Positions 1 through 63,502 of a stretch of 63,502 bases of DNA are shown one piece after another. Where the stretch lies: the NCBI GenBank assembly GCA_964523015.1, contig CAZFXN010000011.1, forward strand, positions 1-63,502. Direction: 5' to 3'. A program made the position numbers and the translations under genes. The first letter of the stretch is position 1; each line of letters opens with the position of its first letter. The notes beneath the pieces were generated by a model. The model was not told the origin of the DNA, searched no databases, and worked only from the letters and a program-made list of their open reading frames with translations. Origin of the DNA: an uncultured Bdellovibrionales bacterium. Lineage in GTDB: Bacteria > Bdellovibrionota_C > UBA2361 > J135.

Positions 1-78
1 TAATATAGCTAAGTTTCCTTAAGCTACATTTATATAGATCACTTCCAATGATTACTATCGCCAAGCTTTCACTCAACC

Positions 79-99
79 TTAAGACCGATTTAGTCTTAA
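79..99. promoter_or_regulatory. Inverted repeat upstream of cheA (possible operator)
   Basis: TTAAGAC-N7-GTCTTAA, perfect 7-bp arms. Confidence 0.3.
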
Positions 100-116
100 A
101 ATTGCCGAAAACCGCA

Positions 117-144
117 TAAAGAAAATTCATAGCTAAGTCGATGA
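117..144 (+). promoter_or_regulatory. sigma28 (FliA)-like promoter of the che operon
   Basis: TAAA-N16-GTCGATGA vs consensus TAAA-N15/16-GCCGATAA. Confidence 0.55.
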
Positions 145-229
145 TTCAACATAGCTAAATCTTACTACACGGGGATGTCAAGTAGAGTCCTGAAATTACT
201 CATTTTCTTATCTGAGATAAAGTGAATCT

Positions 230-2869
230 ATGAGCAATGATTTAAAAAATATTCTTAAAGAGAAGATTAACGAGATATCATTAATTCTAGTCATGACTCC
301 TGATGGAGATGCTGTTGGTACAGGGATCCTTGTTGATCTATGTAACGATCTATCTGCTCTAGCAAGTGGAGATCCAGAATTTGAAAAAATATGTAAAGCG
401 GCTGTCTTTATAAACGAGAACAAAGATAGTCCGTCTTGCTATAAAAATATTCAGGATACAATTAACTGCTTTGTCAAATTTATTGAGGACACTGATGTCA
501 CCTTTCCTCATGAGAACAAAAACTCCTCCGCTATAAGGCAAGATTCTGATGAGGCAGAGGAAGACATAGATCAAGAATTTATAAAAGAATACATTGAGAC
601 TCATACCTTAATGCTAGAAGATTTTGAGGCATCCATTCTTGATTGCAAAAACGATCCAAGTAAATCCTATGAACTTGGCATCTCTGTTAAGCGATATCTA
701 CATAACTTAAAAGGTGATTCAGGTTCAGTTGGCTTAAGTGGCATTGGACACGCCTGCCATACCATTGAAGATATGTTGGTTAAAAATGAAGCGGCCACGA
801 TGATTCAACACCTACTTAATTTTAAGGAGTGGGTCATTGAGTGCATGAATGATTATGCAGCAGGCAGAAAACTATCTAAGGGCGCAAAGAAATTTTTAGC
901 AGAGGTTGCAGCTCTACCTCTTTATGAATCAGTTTATGAATCAGAAAATAGCAAAAAATCAGAGGTTGCGGCTTCAAAAGAACCACAGGTTGCTCCAATA
1001 AAGGAAGTTGAAAAATCTGAGGTAAAATCAGCTTCGGTGTCACCTTCAAAATCACCACTAGATAACACTCAAAAGGAATACTCTCTGTCAGGCGAGATGG
1101 ATATCTTAATGGAGTTCTCTATTGAAGCGGAAGAACATCTTGGAAATATGGAGTGCGTTGTCCTAGACTCTCAGGGAGAGTACACAAAAGACAATATCGA
1201 TACTATCTTTAGGTGTGTTCACTCACTTAAAGGGGGATCGGCCTATTTTACTCTTTTTGAGATGACAAAATGTTCTCACATCCTTGAGAACTATCTATCT
1301 GAAGTTAGAGATGGCAAACGGGTATTTGATCCAGTCCTTGGAGAGTTAGTTCTTATTTATATAGATCTTCAAAAGAATGTACTGAGTCGTGCTAAAAAAG
1401 CGGCCTCCTCGGATGGCAAGATGCAAACATCTCAAGATTCTATTGAGTTTCTAGTTAGTCTTGATCAGTACGGCCGAGGCGAAGCAGTTAAATCTAGCGA
1501 AGCAGTTACATCTAATAGTTCAAAAGCAACCTCAGAGCAAACTGCTTCTGAAACTGCAGCATTAAAGCAACTTGAAAACATGCTTACAGAACAAGCGGCA
1601 AAGAACTCTCTGCCAGCTGCTAAGGGTGATGGGAAAGAAGAAAAACTTGATATCAAAACCTTTGTAAAAGTTGAAACAGTGCGTCTTGATAATCTTATTG
1701 ATTCGATTGGAGAGATGACTATTTATACTTCAATGCTGATACGGCACTGTCGTGATCTCTTATCATCCAATCCTGAAGTTATGGATGCTACTCATAGAGT
1801 AGAAAAACTTGCTAGAGATCTGCAAGATGTTGGAATGTCGATGAGACTTGTGCCTATCAAAGGCCTATTTCAAAAAATGTCTCGCTTAGTTTGGGATACC
1901 AGTAAAAAGATCGGAAAAGATATAAATTTTATCATGGAGGGAGAAGACACCGAACTTGATCGAAACCTTATTGATAAACTTGCTGACCCTTTAATGCATA
2001 TGGTTCGAAATTCGATGGACCATGGAATTGAGTCCCCCGAAGACCGAATTGCTCAAGGCAAACCAAAAGCTGGCAAGGTTAGTCTATCGGCATATCACTC
2101 TGGTGGTAGTATTCATATTAAAATCTCAGATGATGGCAAAGGACTTGACCCTGAAAAGCTTCTAGCTAAAGCTCTTGAGAAAGGAGTTATCCAAGAGGGG
2201 CAAAAGCTATCTCAAACAGAGACTTTTCAACTCATCTTCGCCGCTGGATTCTCTACTGCTGCTGTAGTGACAGATCTTTCTGGTCGTGGTGTTGGCATGG
2301 ATGTAGTCAGAAGAAATGTAGAAAGTCTACGTGGCCGAATACATATTGAGTCAACAGTTGGTATTGGTTCAACATTCACGATTGAACTACCGCTTACCTT
2401 GGCAATCATAGATGGTATTCAAGTTGAGGTTGGCAGTGAGAATTTCTTAATCCCAAGCTTGTCTATTGTTGAATTTCTAAAACCAAAACCTGAGATGCTA
2501 TCAAATGCACTTGATAAGGGAGAGACTCTTCACTTTAGAGGCAAATACCTGCCTATATTTAGGTTAGGGGATCTCTATAATTTTGAACCGAGGTATCACG
2601 ATCCACTTCAGGCAACTATGATCATAGTTGAGTATAACCATGAACATATTGCTTTAATGGTGGATGAGATTTTAGGTGAGTGCTCAACAGTGATTAAGAG
2701 TTTGGGTTCGCTTTTTGAAGAGGGCAAAGGAATAGCTGGGTGCGCAATCATGCCAAGAGGTAATGTTGCATTAATTCTTGATATCATTTCATTAGTTCAA
2801 TTGGCTAGAGCAAGCTATAGAGTCAGGCCAAGTACTCCGAAATATGTTGAGGCTCAGGTATTGCATTAA
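230..2869 (+). CDS. cheA: Chemotaxis histidine kinase CheA with two HPt domains
   Basis: HPt motifs YLHNLKGDSG and CVHSLKGGS; HMVRNSMDHGIE, DDGKGLD, GFST, SGRGVGMDVV; C-terminal CheW-like domain. Confidence 0.97.
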   Translation: MSNDLKNILKEKINEISLILVMTPDGDAVGTGILVDLCNDLSALASGDPEFEKICKAAVFINENKDSPSCYKNIQDTINCFVKFIEDTDVTFPHENKNSSAIRQDSDEAEEDIDQEFIKEYIETHTLMLEDFEASILDCKNDPSKSYELGISVKRYLHNLKGDSGSVGLSGIGHACHTIEDMLVKNEAATMIQHLLNFKEWVIECMNDYAAGRKLSKGAKKFLAEVAALPLYESVYESENSKKSEVAASKEPQVAPIKEVEKSEVKSASVSPSKSPLDNTQKEYSLSGEMDILMEFSIEAEEHLGNMECVVLDSQGEYTKDNIDTIFRCVHSLKGGSAYFTLFEMTKCSHILENYLSEVRDGKRVFDPVLGELVLIYIDLQKNVLSRAKKAASSDGKMQTSQDSIEFLVSLDQYGRGEAVKSSEAVTSNSSKATSEQTASETAALKQLENMLTEQAAKNSLPAAKGDGKEEKLDIKTFVKVETVRLDNLIDSIGEMTIYTSMLIRHCRDLLSSNPEVMDATHRVEKLARDLQDVGMSMRLVPIKGLFQKMSRLVWDTSKKIGKDINFIMEGEDTELDRNLIDKLADPLMHMVRNSMDHGIESPEDRIAQGKPKAGKVSLSAYHSGGSIHIKISDDGKGLDPEKLLAKALEKGVIQEGQKLSQTETFQLIFAAGFSTAAVVTDLSGRGVGMDVVRRNVESLRGRIHIESTVGIGSTFTIELPLTLAIIDGIQVEVGSENFLIPSLSIVEFLKPKPEMLSNALDKGETLHFRGKYLPIFRLGDLYNFEPRYHDPLQATMIIVEYNHEHIALMVDEILGECSTVIKSLGSLFEEGKGIAGCAIMPRGNVALILDIISLVQLARASYRVRPSTPKYVEAQVLH

Positions 2870-2910
2870 CATTGCTCTACTAGAGAGTTTTAAGGAAAGG
2901 TTTTCGCTAA

Positions 2911-3717
2911 ATGGATAAACAAACATTTGAGAAGCTTAGGGATATTATCTATAAAGAGAGTGGCATCGTATTGCCTCCTCAGAAACTTCCCTTGCTTACT
3001 AACCGAATCCAGAAAAGACTCCGAGCTTTAAAGATAAAGAGCGAGACAGAGTATCTACAGATGATAGAGCTAGATGTCTCTGGAGAAGAGCTAGTCAATC
3101 TAATTGATGCTATCTCAACAAATGTTACTTATTTCTATAGGGAACCAGATCATTTTGAGCTGTATCGTGAGATACTAAGTGGCTGGGGTCCAAAAAAGAA
3201 GAGTGCTATCAAGGTATGGTGCGCTGCTGCCTCGACTGGGGAGGAGCCTTACACCCTCGCTTTTGAAGCATCTGAAACTTTAGATCTTAACAGACAAAAG
3301 ATTAGGATCCTTTCAACTGATATTTGCTCCAGAGTTCTAAAAATTGCTCTTGAGGGGGTATATTCACCAAGTAGTGTTGAAAAAATGCCTCCTGTTATTC
3401 GAAATAAATACCTTGAGAAGCTCTCCATTGACGGACAGCACCATTGGAAAGTTAAACAATCTGCTATGGATCTTGTTCTTTTTAGAATGTTTAACCTAGT
3501 TCAATTTCCTTATAAGCTAAAAGGGCCTGTGGATATAATTTTCTGTAGAAATGTAATGATCTATTTTGATACTCCTACTCGCGATAAGATTATTAAAGAG
3601 TTTTCAAGGCTTTTGGCACCGGGTGGTTATTTATTTTTAAGCCATTCTGAGAATCTAATTGGAATCGATCATGATCTTATAAAGGTTAACCCTTCAGTCT
3701 TTAAAAAGGAGGGCTAA
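2911..3717 (+). CDS. cheR: Chemotaxis methyltransferase CheR
   Basis: TNVTYFYREPDHF, WCAAASTGEEPYT, IFCRNVMIYFD. Confidence 0.97.
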   Translation: MDKQTFEKLRDIIYKESGIVLPPQKLPLLTNRIQKRLRALKIKSETEYLQMIELDVSGEELVNLIDAISTNVTYFYREPDHFELYREILSGWGPKKKSAIKVWCAAASTGEEPYTLAFEASETLDLNRQKIRILSTDICSRVLKIALEGVYSPSSVEKMPPVIRNKYLEKLSIDGQHHWKVKQSAMDLVLFRMFNLVQFPYKLKGPVDIIFCRNVMIYFDTPTRDKIIKEFSRLLAPGGYLFLSHSENLIGIDHDLIKVNPSVFKKEG

Positions 3718-4205
3718 TGGGTTTACCTAATCAACATCTAGTCGGGATTGCCCAAGTCAAAATTAGTGATAACCCTGCCGATATTATAGTAGCTCCGAAT
3801 CTTGGATCATGTCTTGGTATGGCGATCTACGATCCTGTGCTAAAGAAAGGGGGACTGGCCCACTGTCTTTTGCCTCTTTCTAAATCTGACCCTGAAAAAG
3901 CAGCAAACAATCCATATATGTTTGTTGATACAGGATTTACAAAATTACTTGAAACGTTACTTGCATCTGGCTGTGATATAAAACGACTAGTGATCGTTGC
4001 AGTTGGTGGGGCGAATATTAACGACCAGACAAATGTATTTGAGATTGGCAAGAGAAATTTTACCGTACTAAAAAAATTACTTTGGAAAAACAACCTTCTG
4101 TTAAAAGGTGAGCATGTTGGCGACACTGTAAGTCGCACACTTAGCCTACATATAGCAGATGGTAAAAGTATCCTTAAAGTACGTGGTGAAACGATAGAAT
4201 TATGA
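3717..4205 (+). CDS. cheD: Chemoreceptor glutamine deamidase CheD
   Basis: LGSCLG, GGLAHCLLP, GGAN, IGKRN motifs. Confidence 0.95.
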   Translation: MGLPNQHLVGIAQVKISDNPADIIVAPNLGSCLGMAIYDPVLKKGGLAHCLLPLSKSDPEKAANNPYMFVDTGFTKLLETLLASGCDIKRLVIVAVGGANINDQTNVFEIGKRNFTVLKKLLWKNNLLLKGEHVGDTVSRTLSLHIADGKSILKVRGETIEL

Positions 4206-4230
4206 AATGAGTAAGTAAGGGAGCTTAATT

Positions 4231-4612
4231 ATGGCCTACAATATATTAATAGTTGATGACTCTTCGATAGTCAGAAAGGTTTTAATAAAAACCTTTGGAA
4301 TGACTGATATTAAGGTCAATAATTTTTACCAAGCTGAGAACGGTAAGGTAGGTCTTGATCTACTTCACTCCAACTGGGTAGATCTAGTGTTTTTAGATAT
4401 CAACATGCCAGTCATGAATGGCATGGAGTTTATGAAAAATCTTCGAAATGATCCTACGTATAAAGAAACCCCTGTTATCGTCGTTTCAACTGAAGGAAGT
4501 CAGGAAAGACGCGATGAGCTTTTAAGCGCAGGTATTAAGGCCTATTTAAGAAAACCTGTAACCCCAAAAAGTTTAGTCGAAGCCATCACTCAAATTTTGG
4601 GAGAATCTAAAA

Positions 4613-4620
<8 letters not shown>
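4231..4620 (+). CDS. cheY: CheY-like response regulator
   Basis: Single REC domain: ILIVDDS, FLDINMPVMNG, YLRKP. Confidence 0.9.
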
Positions 4621-6126
<1,506 letters not shown>

Positions 6127-6175
6127 GAGAATTTTTTATTTTTTAGGAGAGGGAAAACCAGCTAAAGAAATCGGC

Positions 6176-6203
6176 TAAAGAAAAAGAAATTTAGGGCCGA
6201 ATA
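6176..6203 (+). promoter_or_regulatory. sigma28-like promoter of the MCP gene
   Basis: TAAA-N16-GCCGAATA. Confidence 0.65.
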
Positions 6204-6318
6204 TAGAAACTGACTATCTGTAAGGGCATAGTCTTAAGAGCTGCCCTAACTAGGCAGAACAGCACTTTGTACATACAAAAATTTTAAAGTTTTTTACATA
6301 ACGGGGAGTTGAAATAAA

Positions 6319-7956
6319 ATGAAGGCATCATTAAGAATGAAAATCCTAGCAGTGCCAATAATATTGTCACTAAGCTTGGCATTTAATGGTTGGTTAGGTG
6401 TAGGTGGGCTTGAAAAATTAAATTCTACTATGGATAAGATCCTTAATCATGATATGTATGCCGCTAAGATGAGTAGTGATGCTGGATTTAATTTAACTAA
6501 TTATTCCCGATATCTCTTAGCCTATATGGCTTCAAGCATTGAAGCCGATCAGCAATACGCAGAAAAAAAGCTTCATGAGTATGAAAATGAGACAATATCT
6601 ATCTTTAAAGAACTCTCAACATCAAAGGCTTTAGGTGCCTCTGAGAATAAAGTATTTGTAACTGCTCTCTCAGATTTTGAAGTAATTAAACACGAGTCAA
6701 ATGAGGTCTTAAGATTATCAACTGCTCATCAAGATGCAGAAGCAAAAAACTATTATACTAGTAATATGAGCGGAAAAATCGATAACCTTGCAACTATGTT
6801 AGAAGATTACGCAGATCAACAATCAGTCGTTGCCAATGAATCAGTTAAAGCTGGGACAGAGACTTATAACATTATCAAGATGGAAACAATCGGGATCGTT
6901 GCAGGCAACATACTTCTTGGATTATTTTTAACTTGGTGGATTACTCATGTTACAGTGAAGCCGATCTCTATGTCTTTAACTGAGATGGAACAGGGATCCG
7001 CTCAGGTAACTTCTGCTTCAAACCAGATTGCTGCTACTGGGCAAACTTTGGCTCAAGGATCTACTGAGCAGGCTGCTGCATTAGAAGAGACTTCTGCTAC
7101 ATTGCAAGAGATTATGACCTCTTCAAAGAGAAATACTGAGAATACTACAGTTGCTGAAGGATTGGCCACGGAGGTTGATGAAGCAGCTGATGAGGGCAAA
7201 ATTCTTATGGGCAGCCTTGTAAAAGCGATTGGGGATATCAACGCTAACTCAGCTCAGAGTGCTCAGATAGTAAAGGTAATTGAAGAGATCGCATTTCAAA
7301 CAAATCTTTTAGCTCTTAATGCCGCTGTAGAGGCCGCTAGAGCTGGAGATGCTGGAAAAGGATTCGCGGTTGTAGCTGAAGAGGTTAGAAACTTGGCTCA
7401 TCGCAGTGCTCAGGCAGCTAAGGAAACTGGAGATAGAATCAAGCAATCTGTTGATTTATCAACCAATGCGGTAACTGTGACAACAAATACTGCAAAATCT
7501 CTTGAAACAATTAAAGAGCGTGCTGATAAGACCGGTCAATTGATCCGTGAGATTGCCCAAGCAACTCGGGAGCAAACTGAAGGTATCACTCAGATCAACA
7601 TAGCTATGGATCAGTTAAACTCTGTAACTCAGAGTAACGCTGCTGCCGCAGAGGAATCTGCTGCCGCTAGTGAGGAGTTACTTGCACAGGCTCGTGCACT
7701 GACCGGAAGTGTTCAGGATGTTTCTGGTATAATTTACGGTGGTTCCAGTAGCTATGCTAGAGGATCAGTTACTCGCACAAGCAGCCCAGCAAGGAGAAAT
7801 TCCTCAAACGGACAAACCTACTCAGTGTCCTCCCGAAGAGTAACGAGACCTTCTGCTAAGTCACCAGCTCCATCAGCTAGACCATGTAGCTCAAATGATA
7901 GTTCAAAGGAGTTAATTCCACTTGATGAGAATGACTTAGCTGATTTTACACACTAA
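6319..7956 (+). CDS. Methyl-accepting chemotaxis protein (2 TM, four-helix-bundle sensor)
   Basis: [37 protein letters not shown] signalling hairpin. Confidence 0.96.
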
Positions 7957-7964
7957 ATAAAGTG

Positions 7965-8002
7965 GAAAGAGAGGCGTAGTTTAATCTCTACGCCTCTCTT
8001 TC
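7965..8002 (+). terminator. Hairpin after the MCP gene (probable intrinsic terminator)
   Basis: 15-bp perfect stem GAAAGAGAGGCGTAG / CTACGCCTCTCTTTC with 8-nt loop. Confidence 0.75.
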
Positions 8003-8096
8003 ATAAACCTCTAATTAGAATCCAGTGGTTTAAGTTAGCTCTAGAAAATTTACAGAAAGGCTTACGGTAGAGAAAACTTTAGAAGCAAGGAACCAG

Positions 8097-9032
8097 ATGA
8101 TCAACTCACAAAACGGTAAAGGAATCCTACTTGAAGTCGGCACCAACGAAGTAGAGTTTCTAGTATTTCAAATAACAACTCAGAGTTATGGTATAAATGT
8201 CGCAAAAATTTCACAGATCATAATCTTTGATCCAACCAAAGTTGTAAGCGTGCCTTATCAACCAAATGGAGTCCTTGGCGTATTTGATCATAGAGGTGAA
8301 ACAATTTCAATAGTAGATCTAAAAACAAACTTATGCATTCCTGGCGAAAGCATAAACATTAAAACTCATCAATTACTGCTAATCACAGAGTTTAATAAAA
8401 GAAAAACAGCATTTTTAGTTGATGCGGTAGATAGAATTGAGCGTTGTAGCTGGGAGCTCTTTCACCCAATAGAAGAGTCGATGGGAAACACCTCTGACTC
8501 AAGCGTTGTTGGAACAGTGACTCTCAAAGATACTATAATGATCCTATTAGATGTTGAATCAATCATGGGTAAGATTGATCCATCAATGAGTATTGAGCAC
8601 TACCAAAATAAGATTAATACTAAGGTTAGCGGTAGCCGAGCGGAGGTATCAATTGTCTACTGTGAAGATTCCCCACTTCTAAGAAAAATTTTACGTCAAA
8701 CGTTAGAGAAGGTGGGATTTAAAAATTTTCATATCTTCCCAACCGGTGTTGAGGGATTGGAATACATTAAGAGTCAGCCTCCTGGTTCTATCGATCTTAT
8801 TGTAAGTGATATTGAGATGCCACAGATGGACGGGCTCTCTTTATGTAAACATGTTCGTGCACTAGAGCACGACAAAACAACACCGTTTCTATTTTTTTCC
8901 TCCATGATTAACGAACAGATGGCTGCCAAGTGTAAAGCAGTTGGAGGAAATGCTTACTTCTCTAAGCCAGAGATTCATAAACTTGTTGCTGAGATAGATA
9001 AGCTACTAAACTTGATCCCTCATAATGTATAA
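8097..9032 (+). CDS. cheV: Chemotaxis protein CheV (CheW + REC)
   Basis: ILLEVGTNEVEFL, YGINVAKI, then a REC domain (CEDS, SDIEMPQMDG, SKP). Confidence 0.93.
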   Translation: MINSQNGKGILLEVGTNEVEFLVFQITTQSYGINVAKISQIIIFDPTKVVSVPYQPNGVLGVFDHRGETISIVDLKTNLCIPGESINIKTHQLLLITEFNKRKTAFLVDAVDRIERCSWELFHPIEESMGNTSDSSVVGTVTLKDTIMILLDVESIMGKIDPSMSIEHYQNKINTKVSGSRAEVSIVYCEDSPLLRKILRQTLEKVGFKNFHIFPTGVEGLEYIKSQPPGSIDLIVSDIEMPQMDGLSLCKHVRALEHDKTTPFLFFSSMINEQMAAKCKAVGGNAYFSKPEIHKLVAEIDKLLNLIPHNV

Positions 9033-9124
9033 ATCATTAGTACTAGGGTTGCTACAGCCATATTGCTAAAGATGATTTATTGCGTAATATTAAATTTATT
9101 CTCTGAGTTTAGCTGTAATATAGT

Positions 9125-9152
9125 TCAATATTCTAGCCTCAAGGACCGATAC
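9125..9152 (+). promoter_or_regulatory. sigma28-like promoter of cheX
   Basis: TCAA-N16-ACCGATAC. Confidence 0.5.
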
Positions 9153-9221
9153 TCTAATTAGGATATTCCGAGATTATTAAACTGATTATTAATTTTTTTA
9201 TTATTTATACTGAGTAATGAC

Positions 9222-9689
9222 ATGAATGTTGAACTCATAAATCCCTTTATCGCTGCCACCGTTAACGTTCTTAAGACCATGGCCCGTACCGACCCTAAGC
9301 ATGGCACGCCAAGTATTAAGCAAGGAAGTAAAACCTGGGGTGATGTTACTGGGCTTATAGGTATGGCAGGGGATGGAGTCTGCGGAAGTTTAATCATTAG
9401 CTTTGATGAACCATGCATTTTAAAGATCGTTAGCAATATGTTGATGGAAGATTTTAAAGAGATCAATAACGACGTCCTTGATGCGGTTGGTGAGATAACC
9501 AATATGATCTCTGGTGGAACTAAATCTGCACTTAGCGAGAAAGGTTATAATTTTAATATGGCCACGCCGATGATGATTACCGGGAAAAATATCTCTTTAT
9601 CACAACTTTCAAAGACTCCAGTTATTACTGTTCCATTTACAACTGAAGCTGGGCAGTTTGTGGTGGAAGCTCATATTTCAAAAGCTTAA
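9222..9689 (+). CDS. cheX: CheY-P phosphatase CheX
   Basis: INPFI, GDVTGLIGMAG, DAVGEITNMISG. Confidence 0.92.
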   Translation: MNVELINPFIAATVNVLKTMARTDPKHGTPSIKQGSKTWGDVTGLIGMAGDGVCGSLIISFDEPCILKIVSNMLMEDFKEINNDVLDAVGEITNMISGGTKSALSEKGYNFNMATPMMITGKNISLSQLSKTPVITVPFTTEAGQFVVEAHISKA

Positions 9690-9886
9690 ACTTTATCTAC
9701 GTATTATCAGGATAATCCCTTAAATGAGCATATCTGCTCTATACAAGGCAACTTCCTATAATTACCTATAATCACACTGCATTTTAAATTTGATTATGTG
9801 ATTTTTTGTTTATAAATTTCTAAATACCTGTCGATAGTATTTAAATCTGGGGAAGTTTAAGTTTTTCAAATTGTGTGAGGTTATTC

Positions 9887-10306
9887 ATGGGCGCTTTAGA
9901 TAATGTTGATAAAAAAATGAGCATATTGGTTGTTGATGATTTTGCGACCATGAGACGAATTATTAGAGGAGTCTTAAAGCAATTGGGATTTACCAATATT
10001 GAAGAGGCTGAAGACGGAGCCGTAGCCCTTTCAAAACTTAAGAAAGGTGAGTTTAAATTTATAATATCTGATTGGAATATGCCTAATATGCAAGGCATTG
10101 ATCTACTTAAAGCGGTGAGAGCAGATGAGAAATTGAAAGCGCTGCCATTTTTGATGGTGACTGCAGAAGCCAAAAAAGAAGAGGTTATCGCTGCAGTACA
10201 AGCTGGTGTTTCAAACTACGTCATTAAGCCTTTTACTCCTGATGCTTTAGAGAGTAAAATCACTGATATCTTTGCTAAGCAGCAGGCAGCAACTCCGCCG
10301 TCTTAA
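9887..10306 (+). CDS. cheY: Chemotaxis response regulator CheY
   Basis: [32 protein letters not shown]; start moved to ATG 9887 after a GAGG RBS. Confidence 0.93.
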
Positions 10307-10331
10307 AATAATTTAGTGGCAAATCCGATAA
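10304..10331 (+). promoter_or_regulatory. sigma28-like promoter upstream of murJ-fliH-fliI
   Basis: TAAA-N16-TCCGATAA (7/8 match to GCCGATAA). Confidence 0.55.
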
Positions 10332-10404
10332 CATCGCTGAGTATCTCGTTGCCAAGGAGAGGTTTTCTAGCTAGCTTTAGGTAATCGCCTGTAAGCTAAT
10401 TAAA

Positions 10405-12054
10405 GTGAAAAATTCTCAACATAATAATGCTAAAAAATCCCCTGGTTTAATTAGGGGCACTGCAATTGTAAGTTTTTTTACCCTTATAAGTAGAGTCTTA
10501 GGATTTATACGAGATCTCCTGTTTGCCCGACTCTTTGGAGCAGGGCTTGTTGCCGATGCTTTCTTTGTAGCCTTTCGCATACCTAATCTTCTTAGAAGTA
10601 TCATGGCTGAGGGAGCACTGACATCTGGTTTTGTTCCTGTATTCTCTGATGAGTTAAGGCGAGGACATAAGGAAGCTCAAAGTGCAATTACCTCCGTTAC
10701 AAGTCTCTTAGTTTTTGCATCTGTTATTCTTTCTTTATTAGGAATTCTTTACAGCAAAGAGATTACTACTTTGTTTGCCCCTGGTTTTTTAAGAGATCCA
10801 GAGAAATTTTTATTAGCCTCTGAACTTCTACAGATAATGTTCCCCTATGTTATATTTGTAAGTTTAGTAGCCATGCTTGGAGGAGCATTAAACTCTGTTC
10901 AGATCTTTGGTACTGCTGCGATGGCTCAGGTTATAATGAACGTTGTCTTTATCATTGGAATACTCATTGCAATGCAGAGAGCCACCATCGCACCGTATAT
11001 TATCGCTTGGACTGTGCTTGTTGGGGGGATAGCCCAAGTACTTTATCAACTACCTGCTTTGAAAAAAGCTGGCTTTGTCCTGTCAATTACCTTTAAATTT
11101 TTGACTCCAGCAACAAAGAAAGTACTCTTATTAATGCTACCGGCTATCTTTGGTGCAGCGGTTTATCAGGTATCTATCTTTTTTAACACAATCTTTGCTT
11201 CATTTCTGATTGAGGGAAGTGTTTCCTGGCTTTTCTATGCTGACAGAATCTCTCAATTTCCGATTGGAATATATTCAATAGCACTAGCATCAGTTTTACT
11301 CCCTGCCCTCTCACATGCCCAAAGTGATAATGATCAAAAACTTTTCTCTACCAATTTATATAACTCTCTTCGTTATACCTCTTTTTTAATGATCCCTATA
11401 TCCGCCGCAATTATTCTTTTGGCTGAACCTATTATTAGTCTTCTATTTGAGCGTGGAGAATTTACAAGGGTAGCTACAATCAATACTGCTCAAGCTCTTA
11501 CAGCATATGCTTTTGGATTATGGGGAATAAGTTGCCATACTATGGTAGTTCGATCTTTTATTGCTAAAAAAGATACGGTCACTCCTACTCTCATAGGAAT
11601 CTTAATGCTGACGATTAACCTGCTTTTTTCGATCATACTAATCGGACCAGTTAATAATTTTGAAGGTAGTTTTTTTGGTGGATTAATCGTATCAGCAAGA
11701 GAGTTAGTTGGTTTGGTATTCCCACTTTATTCTTTTGGGCATGTAGGATTAGCCCTAGCTTCCTCAATCTCAGGAACCATTGGATTTATCTTAATTAGTT
11801 TTATCTTTTCCAAAGGGAAAACTCAGTTATTATGGTTAAAATTCTCAATAGGTACATTTAAGAACATCCTAGCTGCGCTCTCCGCCTACTCTGTGGCTTT
11901 AACAGTAATTCAAGGCCTCTCCCCTCTTTGGGCTGTATTAATAGGAGGAGCCGCTGGACTTATGACTTTTATAGCGGCTGGATTAATTTTAAAAATAGTA
12001 GAAATTCAGGAAACTTTTCAGATTTTAAAGCGAATACATAAGTGGAAAGGCTAA
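10405..12054 (+). CDS. murJ: Lipid II flippase MurJ (MviN)
   Basis: SRVLGFIRD, AFRIPNLLR, AEGAL, YADRISQFPIG; many TM helices. Confidence 0.95.
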   Translation: MKNSQHNNAKKSPGLIRGTAIVSFFTLISRVLGFIRDLLFARLFGAGLVADAFFVAFRIPNLLRSIMAEGALTSGFVPVFSDELRRGHKEAQSAITSVTSLLVFASVILSLLGILYSKEITTLFAPGFLRDPEKFLLASELLQIMFPYVIFVSLVAMLGGALNSVQIFGTAAMAQVIMNVVFIIGILIAMQRATIAPYIIAWTVLVGGIAQVLYQLPALKKAGFVLSITFKFLTPATKKVLLLMLPAIFGAAVYQVSIFFNTIFASFLIEGSVSWLFYADRISQFPIGIYSIALASVLLPALSHAQSDNDQKLFSTNLYNSLRYTSFLMIPISAAIILLAEPIISLLFERGEFTRVATINTAQALTAYAFGLWGISCHTMVVRSFIAKKDTVTPTLIGILMLTINLLFSIILIGPVNNFEGSFFGGLIVSARELVGLVFPLYSFGHVGLALASSISGTIGFILISFIFSKGKTQLLWLKFSIGTFKNILAALSAYSVALTVIQGLSPLWAVLIGGAAGLMTFIAAGLILKIVEIQETFQILKRIHKWKG

Positions 12055-12085
12055 ATCGTTTAAGCCTAGTTTCTATTCGCTTTAA

Positions 12086-12733
12086 ATGACTATAACAAAG
12101 ACTAATACCGCGATAAAAGCGTCTCTAGATTACAACACCTCCCAAATTGCAGGAGATGCACTTTATTTTGAGCTCAAAAAATTAAAAGATTCTTCAGTCA
12201 TACTCAGGCAGCAGGTTCGGAAACAAGCTGCAAATGATCTCTGGTCACTTAGAAAAAGGTTGATTAAACGATCGCAGGAATTAAGCGTTAGGGAGATAAA
12301 AAAGTGGGAGTTAAATAATCTAACCTCACTGCATCAAAAATATAAAGCAAGCCTAATGGCCTCAAGCAGTGATTGCCTTAATCTAGTAAAAAAAATAGCT
12401 CAAACAATTATTGGAGAACATTTTAATTTCGATAACACTTCTTTAGGAAAGAAGATCTCAGCAGCGATCAACAGATTGGCAAATTCAAAGAATATCTTAG
12501 TTTACGTTAACCCTAGTGATATCAAAGATCTATATAATAGATTATCAGAGCTTCATCCAGAAAATCATATAGATCTAAAAATATCTAAAGAGATCCCTTT
12601 AGGAGAGGCTCAAATTGTTTCTGCCTCTGGAAGTGTAGAGATCTCCTGGCAAAAGCACTTAGATATTCTCGTTGAAAGCCTCCAACATAAAGTTACTCTT
12701 TCTAAAGAAGGTGGATATGAACAACCTAGCTAG
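12086..12733 (+). CDS. FliH/SctL-like type III export ATPase regulator
   Basis: C-terminal VYVNPSD...IPLGEAQIVSASGSVE resembles FliH; overlaps fliI. Confidence 0.7.
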   Translation: MTITKTNTAIKASLDYNTSQIAGDALYFELKKLKDSSVILRQQVRKQAANDLWSLRKRLIKRSQELSVREIKKWELNNLTSLHQKYKASLMASSSDCLNLVKKIAQTIIGEHFNFDNTSLGKKISAAINRLANSKNILVYVNPSDIKDLYNRLSELHPENHIDLKISKEIPLGEAQIVSASGSVEISWQKHLDILVESLQHKVTLSKEGGYEQPS

Positions 12734-14063
12734 CCTGCTATCTCTTGATCTAACTGAGCCAAATTATATTACCTCAAAGGGGAGTATTGTTGGATCTAGA
12801 GGAAACACCCTTACAGCAAAACTACCCCACGCATCGTTAGGTGATCTTTGCTACATTTCAACTCATAGTGAAGAGGTTCCCGCTCAAGTTGTCGCCTTTA
12901 ATGAAGACGTTGTAACTCTAGCCCCACTAAGGGGATTTAATAGAATTGGAACTGGATCTCTTGTTACCTGTACAGGAGCACCACTTAAGGTAAGAGTTGT
13001 TGGAGACTTACTTGGTAAAGTTATTAACGCAATCGGTGAACCACTACTTAAAGGTGTCGATCAGCCGGATCAGTCATGCAAAAATTCAGATGCTCATTCA
13101 CTTAATATATATGCATCCCCACCTAATCCACTTAAAAGAGAGATCATTAAAAGGCAATTGATAACCGGAGTCTCGGTAATTGATACCCTATGTCCGATCG
13201 GTCATGGTCAAAGGTTGGGCCTTTTTGCTAGCGCAGGAGTAGGAAAATCTACCTTACTTGGAATGCTTTCACGAAATGCATCAGTTGATGTTGTAGTAAT
13301 AGGACTGATTGGAGAGAGAGGAAGAGAGGTAAAAGAATTTATTGAAAATAATCTTGGTGAAGATGGTTTAAAAAGAGCAGTTGTCGTTGTCTCAACAAGT
13401 GACGAACTACCGATAATGAGAACATTAGCAGCTTTCACTGCTACATCAATAGCGGAGCACTATAGAGATCAAGGGTGTTCTGTTTTACTTTTAGTTGATT
13501 CTATCACTAGAACTGCAAGAGCAATTAGAGATGTTGGCCTATCTGCGGGGGAGGTCCCTGTTAGACACGGCTATACCTCTTCAGTATACACTGAGTTGCC
13601 ACGTCTCCTTGAACGAGCAGGAACATCTGATAAAGGATCAATCACTGCCATCTATAACGTATTAACTGACAACGAAAGAGAGCTCGATCCTTTAGCTGAA
13701 GAGGTAAAAAGCATCCTTGATGGACATATTGTTTTAAGTAGGCAGCTTGCTGAAAGGGGTGTGCTCCCTGCCGTTGATATTACGTCATCTATCTCGAGAC
13801 TCCTGCCAAATTTACTAAATGATCAGTGGCAAAAAGAATGTCGACAAATAGTAAAGATTGCCGCCAAGATAAAAAAAGATAAGGATATAATTTTGCTAGG
13901 TGGAACGCCTGATGCTGAACTCAAAGCAGCACTTAGTGTCGAAGAGTTAATATATGAGCTGATTAATCAAGATCCAAATGTGACCAGAGGCATAGAGGAA
14001 AGCCGAATCAAGATGAAGGAGATCTTAAAGCGATACAACGAAGTTTTGTCAGTTGCTACTTAA
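12717..14063 (+). CDS. fliI: FliI/SctN type III export ATPase
   Basis: GQRLGLFASAGVGKST, LIGERGREVKEF, DSITR, ERAG, ILDGHIVLSR; ATG 12717 chosen as start. Confidence 0.92.
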   Translation: MNNLASLLSLDLTEPNYITSKGSIVGSRGNTLTAKLPHASLGDLCYISTHSEEVPAQVVAFNEDVVTLAPLRGFNRIGTGSLVTCTGAPLKVRVVGDLLGKVINAIGEPLLKGVDQPDQSCKNSDAHSLNIYASPPNPLKREIIKRQLITGVSVIDTLCPIGHGQRLGLFASAGVGKSTLLGMLSRNASVDVVVIGLIGERGREVKEFIENNLGEDGLKRAVVVVSTSDELPIMRTLAAFTATSIAEHYRDQGCSVLLLVDSITRTARAIRDVGLSAGEVPVRHGYTSSVYTELPRLLERAGTSDKGSITAIYNVLTDNERELDPLAEEVKSILDGHIVLSRQLAERGVLPAVDITSSISRLLPNLLNDQWQKECRQIVKIAAKIKKDKDIILLGGTPDAELKAALSVEELIYELINQDPNVTRGIEESRIKMKEILKRYNEVLSVAT

Positions 14064-14067
14064 AAGG

Positions 14068-14101
14068 AAAGCAACTTTCCCGAATCTGGGAAGTTCGCTT
14101 T
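14068..14101 (+). terminator. Imperfect hairpin after fliI
   Basis: AAAGCAACTTTCCC-GAATCT-GGGAAGTTCGCTTT. Confidence 0.45.
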
Positions 14102-14168
14102 GAAGCTACCTGGACTGTTTCGTAAGAACCTCCTAATCACTGTAGTGATCCTAATAATTCTTCCTCTT

Positions 14169-14854
14169 CTACGGAAGAATATATAGAGAGCTTACATCTG
14201 AGGAAAAGTTTCTTCGTTCCCCCAAGCCAACAGAAGAAGAAGAAGAAGTTGGAAGTGAGACCGTTACTTCAATGGTTGCTCCAATTTTTGGTATTCCTTT
14301 AACAATCAATTGCAGCGAGCTAGTATTAATCGTGTATGTTTTTATAATCTCAGAGCCTGAATAGCAGATAATATTTATAAAGCATCCTCGATCGATAACA
14401 CTTAAACGAGTGCCATCTGGTGAGAGTGCAAGATCATATCCATTGCCAGTAAAATCTTTGCTCAGTATGTCTCCGCCATATTGGTTGATATGATCTCTGT
14501 TGAACCTGTGGAATTTGGGAACACTGCTCCAGTTTGTATAACAGAAACTCGATTTGCATCTCTAGCTCCAGCGATCTTGGGATCAGGGCTAAACACTGTG
14601 TTAGATACGGATGCCTGTAAAAGAGTTGGCTCGCTTGTTGTGTAATCCGTAGATGAATAGATCCTCAATCTCTTCTGCCAGGTTCCGTAATACGTAGCTA
14701 CGAATGCTCCGCTTCCAAACATTTCTACTGCTTGTGGTCCTCCGCCGAATGTTTCCGAAAATTCAGAGATGAGATCTCTATCAACTTGAGCGTATTAAAG
14801 TGATGATATGAGTAGTAGAGTTAGGCCGATGATAGTTTGAGCTGCTCTATACAC
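14169..14854 (-). pseudogene. Pseudogene of a secreted beta-propeller-like protein
   Basis: Signal-peptide-like MYRAAQTIIGLTLLLISSL*YAQ with in-frame TAA at 14795-14797, continuing into ORF 14462-14722; a frameshift near 14490 leads to INQYGG...YDLALSPDGTRLSV...ILP*. Confidence 0.65.
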
Positions 14855-15147
14855 AATCAACCTTGCAAAAAAATAGATCTCTTAATAGTTAATAGATTCG
14901 ACACTACTATGTATATCGTAATTCCTTGTTCTGTTGCTTTGGTGGCAAGTCGCTTAGGGAGACATAGTAATGGTGAAATGATTTTGTTGTTTTTATATAG
15001 TTTTTGCGGCGTTTTACTAATAAATCATGATCGCACAGAACATCAAGAGCGATGTTTTCAACGCGGAGCCAAAGAGAATGAAGCTCCATTTTTGGAATGG
15101 ATTTTTGGAGCGCATGAATTTCTCGATATAGCTCGTAGGTTTTGTGT

Positions 15148-15302
15148 TGAACTTAAAGCAGCTCTTAGTGTCGACAAGTTAATTCGACAAGTTAATTTAT
15201 GAGCTGATTAATCAAGAGCCTGAAGAAAAATGAGACGTCATGCTTAGCAAGCAAATGACAAAAGAAATCTTAAGAAAATATGATGCTGCCTTGATTAGCT
15301 AA
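15148..15302 (+). pseudogene. Displaced, degenerate copy of the fliI 3' end
   Basis: After removing a 13-nt tandem duplication it reads ELKAALSVDKLIYELINQEPEEK*DVMLSKQMTKEILRKYDAALIS*, colinear with the FliI C-terminus. Confidence 0.85.
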
Positions 15303-15346
15303 ACATACAAGCTCACAAATGTTTTGTTTCTGGCAGAATAAAATAA

Positions 15347-15922
15347 TTAAAGTGCCTCTTCTATCGCCTTACGAATCTTGCTTGAAGTTGGAGAGGTCAT
15401 AGAAGAGAACCTAGCGACAACTTGGCCATTTTTATTGACCAATAATTTCACAAAATTCCAGCCTGGATCACCTCTAAATTTTTCCTCAGATTCAGTCGTA
15501 AGAAAGGAGTAAACCGGCTGCCTATTTTCACCTTTTACAATACCTTTAGAAAAAATTGGGAAAGTCGTCTTATACTTTAGTTCGCATAACTTTTTTATCT
15601 CTGAATTATCACCTGGCTCTTGCGAACCAAAGTCATTGCTAGGAAAAGCGAGTATTTCAAATCCACGATCTCTATACTCTTCATACAATTTTTGTAGCCC
15701 GGCGTATTGTGAAGTAAATCCGCACTCAGAGGCAGTGTTCACGACTAACGAAACTTTTCCTTTAAACTTTTCAAGGCTTACCTTTTCTCCATTTACGTTT
15801 TCCACAGCCAAATCGTACAATCCATTTTTGTGCCCAATATCAGCTGCCATAACATTTATCTCTCCTAAATATAATAAGGTCAGTACTAATAAAAATAATT
15901 GCAATACTCTAAGATTATTCAT
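15347..15922 (-). CDS. Glutathione peroxidase family protein (Cys-type, with signal peptide)
   Basis: VNTASECGFTSQY, LAFPSNDFGSQEPG, WNFVK. Confidence 0.95.
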   Translation of the reverse strand: MNNLRVLQLFLLVLTLLYLGEINVMAADIGHKNGLYDLAVENVNGEKVSLEKFKGKVSLVVNTASECGFTSQYAGLQKLYEEYRDRGFEILAFPSNDFGSQEPGDNSEIKKLCELKYKTTFPIFSKGIVKGENRQPVYSFLTTESEEKFRGDPGWNFVKLLVNKNGQVVARFSSMTSPTSSKIRKAIEEAL

Positions 15923-15936
15923 AATGATTAATCTAA

Positions 15937-17043
15937 TTACTCAGACTTATTTGACGGATTCGTGTAAACTATCTGAAAAACATGGACCATCTTTTTTCTA
16001 AAAAATGCTCTGCAGCCAGAGAGATAAAACTTCCACATTCTTTGAAAATGAATGTCGTATTTTTCTGAAATTCGTGGCCAGGCCTTCTCAATATTATCAC
16101 TCCAAGCTTTGAGAGTCTTTTCATAATCAGCTCCAAGATTCTCTACATTTTCAACGATGAGATTGCCTATTTTAGAGTCAAAAAGCTCCTTATGTTTGGG
16201 TATATATCCATTCGGAAAGATATATTTAGTTAACCAAACTAAAAACTGATCAATTGCAGGATTAGAAGTTAAGGAGAAATTGTCAGTTGAAATAACTTGT
16301 AGCAGAAACTTCCCCTGCCCTTTTAAGCAGCGTTCAATCATTTGAAAAAATGCTGGGATATTTTTTCTGCCTACAGCTTCAATCATTTCAATTGAAACAA
16401 TTTTATCAAAATAACCTGAGTAGGTTTTATAATCTTGCAGTAATATCTCTACCGGTAATCCCTTACAACGATCACTTGCAAACTTGGCTTGCTCTGTTGA
16501 CACAGTAAGTCCAACAACTGAAACGCCATAGTGTCGAGTTGCATATTCTGCAAAATTACCCCATCCACAGCCAACATCTAGAACTCTTTGTCCAGGCCTT
16601 AGCTCTAATTTGTTACATATAATTTGTAGCTTCGCCTGCTGGGCTTGTGCAAGATCTTGGGCATCCCGCCAATAACCACTAGTATAACTCATACTAGGAT
16701 CAAGCATTTCTGTAAAAAGATCATTTCCAAGATTATAATGTTTGAGTGCTACTTCAAAAGCACGATCTCCCTTTTGTAGATTAATTATCAATTCATAAAA
16801 CAACCGTCCTATAGTTTGAAAGTGAAGTTTACTGGGCAGTAAATCTGGCTGCCCAAGGATTTGAAACAAAAAATCATCAAGATTATCGCAATCAAATGCG
16901 CCGCTTATATAAGCTTCACCCAAACCAAAAATCCCTTCGCGCTTGAGCAATGAACGGAGTGAGGGTTCTAGTGAAAGACCAAGATCTGTAGAGCAAAGAG
17001 ATTCATTTATACTTCCTTGTACAGTAGTATTCATAAAAATCAT
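15937..17043 (-). CDS. cfa: Cyclopropane-fatty-acyl-phospholipid synthase family SAM methyltransferase (UfaM-like)
   Basis: HYNLGNDLF, LDVGCGWG, SIEMIEAVG, KYIFPNG, RMWKFYL. Confidence 0.93.
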   Translation of the reverse strand: MIFMNTTVQGSINESLCSTDLGLSLEPSLRSLLKREGIFGLGEAYISGAFDCDNLDDFLFQILGQPDLLPSKLHFQTIGRLFYELIINLQKGDRAFEVALKHYNLGNDLFTEMLDPSMSYTSGYWRDAQDLAQAQQAKLQIICNKLELRPGQRVLDVGCGWGNFAEYATRHYGVSVVGLTVSTEQAKFASDRCKGLPVEILLQDYKTYSGYFDKIVSIEMIEAVGRKNIPAFFQMIERCLKGQGKFLLQVISTDNFSLTSNPAIDQFLVWLTKYIFPNGYIPKHKELFDSKIGNLIVENVENLGADYEKTLKAWSDNIEKAWPRISEKYDIHFQRMWKFYLSGCRAFFRKKMVHVFQIVYTNPSNKSE

Positions 17044-17927
17044 CTCCTCCTTTCAGTAAATACAATATCTTCTTTATCGCCTTGCCTTATCTCATCTGCC
17101 ACTTTAAATCGAGTCAACATAGAGAGTACTTTAAGCCTTAGGGAATGAATGATGTTTTGCCTGGATCTCAATGTATTAATACTTGATGGCACAGGTTTTT
17201 TTTTCGGAACAATTTGATGTTTAAAGTAGAGTATCATCGCCTGATAATGAATTTTTATCATTGTAGTTACTGCTGTTAAGGGAAATTTCAATAAAGTGCG
17301 AATAAGATTTTTTGTTGTAAATTCTTGATAACGTCCTCGTAGACTACTATTAAAAACTTCTCTATTAGATTTCAAAAGAGTAATATCGATCTGTAATTTA
17401 GGGGAGAGACTCTGCAAAGTGCATCTGTATTCACCGGACACATCAAAGAATGGGGACACAAAAAAACTTTTGGGGAAACTAAAGCTGATTGGTAAATTTT
17501 TATTATTAAATCCTGCTTGCATAACATAGCTGTGTTTCTCTCCAAAGGTATTATTGACTTCGGCAACTATAGAATGAAGCGTTTCATCTTTGTTGAAAGA
17601 GATAAAGAAGCTAGCTGGATTAAAAACATATCCCAAGAATCTTGGCACCGTTAGTAAGAAGCTTTTTGTATCTACATACGTTATATTTTCATTTGCCAAT
17701 ACTGAATGTAATTTTTCTAGTATAGGCTTAGCTCCACACATCAAATAGTCAGAATCAAAGATACTAAAAACTCCGTATTTATTATGCTTTAAAAGAGGGG
17801 ATTTAATTTGCTCAGAAGCTAATGCTTGTAAATCTAGTTGTAACATAAAAAGAGGGTAAGAGAAGTTGTGAACTTTTCTTTCGTTTCTCCGGTGGTGCAC
17901 TGCTCCCCAAAATACTTTTGTGTTCAT
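17040..17927 (-). CDS. DUF1365 family protein (UfaO-like)
   Basis: HHRR..HNFSY, PRFLGYVFNPASF, AEVNNTFGEKHSY, KSFFVSPF, IHYQA. Confidence 0.9.
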   Translation of the reverse strand: MNTKVFWGAVHHRRNERKVHNFSYPLFMLQLDLQALASEQIKSPLLKHNKYGVFSIFDSDYLMCGAKPILEKLHSVLANENITYVDTKSFLLTVPRFLGYVFNPASFFISFNKDETLHSIVAEVNNTFGEKHSYVMQAGFNNKNLPISFSFPKSFFVSPFFDVSGEYRCTLQSLSPKLQIDITLLKSNREVFNSSLRGRYQEFTTKNLIRTLLKFPLTAVTTMIKIHYQAMILYFKHQIVPKKKPVPSSINTLRSRQNIIHSLRLKVLSMLTRFKVADEIRQGDKEDIVFTERRR

Positions 17928-19201
17928 AGTGAGGTTCCAAGTTTATGCGCTACGCTTAAGGCCGAGCTAACACCATCTTCATGAAATCCATATCCAAGAT
18001 GAGCTCCGCAATAAAATGTATTGCGCTGGCCATTTCTATCTTTGAGTTCTTGCTGTGTCATAACTGAATCTACTGTGTAAATGGGATGTTTATATTCAGT
18101 CTGATAGATTGTTAGTGACGGATCTATCTTTTGATCAGTATTGAGTGTAACAAAATAATCTCTCTTTGTTCTTAAAGATTGCAACTTATTCATATAATAA
18201 GTAATAGAAATGTTTGATTTAATTGGTCCTCTATTTCTTAATCGATAATTCCATGATGCCCAGTGCTTACGTTTTGTAGAAAGAACTGCGGGATCACAAT
18301 GTAGTGTTGTTAAGTTCCTGCTGTATCGCCAGGTAGCAAGTAATCGCCGTTCCTCCGGATCTGGATCGGCCAAAAGAGCTAATGCTTCATCGGCATGAGT
18401 TGCGATAACAACGTATCTAAAATGCTCAACCGACCTATCATCAAAATGAATAGCAATACTATCATTAGCACGTTCAATTCTAGATATTCTACTTTGGGTT
18501 TTGATTCTACCCTTGAAAACTTTCTTGAAAGCTTCAATGTATTTGTGACTACCACCACTAATTGTTTGCCACTGTGGGATTCTGTTTAACTCGAGCATCC
18601 CATGATTTTTAAAAAAAATAGCAAAAGTTGTAGCTGGAAAATCACTGAACTCTACATCTGGACTTGACCAAATTGAGGCAACAAGAGGTTGGAGATAGTT
18701 TATTATAAAGTACTTGCTCACTTTAAGTTTTGAAAGATACTCTCCCATTGTTATTTGGCCAACTTTGTTATCTCTAAGATCGGCCAGAACTTGTTTATTA
18801 AATCGATACCTATCCAACAACATTCTGCAAAATTGAGGTCGTAAAAAATTACCAGGAACTCTTACAAACTCGCTCAATTTTGGGCCTACATAGTTGAGCC
18901 CTGTCTCTTCACAATAAAACCCGAATGACATATCTGAGTTTTGTAAATCTACACCCAGACGATTGAGAAAAGTATAAAAATTTGGATAATTTTGGGCGTT
19001 ACAAACTATAAAGCCAGTATCTATGGCCACACCTTCATCAACAGGCCCTTCAATAATTCTGGTATTAGTATGACCACCAATTGATTCATTACTCTCGAAA
19101 AGAGTCACTGTATATTTTTTATCAAGCAAGAAAGCAGCAGTAATACCGGCTATGCCCGCACCAATTACTGCGATTTTGCTTGCTTCATTTGCAATCGCCA
19201 T
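17924..19201 (-). CDS. FAD-dependent oxidoreductase, amine-oxidase-like (UfaD-like desaturase)
   Basis: IGAGIAG, GGHTNT, DTGFIV, WASWNY, GYGFHEDG. Confidence 0.9.
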   Translation of the reverse strand: MAIANEASKIAVIGAGIAGITAAFLLDKKYTVTLFESNESIGGHTNTRIIEGPVDEGVAIDTGFIVCNAQNYPNFYTFLNRLGVDLQNSDMSFGFYCEETGLNYVGPKLSEFVRVPGNFLRPQFCRMLLDRYRFNKQVLADLRDNKVGQITMGEYLSKLKVSKYFIINYLQPLVASIWSSPDVEFSDFPATTFAIFFKNHGMLELNRIPQWQTISGGSHKYIEAFKKVFKGRIKTQSRISRIERANDSIAIHFDDRSVEHFRYVVIATHADEALALLADPDPEERRLLATWRYSRNLTTLHCDPAVLSTKRKHWASWNYRLRNRGPIKSNISITYYMNKLQSLRTKRDYFVTLNTDQKIDPSLTIYQTEYKHPIYTVDSVMTQQELKDRNGQRNTFYCGAHLGYGFHEDGVSSALSVAHKLGTSL

Positions 19202-19965
19202 AGGTAAAAAACTATTTTCTCATAAATAAAATATGGCAGAATTCTAGTCAGCTTTAGGAACCAATTAAATGGTATCGGAAAACTAATTTCTTTTTTATGT
19301 CTTTGTATTCCATTACATATAATCTCTGCGGCCTTTGATGAGTCTATTAAAAAAGGCATAGGGAAATCGTTTTTATCAGTAAGAGGCGTTTTAACAAACC
19401 CAGGGCAAACTATTGAAACAAAAATATTAAATTCACTAAGATGAAATCGTATACTTTCAAGAAAATGTATAAGTGCAGACTTACTTGCACCATAGGCAGC
19501 GGCCCGTGGCAAACCACGGTACCCAGATAGACTTGAAACTCCTACTATATAGCCAGATTTTCGCTTAATCATCTTTGAAAGAACCGCTTCAATAGTGCGA
19601 AGTGTCCCTCCAAAGTTAATTTCCATTAAATCTATATACTCTTTACTGTCAAAATTTTCAGGGATAGAAAATACATGAGTGCCTGCATTTGCAATTAAGA
19701 TATCAATATTACCTAGTTCATTTTCTATTCTTTCTACCGTATCTTTCAACTCATCAAGGTTCAAGACATCAGCCTTAGCGGGAAAGGCGACTCCTCCAGC
19801 TTGAGTTATCTCTACTGAAATTTTCTCTAAAATATGTGCTCGGCGGGCACTTAGTGCCACCTTAGCTCCACGTTTTGCACATTCGAAAGCAAGTGCTTTT
19901 CCAATGCCGCTACTGGCACCAGTAATCCAGACAACCTTCCCAGAAATGTTATTAGTTGAGTCCAT
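19165..19965 (-). CDS. SDR family NAD(P)-dependent oxidoreductase
   Basis: TGASSGIG, NAG, YGASK, PGFVKTPLT; start set at ATG 19965. Confidence 0.93.
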   Translation of the reverse strand: MDSTNNISGKVVWITGASSGIGKALAFECAKRGAKVALSARRAHILEKISVEITQAGGVAFPAKADVLNLDELKDTVERIENELGNIDILIANAGTHVFSIPENFDSKEYIDLMEINFGGTLRTIEAVLSKMIKRKSGYIVGVSSLSGYRGLPRAAAYGASKSALIHFLESIRFHLSEFNIFVSIVCPGFVKTPLTDKNDFPMPFLIDSSKAAEIICNGIQRHKKEISFPIPFNWFLKLTRILPYFIYEKIVFYLWRLQMKQAKSQ

Positions 19966-19992
19966 TTTGAAAATATAGCTCAAAGTTAAAAA

Positions 19993-20049
19993 ATGTTGAC
20001 TATTTCACTACATAGTTTATATTATGTTGTATAAATATTACATTGTCAA
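19993..20049. promoter_or_regulatory. Overlapping divergent sigma70 promoters with two candidate operator boxes
   Basis: Minus strand TTGACA(20049-20044)-N17-CATAAT(20026-20021); plus strand TTGACT(19996)-N16/18-TATATT/TATTAT; ATGTTG...TACAT boxes at 19993-20013 and 20024-20043. Confidence 0.65.
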
Positions 20050-20164
20050 GGTAAAGCACTTAATGGATCGTTATTTGGGTTCATAGATATATTTCGTGCG
20101 GTGCTATTATGTACTCACTTTTATTCTCAGATCGACGAAAGGAATTATAATTAAGTAAGAATAA

Positions 20165-21049
20165 ATGAGTCAGGAGAATCTTACCCAAGCAGAGATACTT
20201 ACCTCAAGGATATCAAAGGAATATCTGGCAGCAATTTTAATTTCTGATACTGCTTCCGCATCGAAAATTATTTTTGCTGGATTAGCTCAAGGTATCTCTA
20301 TTTTCGACATCTATATAAAGGTTATTTGCCAAGCTCAAAAAATGCTTGGAGTTCTTTGGCTAAAAAGTCAGATTTCCATAACCCAAGAACATCTAGCCAC
20401 TCAGGTATCGACTGCTATTATCTCTACACTCAGACAACAAGTTACTCCTAAAGCCCCACTTGGCTTTAAGGTATTGGTAGCAACCCCAAATTCTGAACCT
20501 CATATTTTTCCAGCCCAAGTAGTTTCTGATTTTTTTTATTTTGATGGGTGGGAGATTTTCTTCCCTGGTAACAACATTCCTGAACAGGATTTAGTTGAGT
20601 TTGTTAAACAGAACAAAATAGACATTGTATGTCTTTCTGTTTCAATAAAGCCAGGGAATAAATTTCAATCCTTTTTAGCAAATCTTAAAAAATTATCTCC
20701 AAAACCCAAAATCATGCTTGGAGGTGCGGCATCTGAACTATTCAGTGCTGATAAACATATTGATGCAATTGTAAGCTCCATAGATGAAGCAACAAAAGTT
20801 GCCCGATCTCTTTTAGGAAAGGAGGCTCAAGAATCTTCTTTGAACCAATATTTAAAGTCCTTGGGAGAAAGAATATATATTAAAAGAAAATCTAGGTCAC
20901 TGAATCAGCAAAAGTTAGCGGAATTAGCTGGCCTTGATCGTGCCTACTTAAGCTCAGTAGAAAATGGAAAACAAAATATTAGCCTGGCAGCTGTAAACAG
21001 GATTGCTCAGGCTTTAGGTTTGACTATTGAGGAACTACTAGAGAAATAA
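20165..21049 (+). CDS. Cobalamin-binding (CarH/LitR-type) protein with C-terminal XRE helix-turn-helix
   Basis: W-x9-EH (WLKSQISITQEH), ExH (SEPHIFP), B12 Rossmann fold (GNNIP, CLSVS, MLGG); C-terminal LNQQKLAELAGLDRAYLSSVENGKQNISL. Confidence 0.88.
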   Translation: MSQENLTQAEILTSRISKEYLAAILISDTASASKIIFAGLAQGISIFDIYIKVICQAQKMLGVLWLKSQISITQEHLATQVSTAIISTLRQQVTPKAPLGFKVLVATPNSEPHIFPAQVVSDFFYFDGWEIFFPGNNIPEQDLVEFVKQNKIDIVCLSVSIKPGNKFQSFLANLKKLSPKPKIMLGGAASELFSADKHIDAIVSSIDEATKVARSLLGKEAQESSLNQYLKSLGERIYIKRKSRSLNQQKLAELAGLDRAYLSSVENGKQNISLAAVNRIAQALGLTIEELLEK

Positions 21050-21122
21050 CAAAGAAAAAGGAGCTAGACTTATTAAATCTAACTCCCTATCTATGATTCC
21101 AAATTAATGGATACTAATAATA

Positions 21123-21236
21123 CTAACAGCAGCCACCTTTATTAGTCTTTGGTGGATTATTTCCAGCAGGCTTTGTTGTCTGTGGATTTTTTGGATTGCC
21201 TTTCGGCTGATTCGGATTTGGTTTATTTTCATTCAT
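21123..21236 (-). CDS. Small 37-aa Pro/Asn/Lys-rich peptide ending GGCC (below the ORF-track cutoff)
   Basis: AGGAG RBS 6 nt before ATG; MNENKPNPNQPKGNPKNPQTTKPAGNNPPKTNKGGCC*. Confidence 0.6.
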   Translation of the reverse strand: MNENKPNPNQPKGNPKNPQTTKPAGNNPPKTNKGGCC

Positions 21237-21499
21237 AATAGACTCCTATTAAGTGCGCTAAACAGTTAGTAATCCTGAGAACACTCTGCCCTCCATATGA
21301 TTCCTAATCTATTAACGTATTAACATGGTACTGCTATCGCTCCATTAATTGTCAATAAGGGCATTTTATCAATGCAATTCAAAATGTTATGTGACTCAAA
21401 CTTTTATATTTTTATGGGAGAAATGATTAGGCTTAAAAAATATCAACTCTTTCGAGAGGTTGAGGGAAACTATCACAACTTACTGAACTCTTTAGGTAA

Positions 21500-24400
21500 T
21501 CACTTTACTGTAAATAATTTCTTATCTTTATTTAAGTAAAGGCTCTGCATCTCAGTTAGATTAAGTGGTCTTGATCCAATTCTGCCAAACACACTTACCT
21601 GATGTCCTGTCTCATCAACTGCTCTATCTCGATCTAATCCTTTTGAAATTGCTAGTGCCGGACCGTGAGTATGTTTTAAAGCAATTAGTTTTGGTTTTAC
21701 CTCTGGAGAGAATCCGTAATAGGTTGGAACTCTTTCTGGATCAGTTAATTGTAAAATCTTAAAACCATTTATCCCGTCAGCTAGATATGCAAAGAGACTG
21801 GCGTTAGTGGTGGCAACCTTAACATCTGAAAGATCATTAATTGTCCCATCATCATTATATTTCATATATAACTTTGGCTTATCTGCCTTTTCAATATCAA
21901 TTATAACTAGTCCCTCTTTACCACCAGAAACATAGGCATAAGTTCGGGCTAAGTAGATATTTCGAGCATCACTGAGTGAGACAAGAGATCCTTTCACTTT
22001 AATTGGTTTATCTATGTCAGTAATATCAACTGAATGAAATCCATCTTTGTCAGTGACAAAAAGATACCGAAACTGAATTCGACTTGCAGTTGGATTATTA
22101 AACGGGATTTCGGCTCTTACTTTTGGAGAAAGTGGATTATCTAAATCAAGGATTACAATAGACTCAGGGGTTGAAACAAAGGCATTTGTTCCACCTAACT
22201 CAATATGAGTCGCTCCATTTAAAATTCCATCCTCATTCCAGGTTAATGCCCTCTTTAAAAAATTATTCCGTGGTTCAAAGTCGGCTAGAGTATCAACGTT
22301 CACTAAGATTAATCCCTCAACGCTATCAACGATTACAGCATAGTGATAAATTGGATGCATCTTAGTTTCTAAATTCTCTGGCAACTGATCTCTAAAAGGA
22401 GCAATCGGCATGGTTGTAGGGAGAGCAAAAGATGTCGCGTTTTTAGATGACACATGGGTATCCTGCCCAAGCGGTGAAACAGGGGAAGTAACAATTCTCT
22501 CTGAAAATCCTTTGTTAGCGATATTAGCTACATCATAAACTCTAAAACCAGCAGTCCCTGCAGTTGTGTAAAGATATTCACCTCGAAGCTGGATCGTATT
22601 TGTCACTCCTCCCGCACCGTGATGAGGATGACTTGTAGTGAGCTCTAATTTTTTATCTTGGTGAGCTTTAAAGAAATCAGGATAAGCATACCTATGTAGA
22701 TAACTTCCAATAACAGCTTGTGGCTCATCCCATTCTGTTACCTGGACTGCTTCAAGACCAGAATCTCCTGTGGCGACATAAGCATGGTATCCGATAAAGT
22801 TTACAAAATTTGTTCCAAAGAGTTGAAGTTGAGCCATGATTGCATTGTTGTCATTCTTTTTAGAAACGTGGCAATCGGCACACTGCTTTGTTTCAGTTGT
22901 GCGAACTGTGTGTGGAAAATGCGGAGCAAAGGCTTGAGAGCTGTGACCAGATGCCGCAGTTGGAGGCTGCTGTACGTAAATTTTTTGACGATTAATATCT
23001 GTAGAGCTTAAAACTAAAGCACTAGATGATCTAATCGGAACGATTTTTCCGTCCTTAGCTGGACCATGCCGTCCAATTTGAAACATATCATCTCTAGCTA
23101 CTTGTGGATTATAGCTAGCCCAGTTCCTAGTTTCTTTGCCATCATAATGCTTTGATTTTTGCTTCCAGTTAGCTTCTATTGGTAGATGGCATCCAGCGCA
23201 ACTTGTGACCCAGGAGCTATGACAGGTAAAACAAGCTACCTTTGTATCATCATGGGCTAATAATGATTTTCCGCTCTCGGTATTTAAAACATTTGAGACT
23301 GAAGCGTAGCCCGGTTTTGTATCTGATGGCCCAAGAGTTTTTACCAATTTAGCTTTGGCAGCTTTTTCATTATACCAGGGGCTTTTTGCATCTACGATAT
23401 CTCTGACCTGTTTAACCTTCCACTCTTTATCTTTATAAAGGTTCGATCTCTGTATAAGAGTGCTGCCATGCCATTCAAATCTAGGTTTTCCAAAAGGAGT
23501 GCGGGCTAAGGTAAGATCATTTCCCCCATCAGGAGATGCAGGACCACTTGTTAAAAGAGTAGATCTCTCTTTAACCGTACCGTGACAATCCTCACAGGTA
23601 ATTTCTACAGACTGAGCAACTTCCCCGTATATATGACCATCACCATGATTATCCTGGCCAAAGTGACAATCAACACTATGCATCCCCTTATCTAGATGAA
23701 TATCAGAGAGATGAACTGCTTTTTTAAATTTCTGTGGATCGGTGTCAGTGACTTTGGTGCCCTTTTTATCAAGGAGATTCCCCTTTCGATCTCTTTTAAA
23801 GATCGCTCTGAAATTCCAACCATGTCCATGGTAATCAGCAAACTGTGTATTATCTAACTTTGGATTAAGCTCACTAACTTTTTTTAGAAATTCAATATCA
23901 GTCCAATTTCCTCGGCTGGCCGCATCCTCTGGGTTATGACTAAGAGACTGAAATCTCTCCTCTGCTGTTGGGTATTTCTGTTTTTCTGGCCACATATGTG
24001 GAGCATCACTCTCGTAATCCCACATGGTGTAACCTAAATAGGTATTAACAAACATATTTGGCTGATGCATATGACAGATCATGCATTGGCTGGTTGGAAT
24101 GGCTCGAGTAAAAACATGACTTATCGGATGACCCTCTTCATCTTTTGGAATGGTAGGATCTTTAGTTTGTGTTTTTCCTTCGTGTCCAAATTTGGCATAG
24201 GGGCCAGAATGTCTCTCGTCCCGATCGTTGCCATAAATTACATGACATGAGGTGCAGCCACTATTTCTATAATCCCCTGGATGATCGTTGGTTCCCATTA
24301 AGGAAAGATGTGGATCATTAAGTCTGGTTTTATGAATATTAAGCACTGGCACAGAACTTCTAGATCCTGTTCCTGGGCCACGATTTGACTGCCTTACATC

Positions 24401-25186
24401 TGGTCGCCCTGCCTCCTCAAGTGGATTTGGATTTCCGATCTCAGGAAATTGAGATTTGATGAATAGACCGCCACGCTCAAATATTCTAAAATTATCTCCT
24501 GGTGATAGCGTTTCCCACTGCGGTAATGGCACAAGCTTATTAAGGGCGCCGCGACCTTTAACTCGATCATTGATTGACTCATCTATTACAGCTTGAGGTA
24601 TTCCATCCCGAGTATAACTCTCTCCAAGGATATAATTTTTGTACGGTAAGATATTATTATTATAAGAGGCTCCACCAAAGAACATTGCTGAAGTAGTCAT
24701 TAAACTTCTCTTTACCGCTACTACTGTTTCAGCATGACAACCACCACACGTCTCTGGAGCGACTCTAAGATCTCCAGGATTCATAAATTTAACAAATTCG
24801 GGTGATTCCTTTAGCAAATTGGAATAGGAGCGTTTTGGATTAGCTGATGTGGGCCAATTCTCAGGATGTCGGGGCGAAACGTGGGCTAGTTTTTTTGTAT
24901 GATTATATTCCGGTCCATGTAGTGTTGTATTATTAGGTAATCTTACTTTTGGATCGCCTCCATGACAGTGGGCACACCCTATTTGAACTGCTGGATTTGT
25001 ATGCATCGATGGGGCGTCAGTTTTAGTATGACAATCAAAACAGCCAATACTTCCCTCTTTTACTTCCTCTTCTGTAAGCCCTGGTTTTATTGGATCAATT
25101 AGCGGATCCGCTGACGCAGAAATGGCTGCGACAAAAAGAGTAAACAGGGAAATATTTAGCAATCTTAAAATCATCCTTAAAATCAT
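21500..25186 (-). CDS. Secreted multiheme cytochrome c with C-terminal LVIVD-repeat propeller
   Basis: Signal peptide; 9 CxxCH plus one SxxCH; repeats YVATGDSGLEAV, YLYTTAGTAGFRVYDV, YAYVSGGKEGLVIIDI, AYLADGINGFKILQL. Confidence 0.88.
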   Translation of the reverse strand: MILRMILRLLNISLFTLFVAAISASADPLIDPIKPGLTEEEVKEGSIGCFDCHTKTDAPSMHTNPAVQIGCAHCHGGDPKVRLPNNTTLHGPEYNHTKKLAHVSPRHPENWPTSANPKRSYSNLLKESPEFVKFMNPGDLRVAPETCGGCHAETVVAVKRSLMTTSAMFFGGASYNNNILPYKNYILGESYTRDGIPQAVIDESINDRVKGRGALNKLVPLPQWETLSPGDNFRIFERGGLFIKSQFPEIGNPNPLEEAGRPDVRQSNRGPGTGSRSSVPVLNIHKTRLNDPHLSLMGTNDHPGDYRNSGCTSCHVIYGNDRDERHSGPYAKFGHEGKTQTKDPTIPKDEEGHPISHVFTRAIPTSQCMICHMHQPNMFVNTYLGYTMWDYESDAPHMWPEKQKYPTAEERFQSLSHNPEDAASRGNWTDIEFLKKVSELNPKLDNTQFADYHGHGWNFRAIFKRDRKGNLLDKKGTKVTDTDPQKFKKAVHLSDIHLDKGMHSVDCHFGQDNHGDGHIYGEVAQSVEITCEDCHGTVKERSTLLTSGPASPDGGNDLTLARTPFGKPRFEWHGSTLIQRSNLYKDKEWKVKQVRDIVDAKSPWYNEKAAKAKLVKTLGPSDTKPGYASVSNVLNTESGKSLLAHDDTKVACFTCHSSWVTSCAGCHLPIEANWKQKSKHYDGKETRNWASYNPQVARDDMFQIGRHGPAKDGKIVPIRSSSALVLSSTDINRQKIYVQQPPTAASGHSSQAFAPHFPHTVRTTETKQCADCHVSKKNDNNAIMAQLQLFGTNFVNFIGYHAYVATGDSGLEAVQVTEWDEPQAVIGSYLHRYAYPDFFKAHQDKKLELTTSHPHHGAGGVTNTIQLRGEYLYTTAGTAGFRVYDVANIANKGFSERIVTSPVSPLGQDTHVSSKNATSFALPTTMPIAPFRDQLPENLETKMHPIYHYAVIVDSVEGLILVNVDTLADFEPRNNFLKRALTWNEDGILNGATHIELGGTNAFVSTPESIVILDLDNPLSPKVRAEIPFNNPTASRIQFRYLFVTDKDGFHSVDITDIDKPIKVKGSLVSLSDARNIYLARTYAYVSGGKEGLVIIDIEKADKPKLYMKYNDDGTINDLSDVKVATTNASLFAYLADGINGFKILQLTDPERVPTYYGFSPEVKPKLIALKHTHGPALAISKGLDRDRAVDETGHQVSVFGRIGSRPLNLTEMQSLYLNKDKKLFTVK

Positions 25187-25189
25187 CTC

Positions 25190-26950
25190 TTAGTATTCAA
25201 GTATTAGATTAGTAAAAAGTGTATATAAGGTTTCGTCACCATAAAGATTTTTTACTCCATCTTTTGGTTCTAGTGCTGAGGCACCAAATCGAAACTGAAT
25301 ATTATTATTTAAAAATGGTCGGTAAAGTATTCCAGCAGAAAAATCAAAACCTATATCTCTATTAAAGGATCCGTCCTGCCTTAATGCGTTAAGAGTTTCT
25401 ACCTGATCAAATTGCAGGTAGCTAATGTTGGTAATAAGCTTAAGCTGAGGCAGAACTTCAAAATCAGCACCAACATTTAAAAGTCTTATCCCAGGGTTTA
25501 CATAATTAGATTGCCCCTCCTCTTTACCAGCTCTTAAATTTGGCAAGAAACTGTTACGATTTACTAAAAAAACTTCACCCCCTCCGATAAGAGGGAGAGC
25601 TTGTCTTTGCCAATAAGAGAGATCCCCACCAGCAAAGTTAGGATTATCAACAATAGCATCAAACCCAGTCGCTCGATCATCATATGGATCACTATCACCA
25701 GATGCCCATAACGCAGAAGCTCTCAGTCTTATCCAATCAATATCGTATGAGATCTCTTGGGCAAACATAAAGGCACTAACGTTAACCTTCTGAGCAGCAA
25801 TTGGATTATGACTCTCTGACCCGGTTACATAATATGCGGCACTAGTTGTGTTAATCCTATCAATATGGCCATCTGCAGTCAGACCAAAATAAGTTGAATA
25901 AATATTCTTCTCTCTCTCATCCCCTATCGAAGCTGGTCTTCTTAAAAATCCATTTTCATCATAGTGAAAACCGTAATCTCCAGCAGTGTCCTCCCTATAG
26001 ATTACGCTTCCAGAAATTTGATGACCATGTACTGGCCAGTCTTGACGGTATAGATTTCCAACGAAAACTTTCTCATGTCTTGAATCAAATGTGTTAATTC
26101 CAGAATTAGTATCTTTATCTAACCTTGAAAAGGCAGCTAAATTATATTGCCAAAGATTATTTTCGGAATTTCCAAAAAGACGTAAACCAGGGGCTGAATC
26201 AGTAAAAACAAATCCTCTAAAATCACTTTGAAACTGCTGAATACCAACCCGTGATGAGATAAAATCATACTGAGGTGAGATATTCGCCAGGTGAACGTCA
26301 GCAAATAGATCTAAAAATCCAACATGCTCATCATCACGATCTTTTCCTTCAGATGGATCAATATTTAGGACACCGGTCTCCTCAGATTCAACATGATTAA
26401 AATTAATTACTGGAATTGCTCTTAGTTCAAATTCAGGTGGCTTAAATGTCGTATTCCCTCTAATCAAGGAAAAAGAAGGAATAATATTTTGAACTGCAAT
26501 ACTTAGTGAACCATTCCCGATTGTATTTAAACGGCCTGATTCAGATGTTGAAGCCACACCCACTGGCAAAGCTATTTTAGATCTCTCAAACATAGTGTCT
26601 GAGATAACTCCCATCTCTAAAAACCACTCATGCCCAGGGGATCCGAAAACCGGAATGTCTCCCTTTAATACATTTTGGTTATATGGATCGTACCATTTAC
26701 CTGTATAAAACTGCCTCCATCGATCTGGCACCGGCACAAATTCAGAAGCTGAGGAATTAATATCTGGCACGGACTCATATATAAATGGTCGAAAGATTGT
26801 TTTATCTTCACTGCCAGGACGCTGACGTATCTCTGAATCAGTTTCTGCTTTTAAAAAAGTAGTAAGGTATAAAGATAGGACTATAGTCGCAATCGTAATA
26901 GATTTTAAGGGCTTTAAGGAGTTCAGTAAGATTATGAACTTAAAATTCAT
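25190..26950 (-). CDS. Putative outer-membrane beta-barrel protein
   Basis: Signal peptide, alternating amphipathic strands rich in aromatics, C-terminal ...FTNLILEY (BAM-type signal). Confidence 0.7.
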   Translation of the reverse strand: MNFKFIILLNSLKPLKSITIATIVLSLYLTTFLKAETDSEIRQRPGSEDKTIFRPFIYESVPDINSSASEFVPVPDRWRQFYTGKWYDPYNQNVLKGDIPVFGSPGHEWFLEMGVISDTMFERSKIALPVGVASTSESGRLNTIGNGSLSIAVQNIIPSFSLIRGNTTFKPPEFELRAIPVINFNHVESEETGVLNIDPSEGKDRDDEHVGFLDLFADVHLANISPQYDFISSRVGIQQFQSDFRGFVFTDSAPGLRLFGNSENNLWQYNLAAFSRLDKDTNSGINTFDSRHEKVFVGNLYRQDWPVHGHQISGSVIYREDTAGDYGFHYDENGFLRRPASIGDEREKNIYSTYFGLTADGHIDRINTTSAAYYVTGSESHNPIAAQKVNVSAFMFAQEISYDIDWIRLRASALWASGDSDPYDDRATGFDAIVDNPNFAGGDLSYWQRQALPLIGGGEVFLVNRNSFLPNLRAGKEEGQSNYVNPGIRLLNVGADFEVLPQLKLITNISYLQFDQVETLNALRQDGSFNRDIGFDFSAGILYRPFLNNNIQFRFGASALEPKDGVKNLYGDETLYTLFTNLILEY

Positions 26951-26953
26951 TAA

Positions 26954-28942
26954 CTATAATCCCTCACATACTCTTTGCTCATTAGACCCTCTAAAAGGAC
27001 CCTCTGGACAATTAACATACCGTAATCGAGTATTTGGTAGCGGTCCAAGCACAGTATCTGACCGTATATCTTTAGGAGCATTAAATCCTATCACTGGATC
27101 ACCCAAAGCATTTTGCCCAATTGCGTCAAGCCCCAAACGACTTGGGCTATAAAATGCAACTAAATCATCTTGATCAACACCATCTCCACTAATACCGATT
27201 GCACCAATCAACGTACCATTTCTATATAGTGGAACAGAGCCTGGGAAGATCTGAATTCCATTTCGTAATCGCCCTCTAAAGACTGAAGTATCTGTACAAC
27301 TATCAGGAACAGCACTTGGTGGGTTTTGTGGAATTCCAAGCGGCTGAACAGTTCTTTGAAAAACCAAATCAAGCTCTAATCCAGTATTAAATGGACTAAA
27401 TGTTCGCCCAGACAGCACACCTGGAAATGGTAAAGAAAAAGGGCCAGGAGCAGATCCATCAATGCCATCTAAGAAAAATGGCCGAGCTATATTTCCGATA
27501 GCTCTATTTGAAAATGCTATGGTTCCGTTAAAAACTTCACGACCAAAAAAAGCGCGAGCTAGACCAGCATAATCACTAAACTCTCCGACTCCATTTCGTG
27601 CCCGAGCTGCATCTAGGGATATTGCAGCATCAGGGGAGCTAAAAAATGCTGCAGTACGGGCTTTTTGAAGGGCCACATCGATACCAAATACAGGAGCATC
27701 ATTACTTCTAACCATTCCAAGAGGTGACCCCTCAGTATCAACGATAAAGATAGTTACCTCAGCATCAAAATCAAGTGGTTGTCTGATAGCTGCTCTAGTT
27801 CTTGATGCTGTCAAAAGTGCAGAATTTAAAAGAGCGTCAACTTCTAAAGAGGTAAGCTCCAATCCGCCTAAAAGCGATTTACCGCTCCTTGTTGGAAATC
27901 TTGGTGTTCCAGCTTCGTCAGTCAAAATAGCGCCCCTTAATCCTGCTCGCTCTATTTTTAAAATACCTGAACTGGCAGTACCAAACGTAGCACCAGCTTT
28001 AATGTTTCCATCAAAATAAAAAGGAATCTTTATTAAATTAGTCGTTACAATTACTGGCAGAACTTCAGGTAATGGATCCAAATCATCATAACTAAGATCC
28101 ACTGTTCTTAAAGATTTTCCTAGCGCAAAAATCCTATCCCCTGTTCTCTCTGAGGGTATTTCAAAACCATTTCGCCCGGCGATTAATGCGATTCTTTCTT
28201 CAAGGGAATTATCAGTATCAATAATGTTTCGATCTAATGTGTATGCTCCATCAAGCTCTACACCTATACCACCTACTACATCTCCAAATTTATAAAGGGG
28301 AATTCCTCCAGGATCAGCACTAAGCCCAAGTGGTAAAGATCTAGGTCCTACCAATCTAGGAGCTTTAAATTTAGAACCTGCTGAGATACCTCCAAGTAGA
28401 TCAGGGTTAATTGTTGTTACGTCTCCACAGATCAGTTGTGAGAACTGAACTCCAAATAGTGGTCCTCCAGGCTGATTTCCTTCTCCTGGGTTAAAGTGCT
28501 CCTGAATAATCTGACTGGCTGTTCGAGTTGAAAAAGCATTTCCTTGTGAACTTAAATAAGCTCCTGTTCCAGCTTTTGATATTGCAGCGATAACTGAAGG
28601 AACGCCTACACCTTCAAGTCCACCTACTGCGCCAATTTGACCATTGATTGTGGTAATTGCAGTAGCTCCAGGCATGGCATACACAGCTAATACATTACCT
28701 ACCCTATCTACGATTGAAAATGTTGCGGCGACTCCTAACTGCTCGGCTGCGGCGATGCCTTGTTGTAATACTTTGGTGACATCTTCTGTTGTAAGGTTAA
28801 AATTAGTACAGGTACCAGCACACCCATAATTAGCTCCACTAAATCCGGAGGCTCGACCATACTGTCCACCGTCACTACCACCACCTCCACAACCAAATAT
28901 ACAAACAGTGGACGCAATCAATACAACTAATGACTTAAACAT
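26954..28942 (-). CDS. Lipoprotein with two GlcG/HbpS (heme-degrading-like) domains
   Basis: Lipobox IFGC + Gly linker; SIVDRVGNVL..AISKAGTG..PGGIPLYKFGDVVGGIGV and FIVDTEG..ALQKARTA..FPGSVPLYRNGTLIGAIGISGDGVDQDD. Confidence 0.82.
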   Translation of the reverse strand: MFKSLVVLIASTVCIFGCGGGGSDGGQYGRASGFSGANYGCAGTCTNFNLTTEDVTKVLQQGIAAAEQLGVAATFSIVDRVGNVLAVYAMPGATAITTINGQIGAVGGLEGVGVPSVIAAISKAGTGAYLSSQGNAFSTRTASQIIQEHFNPGEGNQPGGPLFGVQFSQLICGDVTTINPDLLGGISAGSKFKAPRLVGPRSLPLGLSADPGGIPLYKFGDVVGGIGVELDGAYTLDRNIIDTDNSLEERIALIAGRNGFEIPSERTGDRIFALGKSLRTVDLSYDDLDPLPEVLPVIVTTNLIKIPFYFDGNIKAGATFGTASSGILKIERAGLRGAILTDEAGTPRFPTRSGKSLLGGLELTSLEVDALLNSALLTASRTRAAIRQPLDFDAEVTIFIVDTEGSPLGMVRSNDAPVFGIDVALQKARTAAFFSSPDAAISLDAARARNGVGEFSDYAGLARAFFGREVFNGTIAFSNRAIGNIARPFFLDGIDGSAPGPFSLPFPGVLSGRTFSPFNTGLELDLVFQRTVQPLGIPQNPPSAVPDSCTDTSVFRGRLRNGIQIFPGSVPLYRNGTLIGAIGISGDGVDQDDLVAFYSPSRLGLDAIGQNALGDPVIGFNAPKDIRSDTVLGPLPNTRLRYVNCPEGPFRGSNEQRVCEGL

Positions 28943-30652
28943 CTATTTCCTTTTATTAAGCGACACAACTATATCTTTAAGAGATCTCTTTTCATTATGA
29001 TTCATAGTCAAAGATTCATGATATGAGTGGCACATAACGCAATTTGATTTAATAAAACCGCTACTAGCTGTAGCACTATGACACTCCTGACACGTTTCTA
29101 TCCCAGGGAGAAACAGATCTTTTGTGCTAGTTGATTCGGCAACTGAATGAGTAGCTAAATTATGACAAGATTCACACTGCACCTCATCATGTGCACCATG
29201 ACTAAAAGTAGAGGCCGGGAACCATTTGCTTGGGATCTCCGGTGTCAATAATTTAAACCGACTCTGGGTTCCATCAAAATTAACATCCTTATTTTCGATA
29301 CTAACTTCCACACTAACATGGCATAATTGACAAGCAGTTTTAGTAAAAAGTTGCTCTTCGGCACTTCTTGATTCTTTTGAGATGTTTGATTTAGTAAAAG
29401 TAACAACTTTGCTCGTCTCTCTTTCTACTGTAAATCCAGGTTTTCTCCTTACATTAAACTCTTCATCCTCTTTGGGACTACTTCCACCACCAAGAGCTAA
29501 TTTTGCATACTCTGCATATAGGTAACTATAAACAAGGTTAGGATCGCCATGTGGTACTTCTTTGTTAGGAAGTCGATCATCAAATGACAGTGGATGGCAA
29601 CTCTTACAATCTCTCTCAAAGGAGATTGGCTCAATTACTTTTCGATCTTTCCCTAATCTATGACAATCAGAACAGTTAAGATCCACTTCACCCTCTGGTC
29701 CGCGAATTCCTTTTTCAAGATGAACCTTGTGGTTAAGTTTAATTGGAGTTGGATCAGTCAGAGATTCCCTATCCTCAAGACTAATCCGGGCGAATTCTTT
29801 CCCCTCAGAATCTTTCCGTATTGAGGCTTTAAATTGAGGATGACTATCAAAGGAATCGATATTTTCTAATTTAGTTTCAGGATTAATATTAGTAATATCT
29901 CCGTGGCAACTACTACAAAGTGCAGAAGCCTGATCTACTAAATGATGATTACCATTATGTTCAGTGTGGCAAGTCGCGCAACTTATATCTAAATCCTCAT
30001 TGGCGGAAATTAATCTTGGCAACGTTGGTGAGTGATCAGTCATAACGTGACAACTCATACATTTTGAATCGGGTACAGCATGGAAAGCTTTTTCATGACA
30101 GGCGCTACAATCCTGCTCAATCATTTTATGATTATTTGAGATCGGCCCACTACTCCAAGAACCTTTATTAACTCCAATTACTGGTAGGATAAAAAATAGA
30201 ATAGCTACTATGCCTGCAAATCCTAAGCAGAGATTTCTAAGTGTTGGGATATGACTTTCTATAGAGAGAGCTGTTACTAATTTGTTGGCCTGCTCCTCCG
30301 GATCAACATCCAAATCATCCCTTCTCTCCTCAGTAAGGTGTATCTCGTTATTTTCTATCTCAACTGCGATTGAGATATCGGAGAGCTTAAGAATGTCTCC
30401 GGTTTTAAGCCTGGCATTAACAATCTTAGCATTATTAAGGAAAACGCCACTACTGCTATCAAGATCATAAACATATGGAACATTGTCAGATACCTGAATA
30501 CTGACATGTTCTAATGAGACAAGTTTACTTTCAAGCAGGATAGCTGAGGCACCACCTCTTCCAATCACAATTGGGAAAGTATCAAACTGACTCGATTTGA
30601 TCTCAGTCTGACCATTCTTTTTTATCGTATGTATTGTATATTTTAGCTTCAT
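28943..30652 (-). CDS. FHA domain - TM - decaheme cytochrome c3-like protein
   Basis: FHA motifs IGRG, VSLEH, DLDSSSGVFLN; one TM helix; 10 CxxCH motifs. Confidence 0.88.
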   Translation of the reverse strand: MKLKYTIHTIKKNGQTEIKSSQFDTFPIVIGRGGASAILLESKLVSLEHVSIQVSDNVPYVYDLDSSSGVFLNNAKIVNARLKTGDILKLSDISIAVEIENNEIHLTEERRDDLDVDPEEQANKLVTALSIESHIPTLRNLCLGFAGIVAILFFILPVIGVNKGSWSSGPISNNHKMIEQDCSACHEKAFHAVPDSKCMSCHVMTDHSPTLPRLISANEDLDISCATCHTEHNGNHHLVDQASALCSSCHGDITNINPETKLENIDSFDSHPQFKASIRKDSEGKEFARISLEDRESLTDPTPIKLNHKVHLEKGIRGPEGEVDLNCSDCHRLGKDRKVIEPISFERDCKSCHPLSFDDRLPNKEVPHGDPNLVYSYLYAEYAKLALGGGSSPKEDEEFNVRRKPGFTVERETSKVVTFTKSNISKESRSAEEQLFTKTACQLCHVSVEVSIENKDVNFDGTQSRFKLLTPEIPSKWFPASTFSHGAHDEVQCESCHNLATHSVAESTSTKDLFLPGIETCQECHSATASSGFIKSNCVMCHSYHESLTMNHNEKRSLKDIVVSLNKRK

Positions 30653-30658
30653 TCCAAT

Positions 30659-31477
30659 CTAACGATAATAAAAGATTGAAATTATATGGATAACCATAAC
30701 AGCAAATGCTGCTACAGCTATCGGGACATGCAGATAAAGCCAAAGCTTTAACCAAAAATGTACTCGGGTTTCCTCGATAATTAAATTTGCCAATTCATAT
30801 TTGCGATTAATAAGCCCAATCAGGTTTACCCCTTCATCTTTCTCAGAGGGATTAAGATCTGAGACAAATGCGGCAACATCCCTAGGTACAGGTGCAGACA
30901 TCATTGATTGACATAAAGCACGCTTTAAAGTCGGTTGAAAAGTAAAATCAAACATCCTAGTCAGATCAATAAATTTTTTCGACTTTTGAATAGTTAAGGC
31001 ATCTATAGATGATGAAATTATATCAAGTTGCTGTAACAGTTCTTTTAGATTTCCTTTCCCCCTGTGCGACCCTACTTCAGGGGCTAACGAGAAATAGTTT
31101 ATTGCTCCCCAAATTCCAGTAAAGATAGCTAATACCATTAATATGTAAGCTAAGGTGTGAACATTGGCCCCAAAACTAAATCCCGAATGAAGAGGAACTA
31201 GAAATAATAAAAAGATACCGAGCCAGACATGAACAGCCAACGCTCCTTTTAGTGTTGTCTTACTTGAAAAAAAACTTCTCTTTCTTATGCCAAACCACAT
31301 AAGAACACACATTCCAAGTGCAGCAATTATTCCATAACTGTACCCTAACCAGGTCCCACCATTTGGAGCTCCTATAGGATCATGAAGTGCATAGATAATA
31401 AGCACTACTATCAGTGCACCCAGATGAATCCAGAGCCAGAGAAAATTTTTGTAATTTAAAATTGTCTCCTGTCTCAC
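30659..31477 (-). CDS. Polytopic membrane protein with His residues in TM helices (putative b-type cytochrome)
   Basis: Several TM helices; AVHVWLG, VPLHSG, WLYLHVP, VIHII; translationally coupled to the upstream oxidoreductase. Confidence 0.65.
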   Translation of the reverse strand: MRQETILNYKNFLWLWIHLGALIVVLIIYALHDPIGAPNGGTWLGYSYGIIAALGMCVLMWFGIRKRSFFSSKTTLKGALAVHVWLGIFLLFLVPLHSGFSFGANVHTLAYILMVLAIFTGIWGAINYFSLAPEVGSHRGKGNLKELLQQLDIISSSIDALTIQKSKKFIDLTRMFDFTFQPTLKRALCQSMMSAPVPRDVAAFVSDLNPSEKDEGVNLIGLINRKYELANLIIEETRVHFWLKLWLYLHVPIAVAAFAVMVIHIISIFYYR

Positions 31478-33837
31478 CCAAGCCTCCCTTGCTTAGCTGA
31501 GATTATTTCAAGCATTTTTCTTGGATTAACTCTCATGGCCGCACCAGTTGGACAAGAGCGGACACAAGCCGGACCTCCCGGCAAAGTTGAGCACATATCA
31601 CACTTTCCAGCCTTAGCAGGCCCCTTGCTTTTTGCGGCGTCTTTTTTACCTAAGCCTAAAAGAGAAAGTAACGAGAAAGGCTCCGCTGGTTTCGAATAAA
31701 CCATCTGAATAACACCGTATGGGCAATTAGAAACACAATTACCACACCCGATGCAGCTGTCTTGAATTATCACCTCTCCATCAGGTCTTCTAACCAGAGC
31801 ATCTGGTGGGCAATCAACCATGCAAAGTGGATTTTCACAGTGACGACATGAGATCGGAATCTGAATAGCCGCAAAACTCTTCCCACCTTTTCTATCTAAC
31901 CTGGTATATCCTCCATGCGTTGCAGCACATGCTTTTTCGCAATTGTCACATCCTACACAGAGATCTGAATCAATCAAAAGAACATTGTCAGCGTCACTAA
32001 CCCCTTGACCAAGCATAAAATCAAGAAGGGTCCCTACCTTTTCATTTTGACTAGCAGTTATGTTTTCTATCTCTCTCTCTTTAATTAAAGAGAGGATTCT
32101 TTTTTTAGTATTTAGATTTCGATCTATAACAAAACGGAAATCGGCCTTATCTATTACGATGGTTTCACAAGCGACGGCTGCAGTTACTGTAGCGTTACGT
32201 GGTGTAACCTCATCCTTTATAAGTGCCATCTCTCCAACATAATTACCGGCGGCCAGATAAGTTTGAGTAACCTCAATTCCTTTTTTGTTTTTTCTAGAAA
32301 TTTTTACTGAACCTTTTCGGATTACATACAACTGCTCCCCAGGATCTCCTTCTCGAAATAGGACTTCCCCCTTTTTAAAGAATTTCGTTTTGGCCGCAGT
32401 AACTATATCTGCCAAGTAATGAACCTCAACATCTGGAAAGATCGATGTAGCTAAGGCATTACTCATAAATTTTAAATCAATAGCTCGTTTAATACTGTCT
32501 ACCGAGGCTATTAACTTAAGCATCTGCTTTCTTGGAGTCTCAAGGATCAAACCATCCTTAGAAGCAACAACAGTGGCAGTTCGACGCCTGCCAGATAGTA
32601 ATCCAATTTCTCCAAAAAAAGTTCCCTGCTCCATCTCAATGGTTTTATCGTTAGGTAATTGGATAAAAACAGATCCTGAAATGATATTGAAAAAAGTATC
32701 GGTATAATCATTTCGATCAAAAATAACCTGGCCTTTCTTCACCACATGTACTGTCGAATCAATGATTAACTCACGATATTGCGGCTCACTTAGATCTTTA
32801 AAGATCGGCAAATTTGCTGAGATCATCTGCAACGATTCACTAACCGGCCTTTCAAGGTGAGTTAATTTCTCATCAATTAAAATCTGATCAGCAGGTTCTA
32901 TCTCATTTCCTAAAATGTGCTCAATTACTTCATAGCCCTGATTGATCCCCTGCTTAATAAGTGGGTAGCCAATTAGAGATCCAACCAAATAGAGCCCCGG
33001 AATATTAGATTCATAATTTTTTGAAACGACAGGTACTGAGGTAATTTCTGCATTTGGAAAAACGATTCCGCAACTCTCTAAAAACTTACGAGGTGGAATT
33101 GCCCCTATTCGTGCAATTATTTGATCGCATGGTATTTCAACAAGTCCTTCGGTAGCAGAATTAATAAAGGCCTTTCCTGCCTCAACATGATCCATATTTG
33201 AGTTATAAAAACAGCGGATCTTCCCTGCTTCTATGGCTTTCATAATTAAACTTATGTTTCCATCCTTGGCTCGAGCAAAATCCTCGGTTCTATTAAGAAT
33301 AGAGACAATATTTTTTTCAGATAATGCGACCGCATTTTCTATAGCTGCATCACCTGCTCCTACTACTAAGATATGCTTATCAACAAAGGCGTCAGGATCT
33401 CTAAGAGTGTATCCAACATGAGGAAGATCCTCTCCTGGCACACCAAGTTTTCGTGGTGCCCCTTGTATTCCGACAGCCAAAATTACATTTTTGGCTGTAA
33501 TAGATTCCTCTCCAAACTTAATCTCAAAATGTTCTTCGGATTTTACGATTGACTTAACTTCAGCTTTTTTAAGATTAACGCCTAAGCTCTTTAAAGCCTC
33601 ATTCCAACTATCTAAGATTGATTCGCGTGTGCCAGCTTCGAAAGCAACGTGAGCCCTAAGAGGTAGTTTGCCTGGCTCAGCCATGACATGCTTTCTAAGC
33701 TGGTATTCAAATATGGTATTTCCAACTTCGGCTTTCTCAAAAAGGATATGAGAAAGTTTATGATTTGCTGCATTAGTGGCAGCTCCTAATCCACCTGGGC
33801 CAGCGCCAATAATTGCAATATCAAAATGTTCAGGCAT
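31474..33837 (-). CDS. FAD/NAD(P)H oxidoreductase fused to two cNMP-binding domains and a 4x[4Fe-4S] ferredoxin domain
   Basis: GAGPGG and GAGDAA Rossmann motifs; FFGEIGLLSGRRRTATV and YVGEMAL..PRNATV; CVGCDNCEKAC, CRHCENPLCMVDCP, CIGCGNCVSNCP, CDMC..ACVRSCP. Confidence 0.92.
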   Translation of the reverse strand: MPEHFDIAIIGAGPGGLGAATNAANHKLSHILFEKAEVGNTIFEYQLRKHVMAEPGKLPLRAHVAFEAGTRESILDSWNEALKSLGVNLKKAEVKSIVKSEEHFEIKFGEESITAKNVILAVGIQGAPRKLGVPGEDLPHVGYTLRDPDAFVDKHILVVGAGDAAIENAVALSEKNIVSILNRTEDFARAKDGNISLIMKAIEAGKIRCFYNSNMDHVEAGKAFINSATEGLVEIPCDQIIARIGAIPPRKFLESCGIVFPNAEITSVPVVSKNYESNIPGLYLVGSLIGYPLIKQGINQGYEVIEHILGNEIEPADQILIDEKLTHLERPVSESLQMISANLPIFKDLSEPQYRELIIDSTVHVVKKGQVIFDRNDYTDTFFNIISGSVFIQLPNDKTIEMEQGTFFGEIGLLSGRRRTATVVASKDGLILETPRKQMLKLIASVDSIKRAIDLKFMSNALATSIFPDVEVHYLADIVTAAKTKFFKKGEVLFREGDPGEQLYVIRKGSVKISRKNKKGIEVTQTYLAAGNYVGEMALIKDEVTPRNATVTAAVACETIVIDKADFRFVIDRNLNTKKRILSLIKEREIENITASQNEKVGTLLDFMLGQGVSDADNVLLIDSDLCVGCDNCEKACAATHGGYTRLDRKGGKSFAAIQIPISCRHCENPLCMVDCPPDALVRRPDGEVIIQDSCIGCGNCVSNCPYGVIQMVYSKPAEPFSLLSLLGLGKKDAAKSKGPAKAGKCDMCSTLPGGPACVRSCPTGAAMRVNPRKMLEIISAKQGRLG

Positions 33838-34027
33838 AGAGCTGTCTGTACGAAGTGTTCGTTATGTAAACGTTTTTTGGAGGAACTATATGTGAGAGGG
33901 AAAATCGAAGCAATGAAAAGCTCTTTAATGACATGAACATAGGGGAATCTGGTCAATAATTTCAACCGCTGTTTTAATTGTAAAAATCTTACTGACAACC
34001 TCATTGAAGTTCATTAAAGAGAGAGTG

Positions 34028-35317
34028 ATGCATAATCGAATTTTCTATTTATTCGCAATAATACTTCTTAGTACTCTTTCAGTAGGCACTACTTCATTAG
34101 CTGCTCCTGATACTCATAAGTATATGGGGGCTGCGACGTGTGCCTCATCAAACTGCCATGGATCTGGATCTCCAAGAAGTGGATCCAATATACTTCAAGA
34201 CGAGTATGTCACCTGGTCTAAAAAAGACGCTCACTCTAAAGCATGGCGCGTATTAACAAATGAAGATTCTAAAAAAATCGGATTTAATTTAGGAATTAAA
34301 GATCCTTCAAAAGATCCACTCTGTCTTAAATGCCACTCGACATATGTTAGTGAAAAGTTACATGGGGACAAGTTTGCAATTGAAGATGGTGTATCTTGTG
34401 AAAACTGTCATGGTCCAGCTGAAAAATGGCTCTCCTCTCATGCTAGCTCAAAAACTAGTCATAGCGATAATATAGATCGTGGCATGACTGATTTAGTTTC
34501 CGTTGAATCCCGTGCAAAATTTTGTCTTAGCTGTCATTTCGGTAACGATGATAAGTTTGTTGATCATCGGATGATTGGAGCAGGTCATCCTCGACTCAGT
34601 TTTGAGTTAGATACTTTTAGTATGACTCAACCAAGACACTGGGATTACGATCAGGATTATGTAAAACGAAAAGGGGAATATGATCCAATTAAAGCTTGGC
34701 TAATTGGGCAGATTGAGATCTCAATTGCATCAGTAAAAGTACTATCCTCTGAAGCAAGATCCAGAAAAGGAATCTGGCCTGAACTTTCACTCTTTAACTG
34801 TTATGCTTGCCATCATTCTTTAGAGGAAGGCCAATGGAGAAAGCGTGAATATAAAAATGGCCCTGGGGAATTAAAGTTAAACGTATCTTCTCTTTTAGTT
34901 ATTAAAGATGCTTTAGCAGTTTTAGAGCCGTCTCTTTATAAAAGTCTGGAGCAGAACTTAGCTTTACTTCATGAACAATATAAAGAAGGAAAAGCTTCAA
35001 ATCTTCTCTCTACAATGGAAACTTTACTTACAGATCAAGCTTACCATGTGATAAGAACTGCTCAAATTTCAGAGACCATCCGATCGAAACTTCTTAAAAT
35101 GATAGTTAACATAGCTGCGACAACTCCCCATTTTCAGTATGAAGAAGCCGAGCAAGTTCTAATGGGGATCTCTGCTATCCTTTCAAGCGATAAAGAGACC
35201 TGGAAAAAACTTTCAAAAGAAATTGACCAAATGTATTTAGCATTAAAAACCCCGGAAGAGTTTAGCGCAGAAGACTTTACAGCTGCCTCAAAAAAATTAC
35301 AGCAAAAACTGCTTTGA
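34028..35317 (+). CDS. Periplasmic multiheme cytochrome c554-like protein
   Basis: Signal peptide; CASSNCH (Cx4CH), CLKCH, GVSCENCHGP, CLSCH, CYACH; ATG 34028 chosen as start. Confidence 0.85.
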   Translation: MHNRIFYLFAIILLSTLSVGTTSLAAPDTHKYMGAATCASSNCHGSGSPRSGSNILQDEYVTWSKKDAHSKAWRVLTNEDSKKIGFNLGIKDPSKDPLCLKCHSTYVSEKLHGDKFAIEDGVSCENCHGPAEKWLSSHASSKTSHSDNIDRGMTDLVSVESRAKFCLSCHFGNDDKFVDHRMIGAGHPRLSFELDTFSMTQPRHWDYDQDYVKRKGEYDPIKAWLIGQIEISIASVKVLSSEARSRKGIWPELSLFNCYACHHSLEEGQWRKREYKNGPGELKLNVSSLLVIKDALAVLEPSLYKSLEQNLALLHEQYKEGKASNLLSTMETLLTDQAYHVIRTAQISETIRSKLLKMIVNIAATTPHFQYEEAEQVLMGISAILSSDKETWKKLSKEIDQMYLALKTPEEFSAEDFTAASKKLQQKLL

Positions 35318-35911
35318 ATTAATTAATGCCCTTAAGCTTTTAATATTTTCCTGTTTCTGCTCCTCTCTCAATCTATTTGCAGGCCCAGTATGCCACTGAT
35401 GTGCCTCAAGAAGATTAAGGGAATGTTCTAAAAACATCTCTGCCGAAGGTAGGTTTAGCTCTTTTAGAACTAATTTTCCCTTATCAAAAAAATCTTTCCG
35501 CCCTAAATTACTAACATCAGCGTCAAGAAGATAGCCGGAGAGACGTGTAGTTGGAATTTGTTTAAATCCACCTTCTGCTACCTGCATCTTTGTATCAAGG
35601 ATCATTGTCTTAACTAGATCAACCTCTTCAACGGAATATCCACCTGCTATGCTCATTGCCTCCTCAGCCATCTTAGCTCCAAGATCTTCATTGTCTCTAC
35701 GCTGAGATAAAAACCCAGCATCATGATATGCAGCAGCAACAACTAAAAGCTCTATCTCACGATCATTTAAATTGTCCCCCTTTGCATAACAGAGAACTTC
35801 TTCTATCACATCGAGTGTATGATCATAGTTATGGTAGTAGAGATCATTAGGTAGATCTCTCTTCAGCTTATCTAGAATTGTAGTGACTAAAGGTAATTGC
35901 TTAAAGTTCAC
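35297..35911 (-). CDS. HD-domain phosphohydrolase (putative cyclic-nucleotide phosphodiesterase)
   Basis: YYHNYDHTLDV, AAYHDAGF, LLDADV. Confidence 0.8.
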   Translation of the reverse strand: MNFKQLPLVTTILDKLKRDLPNDLYYHNYDHTLDVIEEVLCYAKGDNLNDREIELLVVAAAYHDAGFLSQRRDNEDLGAKMAEEAMSIAGGYSVEEVDLVKTMILDTKMQVAEGGFKQIPTTRLSGYLLDADVSNLGRKDFFDKGKLVLKELNLPSAEMFLEHSLNLLEAHQWHTGPANRLREEQKQENIKSLRALINSKQFLL

Positions 35912-35979
35912 TTGATGTCTTTTCCTGATCAGTCTTTAAAGTTTGAGCTGTCATTATCACAAAATTTGAGTCATTAAGA

Positions 35980-35995
35980 TGTGAAATAAATCACA
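35980..35995. promoter_or_regulatory. CRP-family binding site
   Basis: TGTGA-AATAAA-TCACA, perfect consensus, between the divergent HD and FecR-TPR genes. Confidence 0.75.
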
Positions 35996-36153
35996 ATCTG
36001 TTCTGCAAAGAGCTCACATAAATGAGATATTGTTTTAAAAATAACTGATTATTGACCTTTTTCCCCTTCTTAGAGTTATAAAAAACAATAGGTAGTGAAT
36101 TTTTATCTTTCTCAGAATGAATTGAGAGTAATAAAGTACCCAAGTGCCATCTT

Positions 36154-39100
36154 ATGAAAGTACTTATTTATCAATTAATTCAAAAAGATATGAGTTCAAA
36201 AATAAATTATCTAATTGTTTCTCTTTTTCTTACCTCGCTAACCTTAGCAGATATTGCATTGGCTGAGAGCATAGCCAAACTTTTCTCTGCTCAAGGTGTT
36301 GTCGAAATCAAAAATCCCAACGCTGCCACCTGGAGTAAACTTTCAGAGGGATCCGCAATTAACAGTGGGGACACGGTAAGAACACTAAGTGAGGGAAAAG
36401 CAGCGATCCTATTTACTGATGGTGGATTGGTTAGATTGAGTGAAAATTCATCTATGACGTTCGAGCCAACCAAGGCTGCTTCAAATATAGAGAAAAATGT
36501 TGCTATGGATTCTGGAAGTGCTTTCTTTTTTAGTCGAGAGCCAAAGCGTTTTCCAAATGTAATTACACCGTCAGTGAGCGCCGCGGTTAGAGGGACTGAA
36601 TTTGCGGTTGAAGTTACAAGCTCTCAAACAAAAGTCTCAGTTCTAGATGGTGCGGTAGAGTGTAAGAACTCCTATGGCCAAGTAACACTCTCTCAAAATG
36701 AAGTAGCTACGACAAAGAAAGGAAGTGCTCCTCAAAAATCTTTACTCATTAATCCAATCGATGCTGTTCAATGGGCAATTAATATACCAATTATTGCTGA
36801 TAAACCTTCCTTAGCTGAGCTTAGAAAAACTAGTACAGGGGGAGAGATTATTGAGGTATCAAAACTCTTATCTAAAGGAAAGTTAAAGGACGCGGAAAGT
36901 CATCTCAGAAAATTGCATCAAAGTGTTAAGCAGAAAAGTACCTCTTTTAATGGGCAATCTCTCTCTTATATCTACGCTTATGATGCGATCTTACATCTAG
37001 TCAGAAACGACAAAGCAAAAGCACGAGAACTCTCTACACTAGCTATAAGTTCTAACTCACTTAATACTACAGCCTTACTTAGTGCTGCATACGTTGATCA
37101 GGCTTCCTTTAATTTACCTGGTGCTAAATCAAAAATAGAAAAGCTGTTACTAATCAATCCAAGTAATCCAGTAGCTAGAGCAAAGTTAGCTGAGCTTAAT
37201 TTATCTCTAGGATCCATTGATGAAGCAAAACGAGTAATAAATGAAAATAACAACTCCCAACTTTCTAACGATCTTACTCATTCAGTTCTAGGGTTCATAG
37301 CTCTAATAGAGTACGAACCGGCAAAAGCAATTATAGAATTTAATAGGGCTATTGAACTAAACCCTAATTCAGCACTCCCTGTACTTGGTCGTGGTTTAGC
37401 AAAGATAAATCAAGGATTCCTTCAAGACGGAAGAGAGGACATTGAAGTAGCGGCAGCCCTTGAGCCAAATGTGGCAATTTATAGAAGCTACTTAGGAAAA
37501 GCTTTCTTTGAAGAGGATAGAGAAAATTTATCTCTAAATGAATATGCAAGAGCTATAGCATTAGACCCAAACGATCCTACTCCACACCTATATAGAGCCT
37601 ATACTTACTTATCGCAAAATAATGTCATCGGGGCACTTAGTGACGTTGAGGATTCAATTTCTAAAAACGACAACCGTGCTGTTTATAGATCTAAATTATA
37701 TTTAGATGAAGATAGCGCAGTACGAAGCGCCGGACTGGCTGAAGTTTTTAACTCAATAGGTTTCGTAAAAGCTGCTCAGATTGAAGCAATCAAATCAATT
37801 AATAAAGATTACGGCAACTATAGCGCTCACAAGTTACTCTCTGAAAGTTACAATACTATTCAAACTTCAGATGCATTGTTGTCTGAGAAAGCGATCACTA
37901 ATCTACTATCCCCACTTAGTTTTAATTTATATTCAAATCCTGGAAGCGATGCTTCTTTAAATGAGTACAATGCTCTCTTTGAGAGACCAAATAGAAAAGT
38001 TGATTTAAGATATCGTGGATCAACTCATGAAGATCTCTCAGTGCCTGCTGCATTCCTAACCGGTCGTACTGAGAAGTTTGGATATTTGCTAGGAGTAGAA
38101 TCAGGCAATGCTAACGGTAGCAAAGATAATAATTATTTAAGAGATCAGAGGCTCAGGGCTGCTGGACAATATCAGTTAACTAGTAAAGATCGAATTATTA
38201 CCGAGGGCAGATATCAAGCCTTTCACTCAGTTCAAGATAATTCTGGATTGGATGAAGTTATCTCTGAAAACTATGAACTTGATTTAGGATATCATCATAA
38301 ATTTGGTCCAGGCTCAGGATTTATTTCCCAAGTTACTTACCGTGACGCCCGCAATCATTTTGGATCTTATGCGGAACGACCGATGGCGCTAGATATTATT
38401 TCTGATGCTGAGATATTTTCAACTGAAGAGATCGTTGCTTTAAATGAACTGGCCAATGAAGATGTTCGAGATCTGCGATTTAGCGCCCAATATTATAAGA
38501 ATACTGAATTTTTAACTATTGTAACTGGAGCAGAATCCTATTCAGCTAAGCCAAAACGAAGAGAAAGTTCTACTATATTAGATGATGAATTTGATCTTTT
38601 TCCTGGGATTGATAGACAACTTAGATCTGAATCAACCCCTGATCTGACATCTCAGGACATATACCTTTATCCGACTCTACACCTAACAAAAATGTTAGAT
38701 CTTAATTTGGGAGTTTCCTATACAAACATAGAGGTAGAGGATCGAGTAGTTTTACCTTATCTTGATACCACGACAGATCAATCCCGATGGAACCCAAAAG
38801 TTGGCACCACTGTTTATCTTACCCCTGATCTAACTTGGAGAAGTGCCTACTTTGAAGGATTAAGAAAATCAGCACTTGAAGATACAGGAACACTTGAACC
38901 GACGCTAGTTGGTGGATTTAATCAGATATTCAATGATTTCTCTGGGGCACGTTCACGTACATACGCAACTGGATTGGATTACAAAATCGCAAAGAAAACG
39001 TATATGGGAGTTGAAAGATCTCACAGAGATGTTATCGAAGCTGATAATCTAGCTCGCACCACATATAGCTTAGATTTTGATTCCTTAACTCAAAGTACAA

Positions 39101-39552
39101 CGACCACACTTGATGATAAATTTGAAGATCATTTTAATCAAGACTTTCTCTCTGGATATCTGTATCAGGTTTTTTCTAAGCGCTGGGTAGGTACAGTAGA
39201 TTACGATTGGTTTAAATCTGAATTAACCGATCCAGATGTTTATCAAGACCTTAAATTACACAGATCTCGCTTTACATTAAGGTATTTTGATCCATCTGGA
39301 TGGTTTAGCTTTGCTACGGCCACTTGGCGAGAGCAAAACCGAGATGGTAGTTTTTTTGTTGAAGATGGCAATTCGCAATTTTGGATCGTTGATACTGGTG
39401 TTGGATACAGATTTCCTAGCCGTAAGGGTAGTATAGTTTTTAAATGTAATAACATCTTTGATAAACAGTTTGATTACGATCAATCTCCTGGCTTTGAGGA
39501 ATTCGTAGCGGCTGATATTGCTGGTGAAGTCTTGTTGTCGTTTAATTTTTAA
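36154..39552 (+). CDS. FecR - TPR - outer-membrane beta-barrel receptor (NsrA-like)
   Basis: FecR motifs GDTVRT, VRLSENS, TPSVSAAVRGTEF, VSVLDGAV; TPR array (ALDPNDPTPHLY); barrel ending in CNNIFDK...SFNF. Confidence 0.85.
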   Translation: MKVLIYQLIQKDMSSKINYLIVSLFLTSLTLADIALAESIAKLFSAQGVVEIKNPNAATWSKLSEGSAINSGDTVRTLSEGKAAILFTDGGLVRLSENSSMTFEPTKAASNIEKNVAMDSGSAFFFSREPKRFPNVITPSVSAAVRGTEFAVEVTSSQTKVSVLDGAVECKNSYGQVTLSQNEVATTKKGSAPQKSLLINPIDAVQWAINIPIIADKPSLAELRKTSTGGEIIEVSKLLSKGKLKDAESHLRKLHQSVKQKSTSFNGQSLSYIYAYDAILHLVRNDKAKARELSTLAISSNSLNTTALLSAAYVDQASFNLPGAKSKIEKLLLINPSNPVARAKLAELNLSLGSIDEAKRVINENNNSQLSNDLTHSVLGFIALIEYEPAKAIIEFNRAIELNPNSALPVLGRGLAKINQGFLQDGREDIEVAAALEPNVAIYRSYLGKAFFEEDRENLSLNEYARAIALDPNDPTPHLYRAYTYLSQNNVIGALSDVEDSISKNDNRAVYRSKLYLDEDSAVRSAGLAEVFNSIGFVKAAQIEAIKSINKDYGNYSAHKLLSESYNTIQTSDALLSEKAITNLLSPLSFNLYSNPGSDASLNEYNALFERPNRKVDLRYRGSTHEDLSVPAAFLTGRTEKFGYLLGVESGNANGSKDNNYLRDQRLRAAGQYQLTSKDRIITEGRYQAFHSVQDNSGLDEVISENYELDLGYHHKFGPGSGFISQVTYRDARNHFGSYAERPMALDIISDAEIFSTEEIVALNELANEDVRDLRFSAQYYKNTEFLTIVTGAESYSAKPKRRESSTILDDEFDLFPGIDRQLRSESTPDLTSQDIYLYPTLHLTKMLDLNLGVSYTNIEVEDRVVLPYLDTTTDQSRWNPKVGTTVYLTPDLTWRSAYFEGLRKSALEDTGTLEPTLVGGFNQIFNDFSGARSRTYATGLDYKIAKKTYMGVERSHRDVIEADNLARTTYSLDFDSLTQSTTTTLDDKFEDHFNQDFLSGYLYQVFSKRWVGTVDYDWFKSELTDPDVYQDLKLHRSRFTLRYFDPSGWFSFATATWREQNRDGSFFVEDGNSQFWIVDTGVGYRFPSRKGSIVFKCNNIFDKQFDYDQSPGFEEFVAADIAGEVLLSFNF

Positions 39553-39577
39553 TGAATTTTAATGAAGATTTAATCTT

Positions 39578-40990
39578 ATGAGAATTATTAAAAAAATTTT
39601 CTTACTTTCGACTATATTCAGCTCCCCTCTAATCTTTGCACCTCTAGCATCTGCTAACTTCACAGATATATATATCTCTGAACCAGTTATGGGCTTGGGC
39701 CAAATTCTTAAAGCAACAAAGAATGGGGTAGGTCTTGCAACAATTCCTCCTACCCCATCTGAGCCAATTAAGATTGCTCTTGATTCTGCACAGAATAAGA
39801 TTTATTGGGTCGAACAGAATACTGGACTAATTAGGAGGGCCAATCTTGATGGCACCAGTCAAGAAACTGTCGTATCAGGGACTTCTCCTCACGCATTAGC
39901 ACTTGATTTCACAAACGGAAGAATTTTTTGGGCTGAGGGGGTGAGCTCTAAGATGATCCATAGAGCAAATATTGATGGCTCTAATCCTACAATAATCTTA
40001 ACAACTGGCGAGGTATCAGCTAATATCGATCTAGCCTACGAAGCTACGACCAATATGTTTTATTGGACTGAACCTTCAAATGATATGATTTTTAGAGCGA
40101 ATCCTGATGGTTCTGGAGTAGTTGCAATCGTTACTATCCCATCAACAGGAACCCTATCTGGACTGTCTATCGATAAAGATAATCTTAAGATTTACTGGTC
40201 AGATAGTGGAGATCGAAATGTCAGTAGAGCTAATCTTGATGGAACTGGGTCTGAAATTGTAATAATGGATTCCCTCATTACCCCAGAAGGGATTGCTGTA
40301 GATTCTGTTGATGGACCAACTGTCTATTGGGCAGATACTAGTGCCCAAAGAGTACAAAGGTACAATATTGCTGGCGGTTCAATCCAAACTATCCTTACAT
40401 CAGTTGATGGGTTAACAATCCCTACTGATGTTGATCTTTTCTTTGACTCTTCAACACCTACTCCTACACCTACACCTACGCCTACACCTACTCCCGTTCC
40501 AGAAAAGACAGTCCCACAAACTCCAACTGTTGTTTTAACTGCTGACTCAAAGGAGGTGGATGTAACCTTTGAAGAATTTACAATTGAGTTCTTTTACCCA
40601 GAAGGAATCTCTTCTCAACTTGTTAACAAAACCCCTCAAGTTAGGTACGATGCAACCGCAAGAAGAAGTGACGGCGTTACAAAAAGAGTCATAAGTAAGA
40701 ATAGACAAGCAAAAATAAAACTACCTATCGGCTCCTGGTCAATTGACTATCGAGGACTTGCAGTTATTAAGAGAAAAAAATCGAAGCAAACTAGCGCTTC
40801 TACTAAGCTTAAAAATCGAATTGCTGACTTAGCAGCTAAGCTCGCAGAAACGCCTATCAATAAGACCAACAAGAGAATTTCTCTTAAAAACAAAATTCAA
40901 ACAGCTCAAGCTAAGAAAGCCTTAGCTAAAACAAAGACTGCGAAAAGAACGCTGAGAAGTGAGCCCTCAGATACGTTTAGTATCGAATGA
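39578..40990 (+). CDS. Secreted YWTD (LDL-receptor class B) beta-propeller protein with PT linker
   Basis: Repeats KIYWVE..IRRANLDG, IFWAE, FYWTE, IYWSD, VYWAD; (PT)n linker; basic C-terminal domain. Confidence 0.85.
   Translation: MRIIKKIFLLSTIFSSPLIFAPLASANFTDIYISEPVMGLGQILKATKNGVGLATIPPTPSEPIKIALDSAQNKIYWVEQNTGLIRRANLDGTSQETVVSGTSPHALALDFTNGRIFWAEGVSSKMIHRANIDGSNPTIILTTGEVSANIDLAYEATTNMFYWTEPSNDMIFRANPDGSGVVAIVTIPSTGTLSGLSIDKDNLKIYWSDSGDRNVSRANLDGTGSEIVIMDSLITPEGIAVDSVDGPTVYWADTSAQRVQRYNIAGGSIQTILTSVDGLTIPTDVDLFFDSSTPTPTPTPTPTPTPVPEKTVPQTPTVVLTADSKEVDVTFEEFTIEFFYPEGISSQLVNKTPQVRYDATARRSDGVTKRVISKNRQAKIKLPIGSWSIDYRGLAVIKRKKSKQTSASTKLKNRIADLAAKLAETPINKTNKRISLKNKIQTAQAKKALAKTKTAKRTLRSEPSDTFSIE
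40454..40495 (+). repeat. Hexanucleotide tandem repeat encoding (TP)7
   Basis: ACACCT/ACTCCT/ACGCCT units. Confidence 0.85.
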
Positions 40991-41030
40991 GAAGTTTTCA
41001 TTTCTCCATATCTATGATAGACTTACTGGT

Positions 41031-42458
41031 ATGATGCAGAGACTTACTTTGATAAATTTTCTTTCTCAGATCAATTTTCTTTTTCAATGCTCTTTTCTAG
41101 GGCTCTTCTTAATACTATCTCTATTTACACCAGCCATCCTGCAAGCTGCCCCTGCTAATTTATATACAACAGATCCACAAGCTTTATTAATCTTTAGATC
41201 TAAACTTGATGGCACAGATCTCAAAAGTGAAATAGGGTCAAATTTTACTGCCTCTCCGTATGGTGTCGCACTTGATATAGACAACAACACAGTTTATTGG
41301 ACAGAGCCAGGAAATAACAGCATCTTTAAAGGGGATCTTAAAGGTCAAACAAAATCCCTAGTAACTGACAAAGCTTTCAGTCCAAACGACATCGCCATTG
41401 ATAGAGTTGCTCAGAAATTGTATTGGGTCAGTAAATTTACACCAGCAAGTATCAAAAGAAGTAATGTAGATGGCTCTAATATGGAGGATGTTTATGTAAG
41501 CCTCTCAGCAAATGGTCCAGATGGAATTGATCTAGATGTCACTGCTGGAAAAATTTATTGGACAGATATTTTTGATATAGCTGTTAAGCGTGCCAATCTT
41601 GATGGGACAAATGTTGAAAACGTAATCACCTCACTTATGTCAACTGAAATGCCCGATCTAGCTTTAGATATCCCTAATGGAAAAGTTTATTGGCTAGATG
41701 GTACCAATACAAATATTCAAAGGGCGAATATGGATGGCTCCTCAGGATCTCCTGTTACAGTTATATCCTTAGGAGTTAATCCCTTGGGGTTGGCTATAGA
41801 TTCTACTGTCACTCCTTCAGTAGCTTACTGGACGGAGCTTCAAACTAGTCAAGTTAGAAAATTATCTTTAAGTGTTGGAGGTCCTGCTCCCACCGCAGTA
41901 ACAATACTTGGCACAGGCGATGGACTTAATGCGCCAACCCATCTAGCGCTTGGTGATTTCCCGCCATTAACTCCGATTACAACAATCGATGCCCCTCCAG
42001 GAGTAGGAGTAGATAGTTCGAACAAAACAGTGACCCTAACTTTTGAAGATTTCTCCGGTGCGCTCATAGAGTCATTTGGAGCATTTGCTCTTACCGATAT
42101 TACTGGTCAATTAGTGAACAAGACTCCCCAAGTAAGGTATCAAGCTACTATTACAAATAAAACAAACTCAAAGATTAAAAAGATTGTCACTAAAAACACT
42201 CAAGCTACTAGAAAACTTCCAGTTGGAACTTATAGTGCAAACTATGTAGCTCATGTAGTCGTTGCTAAAGGCAAAAAGAAGAACTTAAAAAAGAAAGCTA
42301 AGATTAAAGCCCAACTTGCGGCTCTTAAAAATGAGCCAAACACAATTGAAAATCAGAATAAAAAAGAGGTGTTGAAGGCAAACAAAAAACTTGCCGGATT
42401 TAAAGTTAAATCAACAACTGAAGACAGTCCAACTACCCCTGCATTTGATATTAACTAG
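41031..42458 (+). CDS. Secreted YWTD beta-propeller protein, paralog of the upstream gene
   Basis: VYWTE, LYWVS, IYWTD, VYWLD, AYWTE with RANLDG; shared QLVNKTPQVRY; start uncertain (ATG 41031). Confidence 0.82.
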   Translation: MMQRLTLINFLSQINFLFQCSFLGLFLILSLFTPAILQAAPANLYTTDPQALLIFRSKLDGTDLKSEIGSNFTASPYGVALDIDNNTVYWTEPGNNSIFKGDLKGQTKSLVTDKAFSPNDIAIDRVAQKLYWVSKFTPASIKRSNVDGSNMEDVYVSLSANGPDGIDLDVTAGKIYWTDIFDIAVKRANLDGTNVENVITSLMSTEMPDLALDIPNGKVYWLDGTNTNIQRANMDGSSGSPVTVISLGVNPLGLAIDSTVTPSVAYWTELQTSQVRKLSLSVGGPAPTAVTILGTGDGLNAPTHLALGDFPPLTPITTIDAPPGVGVDSSNKTVTLTFEDFSGALIESFGAFALTDITGQLVNKTPQVRYQATITNKTNSKIKKIVTKNTQATRKLPVGTYSANYVAHVVVAKGKKKNLKKKAKIKAQLAALKNEPNTIENQNKKEVLKANKKLAGFKVKSTTEDSPTTPAFDIN

Positions 42459-42487
42459 TTTGAGAACTTTAAGTTTTTTAGGTTCTT

Positions 42488-42943
42488 CTAAGATCGCCTA
42501 GTTGCCTGACCCAATGCTTGAGAGACGCAGAGAAAGCCATCATTACATTCAAGCCTAAACTCAAAGAGTGTAGTAGCGTCATTATCATTAAGTTGTGAAT
42601 ATCCAACTGAGGATGTCTGAGTACAAAAAGATCCGTCTCCAAAAAGATCTCCTGAGAGATCTTCAATTGCAGTCAATATGCCATCGCTCTGAGTTGCTGT
42701 GGCTTCAGTTATAAATGTATCATTTGAGGTCAAGATCATTGTTCCATCATCTAGTTCAGAAATATCGTGTTCAGAGACAAATCCTGTAATCCCTGGTGTT
42801 ACAAGCTGACAATCATCAGTAGATAAATTATATCTGACATCCCAGATCCCTAAATAAGAGGTATTCGTCGTGTTATTGTTACTATTACATGCAACAATGC
42901 TAAATGATGCCAATGCACTTAAAACAAAATGAAGGCTTCTCAT
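42488..42943 (-). CDS. Hypothetical lipoprotein
   Basis: Lipobox IVAC; four further Cys residues. Confidence 0.7.
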   Translation of the reverse strand: MRSLHFVLSALASFSIVACNSNNNTTNTSYLGIWDVRYNLSTDDCQLVTPGITGFVSEHDISELDDGTMILTSNDTFITEATATQSDGILTAIEDLSGDLFGDGSFCTQTSSVGYSQLNDNDATTLFEFRLECNDGFLCVSQALGQATRRS

Positions 42944-43073
42944 CGTCTTTATCCCCTTTTTGGTATGCCTATAGTTAAAAGATGGTTGATTACTAAACCT
43001 TCTCTTATTTACTCTGTCTAATCAATCCATTTTTTCTTACACTTTGCATAAATATACTTTTGTATAAGAACAT

Positions 43074-45041
43074 ATGAAACGTTGGCTAACCTCTGCCCTA
43101 CTAGGAATCATAATAACGTTGCTCCATCTGCTGACTTCACTTAGTCAAGTAGGAGATAATATAGAGCCAAAGGCATTAGATCTATGGTCTCAGCTTAGAG
43201 GATCCAAAATTGCTCCCCAAGATATTGTTTTAATATCTATGGATGAGGCAAGTTACAAAAACCTAAACATCCCTCTTAGCCAGGCTTGGCCTAGGAAGAT
43301 TCATGCGGAGTTGTTAAATAAACTTTCAACAGCTGGTGTAAAAAGAGTGGTTTTTGATGTGCTTTTCTTAGACCCTGGCAACGATTCAAAAATCGATAGT
43401 ACCCTATCCGTAGCTATGTCAAAAGTTCCAACAGTCCTAGGAACTGATTCAATCATTAAAGATTACTCCTCAGCTAGTGGTTCTTTTAAAATTGAAGAGG
43501 TACTACTCCCTCATAAACCATTTCTGGAAAATGCTGAGCGTGCTGCATTAGTTGGATTCCCAGAGGATGATGGATTTGTAAGAAGATTTTTAACCGACCG
43601 ATCGGCCCAGACAAAAAATTTCAATACTCTATCAGAGGCGGCTGCTGGAATCTCAAATCAAGACCGAAATACACTTCCAGGGCCTCGTGATTTTATAAAT
43701 TATCTTGGTCCTAAAGGAACTATCCCCTTTATTAGTTATTATCAGGCGATTGATAAGGATCATCCAATTCCAAATGACGCCCTTAAAGATAAGATTGTAT
43801 TTATTGGATTATTGCTACAAACAGATGTTGGCCCCTCACAAAAAGATGTTTTCATGACCCCTTTTGGTCGAATTTTTGGAACTGAAATTCATGCTACTGC
43901 TGCGCTTAATCTTATACACAAAGACTGGATTAAAAGGGGGTCAGCTTGGTTAGAGATCCTAACTTTAAGTCTAGTTACTTTTCTACTTACAACTACACTC
44001 TTTGCACTTCGTCCTCTTTGGGCCACAGTATTATTTGCTGGAACTCTTATTACCTGGATTATAGTAGGATATATGAGTTTCCTTAATAATATTTTTATAC
44101 CTGGAACACTTTTAGTATCAATTTTTCTCCCGATTACACTTCTTTTAAGTACGCTCTACTATTATTTTGTTACTCGCAAAGCTGAACTTAAACTTGCTAG
44201 CGCTTTTGAATTATATGTTTCTCCTCAAATGGCAAAATCAGTCGCTAACAACCAGAAAAGCCTTTCATTAGGAGGAGAAAAAGTTTGGGCTACCGCCATG
44301 TTTACTGACATCCAGGCTTTCACCTCAATCTCTGAAAATATGCCAGCAGAGCAGGTCTCTGCAATGTTAAATGCGTATTTTACTGAGGTCATGGATGTTG
44401 TCTTTAATAATGACGGCACCCTTTTAAAATTTATTGGGGATGCTATCTTTGTAATTTGGGGAGCGCCGGTAAAGATTAATGATCATGCCTCAAAAGCGTG
44501 CCAGACTGCATTAGCGATTCAAAAAGAGGTTCATAGATTTAATGAATCAAAAAGATTTCCCCCTCTTTTAACAAGAATTGGAATTCATACTGGTCCAATG
44601 GTGGTTGGGAATCTTGGCTCGAGTAAGCGGTTTGACTATACAGCTATTGGAGATTCCGTAAATCTAGCCTCCCGCATCGAAGGAATAAACAAGTTTTTTG
44701 GTACTTATATCTTAATTAGCGAGACCGTAAAAAAAGAGGTTGGGGGGACATTTTCATCTCTAGTGGTTGGTTCAATAAAAGTAGCAGGAAAAGATGAGGC
44801 AGTGACTCTCTACATCTTGCTCGAAGATCCTTTGCCTGAATCAATATCAAAATCCTGGGAGGAGGCCATTATAAAATTTAAATCTCAAAAATGGAGTGAG
44901 GCTGAGACTGGCTTTAAAAGTACAGAATCTCTTCCTTTGCTTAGTAAAGCTTCTAAATTTTACTTAAAGCAGATTGCTAATTATTTAAAAGATCCTCCAC
45001 CATCAAATTGGCAAGGTGACCTCTCATTCATAGAAAAATAA
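43074..45041 (+). CDS. CHASE2-domain class III adenylate cyclase
   Basis: CHASE2 (WPRKIHA, FDVLF, GTEIHA), 3 TM; MFTDIQAFT, LKFIGDAI, GIHTG, DYTAIGDSVNLASRIEG (Lys/Thr pair indicates ATP specificity). Confidence 0.93.
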   Translation: MKRWLTSALLGIIITLLHLLTSLSQVGDNIEPKALDLWSQLRGSKIAPQDIVLISMDEASYKNLNIPLSQAWPRKIHAELLNKLSTAGVKRVVFDVLFLDPGNDSKIDSTLSVAMSKVPTVLGTDSIIKDYSSASGSFKIEEVLLPHKPFLENAERAALVGFPEDDGFVRRFLTDRSAQTKNFNTLSEAAAGISNQDRNTLPGPRDFINYLGPKGTIPFISYYQAIDKDHPIPNDALKDKIVFIGLLLQTDVGPSQKDVFMTPFGRIFGTEIHATAALNLIHKDWIKRGSAWLEILTLSLVTFLLTTTLFALRPLWATVLFAGTLITWIIVGYMSFLNNIFIPGTLLVSIFLPITLLLSTLYYYFVTRKAELKLASAFELYVSPQMAKSVANNQKSLSLGGEKVWATAMFTDIQAFTSISENMPAEQVSAMLNAYFTEVMDVVFNNDGTLLKFIGDAIFVIWGAPVKINDHASKACQTALAIQKEVHRFNESKRFPPLLTRIGIHTGPMVVGNLGSSKRFDYTAIGDSVNLASRIEGINKFFGTYILISETVKKEVGGTFSSLVVGSIKVAGKDEAVTLYILLEDPLPESISKSWEEAIIKFKSQKWSEAETGFKSTESLPLLSKASKFYLKQIANYLKDPPPSNWQGDLSFIEK

Positions 45042-45056
45042 TTGAAAAATAGCAGG

Positions 45057-46064
45057 CTATGATAAACTATTAGTAGTTCTTTCATTAAGTGTCTTTAAAG
45101 AAAGGTGCTGAACGGAGAGTGCATAGATTCCATAAAGACAGACACACAGATACTGATAAGCATGAAAAATCAAGGAGTAAGCAAATGCTGTCTCTTTAGA
45201 TACTCCAAAAAGTCCGAGTGCAGCAACACAGGCTGTCTGAAAAACTCCAAGAAACCCAGGGGCACTTGGCGCAGCGACTGCAAGTGCTACAACTACTGTT
45301 AAGGTTAGACTCATCAGATAAGTCCATTCCCCCTCAAACATAAAAAGTCCAAAGTGAAAACTAAGCATGCAACTCCCCCATACTAAAAAGGAGGTCACAA
45401 TTGTCATCATTAATCGTTTAGCAGATCTGAGCACAGAAGTTCCCTCAAGAAGTCCAGCTAAAAATGAATGTAGCTTTGTCTTAATTCCATCAGGTAACGG
45501 AGTAAGGAAGAACTCGTTAAGTCTTAATATTTTCTTTGGAAAAAACGCACCCACTAGCATAAATAAAAAGATAGCTCCTCCGATTAATGCTAATATACTT
45601 GCTCCCTTGATTGCCCATTCAGGAAGATCAGGGATAAATGGAGAGACACTCGCTAACATTAATAAAACAACTGAGAGATCAAAGAATCTCTCAATAACAA
45701 TTGATGAAAAACCAGTAGCAAAGGAATGCTGGCTTCTCTTAGCAAGGACATAAGGACGTATGAACTCTCCTGCCCTTAACGGCAATACAAATGTTGCCAT
45801 GTTTCCAATCATAAGGGAGTCAAAAAGAATTCTAATTGAGACTTCCTTACCCTCAGGCAACAGATATCGCCATCTATAGGCTCTAAACACATAGTGCAGT
45901 AGCCAAAAAACTGTAATCGGGAAAAGGTACCATAAATTGAGATGCACTAATTCTTTTAGAACTATCTCCCACTCTACTTGCAAGGATATCCATGTAAGGA
46001 GAACAATACTTACTGTCCATCCAAAGATGGTATGAAATTTTTTAGAACTTAAAATATTTGACAT
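45057..46064 (-). CDS. Lysylphosphatidylglycerol-synthase TM-like (UPF0104) flippase-like membrane protein
   Basis: RAYRWRYLL, LPLRAGEFIR, ERFFD, PSAPGFLGVF. Confidence 0.85.
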   Translation of the reverse strand: MSNILSSKKFHTIFGWTVSIVLLTWISLQVEWEIVLKELVHLNLWYLFPITVFWLLHYVFRAYRWRYLLPEGKEVSIRILFDSLMIGNMATFVLPLRAGEFIRPYVLAKRSQHSFATGFSSIVIERFFDLSVVLLMLASVSPFIPDLPEWAIKGASILALIGGAIFLFMLVGAFFPKKILRLNEFFLTPLPDGIKTKLHSFLAGLLEGTSVLRSAKRLMMTIVTSFLVWGSCMLSFHFGLFMFEGEWTYLMSLTLTVVVALAVAAPSAPGFLGVFQTACVAALGLFGVSKETAFAYSLIFHAYQYLCVCLYGIYALSVQHLSLKTLNERTTNSLS

Positions 46065-46067
46065 TTA

Positions 46068-47486
46068 CTAATACTGAAGTGGTGTTACCTCTTTACCAAC
46101 TAGCTGGCTAAGTTTACTAAGGGCCATATTGTAATTATACCGTGCCTGCAAAAGGCTAATCTTCATCGTGGCATAAGAGGCAATACCTTCCATAAGAATC
46201 TTAGGCTCTCCTATTCCCACATCATAATTATTTGAAGCAGAAACCATCCATCCTCGTGCCGCACTCGTACCCTCAGAGGCTTGCTTGATCTGCTCTTTAT
46301 ACTCAAGTACTTTTCTATATGATTCTTCGATCTGAAGAGGAATTCCAATCTTAGCTAACTCCTCCTTAGCTTTTAGTCCATGATACCGTGCTCGTGCTTG
46401 AGCAATCTTTGATTGAGTGGTCAAAAAATTAAGATTCCAGCGTAATCCAAATGCCGGGCCGCCAGAGATCTCTCCAAAGCCATCATTCTCAAGAAATGGG
46501 TTATTACTATTATCTCTTGCATCTGATTTACCACCCTGAACCTGAGCTCCAAGGAAAAAGATCGGATAAAGATCAGATTCCTCTACTTTAATTAGATTTT
46601 TTTTCGCCGCTAATCCTTCTGATAACTGCTTTACTTCAGGTTTATTTTTCCAGGTAAGTAGAACTAGATCTTCAAGTGAGCCTGCAGTGAATTTTTCTTC
46701 ACTTAAAAAATCAGGGGTGGTTTGAAAGCTTGGATCAAGTTTAGCAAAGGCCCCGATAGCAGATCTGGCCATGGGAACACCCTGCTTTGCGGCGGCTAAC
46801 TGTCTATTAAGCTCAGATCTCCCAACATATAGCCTTTGTATATCAGTTTGACTGACTTCCCCTGTTCCCTCTTCGAAAAGCTCGTTAGCTTTTGTAATAG
46901 CTTTTTCTAAATACTCTCCAACTTCATCACCTAACCTTAACGCATCAGATGCCAATAGGTATCCGTAGAAAAATTCCTTAATTCGATGAATAACTTCACC
47001 TTTTTTAATTTCAACAGCAGCCTCCTCAACTCTAATTCCTGCCTTGGCAGCGTTGACATACCCTTCAAGTTTTCCCCAAGTCCAAAGGGGAATAATTGCT
47101 GTTAACGTTCCTTTTGCGAATGGAGCAAATCCCTGATATTCATTTGTTTGATCAGTTGTTCCTAAAAAATTTCCCTGGGGAAGTGGAACTTGGTTTCCAG
47201 CACCATCTAGGACATATAAATCCTCTCCATTAGCACGAGCATTTCCATGTACCCCGGCTAATCCTAAAAATTCTACAACTCCAAAGTGCCCAGCCTTTGC
47301 TTCATCAAGTTGAGCCTTGGCAAAATCAACATTGAAGTATGCTTCTTTAATCTCAGGACTTTCCTTGATTGCTTTTTCAATAATGTCGCCTAGAGAATGA
47401 GTATTGTTTGGGGCACCAAATAGTAACGATGGGGAGACAAGTATTCCTAAAACTACTATTTGGAAGATGTGGGACTTTAGTTTCAT
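46068..47486 (-). CDS. TolC family outer-membrane efflux protein
   Basis: Signal peptide; two OEP repeats (IPLWTWG, YPIFFLG, ARYNYNMALSKLSQLVG). Confidence 0.88.
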   Translation of the reverse strand: MKLKSHIFQIVVLGILVSPSLLFGAPNNTHSLGDIIEKAIKESPEIKEAYFNVDFAKAQLDEAKAGHFGVVEFLGLAGVHGNARANGEDLYVLDGAGNQVPLPQGNFLGTTDQTNEYQGFAPFAKGTLTAIIPLWTWGKLEGYVNAAKAGIRVEEAAVEIKKGEVIHRIKEFFYGYLLASDALRLGDEVGEYLEKAITKANELFEEGTGEVSQTDIQRLYVGRSELNRQLAAAKQGVPMARSAIGAFAKLDPSFQTTPDFLSEEKFTAGSLEDLVLLTWKNKPEVKQLSEGLAAKKNLIKVEESDLYPIFFLGAQVQGGKSDARDNSNNPFLENDGFGEISGGPAFGLRWNLNFLTTQSKIAQARARYHGLKAKEELAKIGIPLQIEESYRKVLEYKEQIKQASEGTSAARGWMVSASNNYDVGIGEPKILMEGIASYATMKISLLQARYNYNMALSKLSQLVGKEVTPLQY

Positions 47487-47589
47487 CAGTGAACTCCTAG
47501 AATCAAATCTATGTGCTTTATATATTAAGCGTGAAATATTATCTATCTAGAAAAGTTAGATAAACTCCAACTAAAAACAATGTTTTAAA

Positions 47590-48939
47590 TTAATCTACAT
47601 TGGCCAGAGAGAGAGAACTTGGCTTTAATTTACCTTTTTTCCCAAATAATGACCCCCTAGTCTCACGATTTACCTGATCAAGTCCCCTTCTTTCTAAGAG
47701 CGCTATAATCTTTGTACTTCCAAGATCTTCTATAACTTTGGCTTCATCAGAATAAAGTAAGGTCATGCAGATATAATTAAATTTCCCTTCATTTGTGAGC
47801 TGTTCACTTTCTATCATTCTAAAGGTTGTAAGCAGTATTGAAGTAAGTCCGATATTTGCCGATTCTTTAATTAATGAAATATCAGAGCTTAATCCTTCAC
47901 CGAGTGGCGCGGCAGGATCTTTGCCACTTACTAATAGCATCCAGGCAAGAGCAAACGATCTTGCACTAAAATTCTTAAAATCAATATCTCCTAACTCTGT
48001 CAACCTATTAGGTACAATTTGGAATACTAATTCGGTTCCAATACCATGAGATTTAATTCCAAGTTTTCGTAATCCATTTGTTACAAAAACTAATTTATCA
48101 TCTGACTCGGTTGTGCATTTAAATACAGATATCTCTAGTGGAGATTGTTGGTTTGTTAAAATTTTACTTATCTCATTTTCCTCAATTCCTAGCTCTCTCA
48201 GTTCTTCTTTAATGTTTAGACTTATATAACTAATCGGCTTTCCATACTGAGCTTCGAATGGCTCCCATGCAGAGGCTAGTACGGGCCTTGTATACCGACC
48301 GACTCGCCCACTTTCTAAGACTATCTCAAGATCAGTTCTTAAAAATATATCTGCTCCATCTATCCATTCTGAATCGTTTTTACCTTGTCTATTATGTACT
48401 GCATAGAAGATGCCTAATTGAGAGAGTCTTTCTGAATAACCATAGACAATCACTTCGTATCTTAATAATGCAAGAAACCCACGAATATACCTATCTATCT
48501 TTTTATCTTTCCATTTAACAAAAAAAGCGATCTTTCCTTTAACAATGCTGATCAAATCCTTAGTATCAACTATTCCTTTAAATCGATCTCGTTGATATGA
48601 AATGAGTTCAGAACATTTTTCAAATTCTGGAGCAACTACAGTTTCAGAGATCAGATCAAAGGTTCGATCCTCAAGAGTTGATCTTTTTCTGTTTCGAGTG
48701 GAAGGAAAAACAATTCCTAACCTTTCAAGATAAACTGCTCTCCCATCAAAAACAGATTCAGTAATTGAAGAGCTAATTCCAAAATTTAGAATCCGCCTCT
48801 CCTCTTCACTACTTTCAATTATAAACTCATTCCAGAGCTGTCGTGGTTGACGAAGAGAATTATTCTTTTCATTATTAATCTTAGATGGGGGATCAGCCAA
48901 CAAACTGTCTATCCCACCGAGTGTAGTGCCATCGTACAT
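47590..48939 (-). CDS. Hypothetical protein with C-terminal SUFU-like domain
   Basis: LVFVTNGL..GIGTELVF and LLYSDEA..LG..IIALL..RGS resemble the suppressor-of-fused family. Confidence 0.55.
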   Translation of the reverse strand: MYDGTTLGGIDSLLADPPSKINNEKNNSLRQPRQLWNEFIIESSEEERRILNFGISSSITESVFDGRAVYLERLGIVFPSTRNRKRSTLEDRTFDLISETVVAPEFEKCSELISYQRDRFKGIVDTKDLISIVKGKIAFFVKWKDKKIDRYIRGFLALLRYEVIVYGYSERLSQLGIFYAVHNRQGKNDSEWIDGADIFLRTDLEIVLESGRVGRYTRPVLASAWEPFEAQYGKPISYISLNIKEELRELGIEENEISKILTNQQSPLEISVFKCTTESDDKLVFVTNGLRKLGIKSHGIGTELVFQIVPNRLTELGDIDFKNFSARSFALAWMLLVSGKDPAAPLGEGLSSDISLIKESANIGLTSILLTTFRMIESEQLTNEGKFNYICMTLLYSDEAKVIEDLGSTKIIALLERRGLDQVNRETRGSLFGKKGKLKPSSLSLANVD

Positions 48940-49192
48940 AATTAATTTAGGATTTTTTACTTAACTTGACGCGATGGAAATGTAGCGTATCTACTTATAG
49001 GCGTCCAGTCTTACGAGGTAATATTATTGTAAGTAGAGCTTCTTGATACTTTGAGAAATCTTAACTATTATGTTCTACTATATTTCATCTCGCATTTATC
49101 GACCAACTGCGTTTTACTTTCTCTGCTATTTTTTATTTTTACTTATTTTGTATTTTTAGTATTTACATTTTTATGTTTTTATCTCTGTAAAT

Positions 49193-49819
49193 ATGGCTAA
49201 GCTTTATTTTAGATACGGCACCGTTGGAAGTGCAAAAACTTTAAACTTATTGGCTGTTGCTCATAACTATCGACAGCAGGGGAAAAATGTTCTCCTTTTA
49301 AAACCACTTTTAGATAATAGATTTGGTACGGATATAATAAGATCTAGAGCTGGGTTAGAGCAACCTGCAGATATAATGGTGACTGACTCAACAAAGATAC
49401 CTGATAGCAAACTAGAAGGGATAAGTTGTGTCTTAGTGGATGAGGCACAGTTTCTAAGTGCTCAAGTAATTAACCAGTTAAGAGAGATAGCAATTCATAA
49501 AAACATCCCAATTATCTGTTATGGCCTTAGAGCTGATTTTAGAGCCCATCTTTTTGATGGATCACGTCGCCTTTTTGAACTTGCTGATACGGTTGAAGAG
49601 ATTAAGACAACCTGTGCGTTTTGTAATCGAAAAGCAATTATGAACTTAAAACACTCAAATGGAGTTGCTACTATTGAAGGTCCAAGTGTTGATCTTGGGG
49701 CCGAAGAGAAATACTTTCCAGCTTGCTATAACTGCTATAACGAGCAATTAAAGATTGCAAATTCGCCATGCTTGCCAACATCAGAACAGTTCGATTTGTT
49801 TGCTGCGAATATGAAGTAA
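49193..49819 (+). CDS. tdk: Thymidine kinase
   Basis: YGTVGSAKT, VDEAQF, YGLRADF, Zn-binding Cys pairs. Confidence 0.96.
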   Translation: MAKLYFRYGTVGSAKTLNLLAVAHNYRQQGKNVLLLKPLLDNRFGTDIIRSRAGLEQPADIMVTDSTKIPDSKLEGISCVLVDEAQFLSAQVINQLREIAIHKNIPIICYGLRADFRAHLFDGSRRLFELADTVEEIKTTCAFCNRKAIMNLKHSNGVATIEGPSVDLGAEEKYFPACYNCYNEQLKIANSPCLPTSEQFDLFAANMK

Positions 49820-49831
49820 AACTTTGTCAGT

Positions 49832-50411
49832 TTATAAGTCACTTGCTGGCGGGGGTGGAGGCTCAGCATCATCAGTCAAAGGACTTTCAGGGTCATTATC
49901 TGACGTTGGGTCTGGCATCGGTTCTGAGGGCTCATCAGGAGTCACTTCATTATCTGGATTATTAACAACATCTGGAGGAGCTAGAGGATCATTAAGCTGC
50001 CCTGATCCTTGATTAGCTAAGGATGAGGATCCATCATCAAGATCTGAGGGACTGAAATAGTCTTTTCCTCAAAATCAACAATAAACACGACAACAGCCTG
50101 ACCAGGCTGCACAGAAGCAAAGGTAACTTCTGAGGAGACTCCAAGTGCCTCTATTAAAAATATATGTTTATCAGAGTCAGTAAGGCCAGCTAAGATTTCA
50201 AACGATCCATCATTCAAAGATTTTGATGTATTGCCACTCTGAATATCGAATATCTCTGCTCCACTAACAGGCGTAGCTAATGCATCTAGCACTAGTCCTC
50301 TAACTGTAATATCACCTGAGTTACTACCGTGCGAACCACCGCCGCAGCCTGTAATACCGCCAGTAATTAGGCAAAAATTATGAAGATTCTATTAAGCACT
50401 TGATACCCCAT
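49832..50411 (-). pseudogene. Lipoprotein gene with two single-base frameshifts
   Basis: Adding one T in the run at 50373-50377 gives MGYQVLNRIFIIFCLITGGITGC (lipobox) in frame with ORF 50017-50292; adding one C near 50050 extends into an acidic Pro-rich tail ending ...PPPPASDL*. Confidence 0.65.
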
Positions 50412-50583
50412 TTGACCAGAAACCACCTACATAGCCCATATCCAATTATCTACGATAGTTGATCCTAAGTTTTGTCCTAATTATAAGATCTTTCAATGGA
50501 GATTCGTAGATTATAAGAGATAACTTCAATTTCTCTTATAGCTTCTAAGTAATTCTCTTAGAGGTCCTTACGAAAATTGAACA

Positions 50584-50602
50584 AGTGAGAAATATTCTCG
50601 CT
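50584..50602. promoter_or_regulatory. Palindrome in the divergent promoter region of the DUF6502-like gene
   Basis: AGTGAGAA-ATA-TTCTCGCT between TTGAAC (50577) and TATAAA (50602). Confidence 0.4.
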
Positions 50603-50677
50603 ATAAACAGAAGCCAAACTCTATTTTATACAGACTAGGGGTTGCAACATAAGATGAACCGTTAATAATATGATTGT

Positions 50678-51472
50678 ATGGCTCCCAGTCTTAAAACAGC
50701 TCTAATTCAATGTTTACAATCCCTCTTAACTCCTATTATTAGGTTTTGCCTCCGCAATTCACTCGGGCTTAATGATATTCTTGAATGTGCCAAAGTTGTT
50801 TTTATAAAAGTTGCTTCAGATGAGTTTAAAGCAGCAGGAGAAGAGATAAATGTAAGTAGATTATCTGCGGCCACTGGTGTACATCGAAAAGATGCAGCGA
50901 GAATCTTTAAACATGGAGATACTAAGATTGAATCATCATACTTTGTGGCTAGAGTAGTTGGACAGTGGTTGAACCATAAAACTTTTAGCGCTGCACCAGG
51001 TAAACCTAAAATTCTTTCCTTTGAAGGGGATGATTCTCAATTCTATGATTTAGTAAGAACAATTGGGCTCGACCTTCGCCCAGGAACAGTACTTTTTGAT
51101 ATGGAGCGTGTCGGACTAGTGGAGCGAACTCCGCGTGGCCTAAAACTAAAAGCAAATACATTTGTACCAAAGGGAGCACCTCTTAATGAACTTAAAATGC
51201 TTGGTGAAGATGCTGAGGATTTTATGATGGCAGTTTTAGAGAATGTCTATGGCGGAGAGGAACGCAATAATATCCATGTTGTTACTGTCTACGATAATGT
51301 TGATGAAGCTGATTTAAAACGGATCAGGAAGTGGTTTGCTGATCAGGCAGCGTCCCTACATAAAAGATCCTGTAATTTCCTTTCTCGGTTTGATCTTGAT
51401 ATTAATTCACAGAAAAGTAAAAAGAAAAAAGGTGGACGTCGGGTTCTGATCGGGACCTTTACTCGAACGTAG
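50678..51472 (+). CDS. DUF6502-like protein (putative HTH regulator)
   Basis: LLTPIIRF, INVSRLSAATGVHRKD, RVVGQW, DLRPGTVL, V.YDNV. Confidence 0.7.
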   Translation: MAPSLKTALIQCLQSLLTPIIRFCLRNSLGLNDILECAKVVFIKVASDEFKAAGEEINVSRLSAATGVHRKDAARIFKHGDTKIESSYFVARVVGQWLNHKTFSAAPGKPKILSFEGDDSQFYDLVRTIGLDLRPGTVLFDMERVGLVERTPRGLKLKANTFVPKGAPLNELKMLGEDAEDFMMAVLENVYGGEERNNIHVVTVYDNVDEADLKRIRKWFADQAASLHKRSCNFLSRFDLDINSQKSKKKKGGRRVLIGTFTRT

Positions 51473-51539
51473 AGCTCAAACAGTGTCGATGCAAAGCAAA
51501 TTGGATTGCTTCTTTGATTCACAAACTATAAATCAATAA

Positions 51540-52229
51540 CTATTTACTCGCCTTATACAGATAAGCGATGCCAAACGTGGCTGGCTGACTTTCAGGCTTT
51601 ATAAAATTAAGTTCACTTAGAATTTCTTCAAAAGCTTTTCCACAGGGAAATGTTTTCGATGTTTGTGGCAGATAGGTATAGGCCGAACGGTTCCCGGTCA
51701 TTATTCCACCAATGATGGGGATAATGTATTTAGAATAAAAGTTATAAAACGATCTAAAAAGGAAATTTTTAGGTTGGCCAAATTCCAAAACAAGGAGAGT
51801 TCCATCAGGTGTTAAAACTCTCCGTATCTCACTAAGCCCTTGTTTTAGATCTTTAAAATTTCTAACCCCGAATGAAACTGTAACGATATCAAAAGAGGCA
51901 TCCTCAAATGGAAGGCTTGCTGCATCAGCCTGTACAAAATTATATCCCCTACCCTTATATTTTTCACGTCCGACATTGAGCATTGGCTCACAAAAATCGG
52001 CACCTGTAACATCACCAAATCTCTTTGCTAAAAGTGGTAAAAGATCCCCTGTACCGGTACAGAGATCTAAAACTTTTTTGCTATTATCTTGTGCAAGCAA
52101 TCTGACTAATCTAAACTTCCATAAATGGTGCATTCCAAAACTCAGCACGGTATTGGTGATATCGTAACGGCCTGCAATTGAGCCAAACATCTCCTTTACT
52201 TCTGTTGTAGTTGGTGAATACTGAGTCAT
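51540..52229 (-). CDS. ubiE: UbiE/MenG demethylmenaquinone methyltransferase
   Basis: MFGSIAGRYD..N..LSFGMH..WK, DLCTGTGD, SFGVRN, AYTYLPQT. Confidence 0.93.
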   Translation of the reverse strand: MTQYSPTTTEVKEMFGSIAGRYDITNTVLSFGMHHLWKFRLVRLLAQDNSKKVLDLCTGTGDLLPLLAKRFGDVTGADFCEPMLNVGREKYKGRGYNFVQADAASLPFEDASFDIVTVSFGVRNFKDLKQGLSEIRRVLTPDGTLLVLEFGQPKNFLFRSFYNFYSKYIIPIIGGIMTGNRSAYTYLPQTSKTFPCGKAFEEILSELNFIKPESQPATFGIAYLYKASK

Positions 52230-52357
52230 TTCAATAGATTAAATTTGAAACACATTGGTGATTTTCTGTCATAACAGATAAGTAAGCTTTATAGCGGAAT
52301 ATGTCACTAAATAGAAGCAAAGTTGATTTTTATTATAAGATTTTTAGAGGGTTAGAG

Positions 52358-53254
52358 ATGAGAAGCAGTTTAAAGGTTTTCCTTACCGCCTTAATTGTTC
52401 TTAGTTGCTTCCTTAGTGGTTGCACTAAAGAATCTTCTGACGATTCAAGTGATAACACGGAAAGCTCTGATAGCTCTTCCCCTCATAGTGAATCAGCCTC
52501 ATCCCCTTTAGTTAAATGTGGTGTTTTTACTGACGGTGCTTTTCAGCAAAATGTTCCCTTTGAGAAATCAGAGATCGTAAATGTCAAAGGAGTAGGATCT
52601 GATCTAGTTATAATAACTCGTACCACTGGAGAGCAAGCAAGAAATAGTCAGGTAGTTAAACTTCAAGGAACTACTTCTTCCGGCATCTCCTCAAGTAAAT
52701 CAAAGCGCGCCGCAGATTTTACAAACGCAAATGCTTCTTTTAATGCTTTATTTCTCCCGGCTAGTAATGATTGTACTGTCTCTCTACCTGATGGTGGTCT
52801 AGGGGTTTACGGTCATATCTTTACCCAAGATGGAAGAAGTCTAAACGAAATGTTAGTACAAAAAGGTTTAGCAAATCCTGAAGCTGGCATATGTGGTGGG
52901 GATGCTCTGGCAGGTTGCTATGCTGGATTACCAGTTGAAGAGGAATTATCAAATCAGGTAATTAATCGCTTCTTATGGAAACCGGTTTCAGAGAACGACG
53001 GCAAATTAGTTATTTTACATAATGCTTTTGGCGTAAACGCCTCAGTTGAAGGTGCATCATCTTCAATGTCTGGACATAATTCAGGACCGAGTAACGGCTT
53101 TAGCGCTACAGTCAGATATCCTTTATCTGGATGTGCTTACGGCAGTGCGACTGTTAGATTTTTTGATTCACTTGACCGTATAGTTCCACTTGCAAACGGA
53201 GAGACATCTCTTAAGATTAGCAATGGCTGTGATAGAACTGAGTTGAGGTTCTAG
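52358..53254 (+). CDS. Lipoprotein with degenerate thermonuclease-like segment
   Basis: Lipobox LSGC; VKLQG...YGHIFTQDGRSLNEMLVQKGLA; ATG 52358 chosen as start. Confidence 0.6.
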   Translation: MRSSLKVFLTALIVLSCFLSGCTKESSDDSSDNTESSDSSSPHSESASSPLVKCGVFTDGAFQQNVPFEKSEIVNVKGVGSDLVIITRTTGEQARNSQVVKLQGTTSSGISSSKSKRAADFTNANASFNALFLPASNDCTVSLPDGGLGVYGHIFTQDGRSLNEMLVQKGLANPEAGICGGDALAGCYAGLPVEEELSNQVINRFLWKPVSENDGKLVILHNAFGVNASVEGASSSMSGHNSGPSNGFSATVRYPLSGCAYGSATVRFFDSLDRIVPLANGETSLKISNGCDRTELRF

Positions 53255-53411
53255 ATACGGCTTTGTTAGCCTGCCTTAGACCGAGTCTTAGCTTGCTGTA
53301 ATCTGGTAGATATATTCGTGGGGGCACATAAAGGTATGATGTTTGTGAGCTCGAAGACCGACAAAGCTCCAAAAGGAACCCCTCCTATTAATTATATCCT
53401 GATTTGAGACC

Positions 53412-53446
53412 AAAAAAAAAAAGAGAAAGCCTCTCAGTGCTTTCTC
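53412..53446 (-). terminator. Intrinsic terminator on the minus strand with no upstream minus-strand CDS
   Basis: GAGAAAGC-N8-GCTTTCTC followed by T11 on the minus strand. Confidence 0.75.
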
Positions 53447-53790
53447 AACATTACTATCTGTTCCCTGTGTTCATTCACACATGGACTAACGAAATTGTAG
53501 GAACGGAACGCAATAAGCGATATAGGATCAACGAGATCCTGAAAGAGAAACCTCATATCAACCTGGAAAACCAGCTTGGTTGTGGGGTTCCTTCACTCAT
53601 CATTGCTGTACAACTATCAGTGAAGAAACCCTAACCAAACATATGCTGATCCTAGGACATAAAAACCTAGCGTAACCACAGAAAAAACCTAATTTAACCG
53701 GGTCCACACTTACAGCGTCCGTTCCATTAAGACGAGGCGTATCTTAATGCAGAGGGCGCATGACTGATGCCTAGGCAAAAAACGTCCCTA
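53412..53790 (-). ncRNA. Putative ~380-nt structured non-coding RNA, family unknown
   Basis: Dense hairpins, a long-range stem, own terminator, sigma28-like TTAA-N16-GTCGACAA upstream; no credible ORF. Confidence 0.45.
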
Positions 53791-53830
53791 TTGATATTGT
53801 CGACATAGTTTTTAATTAAGTTAAGTCGAT

Positions 53831-54685
53831 GTGCAGAAATTAATAGTCAATATTCTTGAGGGATTAGCTATTCTTTTAGGCCCTATATTTGGGGCAAAAA
53901 TTAGTATCGCTTATGGCGAAACCGCTCAGTTAGAGCTTTACCTAACATTCCTACTCTCATTTTTGTGCTGGATAGCAACAGACCGGTTATGTTTTATATA
54001 CCTCTCCACTGGACAAAGTAGCGAGGGAGTTGGAAAGAAGAAAGATAAAACAAAAAAAGCGCCTCTTAGTCGTTCTAATTTTGGAATAATTACCTCCCTA
54101 ATTATCTCCGCTTTTTTCTCCTTAGGAATCTTACACCTCTTACAAACAAAGAGTGAGCAATTTTTCTTTCACTTAGTACTTTTGGCACTCTCGCTTCATA
54201 GTATCTCGTCAATTGCTAACCAAAGAGGTTTATTTTGGATCTGGTTAATTACTAGAGGGTGTTACAATTCCTTGGTTGGTGCCCTAGGATTTATGGTAGT
54301 GACTCAGCAGTTTTACTGGCAACCATTTGTAATCTCAATTGGATACTCCTTAATGATCGGGGCTCTTCATCTCTCTCACTTTAACTTCTTAGGAAAGATC
54401 TCTTCAACTAAACATTTAGTGACTATTTACTCAGGACTTCTTTTTTTAGGGCCAGTTGTTATATCGTCACTTGCTGTCTTTAGGGAGCTTCCTAAAAACT
54501 ATATCTTTATCCTAGTCGTACTTTTTCTTGCTCAAAGATTCCCTGCCATCTTTAAAGAGCTTTTAAAGTTATTTTCAAGTAAGGGAGCGGCCCCTACTGA
54601 TAGAAGGGATAAATTTGTATCAGCTAATGCTGGTATAATTGCTGCTTTACTCCTAATTGTTGCACTTTTAACTACATTCTCTTAG
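53831..54685 (+). CDS. Hypothetical polytopic membrane protein
   Basis: About 8-9 hydrophobic segments; no recognised motif. Confidence 0.65.
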   Translation: MQKLIVNILEGLAILLGPIFGAKISIAYGETAQLELYLTFLLSFLCWIATDRLCFIYLSTGQSSEGVGKKKDKTKKAPLSRSNFGIITSLIISAFFSLGILHLLQTKSEQFFFHLVLLALSLHSISSIANQRGLFWIWLITRGCYNSLVGALGFMVVTQQFYWQPFVISIGYSLMIGALHLSHFNFLGKISSTKHLVTIYSGLLFLGPVVISSLAVFRELPKNYIFILVVLFLAQRFPAIFKELLKLFSSKGAAPTDRRDKFVSANAGIIAALLLIVALLTTFS

Positions 54686-54723
54686 TCTATACCGAGCGAT
54701 ACGAACAACTATTTGGAGGCTCT

Positions 54724-55491
54724 ATGAAGTATCATTTGAACATGTCAAGTTTGCTTTTTTGTACAGTATTTTTCTTTAACTCTCTCTCAAGTGCCGCACC
54801 GTCAGAGGTTAAGGTAAATCCAAAATCGTTAGAGCTAAATGAGAAAGGCGCGGTGGCGATGCAAGCTCATGATAACGAAGGTGCAGAGAAGTTATTTAAG
54901 CAGGCTTATGATATAGACCCTTCAAATATTACTGCAGCTTACAATTTAGCTGGATCCTATGTTGCAAATAAAAAGGAGAGCGAAGCGATTAAACTTTTAT
55001 CTGGGATCGCTAAAAGCAACCCTAAAGATGCTGGTATCTACGCTCGCCTTGGAGATGCTCATTTTTCAAACCAGAATGTTAACGAAGCACGGAATGCTTA
55101 TGAAAAAGCATACGCCCTTGATTCTAACTATCCATCAATCCCAATGAAACTTGGGGTAATCTATTCAATGAATAATAAATTGAATAAGGCTGAGAAGATG
55201 CTAGAAAAAGCAGTAGAGCAAAATCCAGAGGATTCAAAAACATTGGCTAATCTTGCCTCTGTACTTTTAGCAAATAAAAAACCGGAAGAAGCCATTCGAG
55301 CGGCTAAGAAAAGCTTGCAGGGTAAGGTTGCTGCTGATACTTACATTACACTTGGACAATCCTACGATAGCATCAAGGAAGCTAAGAATGCTTTAATCTC
55401 TTATGAAAAGGCGATGGCCCTTGGCAAAAGTACTCCTGAATTACTTACTAGAGTAAAAGAGCTAAAAGAGTTTGTTGCTAAACAGGGTTAA
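54724..55491 (+). CDS. Secreted TPR-repeat protein
   Basis: Signal peptide; repeated TPR consensus (AYNLA, IYARLG, TLANLA, YITLG). Confidence 0.88.
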   Translation: MKYHLNMSSLLFCTVFFFNSLSSAAPSEVKVNPKSLELNEKGAVAMQAHDNEGAEKLFKQAYDIDPSNITAAYNLAGSYVANKKESEAIKLLSGIAKSNPKDAGIYARLGDAHFSNQNVNEARNAYEKAYALDSNYPSIPMKLGVIYSMNNKLNKAEKMLEKAVEQNPEDSKTLANLASVLLANKKPEEAIRAAKKSLQGKVAADTYITLGQSYDSIKEAKNALISYEKAMALGKSTPELLTRVKELKEFVAKQG

Positions 55492-55569
55492 ATAAAAGCG
55501 TGTTAATAAAAAGTGAGCCTTGAGTTACTAACTTATAAAGAACAATTCTGACTAAATTAAGGTGATTAA

Positions 55570-57090
55570 GTGGCTGATTCTGAGCTGATGCAAAAGGTGA
55601 TCTCGCTTTGTAAGAGGCGAGGTTTTGTATTTCAAAGTAGTGAGATTTATGGTGGCCTAAAAAGTGCCTATGATTACGGCCCACTTGGGGTCGAGCTAAA
55701 GAGAAATATCGCTTCAGAGTGGTGGTCTGCTGTAGTACATCAAAGAGAAGATGTTATTGGACTTGATGCCTCGATCGTTATGCATCCTAATGTTTGGCGG
55801 GCCAGTGGTCATTTAGCCGGATTTTCAGATCCCTTGGTTGATTGTAGAAACTGTAAAGAGCGATTTAGAGCAGACAAAGCTCCTAAGGCAGATCCCGGTT
55901 GCTCTGTTACATATATAAAAGGTGGCAAAGATAAGGGTGAAAAGATTAAGGGAATTGTCTCAGATAAAGGATATATTTGCCCGACTTGCGGAAGCTCAGA
56001 TCTCTCTGATGAGCGACAATTTAATTTAATGTTTAGAACTTCGTTAGGTCCGGTTGATCCGATTGAAAAAATAATTGATCAAATCACATCGACCGAAGAG
56101 AAACTTTCACGAAAAGATCTAAGAGCAAAAATTGAAGAAGCCGTCGCTGAAAGTGCCGTTTACCTTAGACCTGAAACTGCCCAGGCTATGTTTGTACAGT
56201 TTTTAAATTGCCAACAAACTATGTCAATGAAGGTCCCCTTTGGCATCGCCCAGCAGGGTAAATCATTTAGAAATGAAATTACCGTTGAGCATTTTATCTT
56301 TCGATCATGCGAATTTGAGCAGATGGAGATGGAGTATTTTATTGAACCAGGAACTCATGTTGAATGGTTAGATTATTGGTGTAAGGAACGGATGAGCTGG
56401 TGGACAAAATATGCCAATAAAAAAGATGACTTTATGCTTCGTCAACATGCTCCTGAGGAACTAGCTCACTATTCATCTGACTGTTACGATGTTGAGTACA
56501 GATACCCTTGGGGCTGGGGTGAACTTGAAGGGATTGCATCACGCACCGATTACGATCTTAAAAAACATACTGAACACTCTGGTGTTAAACTTAGCTATTT
56601 TGATCAGAACAAAAACGATCCTGAAACAGGAAAACCTGGTTGGAGATATGTCCCTTACGTTATTGAACCGGCTGCTGGATTAACCCGGGCAGTCCTCTGT
56701 TTCCTACTTGATGCCTACTTTGAGGAATCAGGAGTCGATGCTGATGGCAAAGAGAAGACAAGGGTAATATTAAAACTGCACCCTAGATTAGCTCCTATAA
56801 AAGTAGCTGTTTTACCACTAGTGAAAAAAGATGGCCTTCCAGAGATAGGACGAGATATCGTAGCGAAATTTTTTAAAGCCGGAATGAGTGCTAGCTATGA
56901 TGAACAGCAATCTATTGGCAAGCGGTACGCGCGGCACGATGAAGCAGGTACTCCGTATTGCTTAACTATCGATCACCAAACAGCTCAAGATCAAACTGTA
57001 ACGATAAGAGATCGTGATACAACTAAGCAGGAAAGAATAAGTATTGAAAGTGCCCTAGAAGTTGTAAAAAATAGATTAGCTGAATCTTAG
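55570..57090 (+). CDS. glyQS: Glycine--tRNA ligase (alpha2, eukaryote/archaea-type)
   Basis: CKRRGFVFQSSEIYGG, YLRPETAQ, GKSFRNEI, EFEQMEME, PYVIEP, anticodon-binding domain. Confidence 0.96.
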   Translation: MADSELMQKVISLCKRRGFVFQSSEIYGGLKSAYDYGPLGVELKRNIASEWWSAVVHQREDVIGLDASIVMHPNVWRASGHLAGFSDPLVDCRNCKERFRADKAPKADPGCSVTYIKGGKDKGEKIKGIVSDKGYICPTCGSSDLSDERQFNLMFRTSLGPVDPIEKIIDQITSTEEKLSRKDLRAKIEEAVAESAVYLRPETAQAMFVQFLNCQQTMSMKVPFGIAQQGKSFRNEITVEHFIFRSCEFEQMEMEYFIEPGTHVEWLDYWCKERMSWWTKYANKKDDFMLRQHAPEELAHYSSDCYDVEYRYPWGWGELEGIASRTDYDLKKHTEHSGVKLSYFDQNKNDPETGKPGWRYVPYVIEPAAGLTRAVLCFLLDAYFEESGVDADGKEKTRVILKLHPRLAPIKVAVLPLVKKDGLPEIGRDIVAKFFKAGMSASYDEQQSIGKRYARHDEAGTPYCLTIDHQTAQDQTVTIRDRDTTKQERISIESALEVVKNRLAES

Positions 57091-57116
57091 CCGAATTTTA
57101 TTGAGGGCATCGCTTA

Positions 57117-58496
57117 ATGATACAGGCATTGATCGAGATAGTTGGAAAAGACTATGTGCTGACTAGCTCTGAAGATAAAGAATTCTATGGAAAGGATCGC
57201 CTTAAAGGGACAACTCCAAATCCACTAGCTATTGTAAAACCAAAAACTATAGAGGAAGTTCAAAAAGTTGTCTTGCTCTGCCATGATCAAAAGATTGCGA
57301 TTGTACCTTCAGGCGGACGAACAGGGTATGCCGGTGGTGCTTTAGCTATGAATGGTGAAGTGGTTCTTTCATTAGAGAGGATGAATCGTATTCTTTCAGT
57401 TAATCAAATAGATCGCACCATTATTACTGAGCCCGGTGTTTTTCTAAGTCAGATTCATGATGCCGCTAAGGGTGTTGGTTTATATTATCCGGTTGACCTT
57501 TCGTCACGGGGTTCATGTCATATTGGTGGGACGATTGCTACTAATGCTGGAGGCATAAGGGTCATTCGGTATGGACTTACTAGAGATTGGGTTTTAGGAC
57601 TAAAAGTAGTTCTAGCTAACGGCGAATTAATGACGATTAATGGCTCTCTTTATAAAAATCAAACTGGATACGACTTAAGGCAGTTATTTATTGGCAGTGA
57701 GGGAACTCTAGGAATAATTGTTGAAGCCACTTTAAAACTTACAGTTCCATCAAAGCCCGGCACTGTTGTTTTATTTGGCACTGACTCAACTGATTCAATA
57801 CTTAAACTTTTAGATCTAAGTAAAAAGTATTCACTCTCCCTTTTGGCATTTGAAACATTTGATACTGAATCCATTAATTTAGTAATTACTAATGCAAAGC
57901 TAAAAAATCCGTGGAAACAAGGCTATCCAGCCTATGCATTAATAGAGGTTGAAACCTTTGATAATACTACTAACGAGATAGAACTTTTTTTTGAAGATGC
58001 AATTAAGTTAGGAATTGTAAAAGACGCCCTACTTGCTACAAATGAAACTCAGTATAAGACATTTTGGTCTTATCGAGAATTGATCAGTGAAGTGATCTCA
58101 AAACATGAGTACCCTCATAAAAATGATATCTCTGTCCCTGTTTCAAATCTTCCTCAGTTTATTGAACAAGCCCAGATAACTCTTAAGAAACATTACCCAA
58201 CTTTTAGAATGGCGATCTTTGGTCATATCGGAGACGGAAATCTTCATATTAATATTTTAAAGCCAAATGATTTAAAAATCTTTGATTTTCATACTGAATG
58301 TAAAAAAGTTGATGAACATTTGTTTTCCCTAGTTAAGAAATTTAATGGTAGTATATCAGCTGAGCATGGAATTGGTGTTCAAAAGAGAGATTTCTTACAT
58401 TATTCACGATCAGAGACTGAGATCTCTTTAATGCGATCAATAAAAAAAGTTATGGATCCAGACAGGATTTTAAATCCTGGAAAGATGCTATCTTGA
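57117..58496 (+). CDS. FAD-binding oxidoreductase (GlcD / D-2-hydroxyglutarate dehydrogenase-like)
   Basis: PSGGRTGYAGG, ATNAGG, IGSEGTLGI, GHIGDGNLH, SAEHGIG, LNPGK. Confidence 0.9.
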   Translation: MIQALIEIVGKDYVLTSSEDKEFYGKDRLKGTTPNPLAIVKPKTIEEVQKVVLLCHDQKIAIVPSGGRTGYAGGALAMNGEVVLSLERMNRILSVNQIDRTIITEPGVFLSQIHDAAKGVGLYYPVDLSSRGSCHIGGTIATNAGGIRVIRYGLTRDWVLGLKVVLANGELMTINGSLYKNQTGYDLRQLFIGSEGTLGIIVEATLKLTVPSKPGTVVLFGTDSTDSILKLLDLSKKYSLSLLAFETFDTESINLVITNAKLKNPWKQGYPAYALIEVETFDNTTNEIELFFEDAIKLGIVKDALLATNETQYKTFWSYRELISEVISKHEYPHKNDISVPVSNLPQFIEQAQITLKKHYPTFRMAIFGHIGDGNLHINILKPNDLKIFDFHTECKKVDEHLFSLVKKFNGSISAEHGIGVQKRDFLHYSRSETEISLMRSIKKVMDPDRILNPGKMLS

Positions 58497-58504
58497 TATT
58501 GCTT

Positions 58505-58547
58505 TGTTGATTTTTTCTGTGTTGATTTTTGCTCTGTTGATTTTTTT
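58505..58547. repeat. Three 15-nt-period direct repeats
   Basis: TGTTGATTTTT at 58505, 58520 and 58535. Confidence 0.75.
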
Positions 58548-58555
58548 ATAAAGTA

Positions 58556-60136
58556 ATGAAGTATATTTTTTTTCTACTATCTTTACTCCTTTTTTTGTCA
58601 CCGTTGACAGGGTGTGAGGATGCCCCGCCTGAACAATCTTCTCATAATCCTTCTCATAATCCTTCTAATGAGAGATCAATTGAGTTAGCTAATCTTAACC
58701 ATAAAGAGATAAGTAGTTTAACCTCCAAGAACAAGGACTCCCAAACATTAAACAGTAACGCTTTAGAAACTAAGCCCTTTGAATCAGCAAAAGCTTTTGA
58801 AAAAGCATTGCAACCAGAATTAAGAAAACTAATCTCTGATATTCCTTCAACGAGTGAAAAAAGTGATGAAATAAAAAAGCAGGATTCGAAACAAAGTCCA
58901 GAAAATTCCATTACTACCCCTGAAGATGTAGCAAAAGTGATTGAGAATGCACGGGATGAAAAAGCAGTCACAGAAGCAATTAATAGCGCCTTTAAAGAAG
59001 CTCATACTCAGGACCAACAGGATTCGCCTCCTATATTTGAAGGAGCTTCCCCCTTTAATCCCCTTTTTAATGAAGATGATCTTTCTAAGATTACTGCTCT
59101 TAGTTCAAATTCTGCTAGTTCATCTCCCAAAGCTCGCCAAAAATTTAATCCTGGAGTCAGGGTCCCTAACCAGCAGCAACCATCAACAACCGCTCCTCTT
59201 TCGGGAGGTTTTGATTTTACTGGCAAAGGAAATGTTGGCAGTCCTTCTGACGAATCATTAAATTTAAACCCCGTCTCTGGTCAAGCTCGTGGGTATTCCA
59301 TGTTTTATCTTATGCATCCAAGAGCACGACAGACCGTTGAGAAACAGATTACTGCTCTTATTAGATCAAATGTTCAAGAGGTTTTCCTGGGTGTCTTGAC
59401 TGATGGAACTTTTGGAAAAGACTTTGGCTATCTAAATTCAATCTTATCACGCATAGCAAGTGCTGGCAGGAGAATCTACTTAACTCTTTATCTAACAAAC
59501 GGCCCTACGATGAGAGTATATGATATTACTCCGATTAAGGTTGGGTTTAATAATATAGAGCCTGGGGCTTTTAGAAATTTAATCAGATTCAATCCTGAAA
59601 CTCAGTCAAAATTTAAAACCATGGCACAAGAGGTCCTTCAAGTCCTTAATCACAATAGACAGTTAGGTGCGCTAAATAAAAATTACGTATCTGTAATGCT
59701 TGAAGATAACCTTGATGGGAACTCTTACCAAGCCATGCGAGAGTTAGCAAAAACGATCATAGGAGATCGAGCTCAATTTATAAGAAGCCCGTGTCCTGGA
59801 TGTTATCAAGGAAATACCGCTGAGAGTCTAGGTAATCAGGTTGAACTTCATGCTCAACAAAACATATCAAACCTGACTAATGGGGATGGCTTTTCTTTTG
59901 ATGGCTTTCAGTTTCTCTATCCACAAGAAGATGGAGTAGGTATCACCTATGAATCAGCAACGGGATTAGCAACACAAGCAAAGGATCAAGGTCTTTCGTA
60001 TTTCGGTCTCTGGAGAGCTAATTGGCAGGGGTTACAAAATGGCCCGCTAGTGCACCCAGACAACCGTCCTTATCACATCCCTACAGATGAAGAGTTAGAG
60101 TTTGACATCTCATTACTTCGTTACGGCCTAAACTAA
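58556..60136 (+). CDS. Hypothetical lipoprotein (disordered N-terminal half, globular alpha/beta C-terminal half)
   Basis: Lipobox LTGC; S/P/Q-rich region, then a folded domain (LYLTNGP, MLEDNL, SFDG, FGLWR). Confidence 0.7.
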   Translation: MKYIFFLLSLLLFLSPLTGCEDAPPEQSSHNPSHNPSNERSIELANLNHKEISSLTSKNKDSQTLNSNALETKPFESAKAFEKALQPELRKLISDIPSTSEKSDEIKKQDSKQSPENSITTPEDVAKVIENARDEKAVTEAINSAFKEAHTQDQQDSPPIFEGASPFNPLFNEDDLSKITALSSNSASSSPKARQKFNPGVRVPNQQQPSTTAPLSGGFDFTGKGNVGSPSDESLNLNPVSGQARGYSMFYLMHPRARQTVEKQITALIRSNVQEVFLGVLTDGTFGKDFGYLNSILSRIASAGRRIYLTLYLTNGPTMRVYDITPIKVGFNNIEPGAFRNLIRFNPETQSKFKTMAQEVLQVLNHNRQLGALNKNYVSVMLEDNLDGNSYQAMRELAKTIIGDRAQFIRSPCPGCYQGNTAESLGNQVELHAQQNISNLTNGDGFSFDGFQFLYPQEDGVGITYESATGLATQAKDQGLSYFGLWRANWQGLQNGPLVHPDNRPYHIPTDEELEFDISLLRYGLN

Positions 60137-60154
60137 AATACAAATAAAATAAAG

Positions 60155-61384
60155 CTAAAATAATAGCCGTGTTTTGATAGAGGTCTCAAGCGACTCAATT
60201 CTTTGAGTTACTTCACGTGAAACATCAACATTAATATCCATTATTAGATATCCGATCTCTGCTGTTGTACTTAGATACTGGGCACTAATATTTGCACCAA
60301 CTTCAGCCATAATATTATTTATACTACCTAGAACACCGGGCACATTTTTATGAATATTTAAAATCCTGTGGTTTCCCTCAACTATTGCTAGAGCAACTTT
60401 TGGAAAATTCACTGCTCCTTCAGTAGCTCCTGTCTCAATAAAATCTAATAATGAATTTGCAACTTCAAGTCCTATATTTTTTTGAGCTTCTTCAGTACTG
60501 CCACCTATGTGTGGAGTTAAAAGAACATTAGGAATCCCTCGTAACTCACTTACAAACTCATCCTTATTTGAACCAGGCTCAATTGGGTAAACATCAAGGG
60601 CAGCACCTGCAAGGTGTCCATTTCTAAGGGCTTCAGCTAATGCTGCAATATCAACTACAGTGCCACGACTTAGGTTTAATAAGACCGCACCCTGCTTCAT
60701 CTTTGAAAGCTCTTTTGATCCAATCATCCCTTTTGTCTCTGGAGTCTCAGGTACATGTAAGGTCACAAAATCAGAAGCTTTAAGAAGATCATTTATAGAT
60801 TCAACAGTCTGAGCAATACCAAGAGGTAATTTTCGAAGAATATCATAATAGATAACCTTCATGCCGAAAGATTCAGCTAAAATTCCGATCTGTTGCCCGA
60901 TGTGGCCATAACCGATGATACCAAGGACTTTGTGTCGTATTTCACAACAACCATCAGCGGATTTATCCCAAACTCCCTGATGCATCCTCTGACTTTTCCA
61001 TGCAGCTTTACGTGCTAGCATAATAATCTCAGCCATAGCGAGTTCAGCGACACTACGAGTGTTACTAAATGGAGCATTAAAAACTGGAATGCCATTCATT
61101 TCAGCAGCGCGTAAATCTACCTGATTAGTTCCGATACAAAAGCACCCAACTGATAAGAGTCGCTTTGTCTTTGCTAATACATCAGATGGAATCTCAGTTC
61201 TTGAACGGATGCCTAAAATATGAATGTCTGAAATTGCTGCTAATAATTCATCTTTTTGCCAAGCAGTTGAGATTAACTTTGGGCTATAACCACGTTCATG
61301 AAATAGCTCAACAGCTGCTGGATGTATCCCCTCAAGGAGGACAATATTCATCTTAGCACGAGGAAATGAGACTTTATTGACCAT
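60155..61384 (-). CDS. serA: D-3-phosphoglycerate dehydrogenase
   Basis: GIRSRT, GCFCIGTNQVDL, NAPFSNTRSVAE, GYGHIG, TPHIGGST, C-terminal ACT domain. Confidence 0.97.
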   Translation of the reverse strand: MVNKVSFPRAKMNIVLLEGIHPAAVELFHERGYSPKLISTAWQKDELLAAISDIHILGIRSRTEIPSDVLAKTKRLLSVGCFCIGTNQVDLRAAEMNGIPVFNAPFSNTRSVAELAMAEIIMLARKAAWKSQRMHQGVWDKSADGCCEIRHKVLGIIGYGHIGQQIGILAESFGMKVIYYDILRKLPLGIAQTVESINDLLKASDFVTLHVPETPETKGMIGSKELSKMKQGAVLLNLSRGTVVDIAALAEALRNGHLAGAALDVYPIEPGSNKDEFVSELRGIPNVLLTPHIGGSTEEAQKNIGLEVANSLLDFIETGATEGAVNFPKVALAIVEGNHRILNIHKNVPGVLGSINNIMAEVGANISAQYLSTTAEIGYLIMDINVDVSREVTQRIESLETSIKTRLLF

Positions 61385-61853
61385 TAGACTGAACTTGCTT
61401 TAACTCTAACAAACATTTTCCAAGTGCTTCCCAGGCCAGCACTGCACACTTAACCCGAGCAGGAAACTTTTTAACTCCTCCTAGTGCAACAACATCTCCA
61501 AGATCAGGCTCCCCAAGATTGGAGCTGTTACATTTATCAGAGTGTGGTGTGTTAGTTCCCTTTATAAGATCGGTAACTTTTGTATAAAGCTCTTCGATCT
61601 CAACAATAGATTTACCTTTAACTAACTCGCTCATCATTGAAGCAGATGCCTGACTAATTGCACAACCGTTTCCTAAAAATGATATCTCCTCAACCATTGT
61701 ACCATCGGAATTAAGCATGACCTGGACTTCATCGCCACAAAGAGGATTATAAACGTGTGCTTCTGCTTTGGCATTTTCGATACAGTGCCTGCACCGTGGA
61801 TTCTGAAAGTGATCCAAGATAACGTCTTGATAAAGTTCGTCTATAGAATCCAT
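61374..61853 (-). CDS. sufU: SufU/IscU-family Fe-S cluster assembly protein
   Basis: LYQDVILDH, NPLCGD, GCAISQASAS, PARVKCA.LAW. Confidence 0.92.
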   Translation of the reverse strand: MDSIDELYQDVILDHFQNPRCRHCIENAKAEAHVYNPLCGDEVQVMLNSDGTMVEEISFLGNGCAISQASASMMSELVKGKSIVEIEELYTKVTDLIKGTNTPHSDKCNSSNLGEPDLGDVVALGGVKKFPARVKCAVLAWEALGKCLLELKQVQSNGQ

Positions 61854-61917
61854 GTCTAAATTAGATGCCTTAAATGAATGTAGTGTTTGAGTTTATCACA
61901 AGCCCCTCAATAAGTCA

Positions 61918-62583
61918 TTAGACTGGCTTAGGTATCGCTATTAACGCTCTAAATGCAGCAAGTAATGTCTGATCGTCAAAAGGCTTAGGAATAAATGTGG
62001 CTTTACCTGATCTAGTAAGATCAGAAACTTCATCGGTAGCTTTTAATCCAGATGAAAAAACGACCTTTAGATCTGGCACAAGTGGTAAGAGTTTTTGATA
62101 AAGTTCATAACCATTCATGCGTGGCATAGAGAAATCAATAAAGAAACAATCAATTATCTCTGTGCAGGTCTTTAACTTAGAGAGCGCCTCCTCCCCTGAT
62201 GAAGCGACTAGTGTTTTCCCTCCATATTCTTCAATAAGAATTTGGGTAACCTCTCGCATAATTGGCTCATCATCAACTACAAAAATAGTTGCTCCAGTAA
62301 GTGCTAGAGTATACTGAATCTGTGCTCTTAGACTTGAAGGAGAGGAATTAGAACCTTCAATTAATTTTAAGATCCGCCAAACATTACTGGAGAATAACTC
62401 AGAGTCTCGCTTAGTATAATTCTTAAGCTCAGAACTCCAGATATCAAATATCTTTACAAGATCATCGCTCTTTAGATCTTCCTTTAGTGCAATCTCATAC
62501 CCTCCGGTCATAGCATGACGCCTAGAGAGCTTTGCAGTCTCCTCTGGGGTCATCACAGCATCGATTATTATCTGAGCAATCAC
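61918..62583 (-). CDS. Response regulator (C-terminal receiver domain, unknown N-terminus)
   Basis: VVDDE, IDFSMPRMNG, SSG, IPKPF. Confidence 0.85.
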   Translation of the reverse strand: MIAQIIIDAVMTPEETAKLSRRHAMTGGYEIALKEDLKSDDLVKIFDIWSSELKNYTKRDSELFSSNVWRILKLIEGSNSSPSSLRAQIQYTLALTGATIFVVDDEPIMREVTQILIEEYGGKTLVASSGEEALSKLKTCTEIIDCFFIDFSMPRMNGYELYQKLLPLVPDLKVVFSSGLKATDEVSDLTRSGKATFIPKPFDDQTLLAAFRALIAIPKPV

Positions 62584-62930
62584 ACAATCCTTTCTATTAT
62601 CCCTTCTATTATCTCTGTAGCTCTTAATCCAAGCAGAGTATCACCAGTGACGGTTAATTTGCCACTAGCAAAAAATTCCTGAGGGTTTCTCCCAGTGTTA
62701 GACATCTCTAAAAAATCTAAATCATTCATAGTAATTGTACACTGAGCTGGCTCATCACTCTCTATCACTGCCACTGGAGGACGACAAATAAAGATCCAAT
62801 TTCCGCCCTGTGATCCAGTAATTGCAAATTTAATAGTCCCATCAAATTGAGAATAGTGGCTTTCGTTTGCTAATAAGCGAGCTGTCCAACTGTTAATGAC
62901 AGTATCTATTTTTCTTTGTGATTGGGCCAT
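62580..62930 (-). CDS. SCP2 sterol/lipid-binding domain protein
   Basis: ITGSQGGNW, CTITM..DF, NPQEFFASGKLTVTGD. Confidence 0.85.
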   Translation of the reverse strand: MAQSQRKIDTVINSWTARLLANESHYSQFDGTIKFAITGSQGGNWIFICRPPVAVIESDEPAQCTITMNDLDFLEMSNTGRNPQEFFASGKLTVTGDTLLGLRATEIIEGIIERIV

Positions 62931-63005
62931 AAAGATGCCCCAACAATAGTCTGAAACTACAGTATCATCAAGCGATAGTAGGAGTACTTATAATAGGGTC
63001 GATAA

Positions 63006-63502
63006 TTAGGAAGCTGTGCTTTGATCTGTGCTTGAATCAGCAAGAGAAGCTATTAGAAGATCGATATTACGAACATTTTTATATCCAGATAAAAGCTTGC
63101 TACCTGCCTCTTTTGCTCGAACAGCAGTTGCTAAAGCACTAAGCTTATCATCGAGTGCCTGATATGCTTCAGCTAAAACATGTAAGGACTCTGGGCCAAA
63201 CCAACCTGAATGTTGACAAGCTGACACTGCCAGCTGTCTAGCGAAATCAGCGTTGTGATATGGACCACTCTTTAAATATGACTGAGCGAACAGAGTTAAA
63301 ACTCTAGGATTATTTGGCACTACCATAAGGGCGCGTCGAAGTTGCTGACGAGCAATTGCAACCCTCCCCTCTTTTAAAAGCACTTCGCCATAAGCAACAA
63401 CCGCCTCAAAAGGAGCATTCGGCCCGGATGCTAGAGATGCCAGACGGCTTCTGCCCTTCTGATAATCTCCTCGCAACATCTCAAGCCGTGCTGCTGCTAC
63501 CT
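63006..63502 (-). CDS. TPR-repeat protein, 5'-truncated at the window edge
   Basis: TPR-like helices (YGEVLL..G..A..LRRAL..PNN; LAEAYQ); frame appears open to the window end. Confidence 0.7.
   Translation of the reverse strand, partial: VAAARLEMLRGDYQKGRSRLASLASGPNAPFEAVVAYGEVLLKEGRVAIARQQLRRALMVVPNNPRVLTLFAQSYLKSGPYHNADFARQLAVSACQHSGWFGPESLHVLAEAYQALDDKLSALATAVRAKEAGSKLLSGYKNVRNIDLLIASLADSSTDQSTAS

Follow-up and report, generated by a model that had tools for sequence, protein, structure and literature searches.

CarH and the class I LitR proteins of Thermus thermophilus, Myxococcus xanthus and Bacillus megaterium are repressors that depend on adenosylcobalamin (AdoCbl) and are inactivated by light. 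In these one-component proteins an N-terminal MerR winged-helix domain is followed by a Wx9EH helical bundle and a Rossmann domain with a His-on B12 motif, and the genes adjoin photoprotection genes. CarH binds tandem direct repeats and is a common green-light component in optogenetics; to our knowledge, no other B12 photoreceptor has an understood path from light to DNA. The characterised AdoCbl transcription factors described in PMC9304148 and PMC8221060 are all dark-state repressors. PMC9304148 gives two photoreceptor motifs, D/ExHx2G/Px41SxT/Vx22-27GG and Wx9EH, the latter adenosyl-capping and called crucial for photoreceptor activity, and places a His directly after the Trp in 'many', not all, CarH proteins. 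A 2024 mining paper (PMC11796333) describes the SignatureFinder signature of the light-responsive cobalamin-binding domain as GxxW, EH, GxxH and GxxxP, reports AdoCbl binding and a green-light response for photocobilins and the CtMerR cobalamin-binding domain, and states that light-type cobalamin-binding domains occur in fusions with HTH domains, which may be N-terminal or C-terminal.

The stretch of DNA analysed here (the window) comprises 63,502 nucleotides from an uncultured Bdellovibrionales bacterium. Eight microbial-mat metagenome runs hold at least half of its words, one of them possibly being its source. The window encodes a putative regulator with the following parts:
20165-21049, plus strand: regulator, 294 aa (ORF, Pfam, NCBIfam, AlphaFold2, Foldseek)
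20216-20431 (residues 18-89), plus strand: B12-binding_2, four-helix bundle (Pfam E 7.3e-8)
20468-20773 (residues 102-203), plus strand: B12-binding, Rossmann (Pfam E 3.1e-11)
residues 219-243, plus strand: long linker helix
20876-21037 (residues 238-291), plus strand: C-terminal XRE-type HTH_3 (Pfam E 2.3e-12)
All three Pfam matches are above the gathering cut-offs (for HTH_3, 47.2 bits against 23), and no MerR-type family is found in the regulator at E<=0.01, in agreement with the architecture described in the initial annotation, whose six ORFs are all present at the coordinates given. Against NF052513, the NCBIfam equivalog model for CarH, the regulator reaches 49 bits where 400 are required, and the match is confined to profile positions 82-256, which cover the sensor but not the MerR DNA-binding domain. 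The regulator has CarH-type sensor modules in a one-component protein, but its DNA-binding domain is XRE-type and follows the Rossmann domain, whereas that of CarH is a MerR winged helix that precedes the bundle.

The W-x9-EH signature and ExH cobalt ligand noted earlier are both borne out by the translation, which reads G62-V-L-W65 and, nine residues on, E75-H76 within the bundle, then the lower-ligand stretch E111-P-H113-I-F-P116, S158-x-S160 and G186-G187. The B12-binding motif is present as E111-x-H113-x2-P116-x41-S158-x-S160-x25-G186-G187, the only departure being S160 for T/V, and Ser occupies this position in 27 of 107 aligned relatives too. Three of the four SignatureFinder elements are found (G62xxW65, E75H76 and G135xxxP139), while the fourth, GxxH, reads S110-E-P-H113, against Gly at S110 in 88 of the 107. 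The residue after the Trp is L66, against His in 41 of the 107, so the regulator has no counterpart of the His behind the bis-His adduct of light-exposed TtCarH. In the conservation alignment (A2; 107 of 166 collected family proteins) the Trp is kept in 100, the Glu in 102, H76 in 98 and H113 in 104, and all four cofactor residues occur together in 92. In another alignment (A1), two of 16 members (P0010 and P0014) lack both the upper and the lower motifs, which were lost together. Pro116 is compatible with AdoCbl binding because the photocobilin stretch E-W-H-A-L-P aligns with E-P-H-I-F-P of the regulator.

The predicted structure (AlphaFold2; pLDDT 95.5, pTM 0.87) points the same way. In a Foldseek search with this model all listed matches above rank 23 are B12 photoreceptor modules (for example 8jbs, TM 0.83, rmsd 2.4); 5c8d and 8c31, both CarH, also match. 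The nearest solved relatives in a profile search against PDB sequences are photocobilins (8j2x/8j2w, 1.7e-40), CtMerR (8jbs, 4.4e-37) and TtCarH (CarH 5c8a, 2.4e-25). The closest group, the photocobilins (8j2w/8j2x from Saccharothrix syringae, 8j2y from Acidimicrobiaceae) with the CtMerR domain, lies at about 1.7e-40 to 1e-34 by profile and at 4e-16 for the single sequence, and shares with the regulator identical GVLW and QEH as well as His-x-x-Pro at the lower-ligand motif. Photocobilins differ in ending in a globin-like domain that binds bilin, and some of them also contain a diguanylate cyclase; the globin-like domain is absent from the regulator, which ends in HTH_3 and whose alignment with 8j2x stops at residue 164 (single sequence) or about 209 (profile). 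CtMerR differs in its partner, an N-terminal MerR domain rather than an XRE HTH. The HTH part, modelled as five short helices, best matches the controller proteins C.AhdI (1y7y, 4.7e-20) and C.BclI (2b5a, 6.5e-19). The five-helix HTH_3 domain is shared with XRE/Cro-C1 repressors (C.AhdI, C.BclI, SinR), a family that typically binds palindromes as dimers, but those proteins dimerise alone or via small C-terminal domains whereas the HTH of the regulator is preceded by a 220-residue cofactor-binding module. On this evidence our best reading is that the regulator is a one-component, coenzyme-B12-dependent photoreceptor transcription factor with a CarH/photocobilin-type sensor and a C-terminal XRE output.

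Divergent from the regulator lies an operon of five genes:
19165-19983, minus strand: SDR, first operon gene (adh_short 4.6e-51)
17924-19201, minus strand: FAD/NAD-binding amine-oxidase-like oxidoreductase, UfaD-like (Amino_oxidase 6.8e-22)
17040-17927, minus strand: DUF1365 protein, UfaO-like (PF07103 3.3e-63, 213.9 bits)
15937-17043, minus strand: CMAS-family SAM methyltransferase, UfaM or Cfa type (CMAS 6.4e-79)
15347-15922, minus strand: Cys-type glutathione peroxidase, N-terminus hydrophobic and signal-like, predicted to be exported (GSHPx 3.4e-39)
Pfam confirms the identities given to these divergent neighbours in the initial annotation. The SDR is 62% identical to the gene at the same position in locus L001, and the glutathione peroxidase gene, which starts 14 nt past the end of the CMAS gene, is also last in the equivalent operon of L132. 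Transcription of the Rhodobacter sphaeroides ufa genes is driven by the sigma-E/ChrR pair, and that operon region also includes RSP1087 (245 aa), presumably an SDR. According to PMC7380195, UfaD is an NAD/FAD-binding, phytoene-desaturase-like enzyme, UfaO contains DUF1365, ufaD-ufaO-ufaM of Rhodopseudomonas palustris are RPA2571-2570-2569, and work on the R. sphaeroides genes used a chrR mutant and linked them to the response to singlet oxygen. The FAD enzyme, DUF1365 and CMAS genes of the window follow the R. palustris order, and the same three families occur in R. sphaeroides (RSP1091, RSP1090, RSP2144), the likeness being one of Pfam family and order. Unlike the R. sphaeroides genes, the operon has a B12-HTH protein upstream and a glutathione peroxidase appended.

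This is therefore likely to be an antioxidant furan-fatty-acid operon. Judging from homology and gene order, its products would methylate, desaturate and oxygenate membrane acyl chains to give furan fatty acids and would also export a glutathione peroxidase, the two together protecting the envelope from photo-oxidation. It is conceivable, though rather unlikely, that the regulator is what we propose and the operon makes a cyclopropane, methyl-branched or other modified lipid instead. For UfaD and UfaM, Pfam families and order agree, but both families are broad, Amino_oxidase included, and the methylase also passes the NCBI cyclopropane fatty acyl phospholipid synthase model (NF008686, 411.6 bits against 400). 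RSP1087-1089 of R. sphaeroides are dispensable for furan fatty acids (PMC7380195), so ufa-type clusters may have other products. Against a non-furan product stand the shared gene order and the DUF1365 protein, a family known so far only from the furan-forming step (UfaO); moreover, the operon holds the only DUF1365 gene found in the genome and the genome's only CMAS match above cut-off.

The putative furan-fatty-acid operon and the regulator face each other across a short control region:
19984-20164, unstranded: divergent intergenic control region between the SDR and regulator ORFs (beginning perhaps at 19966, if the SDR starts not at the listed TTG but at an ATG seven codons further in)
20021-20049, minus strand: predicted sigma-70-like operon promoter, TTGACA, 17 nt spacer, CATAAT (11/12 matches)
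19996-20023, plus strand: predicted sigma-70-like regulator promoter, TTGACT, 16 nt spacer, TATATT (10/12 matches)
20024-20043, unstranded: candidate operator ATGTTGTATAAATATTACAT, 20-bp imperfect palindrome, 7 of 10 pairs
The predicted promoters are face to face and overlap; they come from a consensus scan, which gives 10 sites here where shuffled sequence gives 6.3 +/- 2.8. Within the operon promoter the palindrome covers spacer and -10 sequence, and with respect to the regulator promoter it occupies the region where transcription would start; we regard it as a candidate operator with related sites upstream of relatives. It is a palindrome, unlike the direct repeats of CarH. With a consensus built from the window, L001 and L006 and up to 5 mismatches, the first locus set gives 16 matches against 2-11 in Markov controls, 10 of the 16 within 500 bp upstream of the regulator; the second set gives 7 against 0-1, every one of them upstream of the regulator. 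Of the 25 matches to the dyad TGTT-N10-AACA, 6 fall in the 3% of sequence just upstream of regulators, where spacings of 8, 9, 11 or 12 and swapped arms have none; the right arm of the window site is TACA, not AACA. An unbiased count found no dominant exact 4-mer dyad (the best in at most 6 of 31 loci), and SAR202 loci have a different conserved box. In the genome, 20024-20043 is the only site with up to 3 mismatches, a uniqueness that is partly circular because the window, L001 and L006 supplied the consensus; the 23 matches at up to 5 mismatches equal the Markov expectation of 22-34. Upstream of the genome's two photolyase genes there is no operator-like site.

From these data a mechanism may be proposed. 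The genome has a PduO-type adenosyltransferase gene, so the cell would make adenosylcobalamin; it has no MerR-type CarH, and outside the regulator B12-binding_2 is matched by a single ORF, which is MetH-like and 1158 aa long. Residues and fold suggest that the regulator binds AdoCbl with H113 as lower ligand and W65, E75 and H76 capping the adenosyl group. In the dark the loaded regulator would oligomerise, pairing its HTH domains on the roughly two-fold symmetric site, and, because this site lies inside the core of both predicted promoters, protein bound there would silence the regulator gene together with the operon. Light would break the Co-C bond, the oligomer would fall apart and both promoters would open. 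Sequence and model incline us, by a little, to such a dark-state AdoCbl-bound repressor released by light. The opposite logic, in which the photolysed or cofactor-free regulator binds DNA or the regulator activates instead of represses, we hold to be improbable. XRE-family proteins can activate, and C.AhdI and C.BclI, the best HTH matches, are restriction-modification controllers that act as activators and repressors; since the HTH is joined to the Rossmann end, unlike in CarH, CarH logic need not carry over. The position of the site is nevertheless that of a repressor, and dark-state repression is what is described for the characterised AdoCbl transcription factors.

The dark-state repressor model also has to be seen against the regulator's wider family. 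The combination B12-binding_2 + B12-binding + HTH_3, for which an architecture search had been suggested at the outset, occurs in at least 150 clusters at 50% identity. When 1.84 billion representatives were searched, all of the 150 best matches listed had the same three domains, so this architecture is not a product of chance. The family is found in 54 of 124 sampled genomes of the window's phylum, Bdellovibrionota, and in many SAR202 Chloroflexota; it appears to be sizeable and to have had no bench study so far. The proposed distinct class is supported in that the swapped architecture marks a real family, but this class is not wholly unseen because HTH fusions at either end are already stated in PMC11796333.

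The neighbourhoods of relatives contain photoprotection genes (ufa-like genes, photolyase, peroxidases). Of a first 34 loci, 17 have ufa-like genes within 8 kb, as do 4 of 40 loci sampled from the window's phylum, and relative to the regulator unit these genes are divergent or co-directional in every case; photolyase lies near 6 of 74. The proposed control of membrane photo-oxidation defence thus gains from ufa-like and photolyase neighbours in two phyla and loses from the 36 of 40 phylum loci with no ufa-like gene in the DNA fetched around the regulator, several of these contigs ending within a few kb; membrane defence is therefore not the family's general target. That the adjacency is incidental, the regulator acting on nothing but its own gene or remote ones and the operon being separately controlled, is to our mind very unlikely. 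Besides these 36 loci, it would fit the conserved divergent partner of the largest genus, a DnaJ-domain protein of about 343 aa (25 of 74 loci), and three genomes from the window's own genus (87-90% complete) that all run a DUF1365::CMAS cluster without the regulator (0 of 3). Yet the pairing recurs in two phyla and several gene orders, the SDR-first operon stays with the regulator in L001 and, glutathione peroxidase included, in L132, and one site may serve both operon and regulator because their promoters overlap in the window.

That the regulator senses cobalamin supply rather than light, its B12-loaded form binding or leaving DNA as the cofactor becomes available or scarce and its neighbours being under nutritional control, also seems highly unlikely: the B12-binding domain pair is common to corrinoid proteins and MetH, which score nearly like CarH (1y80 2e-25 and 7xcn 4.7e-25 against 2.4e-25; fold 3ezx TM 0.84), but the family keeps the adenosyl-capping motif, its best solved relatives are light-responsive modules (1e-40 to 1e-35), its neighbours are photoprotection genes rather than B12 uptake or B12-dependent enzymes, and the window contains no cobalamin riboswitch or other Rfam family. 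A B12 light sensor controlling photo-oxidative defence remains the best reading because architecture, conserved residues, fold, ufa order and neighbours agree.

More broadly, we put at about even chances the view that the regulator represents another class of B12 photoreceptor transcription factor, built independently of the first, in which light-reversible assembly of a photocobilin/CarH-type AdoCbl module pairs C-terminal XRE domains on a palindromic operator with a geometry and DNA code unlike those of CarH, a class common in Bdellovibrionota and marine SAR202 that makes photoprotection there coenzyme-B12-dependent. If so, two groups that are not known to have a B12-dependent light response, the predatory Bdellovibrionota and the marine SAR202, which are abundant, would gain one, and their photoprotection (furan lipids, photolyase) would depend on coenzyme B12 supply. 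Direct light sensing would also be linked to furan fatty acid synthesis, a process investigated until now as part of the R. sphaeroides response to singlet oxygen. With an XRE domain coupled to the sensor at the other protein end and acting on a symmetric operator, the family would tell whether assembly under light control can serve as a portable switch, and it would supply a small new part that has its own operator.

All six open reading frames named in the initial annotation are present at the coordinates it gave, and the regulator does have the layout ascribed to it, with no MerR-type family and an XRE HTH at the C-terminus:

20165-21049, + strand: regulator, 294 residues
Regulator residues 18-89: B12-binding_2 domain (Pfam, above the curated cut-off)
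Regulator residues 102-203: B12-binding domain (Pfam, above the curated cut-off)
Regulator residues 238-291: HTH_3 domain (Pfam, above the curated cut-off)

The translation also bears out the reported W-x9-EH and ExH motifs, which read W65-x9-E75-H76 and E111-P-H113. The upper motif is G62-V-L-W65 followed, after nine residues, by E75-H76, and the lower motifs are E111-P-H113-I-F-P116, S158-x-S160 and G186-G187. PMC9304148 defines CarH sensors by two motifs, D/ExHx2G/Px41SxT/Vx22-27GG and Wx9EH, the latter "crucial for CarH photoreceptor activity". The regulator matches both motifs as given there, its sole departure being Ser160 for Thr/Val. The signature of light-type cobalamin-binding domains in PMC11796333 is GxxW, EH, GxxH and GxxxP, and three of these four elements are exact in the regulator, the third reading S-E-P-H. 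In TtCarH a His follows the Trp, whereas the window regulator lacks that His.

In our analysis the sensor is closer to the photocobilin/CtMerR group than to CarH. Against solved structures, a profile of the family matched photocobilins and CtMerR at 1.7e-40 to 1e-34 and CarH at 2.4e-25, on par with non-photoreceptor corrinoid proteins. The best alignment of the single regulator sequence is to the S. syringae photocobilin (4e-16), with GVLW and QEH identical and E-W-H-A-L-P opposite E-P-H-I-F-P. Pro116 was considered as a break in the B12 motif and rejected as such, since the published motif permits G/P and this proven photocobilin, an AdoCbl-binding, green-light-responsive protein according to PMC11796333, has Pro at the same position; Pro116 thus does not speak against cofactor binding. 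The AlphaFold2 model, built from an alignment of 107 rows, is confident (pLDDT 95.5, pTM 0.87). All Foldseek matches listed above rank 23 are B12 photoreceptor modules, the top group comprising the photocobilins 8j2w, 8j2x and 8j2y, the CtMerR domain 8jbs (TM 0.83, rmsd 2.4 A) and TtCarH. The methylamine corrinoid protein 3ezx comes next with an equal TM score, so the fold alone cannot tell light sensors from methyl carriers. A two-copy complex prediction scored 0.13 against a mark of 0.42, which speaks neither for nor against self-association. The NCBI CarH equivalog model gave 49 bits (cut-off 400), over the sensor part only (profile positions 82-256). The regulator is proposed to work most like CarH, yet it is not a member of that group: it lacks the MerR domain that defines CarH, and its domains come in the reverse order. 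That it is a B12-binding HTH regulator is almost certain, and that it senses light is likely. The alternative, that it senses B12 supply, is unlikely; the fold leaves room for functions other than light sensing, and the motifs and the closest alignment are those of light-type proteins.

A gene for a PduO-type cobalamin adenosyltransferase is present in the genome that contains the window, whereas a CobA-type enzyme was not found there. The sole other B12-binding_2 match of this genome lies in a 1158-aa MetH-like ORF, so a classical CarH is absent. The sequencing runs containing the window DNA are labelled microbial mat metagenome, eight of them with at least half of its words and one maybe its source, and no RNA run was among those listed. 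A mat origin suits a light-exposed life, though it is no proof of one.

The domain-architecture search suggested in the initial annotation (B12-binding_2 + B12-binding + HTH_3) revealed a sizeable family, with at least 150 matches to its profile. A first, word-limited search returned only 17 clusters with the three-domain architecture, and the view that the family is very rare was rejected on the strength of an exhaustive profile search, a phylum scan and the ESM Atlas. In the profile search of 1.84 billion representatives, the best 150 matches listed are mostly full-length (7e-114 to 1e-62), and the 2557 further matches at or below 1e-30 also include other B12 proteins. The ESM Atlas holds seven clusters of at least 50 members with the same three families, as well as clusters joining the B12 pair to MerR, HTH_17 or HTH_5 domains. 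Conservation was assessed in 107 of 166 family proteins, a selection that excludes fragments, near-duplicates, two degenerate members and some entries from the end of the list. W65 is retained in 100/107, E75 in 102/107, H76 in 98/107 and H113 in 104/107, and all four together in 92/107. In a first alignment two of 16 members lacked Trp, EH and the lower His together, as would be expected if those residues serve one cofactor. Among species-representative genomes, those carrying a full-length copy (34 loci) bear the titles Bdellovibrionota or SAR202/Dehalococcoidia. Within the window's phylum a copy occurs in 54 of 124 genomes (20/64 genera; 34/73 high-quality genomes), and in the window's genus in none of three other genomes (87-90% complete). 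A quick tree of 72 copies splits the two phyla on one branch with an SH-aLRT of 86, which is not decisive, and groups the window copy with those of loci L001 and L097 from other genomes.

In the literature covered we found no paper characterising a regulator with a B12 domain and an XRE domain; the supplementary cluster figure of PMC11796333 may already depict this architecture. In PMC3532121, 35 of 37 proteobacterial B12-binding transcription factors have a MerR domain, the other two not being described there. The proposal of a distinct class of B12 light sensor therefore stands in part: the architecture is real and uncharacterised in this literature, but fusions of light-type cobalamin-binding domains to HTH domains at both ends are already stated in PMC11796333.

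The divergent gene set is also as initially described, five close-packed minus-strand genes starting 181 bases from the regulator. The two predicted promoters stand face to face:

15347-19983, - strand: operon, in the order SDR; FAD amine-oxidase-like enzyme; DUF1365 protein; CMAS-family methyltransferase; glutathione peroxidase (GPx)
20049 down to 20021, - strand: predicted operon promoter, TTGACA-17-CATAAT (11/12 matches, consensus scan)
19996-20023, + strand: predicted regulator promoter, TTGACT-16-TATATT (10/12 matches, consensus scan)
20024-20043: candidate operator ATGTTGTATAAATATTACAT, a 20-bp imperfect palindrome between and across both promoters

ATGTTGTATATGTCAAACAT stands at the equivalent place in L001, and ATGTTGTATATATACAATAT in L006, a SAR202 locus. 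A consensus of these three sites, scanned at up to five mismatches, gave 16 matches in a first set of 34 genome-contig loci, where each of ten Markov controls gave 2-11. Of the 16, ten, spread over nine loci, fall in the 500 bp upstream of the regulator. In a second set of 40 loci from the window's own phylum it gave seven matches (0-1 in controls), all just upstream of the regulator and four of them in loci not in the first set. The dyad TGTT-N10-AACA, picked after viewing the data, has 6/25 occurrences in the 3% of sequence at most 400 bp upstream of the regulator; spacings of 8, 9, 11 or 12 or swapped arms gave none in that zone. Several results qualify the site. Genome-wide, the number of matches at five mismatches is what chance would give, and the window site is the sole match at three or fewer, with a consensus that is partly circular for the window. 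The window site has one mismatch in its right arm, an unbiased count of exact 4-mer dyads gave no dominant motif (at most 6/31 loci), and most SAR202 loci have another conserved box. The operator thus remains a candidate. A repeat search of the intergenic region did not pick up the imperfect palindrome, giving just two weak inverted pairs, and no operator-like site was found upstream of the genome's two photolyase genes. The second-best genome match (contig C1 of the same genome, 33954-33973; four mismatches) is intergenic, and an ORF starts about 70 nt downstream of it. In six SAR202 loci (L009, L013, L017, L019-L021) the region upstream of the epimerase-DUF1731 gene (about 6400-6520) has a common box of the type ATACACAtaatTGTGTTATAATACAA, which differs from the window palindrome; its ACA/TGT half-sites alternate in orientation and are spaced by about 10 bp. 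No Rfam family matched anywhere in the window, so no cobalamin riboswitch was found in the regulator's long leader.

A site inside both predicted core promoters would fit an autoregulating repressor. We propose that the regulator loaded with AdoCbl would repress in the dark and that light would release this repression. Repression in the dark is somewhat favoured, and the full scheme, a dark-state AdoCbl-loaded repressor released by light, only slightly so. Reversed logic, or activation by the regulator, is the alternative here and is unlikely, as the position of the candidate site fits repression.

The description of the operon as furan-fatty-acid-like is upheld by its gene families and their order and tempered by its methylase, which also passes the NCBI cyclopropane synthase model (411.6 bits vs 400). 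In PMC7380195, UfaM is the methylase acting on vaccenate, the UfaM product is desaturated by UfaD, which binds NAD/FAD and is phytoene-desaturase-like, and formation of the furan ring with O2 is the task of the DUF1365 protein UfaO. The R. palustris genes are consecutive there (RPA2571, ufaD; RPA2570, ufaO; RPA2569, ufaM), and the window operon matches them in all three families and in their order. Its CMAS gene is the only one above cut-off, and its DUF1365 gene the only one, in a genome that is 93.5% complete. From these gene families, their R. palustris order and the single CMAS and DUF1365 copies, our best guess is a furan fatty acid pathway, with a methylase of UfaM or Cfa type. The less likely rival reading, a non-furan lipid as product, draws on the cyclopropane model and is set against the shared families and order. 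The glutathione peroxidase is Cys-type with a signal-like N-terminus. Genomes of the same genus have a different version of the cluster. In one such locus, L147 (2179-10332), it comprises GPx, DUF1295, CMAS, FAD enzyme, a DUF1365::CMAS fusion of about 660 aa, fatty acid desaturase and DUF2878; no B12 regulator was found in this cluster, and a divergent 266-aa ORF with no Pfam match lies where a regulator might be expected. The window DUF1365 protein is 32-34% identical to the same-genus versions and 45% to that of L001, which suggests that the regulator-operon unit may have been exchanged as a block.

Regulator and operon might also be adjacent incidentally, an unlikely explanation given that, in every sampled regulator locus with a ufa-like cluster, the cluster shares the regulator's control region or transcription unit; control of the divergent operon by the regulator is probable. 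The SDR-first divergent layout is found in the window, L001 and L132, another genome's locus whose operon also ends in GPx. The cluster is co-directional and downstream of the regulator in three loci (L011, L012, L018), and in SAR202 it is divergent from an epimerase-DUF1731 gene directly adjoining the regulator. In 17/34 loci of the first set, CMAS and FAD-enzyme genes, mostly with a DUF1365 gene as well, lie within 8 kb; about ten of the other 17 loci end early on at least one side. Genes of these types are found in only 4/40 loci of the second set, two being the same contigs as L001 and L012. The furan-lipid link is limited to some clades of the family.

Other features of these loci can be recorded. 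In L001 a hydrophobic ORF of 147 aa that matches no Pfam family (7513-7956, + strand) lies between the shared promoter/operator candidate and the regulator gene, so the regulator there may share its transcript with a small membrane protein; in the window this place is taken by a 140-nt leader. In L001 (2969-3421) and L132 (14426-14932) the CMAS gene is followed by an ORF of about 150 aa, which resembles the C-terminal portion of the epimerase-DUF1731 protein of SAR202 and matches Polyketide_cyc2/SRPBCC weakly (0.003). This ORF is missing from the window, where GPx comes next directly. A FliI/type III secretion-type ATPase (ATP-synt_ab, 4e-78) is encoded at 12672-14063 (+ strand) of the window, and flagellin and FliD genes adjoin the regulator in L001, which suggests that both organisms are likely flagellated. 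The 1228-aa ORF at 21500-25186 (- strand) has a signal-like N-terminus, many CxxCH haem-binding motifs, weak Pfam matches to cytochrome c3/c7 and an LVIVD repeat near its C-terminus, and resembles a large, exported multihaem cytochrome to which a propeller-like region is fused.

A photolyase gene is near the regulator in six of the 74 loci. Taken together, the recurring ufa-like and photolyase neighbours link the whole family to light-damage genes in several lineages. Membrane photo-oxidation defence, the role initially proposed, is in keeping with these neighbours and, as far as furan lipids go, would apply to some clades. In 25/74 loci, all within one family of the window's phylum (f18), the divergent partner is a DnaJ-domain protein of about 343 aa. 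The N-terminal DnaJ domain is its only Pfam match (7e-8) in these loci (L099-L129; for example L107, 6770-7801), and two conserved boxes lie in the upstream region common to the regulator and the DnaJ-domain gene. If the family is what it seems, this DnaJ-domain protein would be an unknown light-regulated target.

What the first reader, a model, noticed from the sequence alone, without database searches (positions are those of the whole stretch)
21500..45041. Candidate novel system: cAMP-gated trans-envelope multiheme electron conduit with its own signal-sensing circuit
Seen: six minus-strand genes (33837 to 21500) with gaps of -4 to 6 nt encode one component per compartment: a cytoplasmic FAD/NAD(P)H + 2 cNMP + 4x[4Fe-4S] protein, a His-bearing membrane protein, an FHA-TM-decaheme cytochrome, a double GlcG/HbpS lipoprotein, an outer-membrane barrel and a nonaheme-LVIVD protein. 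Directly adjacent are a c554-like cytochrome, an HD hydrolase, a perfect CRP box, a FecR-TPR-barrel receptor and a CHASE2 adenylate cyclase. Known: porin-cytochrome complexes (Mtr, Pcc) move electrons across the envelope, but they are fed from the quinol pool and have no cNMP or FHA domains. Inference: an external signal drives cAMP production, cAMP switches on NAD(P)H-linked electron flow through roughly 24 c-hemes to the periplasm or surface, and the HD enzyme resets the circuit. I know of no characterised system with this architecture.
Basis: partly seen in the sequence, partly recalled or inferred. Interest (0 to 1): 0.92.

Follow-up and report, generated by a model that had tools for sequence, protein, structure and literature searches.

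The report
Cyclic-nucleotide-sensing multihaem electron-export gene cluster
A conserved seven-gene cluster, found in hundreds of bacterial species, appears to pass electrons from cytoplasmic NAD(P)H out to about 24 periplasmic haems, carries its own cyclic-nucleotide sensor, and has no tested function.

Summary

This is not a local oddity. F relatives turned up in 593 genome stretches across several phyla, and A-G travel together in three gene orders. A always keeps its flavin domain, two cyclic-nucleotide-binding domains with intact phosphate-binding cassettes, and 16 FeS cysteines. B has two invariant His pairs, 14 residues apart, on two membrane helices, which is the pattern of a di-haem b protein.

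The link to the CHASE2 cyclase is real but optional:
- It lies within 15 kb of A in 8 of 25 cluster-bearing genomes of the window's order.
- It lies within 10 kb in 4 of 17 genomes from other phyla chosen without knowing this (0.69 expected).
- In three genomes it is the only cyclase present.

The Mtr-like step across the outer membrane is not supported, because E models as an 18-strand AlgE-like barrel. The CRP box is not conserved.

A 2024 preprint names a similar, uncharacterised operon (ptd). My best reading is an NAD(P)H-fed, cNMP-gated electron exporter to a periplasmic decahaem-propeller enzyme. Its substrate is unknown.

The parts
31474..33837 (-). A: cytoplasmic flavin (TrxR/YpdA-like) + two cNMP-binding domains + four [4Fe-4S] motifs, 787 aa
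   Evidence: Pfam. Profile against PDB: Bdr/YpdA 7e-41, PKG/PKA tandem CNB 1e-45, HycB 6e-26. GxGxxG, both phosphate-binding cassettes and 16 Cys are invariant in 11 orthologues.
30659..31477 (-). B: 5-TM membrane protein, putative di-haem cytochrome b, 272 aa
   Evidence: Invariant His83/97 and His250/264. Weak PF01292 matches in 8 of 11 orthologues and PF01794 in 4 of 11. No PDB fold match.
28943..30652 (-). C: FHA - TM - decahaem c cytochrome, 569 aa
   Evidence: Pfam FHA and c3/c7 families, 10 CXXCH, TM segment 135-166. The FHA region aligns in 38 of 52 homologues not cut by a contig end.
26954..28942 (-). D: lipoprotein with repeated HbpS/GlcG-like domains, 662 aa
   Evidence: Pfam HbpS-like 5e-22. 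Lipobox. PDB: EfgA/GlcG 2e-8.
25190..26950 (-). E: outer-membrane beta-barrel of AlgE (alginate export) type, 586 aa
   Evidence: Atlas features. AF2 model with about 18 strands. Foldseek AlgE 1e-11, then 18-strand porins.
21500..25186 (-). F: secreted 9(10)-haem cytochrome with a C-terminal LVIVD beta-propeller, 1228 aa; the most conserved subunit
   Evidence: 66-72% identity within the order and 55-61% in other phyla. No PDB relative by sequence.
34004..35317 (+). G: secreted c554-like tetra/pentahaem cytochrome, 437 aa, divergent from A
   Evidence: Pfam Cytochrome_C554 2e-11. Adjacent in 10 of 10 fetched genomes of the order.
35297..35911 (-). H: small HD-superfamily protein, class I cNMP-phosphodiesterase-like, 204 aa
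   Evidence: Sub-threshold Pfam matches. Invariant H27, H31, H63, D64. 59 of the 60 best PDB matches are class I PDEs, at E 0.014-0.5.
35980..35995 (.). Perfect TGTGA-N6-TCACA palindrome between H and I
   Evidence: 0.07 expected per window; not found at the same place in relatives.
36154..39552 (+). I: FecR + TPR + long C-terminal region, NsrA-like outer-membrane receptor candidate, 1132 aa
   Evidence: Pfam. BLASTP 7e-25 over 525 aa to a rhizobial 1256-aa FecR-TPR protein encoded directly upstream of a CHASE2 cyclase.
39578..42943 (.). J, K (LDL-receptor class B propellers, + strand) and L (151-aa lipoprotein-like, - strand): inserts specific to this genus within the I...M module
   Evidence: Pfam. 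Found only in the window and in same-genus G001 among the 10 fetched genomes.
43074..45041 (+). M: CHASE2 class III nucleotide cyclase, 655 aa
   Evidence: Pfam CHASE2 5e-36 and Guanylate_cyc 2e-25. One of only two PF00211 matches in the genome.

Best explanation
A-G form one redox machine that carries electrons from cytoplasmic NAD(P)H to the periplasm. The proposed path is: TrxR-like flavin domain of A, then the four [4Fe-4S] clusters of A's HycB-like C-terminus, then two b haems held by the two His pairs of membrane subunit B, then the ten c haems of the membrane-anchored C, then the soluble cytochrome G and the very conserved decahaem-propeller protein F. I take F to be the terminal enzyme acting on a substrate still unknown. 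The lipoprotein D and the AlgE-like barrel E serve it at the outer membrane, most likely as a channel for substrate or product rather than as a sheath for a cytochrome.

The two cNMP-binding domains sit between flavin and FeS wire in A. I infer that cAMP (or cGMP) switches electron flow on or off directly. In this genome the signal would come from the NsrA-like receptor I and the CHASE2 cyclase M, and the PDE-like protein H would end it. FHA on C adds control by threonine phosphorylation; other lineages carry PP2C and FHA genes next to the cluster.

Shown: gene content, conservation, motifs and neighbourhood statistics. Inferred: cofactors, direction of flow, gating, location of F, substrate.
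For: Conserved unit:
- Full-length A is present in 24 of 41 genomes of the order, plus one truncated copy.
- In the 10 genomes I fetched, A-F keep the same order in 9; in the tenth the contig ends inside E. G is adjacent in 10 of 10.
Among the best 80 loci, E was found in 75, D in 65, G in 57, C in 55, A in 53 and B in 51. Most misses are cut contigs.

Electron path:
- A resembles Bdr/YpdA, TrxR and TrxR-type FNR, and its C-terminus resembles the HycB four-cluster wires.
- All 16 FeS Cys and the dinucleotide motifs are invariant.
- B has His pairs 14 apart on TM3 and TM5, invariant in 11 of 11. Weak matches to the di-haem families PF01292 (8 of 11) and PF01794 (4 of 11) recur.
- Complex prediction of A(600-787) with B gave weak support: score 0.44, best of 3 controls 0.01. 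That mark was reached by 58 of 80 solved complexes and 2 of 110 mismatched pairs, but at 0.60 or under by only 7 of those 80 and by both mismatches. The runs agree in at least 92% of contacts, and the partner's pLDDT is at least 72.

cNMP link:
- Both cassettes (GE...RxA[T]) are invariant in 11 of 11 orthologues. A is collinear over all domains wherever the contig allows.
- All 14 A-like matches in 13 of 401 sampled Pseudomonadota lie in open frames of 822 aa or more, consistent with the fused form.
- An M orthologue lies within 15 kb of A in 8 of 25 genomes of the order, in 5 families, with rearranged orientations.
- Outside the order, a class III cyclase lies within 10 kb in 7 of 20 genomes. 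That is 4 of 17 after dropping the three picked with prior knowledge; 0.69 are expected, Poisson P 0.005.
- It is the only PF00211 match of the genome in G049, G052 and G053, and one of two in G044.
- Five of these cyclases were confirmed as CHASE2 type, two with FecR-domain neighbours.

H: near A in 12 of 25 genomes of the order. H-like domains also sit beside cyclase paralogues on G016 C19, G017 C30, G025 C93 and G018 C47.

Phosphothreonine layer: PP2C genes follow G in 13 of the 80 loci and double-FHA genes in 9 of them, mostly gammaproteobacterial.
Against: - No cofactor, activity or transcript was seen; everything rests on sequence.
- B reaches no Pfam cut-off, and its model matches no solved fold (best E 0.67).
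- The A-B prediction is only weak.
- In about two thirds of genomes no cyclase is nearby.
- M orthologues also occur in 5 genomes of the order without the cluster (G009, G015, G018, G023, G032).
- Four cluster-bearing genomes showed only paralogue-level M matches (G011, G017, G025, and G039, which is 62% complete).
- The weak PF01292 likeness leaves room for quinone coupling.
- The E model is of modest quality (pLDDT 61.5; TM-score to AlgE 0.35-0.45), so the strand count could be off.
- A type II secretion system next to the cluster in a few alphaproteobacteria hints that some component may be extracellular.
- L083 and L106 carry D-E-F without A or B nearby.
Confidence: 0.5

Rival explanations
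1. A true Mtr/Pcc-type trans-envelope conduit. A cytochrome threads the barrel E, and F (or G) sits on the cell surface and reduces insoluble or extracellular acceptors such as Fe(III) or Mn(IV).
For: A barrel gene lies between cytochrome genes, and there are about 24 c haems. A complete type II secretion system lies next to G/A in three marine alphaproteobacterial genomes, and GspE/GspG in a fourth. I recall, from no call, that Shewanella needs such a system to place MtrC and OmcA on the surface. The ptd preprint makes the same suggestion for its operon.
Against: E models with about 18 strands, and its best fold matches are AlgE and 18-strand porins; no MtrB is listed among the matches shown. 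No MtrA/DmsE-family match reaches the cut-off. F has no lipobox. The named carriers (Limnobacter, Parahaliea, Sphingoaurantiacus, Zavarzinia) are known to me as aerobes (recalled). An NAD(P)H-fed export conserves no energy.
Confidence: 0.15
2. B is a quinol/quinone-reactive cytochrome b of the FdnI/HyaC/CybB kind. Periplasmic haems are fed from the quinol pool as in known systems. A is then a cNMP-regulated NAD(P)H:quinone entry point or a purely regulatory subunit.
For: The commonest weak family match of B orthologues is PF01292, prokaryotic cytochrome b561 (8 of 11, best E 0.0015). Four-cluster FeS subunits usually partner quinone-reactive anchors (recalled).
Against: The matches are below the cut-off. 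A, B and C stay adjacent in most loci. The A-B interface was weakly supported. No quinone-site motif was tested.
Confidence: 0.15
3. Flow runs inward. F oxidises a periplasmic substrate (a reduced N, S or metal species), and electrons pass via G, C, B and A to NAD(P)+.
For: F is conserved like an enzyme: 55-72% identity across phyla, against 24-48% for C. G is c554-like, and c554 is the acceptor of hydroxylamine oxidoreductase (recalled).
Against: Reducing NAD(P)+ while moving electrons inward against the membrane potential needs a very low-potential donor (established bioenergetics; not computed here). No such donor enzyme signature was found in F.
Confidence: 0.07
4. The cyclase/FecR/HD genes are a separate signalling module that merely lies nearby. 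The CNB domains of A bind another ligand or are structural, so there is no cAMP gating.
For: Of 25 cluster-bearing genomes in the order, 17 have no M orthologue within 15 kb (13 hold it on another contig, 4 have none). M also occurs in 5 genomes without the cluster. The CRP box is not conserved. The CHASE2-FecR/NsrA pairing exists on its own in rhizobia.
Against: The enrichment holds across unrelated lineages, including three genomes whose only cyclase is at the cluster. The cassette residues are invariant.
Confidence: 0.13

Closest known systems
ptdABCDEFG operon of marine Alphaproteobacteria (bioRxiv 10.1101/2023.11.21.568154; search listing and passages read; supplements closed)
   Same: By its description it has a periplasmic tetrahaem protein, a cNMP-binding protein with 4Fe-4S clusters, a ferric-reductase-like membrane protein, a periplasmic decahaem protein and a porin. 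Its function is stated to be completely unknown. These match G, A, B, C and E here.
   Different: The preprint lists a pentahaem protein with a beta-sandwich (a homologue of a pentahaem c552) and a separate FAD/NAD(P) oxidoreductase. It lists no HbpS-like lipoprotein, and the gene order differs. Here F has 9-10 haem sites plus an LVIVD propeller and matches no solved cytochrome, and the flavin domain is fused into A. I could not obtain any ptd sequence, so kinship is by description only. Searches for a split form found none. The preprint does not mention, in the passages I read, the cyclase linkage, the FHA/PP2C layer or the His pattern of B.
Porin-cytochrome conduits MtrCAB / Pcc (named from my own knowledge and the preprint's discussion)
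   Same: Multihaem c cytochromes are encoded together with an outer-membrane barrel.
   Different: The barrel is of AlgE size. There is no MtrA/DmsE or MtrC family member above the cut-off. The input is a cytoplasmic flavo-FeS protein rather than a quinol dehydrogenase. cNMP and FHA domains are present.
NOX / FRE / MsrQ-Fre type transmembrane electron export (di-haem b; recalled)
   Same: A cytoplasmic NAD(P)H-flavin donor is paired with a membrane protein carrying two His pairs about 14 residues apart, feeding an acceptor outside the membrane.
   Different: B has 5 TM segments and a 110-residue cytoplasmic insert, reaches no family cut-off and has no fold match. The flavin domain is TrxR-like, not FNR-like. 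An FeS wire and about 24 c haems are added.
NsrA - CyaK/CyaD1/D2 - Clr cAMP cascade of Sinorhizobium meliloti (PMC7529298 and PMC5498481, passages read)
   Same: A large FecR/TPR protein with a C-terminal barrel region is encoded next to a CHASE2 adenylate cyclase. I aligns at E 7e-25 with such a rhizobial protein lying directly upstream of a CHASE2 cyclase. A Crp-family regulator exists in the genome.
   Different: In rhizobia the output is transcription through Clr. Here an enzyme subunit carries the cNMP sensor. The rhizobial record I used is unannotated, so that its protein is NsrA itself is my inference.
cNMP-regulated enzymes with CNB domains (PKA/PKG regulatory domains; mycobacterial acetyltransferase Pat; NCBIfam matches)
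   Same: Tandem CNB domains most like PKG/PKA (E 1e-45), with canonical cassettes.
   Different: The regulated partner would be a flavin/FeS electron-transfer chain. I know of no characterised example (recalled). Public names for A homologues are generic only.

Membership tests
Porin-cytochrome conduit (MtrCAB/Pcc) | Outer-membrane barrel wide enough to enclose a multihaem cytochrome (26 strands in MtrB, recalled) | tested here: not met
   The E model has about 18 long strands. The best folds are AlgE at E 1e-11, then 18-strand porins; no MtrB is listed. Model quality is modest (pLDDT 61.5).
Porin-cytochrome conduit (MtrCAB/Pcc) | Periplasmic MtrA/DmsE-family decahaem cytochrome | tested here: not met
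   TIGR03508 matched only G, at 26.1 bits against a cut-off of 192.2; there was no match for C.
Porin-cytochrome conduit (MtrCAB/Pcc) | Surface lipoprotein cytochrome of the MtrC/OmcA kind | tested here: not met
   F and G have signal peptides without a lipobox Cys. The MtrC-MtrF domain matched only G, at E 0.0059, below the cut-off.
Porin-cytochrome conduit (MtrCAB/Pcc) | Electrons supplied from the quinol pool by a dedicated quinol dehydrogenase | tested here: inconclusive
   No such gene lies among A-G. B could itself react with quinone. The rest of the genome was not searched.
Di-haem cytochrome b families (PF01794 ferric reductase-like; PF01292 cytochrome b561) | Two His pairs on two TM helices, each pair about 13 residues apart | tested here: met
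   His83/97 and His250/264 are invariant in 11 of 11 orthologues.
Di-haem cytochrome b families (PF01794 ferric reductase-like; PF01292 cytochrome b561) | Family profile matched above the curated cut-off | tested here: not met
   For the window protein, PF01794 scored 14.8 bits (cut-off 28) and PF01292 12.6 bits (cut-off 30.1). Among orthologues the best PF01292 E-value was 0.0015.
Di-haem cytochrome b families (PF01794 ferric reductase-like; PF01292 cytochrome b561) | Fold like a solved member | tested here: not met
   Foldseek of the B model (pLDDT 75) against PDB gave a best E of 0.67.
ptd operon (preprint) | Tetrahaem, cNMP/FeS, ferric-reductase-like TM, decahaem and porin genes together | tested here: met
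   G, A, B, C and E fit the descriptions. This is a match of descriptions, not of sequences.
ptd operon (preprint) | Pentahaem protein with a beta-sandwich (c552-like), and a separate FAD/NAD(P) oxidoreductase | tested here: not met
   F has 9-10 haem sites plus LVIVD and no PDB cytochrome match. The flavin domain is fused into A in every A-like match found.
ptd operon (preprint) | Sequence homology to PtdA-G | not testable with these tools
   No ptd sequence could be fetched, and the supplementary tables are closed.
NsrA/CHASE2-cyclase/Crp-type cAMP cascade | CHASE2 sensor fused to a class III cyclase | tested here: met
   M: CHASE2 5e-36 and Guanylate_cyc 2e-25.
NsrA/CHASE2-cyclase/Crp-type cAMP cascade | Large FecR-TPR outer-membrane protein encoded beside the cyclase | tested here: met
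   I has FecR plus TPR. It aligns at 7e-25 with a rhizobial FecR-TPR protein encoded next to a CHASE2 cyclase. I and M are adjacent in G027 and G036. The barrel of I was not modelled.
NsrA/CHASE2-cyclase/Crp-type cAMP cascade | Crp-family regulator acting on a conserved box | tested here: inconclusive
   A Crp-family protein is encoded on another contig. There is one perfect box, but it is not conserved in relatives.
Class I cNMP phosphodiesterase (for H) | PDEase_I profile above the cut-off | tested here: not met
   18.1 bits against 24.8. The profile against PDB gave E 0.014 at best, although 59 of the 60 best matches are PDEs.
Class I cNMP phosphodiesterase (for H) | Metal-binding His/Asp motifs (YHN..H...DV; HD) | tested here: met
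   H27, H31, H63 and D64 are invariant in 6 of 6 orthologues and align to the PDE motifs.

The most novel reading that the evidence does not exclude
A widespread, signal-triggered bacterial counterpart of the eukaryotic NADPH-oxidase burst. An outer-membrane receptor and a CHASE2 cyclase raise cAMP. cAMP binds the tandem CNB domains wedged between flavin and FeS wire of subunit A and directly opens an NAD(P)H-driven electron path across the inner membrane into about 24 haems. The path ends in a conserved decahaem-propeller enzyme that reduces an external or periplasmic oxidant, or makes a reactive product. A minimal PDE and phosphothreonine (FHA/PP2C) switches reset it. This would be the first second-messenger-gated electron-transport chain.
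Probability: 0.3. Interest if true: 0.92.

Novelty: new variant of a known kind. Interest (0 to 1): 0.78.

Why it matters
If cNMP binding gates electron flow directly, this adds a new class of second-messenger target, an electron-transfer chain, alongside kinases, channels and transcription factors.

The cluster is common. F relatives occur in at least 593 species-level genomes, A-like proteins in 13 of 401 sampled Pseudomonadota, and 3,897 A-like protein clusters were counted in public data. It occurs in culturable, harmless bacteria such as Limnobacter alexandrii, Parahaliea maris, Sphingoaurantiacus capsulatus and Zavarzinia, so the idea can be tested at the bench.

It may also explain how bacteria that are mostly aerobic spend NAD(P)H on reductive chemistry outside the cytoplasm. 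Candidates are iron or manganese reduction, metalloid reduction, oxidant defence, or extracellular superoxide production. For several of these the enzymes are, to my knowledge, still unknown.

Tried and rejected
Fold of B: the AF2 model (pLDDT 75) found no PDB match, so no fold-level support could be added.

F and B against solved structures by sequence: nothing below E 0.1.

Conservation of the CRP box: the pattern, allowing one mismatch, was absent from the H-I or M-I intergenic regions of G001, G027 and G036. In the ten upstream stretches scanned it occurred only twice, elsewhere. I therefore dropped it as evidence.

Looking for the ptd form by sequence:
- A-like matches in 61 genomes of one alphaproteobacterial order: 21 full-length, and one that matched the FeS part only.
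- A-like matches in 401 Pseudomonadota: 13 genomes, all with open frames of 822 aa or more.
- The neighbourhoods of four alphaproteobacterial loci and of the two G120 copies showed no pentahaem-porin-FAD arrangement.
So kinship to ptd stays untested.

Expression: no RNA holder was listed for 25190-33837.

Promoter and terminator scan of 20900-36300: fewer promoter-like sites than in shuffles (20 against 41), so it is uninformative.

An unrelated paper came up for 'multiheme' + 'LVIVD': the uet cluster of Tenderiales (10.1101/2022.05.06.490989; passages read). There the LVIVD protein is a separate, non-haem protein, so it is not the same thing.

Literature searches that found no description of this cluster other than ptd. 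For PMC13001267, PMC10463352 and PMC10127613 I saw only the search listing. Garnerone et al. 2018 I saw only as a reference-list entry.

Full report
**What is in the window.** Six minus-strand ORFs run from 33837 to 21500, with junctions of -4 to 6 nt.
- A (787 aa) has a two-dinucleotide-binding flavin domain, two cNMP-binding domains and four Cys4 motifs.
- B (272 aa) has five hydrophobic segments and no Pfam family.
- C (569 aa) is FHA, one TM segment and ten CXXCH.
- D (662 aa) is a lipoprotein with repeated HbpS-like domains.
- E (586 aa) has no family.
- F (1228 aa) has nine CXXCH and an LVIVD repeat region.

Divergent from A lies G, a c554-like cytochrome with four CXXCH and one CX4CH. 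Next come H (a small HD protein), a perfect TGTGA-N6-TCACA palindrome at 35980-35995, I (FecR plus TPR, 1132 aa), two LDL-receptor-class-B propeller proteins (J, K), a small ORF (L) and M (CHASE2 plus class III cyclase).

One correction concerns F. 9 of 9 complete F orthologues in the order have ten CXXCH. The window has Ser504 (AGT) in place of the first Cys of the sixth site.

**It is a conserved unit, and widespread.**
- A full-length A orthologue is present in 24 of 41 genomes of the window's order (G000 included), and a truncated one in a 25th.
- I fetched 10 of these. A-B-C-D-E-F kept the same order in 9, the contig ends inside E in the tenth, and G is adjacent and divergent in 10 of 10.
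- The best 80 loci carry titles from Bdellovibrionota, Alpha-, Beta- and Gammaproteobacteria, Acidobacteriota, Binatia and Myxococcales. They include isolates of Limnobacter, Sphingoaurantiacus, Parahaliea, Zavarzinia and Fontimonas.
- In these 80 loci ORFs matching E occur in 75, D in 65, G in 57, C in 55, A in 53 and B in 51. Most misses are loci cut by contig ends.
- Real exceptions exist: L083 has D-E-F with 6 kb upstream lacking A, B and C, and L106 has C-G without A or B.
- Three gene orders recur: A-B-C-D-E-F with G divergent; B-C-D-E-F-G-A; and G-D-E-F facing C-B-A.
- A-like proteins occur in 13 of 401 sampled Pseudomonadota and in 21 of 61 genomes of one alphaproteobacterial order. 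3,897 protein clusters matched A at E 1e-30 or better among the 8,000 candidates scored. The source names shown for the best 120 are generic only.

**The electron path.** The A profile matches three kinds of solved protein:
- YpdA/Bdr and thioredoxin-reductase-like flavoproteins at the N-terminus (7e-41), and a TrxR-type ferredoxin-NADP reductase (1e-17).
- PKG/PKA tandem CNB domains in the middle (1e-45).
- The four-cluster electron wires HycB3, HycB4 and HycB at the C-terminus (6e-26).

In 11 orthologues from Bdellovibrionota and Proteobacteria, the dinucleotide glycines and all 16 FeS cysteines are invariant. I saw no CxxC redox disulfide in the flavin domain. That fits an NAD(P)H/FeS function better than a disulfide reductase (inference).

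B carries four invariant histidines in two pairs, each 14 residues apart, on TM3 and TM5. This is the spacing known from cytochrome b and ferric-reductase domains (recalled). Eight of 11 B orthologues give weak matches to PF01292 and four to PF01794, both di-haem families, but none reaches a cut-off. The B model finds no solved fold.

A complex prediction of A(600-787) with B gave weak support: 0.44 against 0.01 for the best of three controls. That mark was reached by 58 of 80 solved complexes and 2 of 110 mismatched pairs, but at 0.60 or under by only 7 of those 80 and by both mismatches. The runs agree in at least 92% of contacts, and the partner's pLDDT is at least 72.

C then offers ten c haems on the periplasmic side of a single TM anchor.

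**The outer module.** E is a barrel. Its language-model features are close to an alginate-export cluster. Its AF2 model (pLDDT 61.5) has about 18 long strands. Foldseek ranks AlgE first (E 1e-11), followed by 18-strand porins, with no MtrB among the matches listed. Such a barrel is too narrow to sheath a decahaem in the MtrAB manner (recalled dimensions).

D, a lipoprotein encoded just upstream of E, mirrors the AlgK-AlgE pairing (recalled). It is related to GlcG/EfgA/HbpS small-molecule or haem-binding domains.

F is the most conserved protein of the set: 66-72% identity within the order and 55-61% in other phyla, against 24-48% for C. It has many invariant His beyond the ten proximal ones. 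I read this as an enzyme rather than a plain wire. It has no solved relative and only a local likeness to ExtM (75 bits against a cut-off of 800).

A complete type II secretion system abuts G/A in three marine alphaproteobacterial genomes, and two of its genes in a fourth. So a surface-exposed component cannot be excluded.

**The cyclic-nucleotide link.** Both phosphate-binding cassettes of A are invariant across the 11 orthologues, and the three-part architecture is kept wherever a contig allows.

Within the order, an M orthologue lies within 15 kb of A on the same contig in 8 of 25 cluster-bearing genomes. These are G000, G001, G005, G021, G027, G033, G036 and G038, from five families, with different orientations. 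Elsewhere it lies on other contigs, some of them long. Five genomes have M without the cluster, and four have the cluster with only paralogue-level M matches. G000 itself has only two class III cyclases.

Outside the order I mapped all PF00211 matches in 20 cluster-bearing genomes.
- A cyclase lies within 10 kb of the cluster in 7.
- Three of the 20 had been chosen knowing of a tblastn match. Dropping those leaves 4 of 17, against 0.69 expected (P 0.005).
- In G049, G052 and G053 it is the only cyclase of the genome. In G044 (Limnobacter) it is one of two, and in G045 (Sphingoaurantiacus) two of four.
- Pfam shows CHASE2 plus cyclase in five of these, with a FecR-domain gene beside it in Limnobacter and in the Parvularculaceae genome. 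The sixth scanned is a GAF-PAS cyclase.

I aligns (7e-25 over 525 residues) with a 1256-aa rhizobial FecR-TPR protein whose stop overlaps the start of a CHASE2 cyclase. That is the NsrA-CyaK arrangement described for Sinorhizobium meliloti (PMC7529298 and PMC5498481; passages read). The record is unannotated, so that name is my inference.

I conclude that the cyclase module is an independent, known kind of signalling unit that has repeatedly come to lie next to this cluster. This fits its product being what A senses. From recalled specificity motifs (Lys in ...LKFIGD, Thr before ...AIGDSVN), M looks like an adenylate cyclase. The CNB domains resemble PKG as much as PKA, so I write cNMP.

**H and the other controls.** H reaches no Pfam cut-off. 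A profile of six orthologues finds class I cNMP phosphodiesterases in 59 of its 60 best PDB matches (E 0.014-0.5), aligned on the YHN..H..DV and HD metal motifs, which are invariant. H lies on A's contig, within about 14 kb, in 12 of 25 genomes of the order, including four that have no M nearby. H-like domains also sit next to cyclase paralogues in four genomes.

The CRP-like palindrome is unexpected by chance (0.07 per window), and a Crp-family protein is encoded elsewhere in the genome. However, the site is not found in relatives, even in the same genus, so I give it little weight.

The FHA domain of C is present in 6 of 10 orthologues in the order and in 38 of 52 homologues not cut by a contig end elsewhere. 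In the 80 loci, mostly gammaproteobacterial ones, a PP2C phosphatase gene (13 loci) and a double-FHA gene (9 loci) follow G. So phosphothreonine control is a second recurring input. Betaproteobacterial loci carry cytochrome c maturation genes divergent from B, as expected for such a haem load.

**Reading and comparison.** The best-supported model is an NAD(P)H-fed electron exporter: flavin, then FeS wire, then two b haems, then membrane-anchored decahaem, then soluble cytochromes, ending in F. It has a built-in cNMP switch.
- It works like NOX/FRE or Fre-MsrQ in principle, but fails their family tests.
- It resembles porin-cytochrome conduits in parts list only and fails their defining features.
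- The closest thing in print is the ptd operon, named in a 2024 preprint version. It shares four or five described parts and is explicitly of unknown function. Its terminal cytochrome, its separate flavoprotein and its gene order differ, and I could not compare sequences.

None of the literature searches found a tested function or the cyclase linkage.

Direction of flow, cofactors, gating, the location of F and the substrate are inferences. No expression data could be had.

**Verdict.** The finding is real, widespread and uncharacterised. The signalling link is supported by comparative genomics, but it is facultative.

Noticed in passing
window 23675-23677: In F the first Cys of the sixth haem motif is Ser (codon AGT; TGT would give Cys). 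All 8 aligned orthologues have Cys. This is either a single-Cys haem site or a base error in the assembly.
   Followed up: partly
window 20165-21049 (+): A B12-binding domain protein with an XRE-type HTH (B12-binding, B12-binding_2, HTH_3), convergent with F. It is possibly a light- or cobalamin-responsive regulator. It was not found next to the cluster in the other genomes fetched.
   Followed up: partly
window 39578-42458 (+): Two paralogous secreted proteins with LDL-receptor class B (YWTD) propellers, Pro/Thr-rich linkers and Lys-rich tails lie between the FecR-TPR gene and the cyclase gene. They occur only here and in the same-genus genome G001.
   Followed up: partly
L120:2150-14845 (also L119, L121; GspE/GspG in L088): A complete type II secretion system (GspE, F, G, L-like, secretin, prepilin peptidase) lies directly beside G and A in marine alphaproteobacterial genomes. 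The prepilin peptidase gene sits between G and A.
   Followed up: partly
L095:14907-17041 and 12 / 8 further loci: A PP2C phosphatase gene and a gene for a protein with two FHA domains follow G in mostly gammaproteobacterial versions of the cluster. Several of these have a C subunit that lacks its own FHA domain.
   Followed up: partly
L051:423-3315 (-), L056:506-3066 (-): Cytochrome c maturation genes (CcmA, CcmB, CcmH/CycH-like) diverge from B in betaproteobacterial loci. In Limnobacter, CcmA and CcmB are fused in one 438-aa ORF.
   Followed up: no
L123:12485-14962 and L123:7469-10747: One proteobacterial genome (G120) has a second full-length A paralogue with no B or C after it. It lies 1.7 kb from a FIST-domain class III cyclase.
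   Followed up: partly
G016 C19, G017 C30, G025 C93, G018 C47: H-like HD domains lie inside open frames of 650-706 aa, next to or near CHASE2-cyclase paralogues or orthologues. This suggests a fused, longer form of the PDE-like protein.
   Followed up: no
L016:4417-9120 and L026:4399-5337: In G040 and G011 extra ORFs are inserted between C and D (about 4.8 kb and 1 kb). One in G011 begins like a nucleoside phosphorylase; that is my impression from its first residues and was not scanned.
   Followed up: no
window 230-9032: A chemotaxis gene set (CheA, CheB, an MCP, and CheW/CheV-like genes) lies upstream. Also in the window are MurJ, glutathione peroxidase, cyclopropane-fatty-acid synthase, DUF1365 and an amine oxidase. 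None is linked to the cluster in other genomes.
   Followed up: no

Follow-up and report, generated by a model that had tools for sequence, protein, structure and literature searches.

A gene on the minus strand of a 63,502-nt stretch of DNA from an uncultured Bdellovibrionales bacterium (hereafter the window) encodes FCF787, a 787-aa flavo-iron-sulfur protein with two cyclic nucleotide-binding (CNB) domains (31474–33837, whole open reading frame (ORF) including the stop codon). We propose, with a probability of about one half, that FCF787, regulated by cAMP, is the NAD(P)H → FAD → 4×[4Fe-4S] module through which electrons enter a transmembrane electron-export chain. The proposal builds on domain content, on how cofactor and cassette motifs are conserved, on the linkage of genes and on the inventory of cyclases and CNB proteins, from which we infer the direction of flow, a physical complex, the identity of the ligand and the gating. 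An earlier note on this DNA had interpreted the protein as a second-messenger effector that is itself a redox enzyme, and this interpretation is partly supported. The mechanism that the note suggested for it, in which nucleotide binding alters the distance between FAD and the iron-sulfur module, is hypothetical. The putative cyclic-nucleotide effector gains indirect support, whereas the view of a stand-alone enzyme gives way to that of a cytoplasmic head of a conserved membrane and multiheme cytochrome operon, a context that determines what the electrons are for. Known cyclic-nucleotide effectors comprise kinases, channels, exchange factors and transcription factors, besides a small number of enzymes, for instance acetyltransferases and phosphodiesterases. 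If the proposal is true, cAMP-set electron flow in an oxidoreductase would constitute a new output class.

Pfam searches and alignments bore out the previously suggested domain order of an FAD-NAD(P)H domain, two cNMP domains and a ferredoxin. All modules lie on the minus strand. The N-terminal FAD/NAD(P)H module with a TrxR/YpdA fold (aa 1–315; 32893–33837) matched Pyr_redox_3 (residues 9–286, E = 1.1e-32) and Pyr_redox_2 (E = 3e-28). It is followed by CNB-A (aa 346–465; 32443–32802) and CNB-B (aa 466–595; 32053–32442), with cNMP_binding matching in two stretches (E = 1.7e-40), and by a HycB/HydN-type ferredoxin module (aa 612–787; 31477–32004), where residues 660–766 matched Fer4_11/Fer4_7 (E = 1e-10 to 3e-11). 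AF2 modeled the protein confidently (pLDDT 89, pTM 0.80). No signal peptide, Tat or other, was present in the N terminus on direct reading, and FCF787 including its ferredoxin module is therefore predicted to be cytoplasmic.

The same architecture of ~780 aa was found in all of the best 120 of 3,927 matches and in at least 586 of at least 599 candidate stretches; these at least 586 species genomes are spread across Bdellovibrionota, Pseudomonadota and Nitrospinota (Nitrospina). Within the phylum of the window, 73 of 124 genomes and about half of the genera carry it. Chance is no explanation for this architecture and its recurrence in relatives. Split forms (P0225, P0229, P0240 and P0260) are known as proteins only; a search with P0260 in 301 alphaproteobacterial genomes matched 32, with 18 matches in ~800–960-aa frames, 11 in frames of 558–601 aa, three weak ones and none of the split-form size of 446–480 aa. 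Literature searches for the architecture yielded just a preprint on the ptd cluster and a paper on Sinorhizobium meliloti CHASE2 cyclases, both discussed below; the family is widespread yet unstudied. Cultured carriers such as Zavarzinia sp. CC-PAN008 make the question of its function directly testable.

Nucleotide binding by the central domains is predicted from their cassettes, both of which are intact as the earlier note had stated: FFGEIGLLSGRRRT (residue 407) and YVGEMAL...PRN (residue 533). PF00027 scored 137.3 bits over two stretches (threshold 27.5), and the Gly-Glu-Arg triads are G409-E410-R419, within the CNB-A cassette G409-E410...R419-T420-A421, and G535-E536-R547, within the CNB-B cassette G535-E536...R547-N548-A549. 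The residue following the cassette Arg is Ser or Thr in 71 (CNB-A) and 67 (CNB-B) of 100 relatives. Because both PKG (Thr) and Escherichia coli CRP (Ser) carry such a residue after the Arg, the cassette cannot tell cAMP from cGMP. The tandem region aligned as a pair with PKG and the PKA regulatory subunit (PKA-R; 4rz7, E = 3.3e-27, residues 316–560; 3of1, E = 8.8e-22). Like PKA/PKG regulatory subunits, FCF787 thus features a tandem CNB pair with canonical cassettes (residues 316–590; 336–590 for 3j4q). In contrast to those subunits, the pair would regulate not a kinase but a redox enzyme, whose parts are fused to it at either end, and an inhibitor sequence is absent. In PKA-R, ligand binding causes a large helix rearrangement; by analogy, FCF787 may respond in a similar way.

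A candidate source of the ligand lies nearby on the plus strand, a CHASE2-class III cyclase (43074–45041) with a Lys/Thr specificity pair. The Lys/Thr pair points to adenylate specificity, with the Glu/Lys switch visible in a comparison of 2w01 and 6fht, and it was present in all 17 linked cyclases. Across its 2.85 Mb, the genome of the window encodes just two cyclases, and one lies 9.2 kb from FCF787, a proximity expected by chance in roughly 1 of 80 cases by our own arithmetic. Among 80 loci, 15 from two phyla contained a CHASE2 cyclase within 10 kb of the FCF gene in differing gene orders, including, in one gammaproteobacterial clade, 10 of the 12 loci that extend at least 5 kb upstream, together with 4 of 6 loci from Bdellovibrionota. 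None was found within 10 kb in Lysobacterales, alphaproteobacterial and betaproteobacterial loci, many of which had full 10-kb flanks. Class III cyclases were encoded in all five other carrier genomes checked.

Between FCF787 and the cyclase, the window encodes a 1,132-aa FecR-TPR protein (36154–39552, plus strand), proposed as part of a sensor module, of which one homolog (locus L004) also matches a TonB-receptor-type barrel. Pfam identified FecR domains in gammaproteobacterial upstream ORFs as well; our own FecR profile (three loci only) missed domains found by Pfam, which makes that count unreliable. A 204-aa HD-domain protein with a YHNxxH...HD motif (35297–35911, minus strand) is a weak phosphodiesterase-like lead whose membership in the system is uncertain. 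The accessible text on S. meliloti describes CHASE2 adenylate cyclases CyaD1, CyaD2 and CyaK that make cAMP, with Clr as the regulator (PMC5498481). The combination of a CHASE2 cyclase with FecR-domain and TPR envelope proteins, there one regulon, recurs here, but the cAMP receptor in S. meliloti is a CRP-type transcription factor rather than a putative linked redox enzyme (PMC5498481).

An unlikely alternative is that FCF787 is a constitutive oxidoreductase feeding the same chain, in which the CNB pair, having lost its response to cyclic nucleotides, serves as a structural spacer or dimerization scaffold, or else binds another ligand. Consistent with it, the triad was lost in both CNB domains in 10 of 100 relatives that kept the full architecture (and in one domain in seven more), which suggests a further role of the CNB fold that does not depend on nucleotides. 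Likewise, 65 of the 80 loci lacked a cyclase within 10 kb, and no module is less conserved than the CNB domains (mean column conservation 0.51–0.56, compared to 0.76–0.79 for the iron-sulfur module). Against this, the triad is intact in CNB-A of 88, in CNB-B of 85 and in both domains of 83 of the 100 relatives, and cyclase linkage arose in two phyla with differing gene orders. Moreover, the genome holds very few other cyclic-nucleotide receptors (three CNB proteins, comprising FCF787 and two CRP-type regulators), and the Arg is typically missing from CRP/FNR-family proteins with other ligands.

The gene for FCF787 heads a tight operon on the minus strand. Behind it follow mem272, a five-TM putative diheme cytochrome b (30659–31477), a protein combining an FHA domain, one TM helix (aa 141–159) and a decaheme cytochrome c with 10 CxxCH motifs (28943–30652), a 662-aa lipoprotein-like protein with three HbpS-like (PF03928) stretches (26954–28942), the 586-aa g586 without a Pfam family, for which an outer-membrane barrel is a lead only (25190–26950), and g1228, a nonaheme cytochrome c (nine CxxCH) with a C-terminal LVIVD/beta-propeller part (21500–25186). 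The GTG start of mem272 overlaps the TGA stop of FCF787 (GTGA), with a Shine-Dalgarno-like AAGGGAGG located 6 nt upstream, and the genes that follow are separated by 6, 0, 3 and 3 nt. A divergent gene on the plus strand (34004–35317) encodes a tetraheme cytochrome c of the Cytochrome_C554 family with four CxxCH motifs and one Cx4CH.

This arrangement is conserved. Where 1.2 kb or more lies downstream (73 loci), a mem272 homolog starts at most 400 nt from the FCF gene in 62 cases. Among the 34 loci flanked by 9 kb or more on either side, 22 contain homologs of mem272, the decaheme protein, the HbpS-like protein, the barrel and g1228 together, and six more contain the same gene set in permuted order. 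In one of these six genomes, G004 (locus L053), the mem272 homolog was located, and it heads the permuted cluster. Ten CxxCH motifs were counted in 49 of 60 ORFs for decaheme-protein homologs. The best-conserved neighbor is g1228 (41–76% identity), for which a PDB sequence search identified no relative (best E = 0.43). As only four ORFs in the genome of the window have at least three CxxCH motifs, three of them inside the FCF787 cluster, the cluster is a self-contained system. The carrier genome also has a heme-copper oxidase and resembles that of an ordinary aerobe.

For mem272, a distant diheme cytochrome b is the putative assignment, made because of its His pattern and sub-threshold Pfam matches. 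Each of 62 members retains H83, H97, H107, H250 and H264, and H83/H97 and H250/H264 each form an H-x13-H pair, on TM3 and TM5. Family members weakly matched Ni_hydr_CYTB (60 of 62, best E = 2.2e-6), DUF4405 (21) and Ferric_reduct (11); the window protein itself scored 12.6 bits for Ni_hydr_CYTB, under the cut-off of 30.1. Foldseek returned no PDB match at E ≤ 0.001. A wide VIA-align search gave the best Z score, 9.5, to coiled coils and designed bundles, and the values for diheme proteins (5oc0, 7.7; 4o6y, 7.6; 6hcy, 7.6; 7ah0, 8.2) lie in the noise zone of helical bundles. The proposed route from NAD(P)H via flavin to two stacked bis-His b hemes resembles that of NADPH oxidase/ferric-reductase-domain proteins and cytochrome b561 (CybB), as do the two invariant H-x13-H pairs and the weak family matches. 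Unlike in these families, the flavin resides on a separate subunit, with the four-cluster wire and the CNB domains in between, and the proposed acceptor is a decaheme cytochrome rather than O2 or metal directly.

A related cluster, ptdABCDEFG, was named in a 2024 preprint, the accessible text of which calls its function 'completely unknown' and leaves roles in metal reduction and the nitrogen cycle both open (bioRxiv 10.1101/2023.11.21.568154). The window carries the same four core genes as PtdD-E-F-G, with a tetraheme cytochrome, a CNB/iron-sulfur protein, a ferric-reductase-like membrane protein and a decaheme cytochrome adjoining; the likeness to PtdE is by the published description. For PtdE, the accessible preprint text does not analyze the protein, gives it two clusters and leaves an FAD module unmentioned, whereas FCF787 is predicted to contain four clusters and such a module (bioRxiv 10.1101/2023.11.21.568154). 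The outer module also differs, being HbpS-like, g586 and g1228 in the window rather than PtdA/B/C. In an alphaproteobacterial MAG (locus L022), with an FCF protein 49% identical to FCF787, a pentaheme protein (weak Cytochrom_C552 match), a protein without a Pfam family and a tetraheme protein lie next to the FCF-membrane protein-decaheme core.

In the export chain that we propose, NAD(P)H would reduce FAD in the TrxR-fold module, and electrons would pass through the four [4Fe-4S] clusters of the C-terminal HycB-type module to the two b-type hemes of the adjacent five-TM mem272. From there, they would reach the periplasmic decaheme cytochrome and then the tetraheme cytochrome and the outer module of HbpS-like lipoprotein, putative barrel and nonaheme propeller cytochrome. 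The PKA-R-like CNB pair would bind a cyclic nucleotide, most likely cAMP from the linked CHASE2 cyclase, and set whether the flavin module feeds this wire. The cyclase, in turn, would answer an envelope signal passed on by the FecR/TPR proteins, and the NAD(P)H drain would be opened on demand only. If true, many aerobic bacteria would own a switchable route by which NAD(P)H is spent on an acceptor outside the cell or in the periplasm. This would bear on the cycling of metals and nitrogen in mats, sediments and oxygen-deficient waters, and bioelectrochemistry would gain a compact ligand-controlled electron-export module.

More tentatively, and as a possibility rather than an expectation, these parts may form an outside-in-outside loop. 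The FecR/TPR relay would act via CHASE2 and cAMP on FCF787, switching on NADPH-oxidase-like export through FAD, four [4Fe-4S] clusters, two b hemes, ten c hemes and the outer-membrane cytochrome module; the cAMP switch would act post-translationally, and the FHA domain would provide a phosphothreonine-dependent second input. Such a loop would represent the first cyclic-nucleotide effector with electron transfer as its output and the first conduit of the extracellular-electron-transfer type fed directly by NAD(P)H, not the quinone pool.

Electrons might also flow inward, from periplasmic or extracellular donors via the cytochromes to NAD(P)+ at the flavin, as a lithotrophic reductant supply regulated by the CNB pair. 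Nothing in the sequence fixes the direction, and TrxR-type ferredoxin-NADP reductases and [4Fe-4S] chains are reversible. The ptd preprint, with metal reduction and nitrogen-cycle roles both open, would also accommodate this direction. We consider it improbable: inward flow across a diheme protein would oppose the membrane potential with no energy-coupling subunit in the cluster, and the carrier, with its heme-copper oxidase and just four ORFs with at least three CxxCH motifs, looks like an ordinary aerobe.

Returning to the export chain, its proposed four-cluster wire is the 16-Cys ferredoxin module that the earlier note had described. The 16 cysteines of its four motifs (C627/630/633/637, C664/667/672/676, C695/698/701/705 and C746/749/758/762) are conserved without exception, both among 34 diverse relatives and in a set of 100. 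The module belongs to the HycB/HydN/DmsB-type four-cluster ferredoxins (PF13247 and relatives; Fer4_11, 41.8 bits compared to a threshold of 26.2), with structural relatives including HycB3 (7qv7, E = 1.1e-18) and 7z0s (E = 3.1e-17). The named equivalogs HydN (73 compared to 260), DmsB (58.9 compared to 214), DsrO (62.4 compared to 200) and NrfC-like were rejected with scores below cut-offs. In AegA, too, a module of this kind is linked to an NAD(P)H flavoprotein, and FCF787 residues 619–782 match AegA positions 4–157. However, the AegA score of 86 is far below the cut-off of 1,003, as were all equivalog scores relative to theirs, and, unlike in AegA-type proteins, the iron-sulfur module is C-terminal with the CNB pair between it and the flavin module. 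The latter is of TrxR type rather than GltD type as in AegA.

The flavin module itself contains GxGxxG at G11/G13/G16, an NAD(P) motif at G160/G162/D163/E167 and a conserved R183. Its closest folds are YpdA and TrxR-type ferredoxin-NADP reductases (7a7b, TM score 0.78; also 2zbw, 3lzw and 6gar), with which it shares the two-Rossmann TrxR fold, conserved motifs for FAD and NAD(P)H and the lack of a CxxC; it differs from both in its fusion to CNB and ferredoxin modules. As the earlier note had recognized, the CxxC is missing from the TrxB position, where 'vsyCavCdgaff' of Staphylococcus aureus TrxR (4gcm) aligns with 'vgytlrdpdafv'. The Cys of the YpdA GGGPCG motif, which is the active Cys, is replaced by Gly ('GGGPCGL' in 7a7b, 'GAGPGGL' in FCF787). 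Membership in the low-Mr thioredoxin reductases (TIGR01292, 86.2 bits, cut-off 343) and in the YpdA/Bdr bacillithiol disulfide reductases (TIGR04018, 153.4 bits, cut-off 339.9) was rejected on both Cys and score. Because redox-active cysteines are lacking, the mode of action of the module is probably that of a TrxR-type ferredoxin-NADP reductase rather than that of a disulfide reductase. A cyclic-nucleotide-regulated thiol-disulfide reductase with a merely accessory ferredoxin module, suggested by YpdA and TrxR being the best NCBIfam and fold matches, is already contradicted by these far sub-threshold scores, the missing CxxC and YpdA Cys and, among 100 relatives, the lack of any Cys in residues 1–600 that is invariant or conserved at ≥90%.

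In public data, where no RNA dataset was listed as containing it, the stretch from 28943 to 33837 of the window is carried by 12 DNA datasets, all of them microbial mat metagenomes.

FCF787, a 787-residue protein encoded at 31474-33837 on the minus strand, had been described in the earlier note as an FAD- and NAD(P)H-binding domain without the CxxC motif in the TrxB position, followed by two cyclic-nucleotide-binding (CNB) domains with phosphate-binding cassettes and a ferredoxin module with 16 cysteines. This description was confirmed in every detail by Pfam, NCBIfam, alignments to solved structures, the cassettes and the cysteine replacements. Pfam assigned residues 5-300 to the pyridine-nucleotide-disulfide-oxidoreductase fold (Pyr_redox_3, E 1.1e-32), detected cNMP_binding in two stretches (protein-level E 1.7e-40) and placed 4Fe-4S dicluster families at residues 660-766. 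The top NCBIfam models were YpdA (153 bits against a cut-off of 340) and thioredoxin reductase (TrxR; 86 against 343), and the C terminus resembled HydN, AegA and DsrO-type ferredoxins with NCBIfam scores all far below the cut-offs. Against solved structures, residues 7-288 aligned to YpdA, 316-590 to the tandem CNB pair of PKG/PKA regulatory subunits (best E 3.3e-27) and 620-778 to HycB3 (E 1.1e-18). The two cassettes lie at residues 407 and 533, and other residues stand in place of the TrxR CxxC as well as of the YpdA cysteine. An AlphaFold2 model built from an alignment of 100 relatives was confident overall (pLDDT 89.0, pTM 0.80). Using this model in Foldseek, the flavin module alone matched YpdA, TrxR and TrxR-type ferredoxin-NADP reductases, and no solved chain covered the whole architecture.

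The architecture is that of a family (FCF) and no accident. A word-indexed protein library yielded 3927 relatives among 7999 scored candidates; the best 120 of these were all 749-801 aa long, shared the same Pfam set and carried generic names only, for example, 'cyclic nucleotide-binding domain-containing protein'. In a 50%-representative library, 951 proteins matched at E <= 1e-30, including dozens of full-length cluster representatives with identities down to 31%. Of 599 candidate stretches in contigs from one genome per species, at least 586 encode a relative. The best 80 of these loci, on which our locus studies rest, belong to Bdellovibrionota, Gamma-, Alpha- and Betaproteobacteria and Nitrospina; within the phylum of the window, the gene occurs in 73 of 124 genomes, representing 32 of 64 genera. 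The carriers include a cultured organism, Zavarzinia sp. CC-PAN008 (L068). No variation occurs across 100 aligned relatives in the GxGxxG (G11/G13/G16) and NAD(P) (G160/G162/D163/E167) motifs, the 16 cysteines or G409 of the first cassette. The Gly-Glu-Arg triad of the cassettes is intact in the first CNB domain of 88, in the second of 85, in both of 83 and in neither of 10, with losses confined to divergent representatives of 31-45% identity.

Several variants were noted alongside. One Bdellovibrionota metagenome-assembled genome carries two paralogues, P0032 and P0068, on the same 3.26-Mb contig (locus L004). Full-length matches with one in-frame stop each (TAG, TAG and TGA) were found in three genomes of the window's phylum (G351, G376 and G414) and may reflect sequencing errors, pseudogenes or recoding. 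In addition, alphaproteobacterial genomes (G187, G266, G227, G022, G177, G196, G105, G269, G136, G268 and G181) contain open frames of 558-601 aa that matched only the second CNB domain and iron-sulfur part of P0260, a split CNB-CNB-FeS form; these represent a further architecture with an N-terminal part of ~250 aa.

In the window, FCF787 heads a tight six-gene operon on the minus strand. The FCF787 stop (TGA) and the start (GTG) of the following gene, mem272, overlap as GTGA, with AAGGGAGG just upstream of that start, and the subsequent gaps measure 6, 0, 3 and 3 nt. Weakly indicated are a terminator-like hairpin 3' of the last gene and promoter-like sites in the divergent spacer upstream of FCF787. 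The third gene (28943-30652, minus strand) encodes a decahaem cytochrome with ten CxxCH motifs, one transmembrane helix and an N-terminal FHA domain (residues 14-94) at the cytoplasmic end. It is followed by a lipoprotein-like protein in which Pfam recognizes three HbpS-like stretches, and by g586, a putative outer-membrane barrel without a Pfam family, whose look-alikes are unnamed clusters and whose distant lead is the alginate-export barrel family. The last gene, g1228 (21500-25186, minus strand), encodes a β-propeller cytochrome with an LVIVD repeat and nine CxxCH motifs, compared to mostly ten in its homologues (12/13 ORFs). It showed a weak, partial match to the model of Geobacter ExtM, a cytochrome of a selenite/tellurite reduction operon (75 bits over a short stretch, against a cut-off of 800). 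A tetrahaem cytochrome, recognized by Pfam and motifs, is encoded divergently from the operon. Just four of 2773 ORFs of at least 100 aa in this genome contain three or more CxxCH motifs, three of them in the FCF cluster, and the genome encodes a haem-copper oxidase; an aerobe thus appears to carry the system as a self-contained accessory chain.

The second gene product, mem272, matched no Pfam family at E <= 0.01, contains five hydrophobic helices and gave a confident model (pLDDT 90.9). Residues H83, H97, H107, H250 and H264 are invariant in 62 homologues. Helix 3 bears H83/H97 and helix 5 H250/H264, with a spacing of 14 residues within each pair; we read each pair, by the positive-inside rule, as having one histidine near the cytoplasmic and one near the periplasmic face. 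As judged from sequence and model, this geometry would be what two stacked bis-His b haems need, making mem272 a candidate dihaem cytochrome b. In individual scans with a permissive cut-off, 60/62 members matched prokaryotic cytochrome b561 (best E 2.2e-6), 21/62 DUF4405 and 11/62 Ferric_reduct. In fold searches with mem272, Foldseek returned nothing at E <= 0.001, and the Z scores of dihaem proteins in VIA-align (7.6-8.2) fell within the noise range for helical bundles.

To follow these neighbors, window proteins were searched by tblastn against the best 80 loci, many of which are short contigs. Both mem272 and the decahaem cytochrome had homologues in 67 loci, compared with 54 for the HbpS-like protein, 48 for g586, 43 for g1228 and 22 for the tetrahaem cytochrome. 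Flanks of at least 9 kb on either side are available for 34 loci: 22 contain all five downstream genes, six betaproteobacterial ones have the same set in permuted order, one is without g1228 within range and five feature the mem272-decahaem core only, with or without the tetrahaem gene. In the permuted type, the mem272 homologue, as located in one of these six genomes, heads the cluster on the same strand, just beyond the flank covered. Decahaem homologues have exactly ten CxxCH motifs in 49/60 ORFs, and among 15 homologues sampled Pfam recognized the FHA domain in 12 (two had no match and one was a wrong ORF); such conservation across phyla would imply a phosphothreonine input to the same electron chain. 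At L004, two FecR-TPR-barrel genes and two CHASE2 cyclases flank one FCF-mem-decahaem core, and the HbpS/g586/g1228 module is absent from the locus.

A full-text literature search for prior work on this cluster revealed a single relevant source (bioRxiv 10.1101/2023.11.21.568154), which states that the function of the ptdABCDEFG cluster 'remains completely unknown'. Its D-E-F-G genes fit the tetrahaem-FCF-mem272-decahaem core of the window, which is joined to a different outer module. At another locus, L022, the neighbors of the FCF-mem-decahaem core are a family-less 536-aa protein and a pentahaem protein that weakly matches the NrfA family; its FCF protein shares 49% identity with FCF787. 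On the basis of this core and layout, FCF787 is taken to belong to the PtdE family, by description and layout rather than by published accession. The architecture has so far been catalogued under generic names and mentioned once in passing.

Candidate sources of the nucleotide were found nearby. A CHASE2-class III cyclase lies 9.2 kb from FCF787 with a FecR-TPR protein between them, and the window assembly (2.85 Mb, 93.5% complete) encodes only two cyclases, both of CHASE2 type, and three CNB proteins, of which the other two are regulators with a Crp-type HTH. A profile search of the best 80 loci identified a cyclase within 10 kb in 15, and in none of the Lysobacterales, alphaproteobacterial or betaproteobacterial ones. 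In one gammaproteobacterial clade, genes for a cyclase, a TPR/SlipAM-like protein, a FecR-domain protein and FCF lie on one strand (10 of 12 clade loci with at least 5 kb upstream). Two further loci have a GAF-PAS cyclase in place of CHASE2, and in Bdellovibrionota a cyclase occurs in four of six full-flank loci at varying positions and orientations. Five other carrier genomes checked all contain class III cyclases (3-14 each). Every one of the 17 linked cyclases carries Lys at the site occupied by Glu in the guanylate cyclase Cya2 (2w01) and by Lys in its engineered adenylate form (6fht), together with Thr at the second specificity position. Because Lys/Thr is the signature of class IIIb adenylate cyclases, these residues make cAMP the more probable ligand of the FCF787 CNB pair. 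For S. meliloti, PMC5498481 describes adenylate cyclases of CHASE2 type that work together with envelope proteins of the FecR and TPR kinds; the cAMP receptor there is the regulator Clr.

Two other features of this region were noted. A 204-aa HD-domain protein (35297-35911, minus strand) between the tetrahaem and FecR genes, present beside the cluster in just two loci (L001 and L013) of 80, could be a cyclic-nucleotide phosphodiesterase for the system: its Pfam PDEase_I match has E 0.0023, and its only PDB matches are nine PDE5 catalytic domains over YHNxxH...HD at a nonsignificant E of 0.21-0.30. Two adjoining proteins of 470 and 499 aa (39578-42458, plus strand), encoded between FecR-TPR and the CHASE2 cyclase, contain LDL-receptor class B (YWTD) β-propeller repeats; the pair was found in just one of 80 loci.

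The observation on FCF787 holds up, and its gene context makes it more interesting than the protein taken by itself. Building on the directly observed modules, conserved cofactor ligands, operon and cyclase linkage, we propose that NAD(P)H would reduce the FAD; an N-R-x-x-x-F-x-R-A-K stretch resembling, in alignment, the HRRxxxR NADPH motif of TrxR would favor NADPH as donor. TrxR-type ferredoxin-NADP reductases pass single electrons to ferredoxin and, since FCF787 has no redox cysteine to use, its flavin would likewise hand single electrons to the four-cluster wire. This wire would dock onto the cytoplasmic insert of mem272 (residues 135-245), whose two putative b haems would carry electrons through the membrane, first to the decahaem cytochrome and from there further along the chain. 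Such a chain would spend NAD(P)H without energy conservation, providing a rationale for tight control. The CNB pair would be placed exactly between electron donor and wire, and the segment linking the flavin module to the first CNB domain is conserved like the flavin module itself (0.62 versus 0.60). Every cycle of a TrxR-fold enzyme requires a large domain rotation, and in PKA-R-type CNB pairs ligand binding rearranges the B/C helices; either movement could couple cAMP occupancy to electron delivery.

We assign the whole reading, a cAMP-controlled, NAD(P)H-fed electron-export chain, a probability of about 0.5; its electron-chain part is likely and nucleotide gating slightly better than an even bet. 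A constitutive enzyme with the CNB pair as a structural spacer would agree with the members lacking both triads (10/100) and with the many loci without a nearby cyclase, and we regard it as unlikely. Inward electron flow producing NAD(P)H seems less probable still, and a disulfide reductase is contradicted by the sequence and highly improbable. If true, cAMP-controlled electron export from NAD(P)H would be a new variation within cyclic-nucleotide effectors and porin-cytochrome-type conduits alike.

Directly beyond the putative operon terminator, the window encodes a protein that joins a B12-binding domain to an HTH_3 DNA-binding domain (20165-21049, plus strand), resembling light- or cobalamin-dependent regulators, followed further out by a cluster of SDR, amine oxidase, DUF1365 and cyclopropane-fatty-acid-synthase genes (15937-19983).
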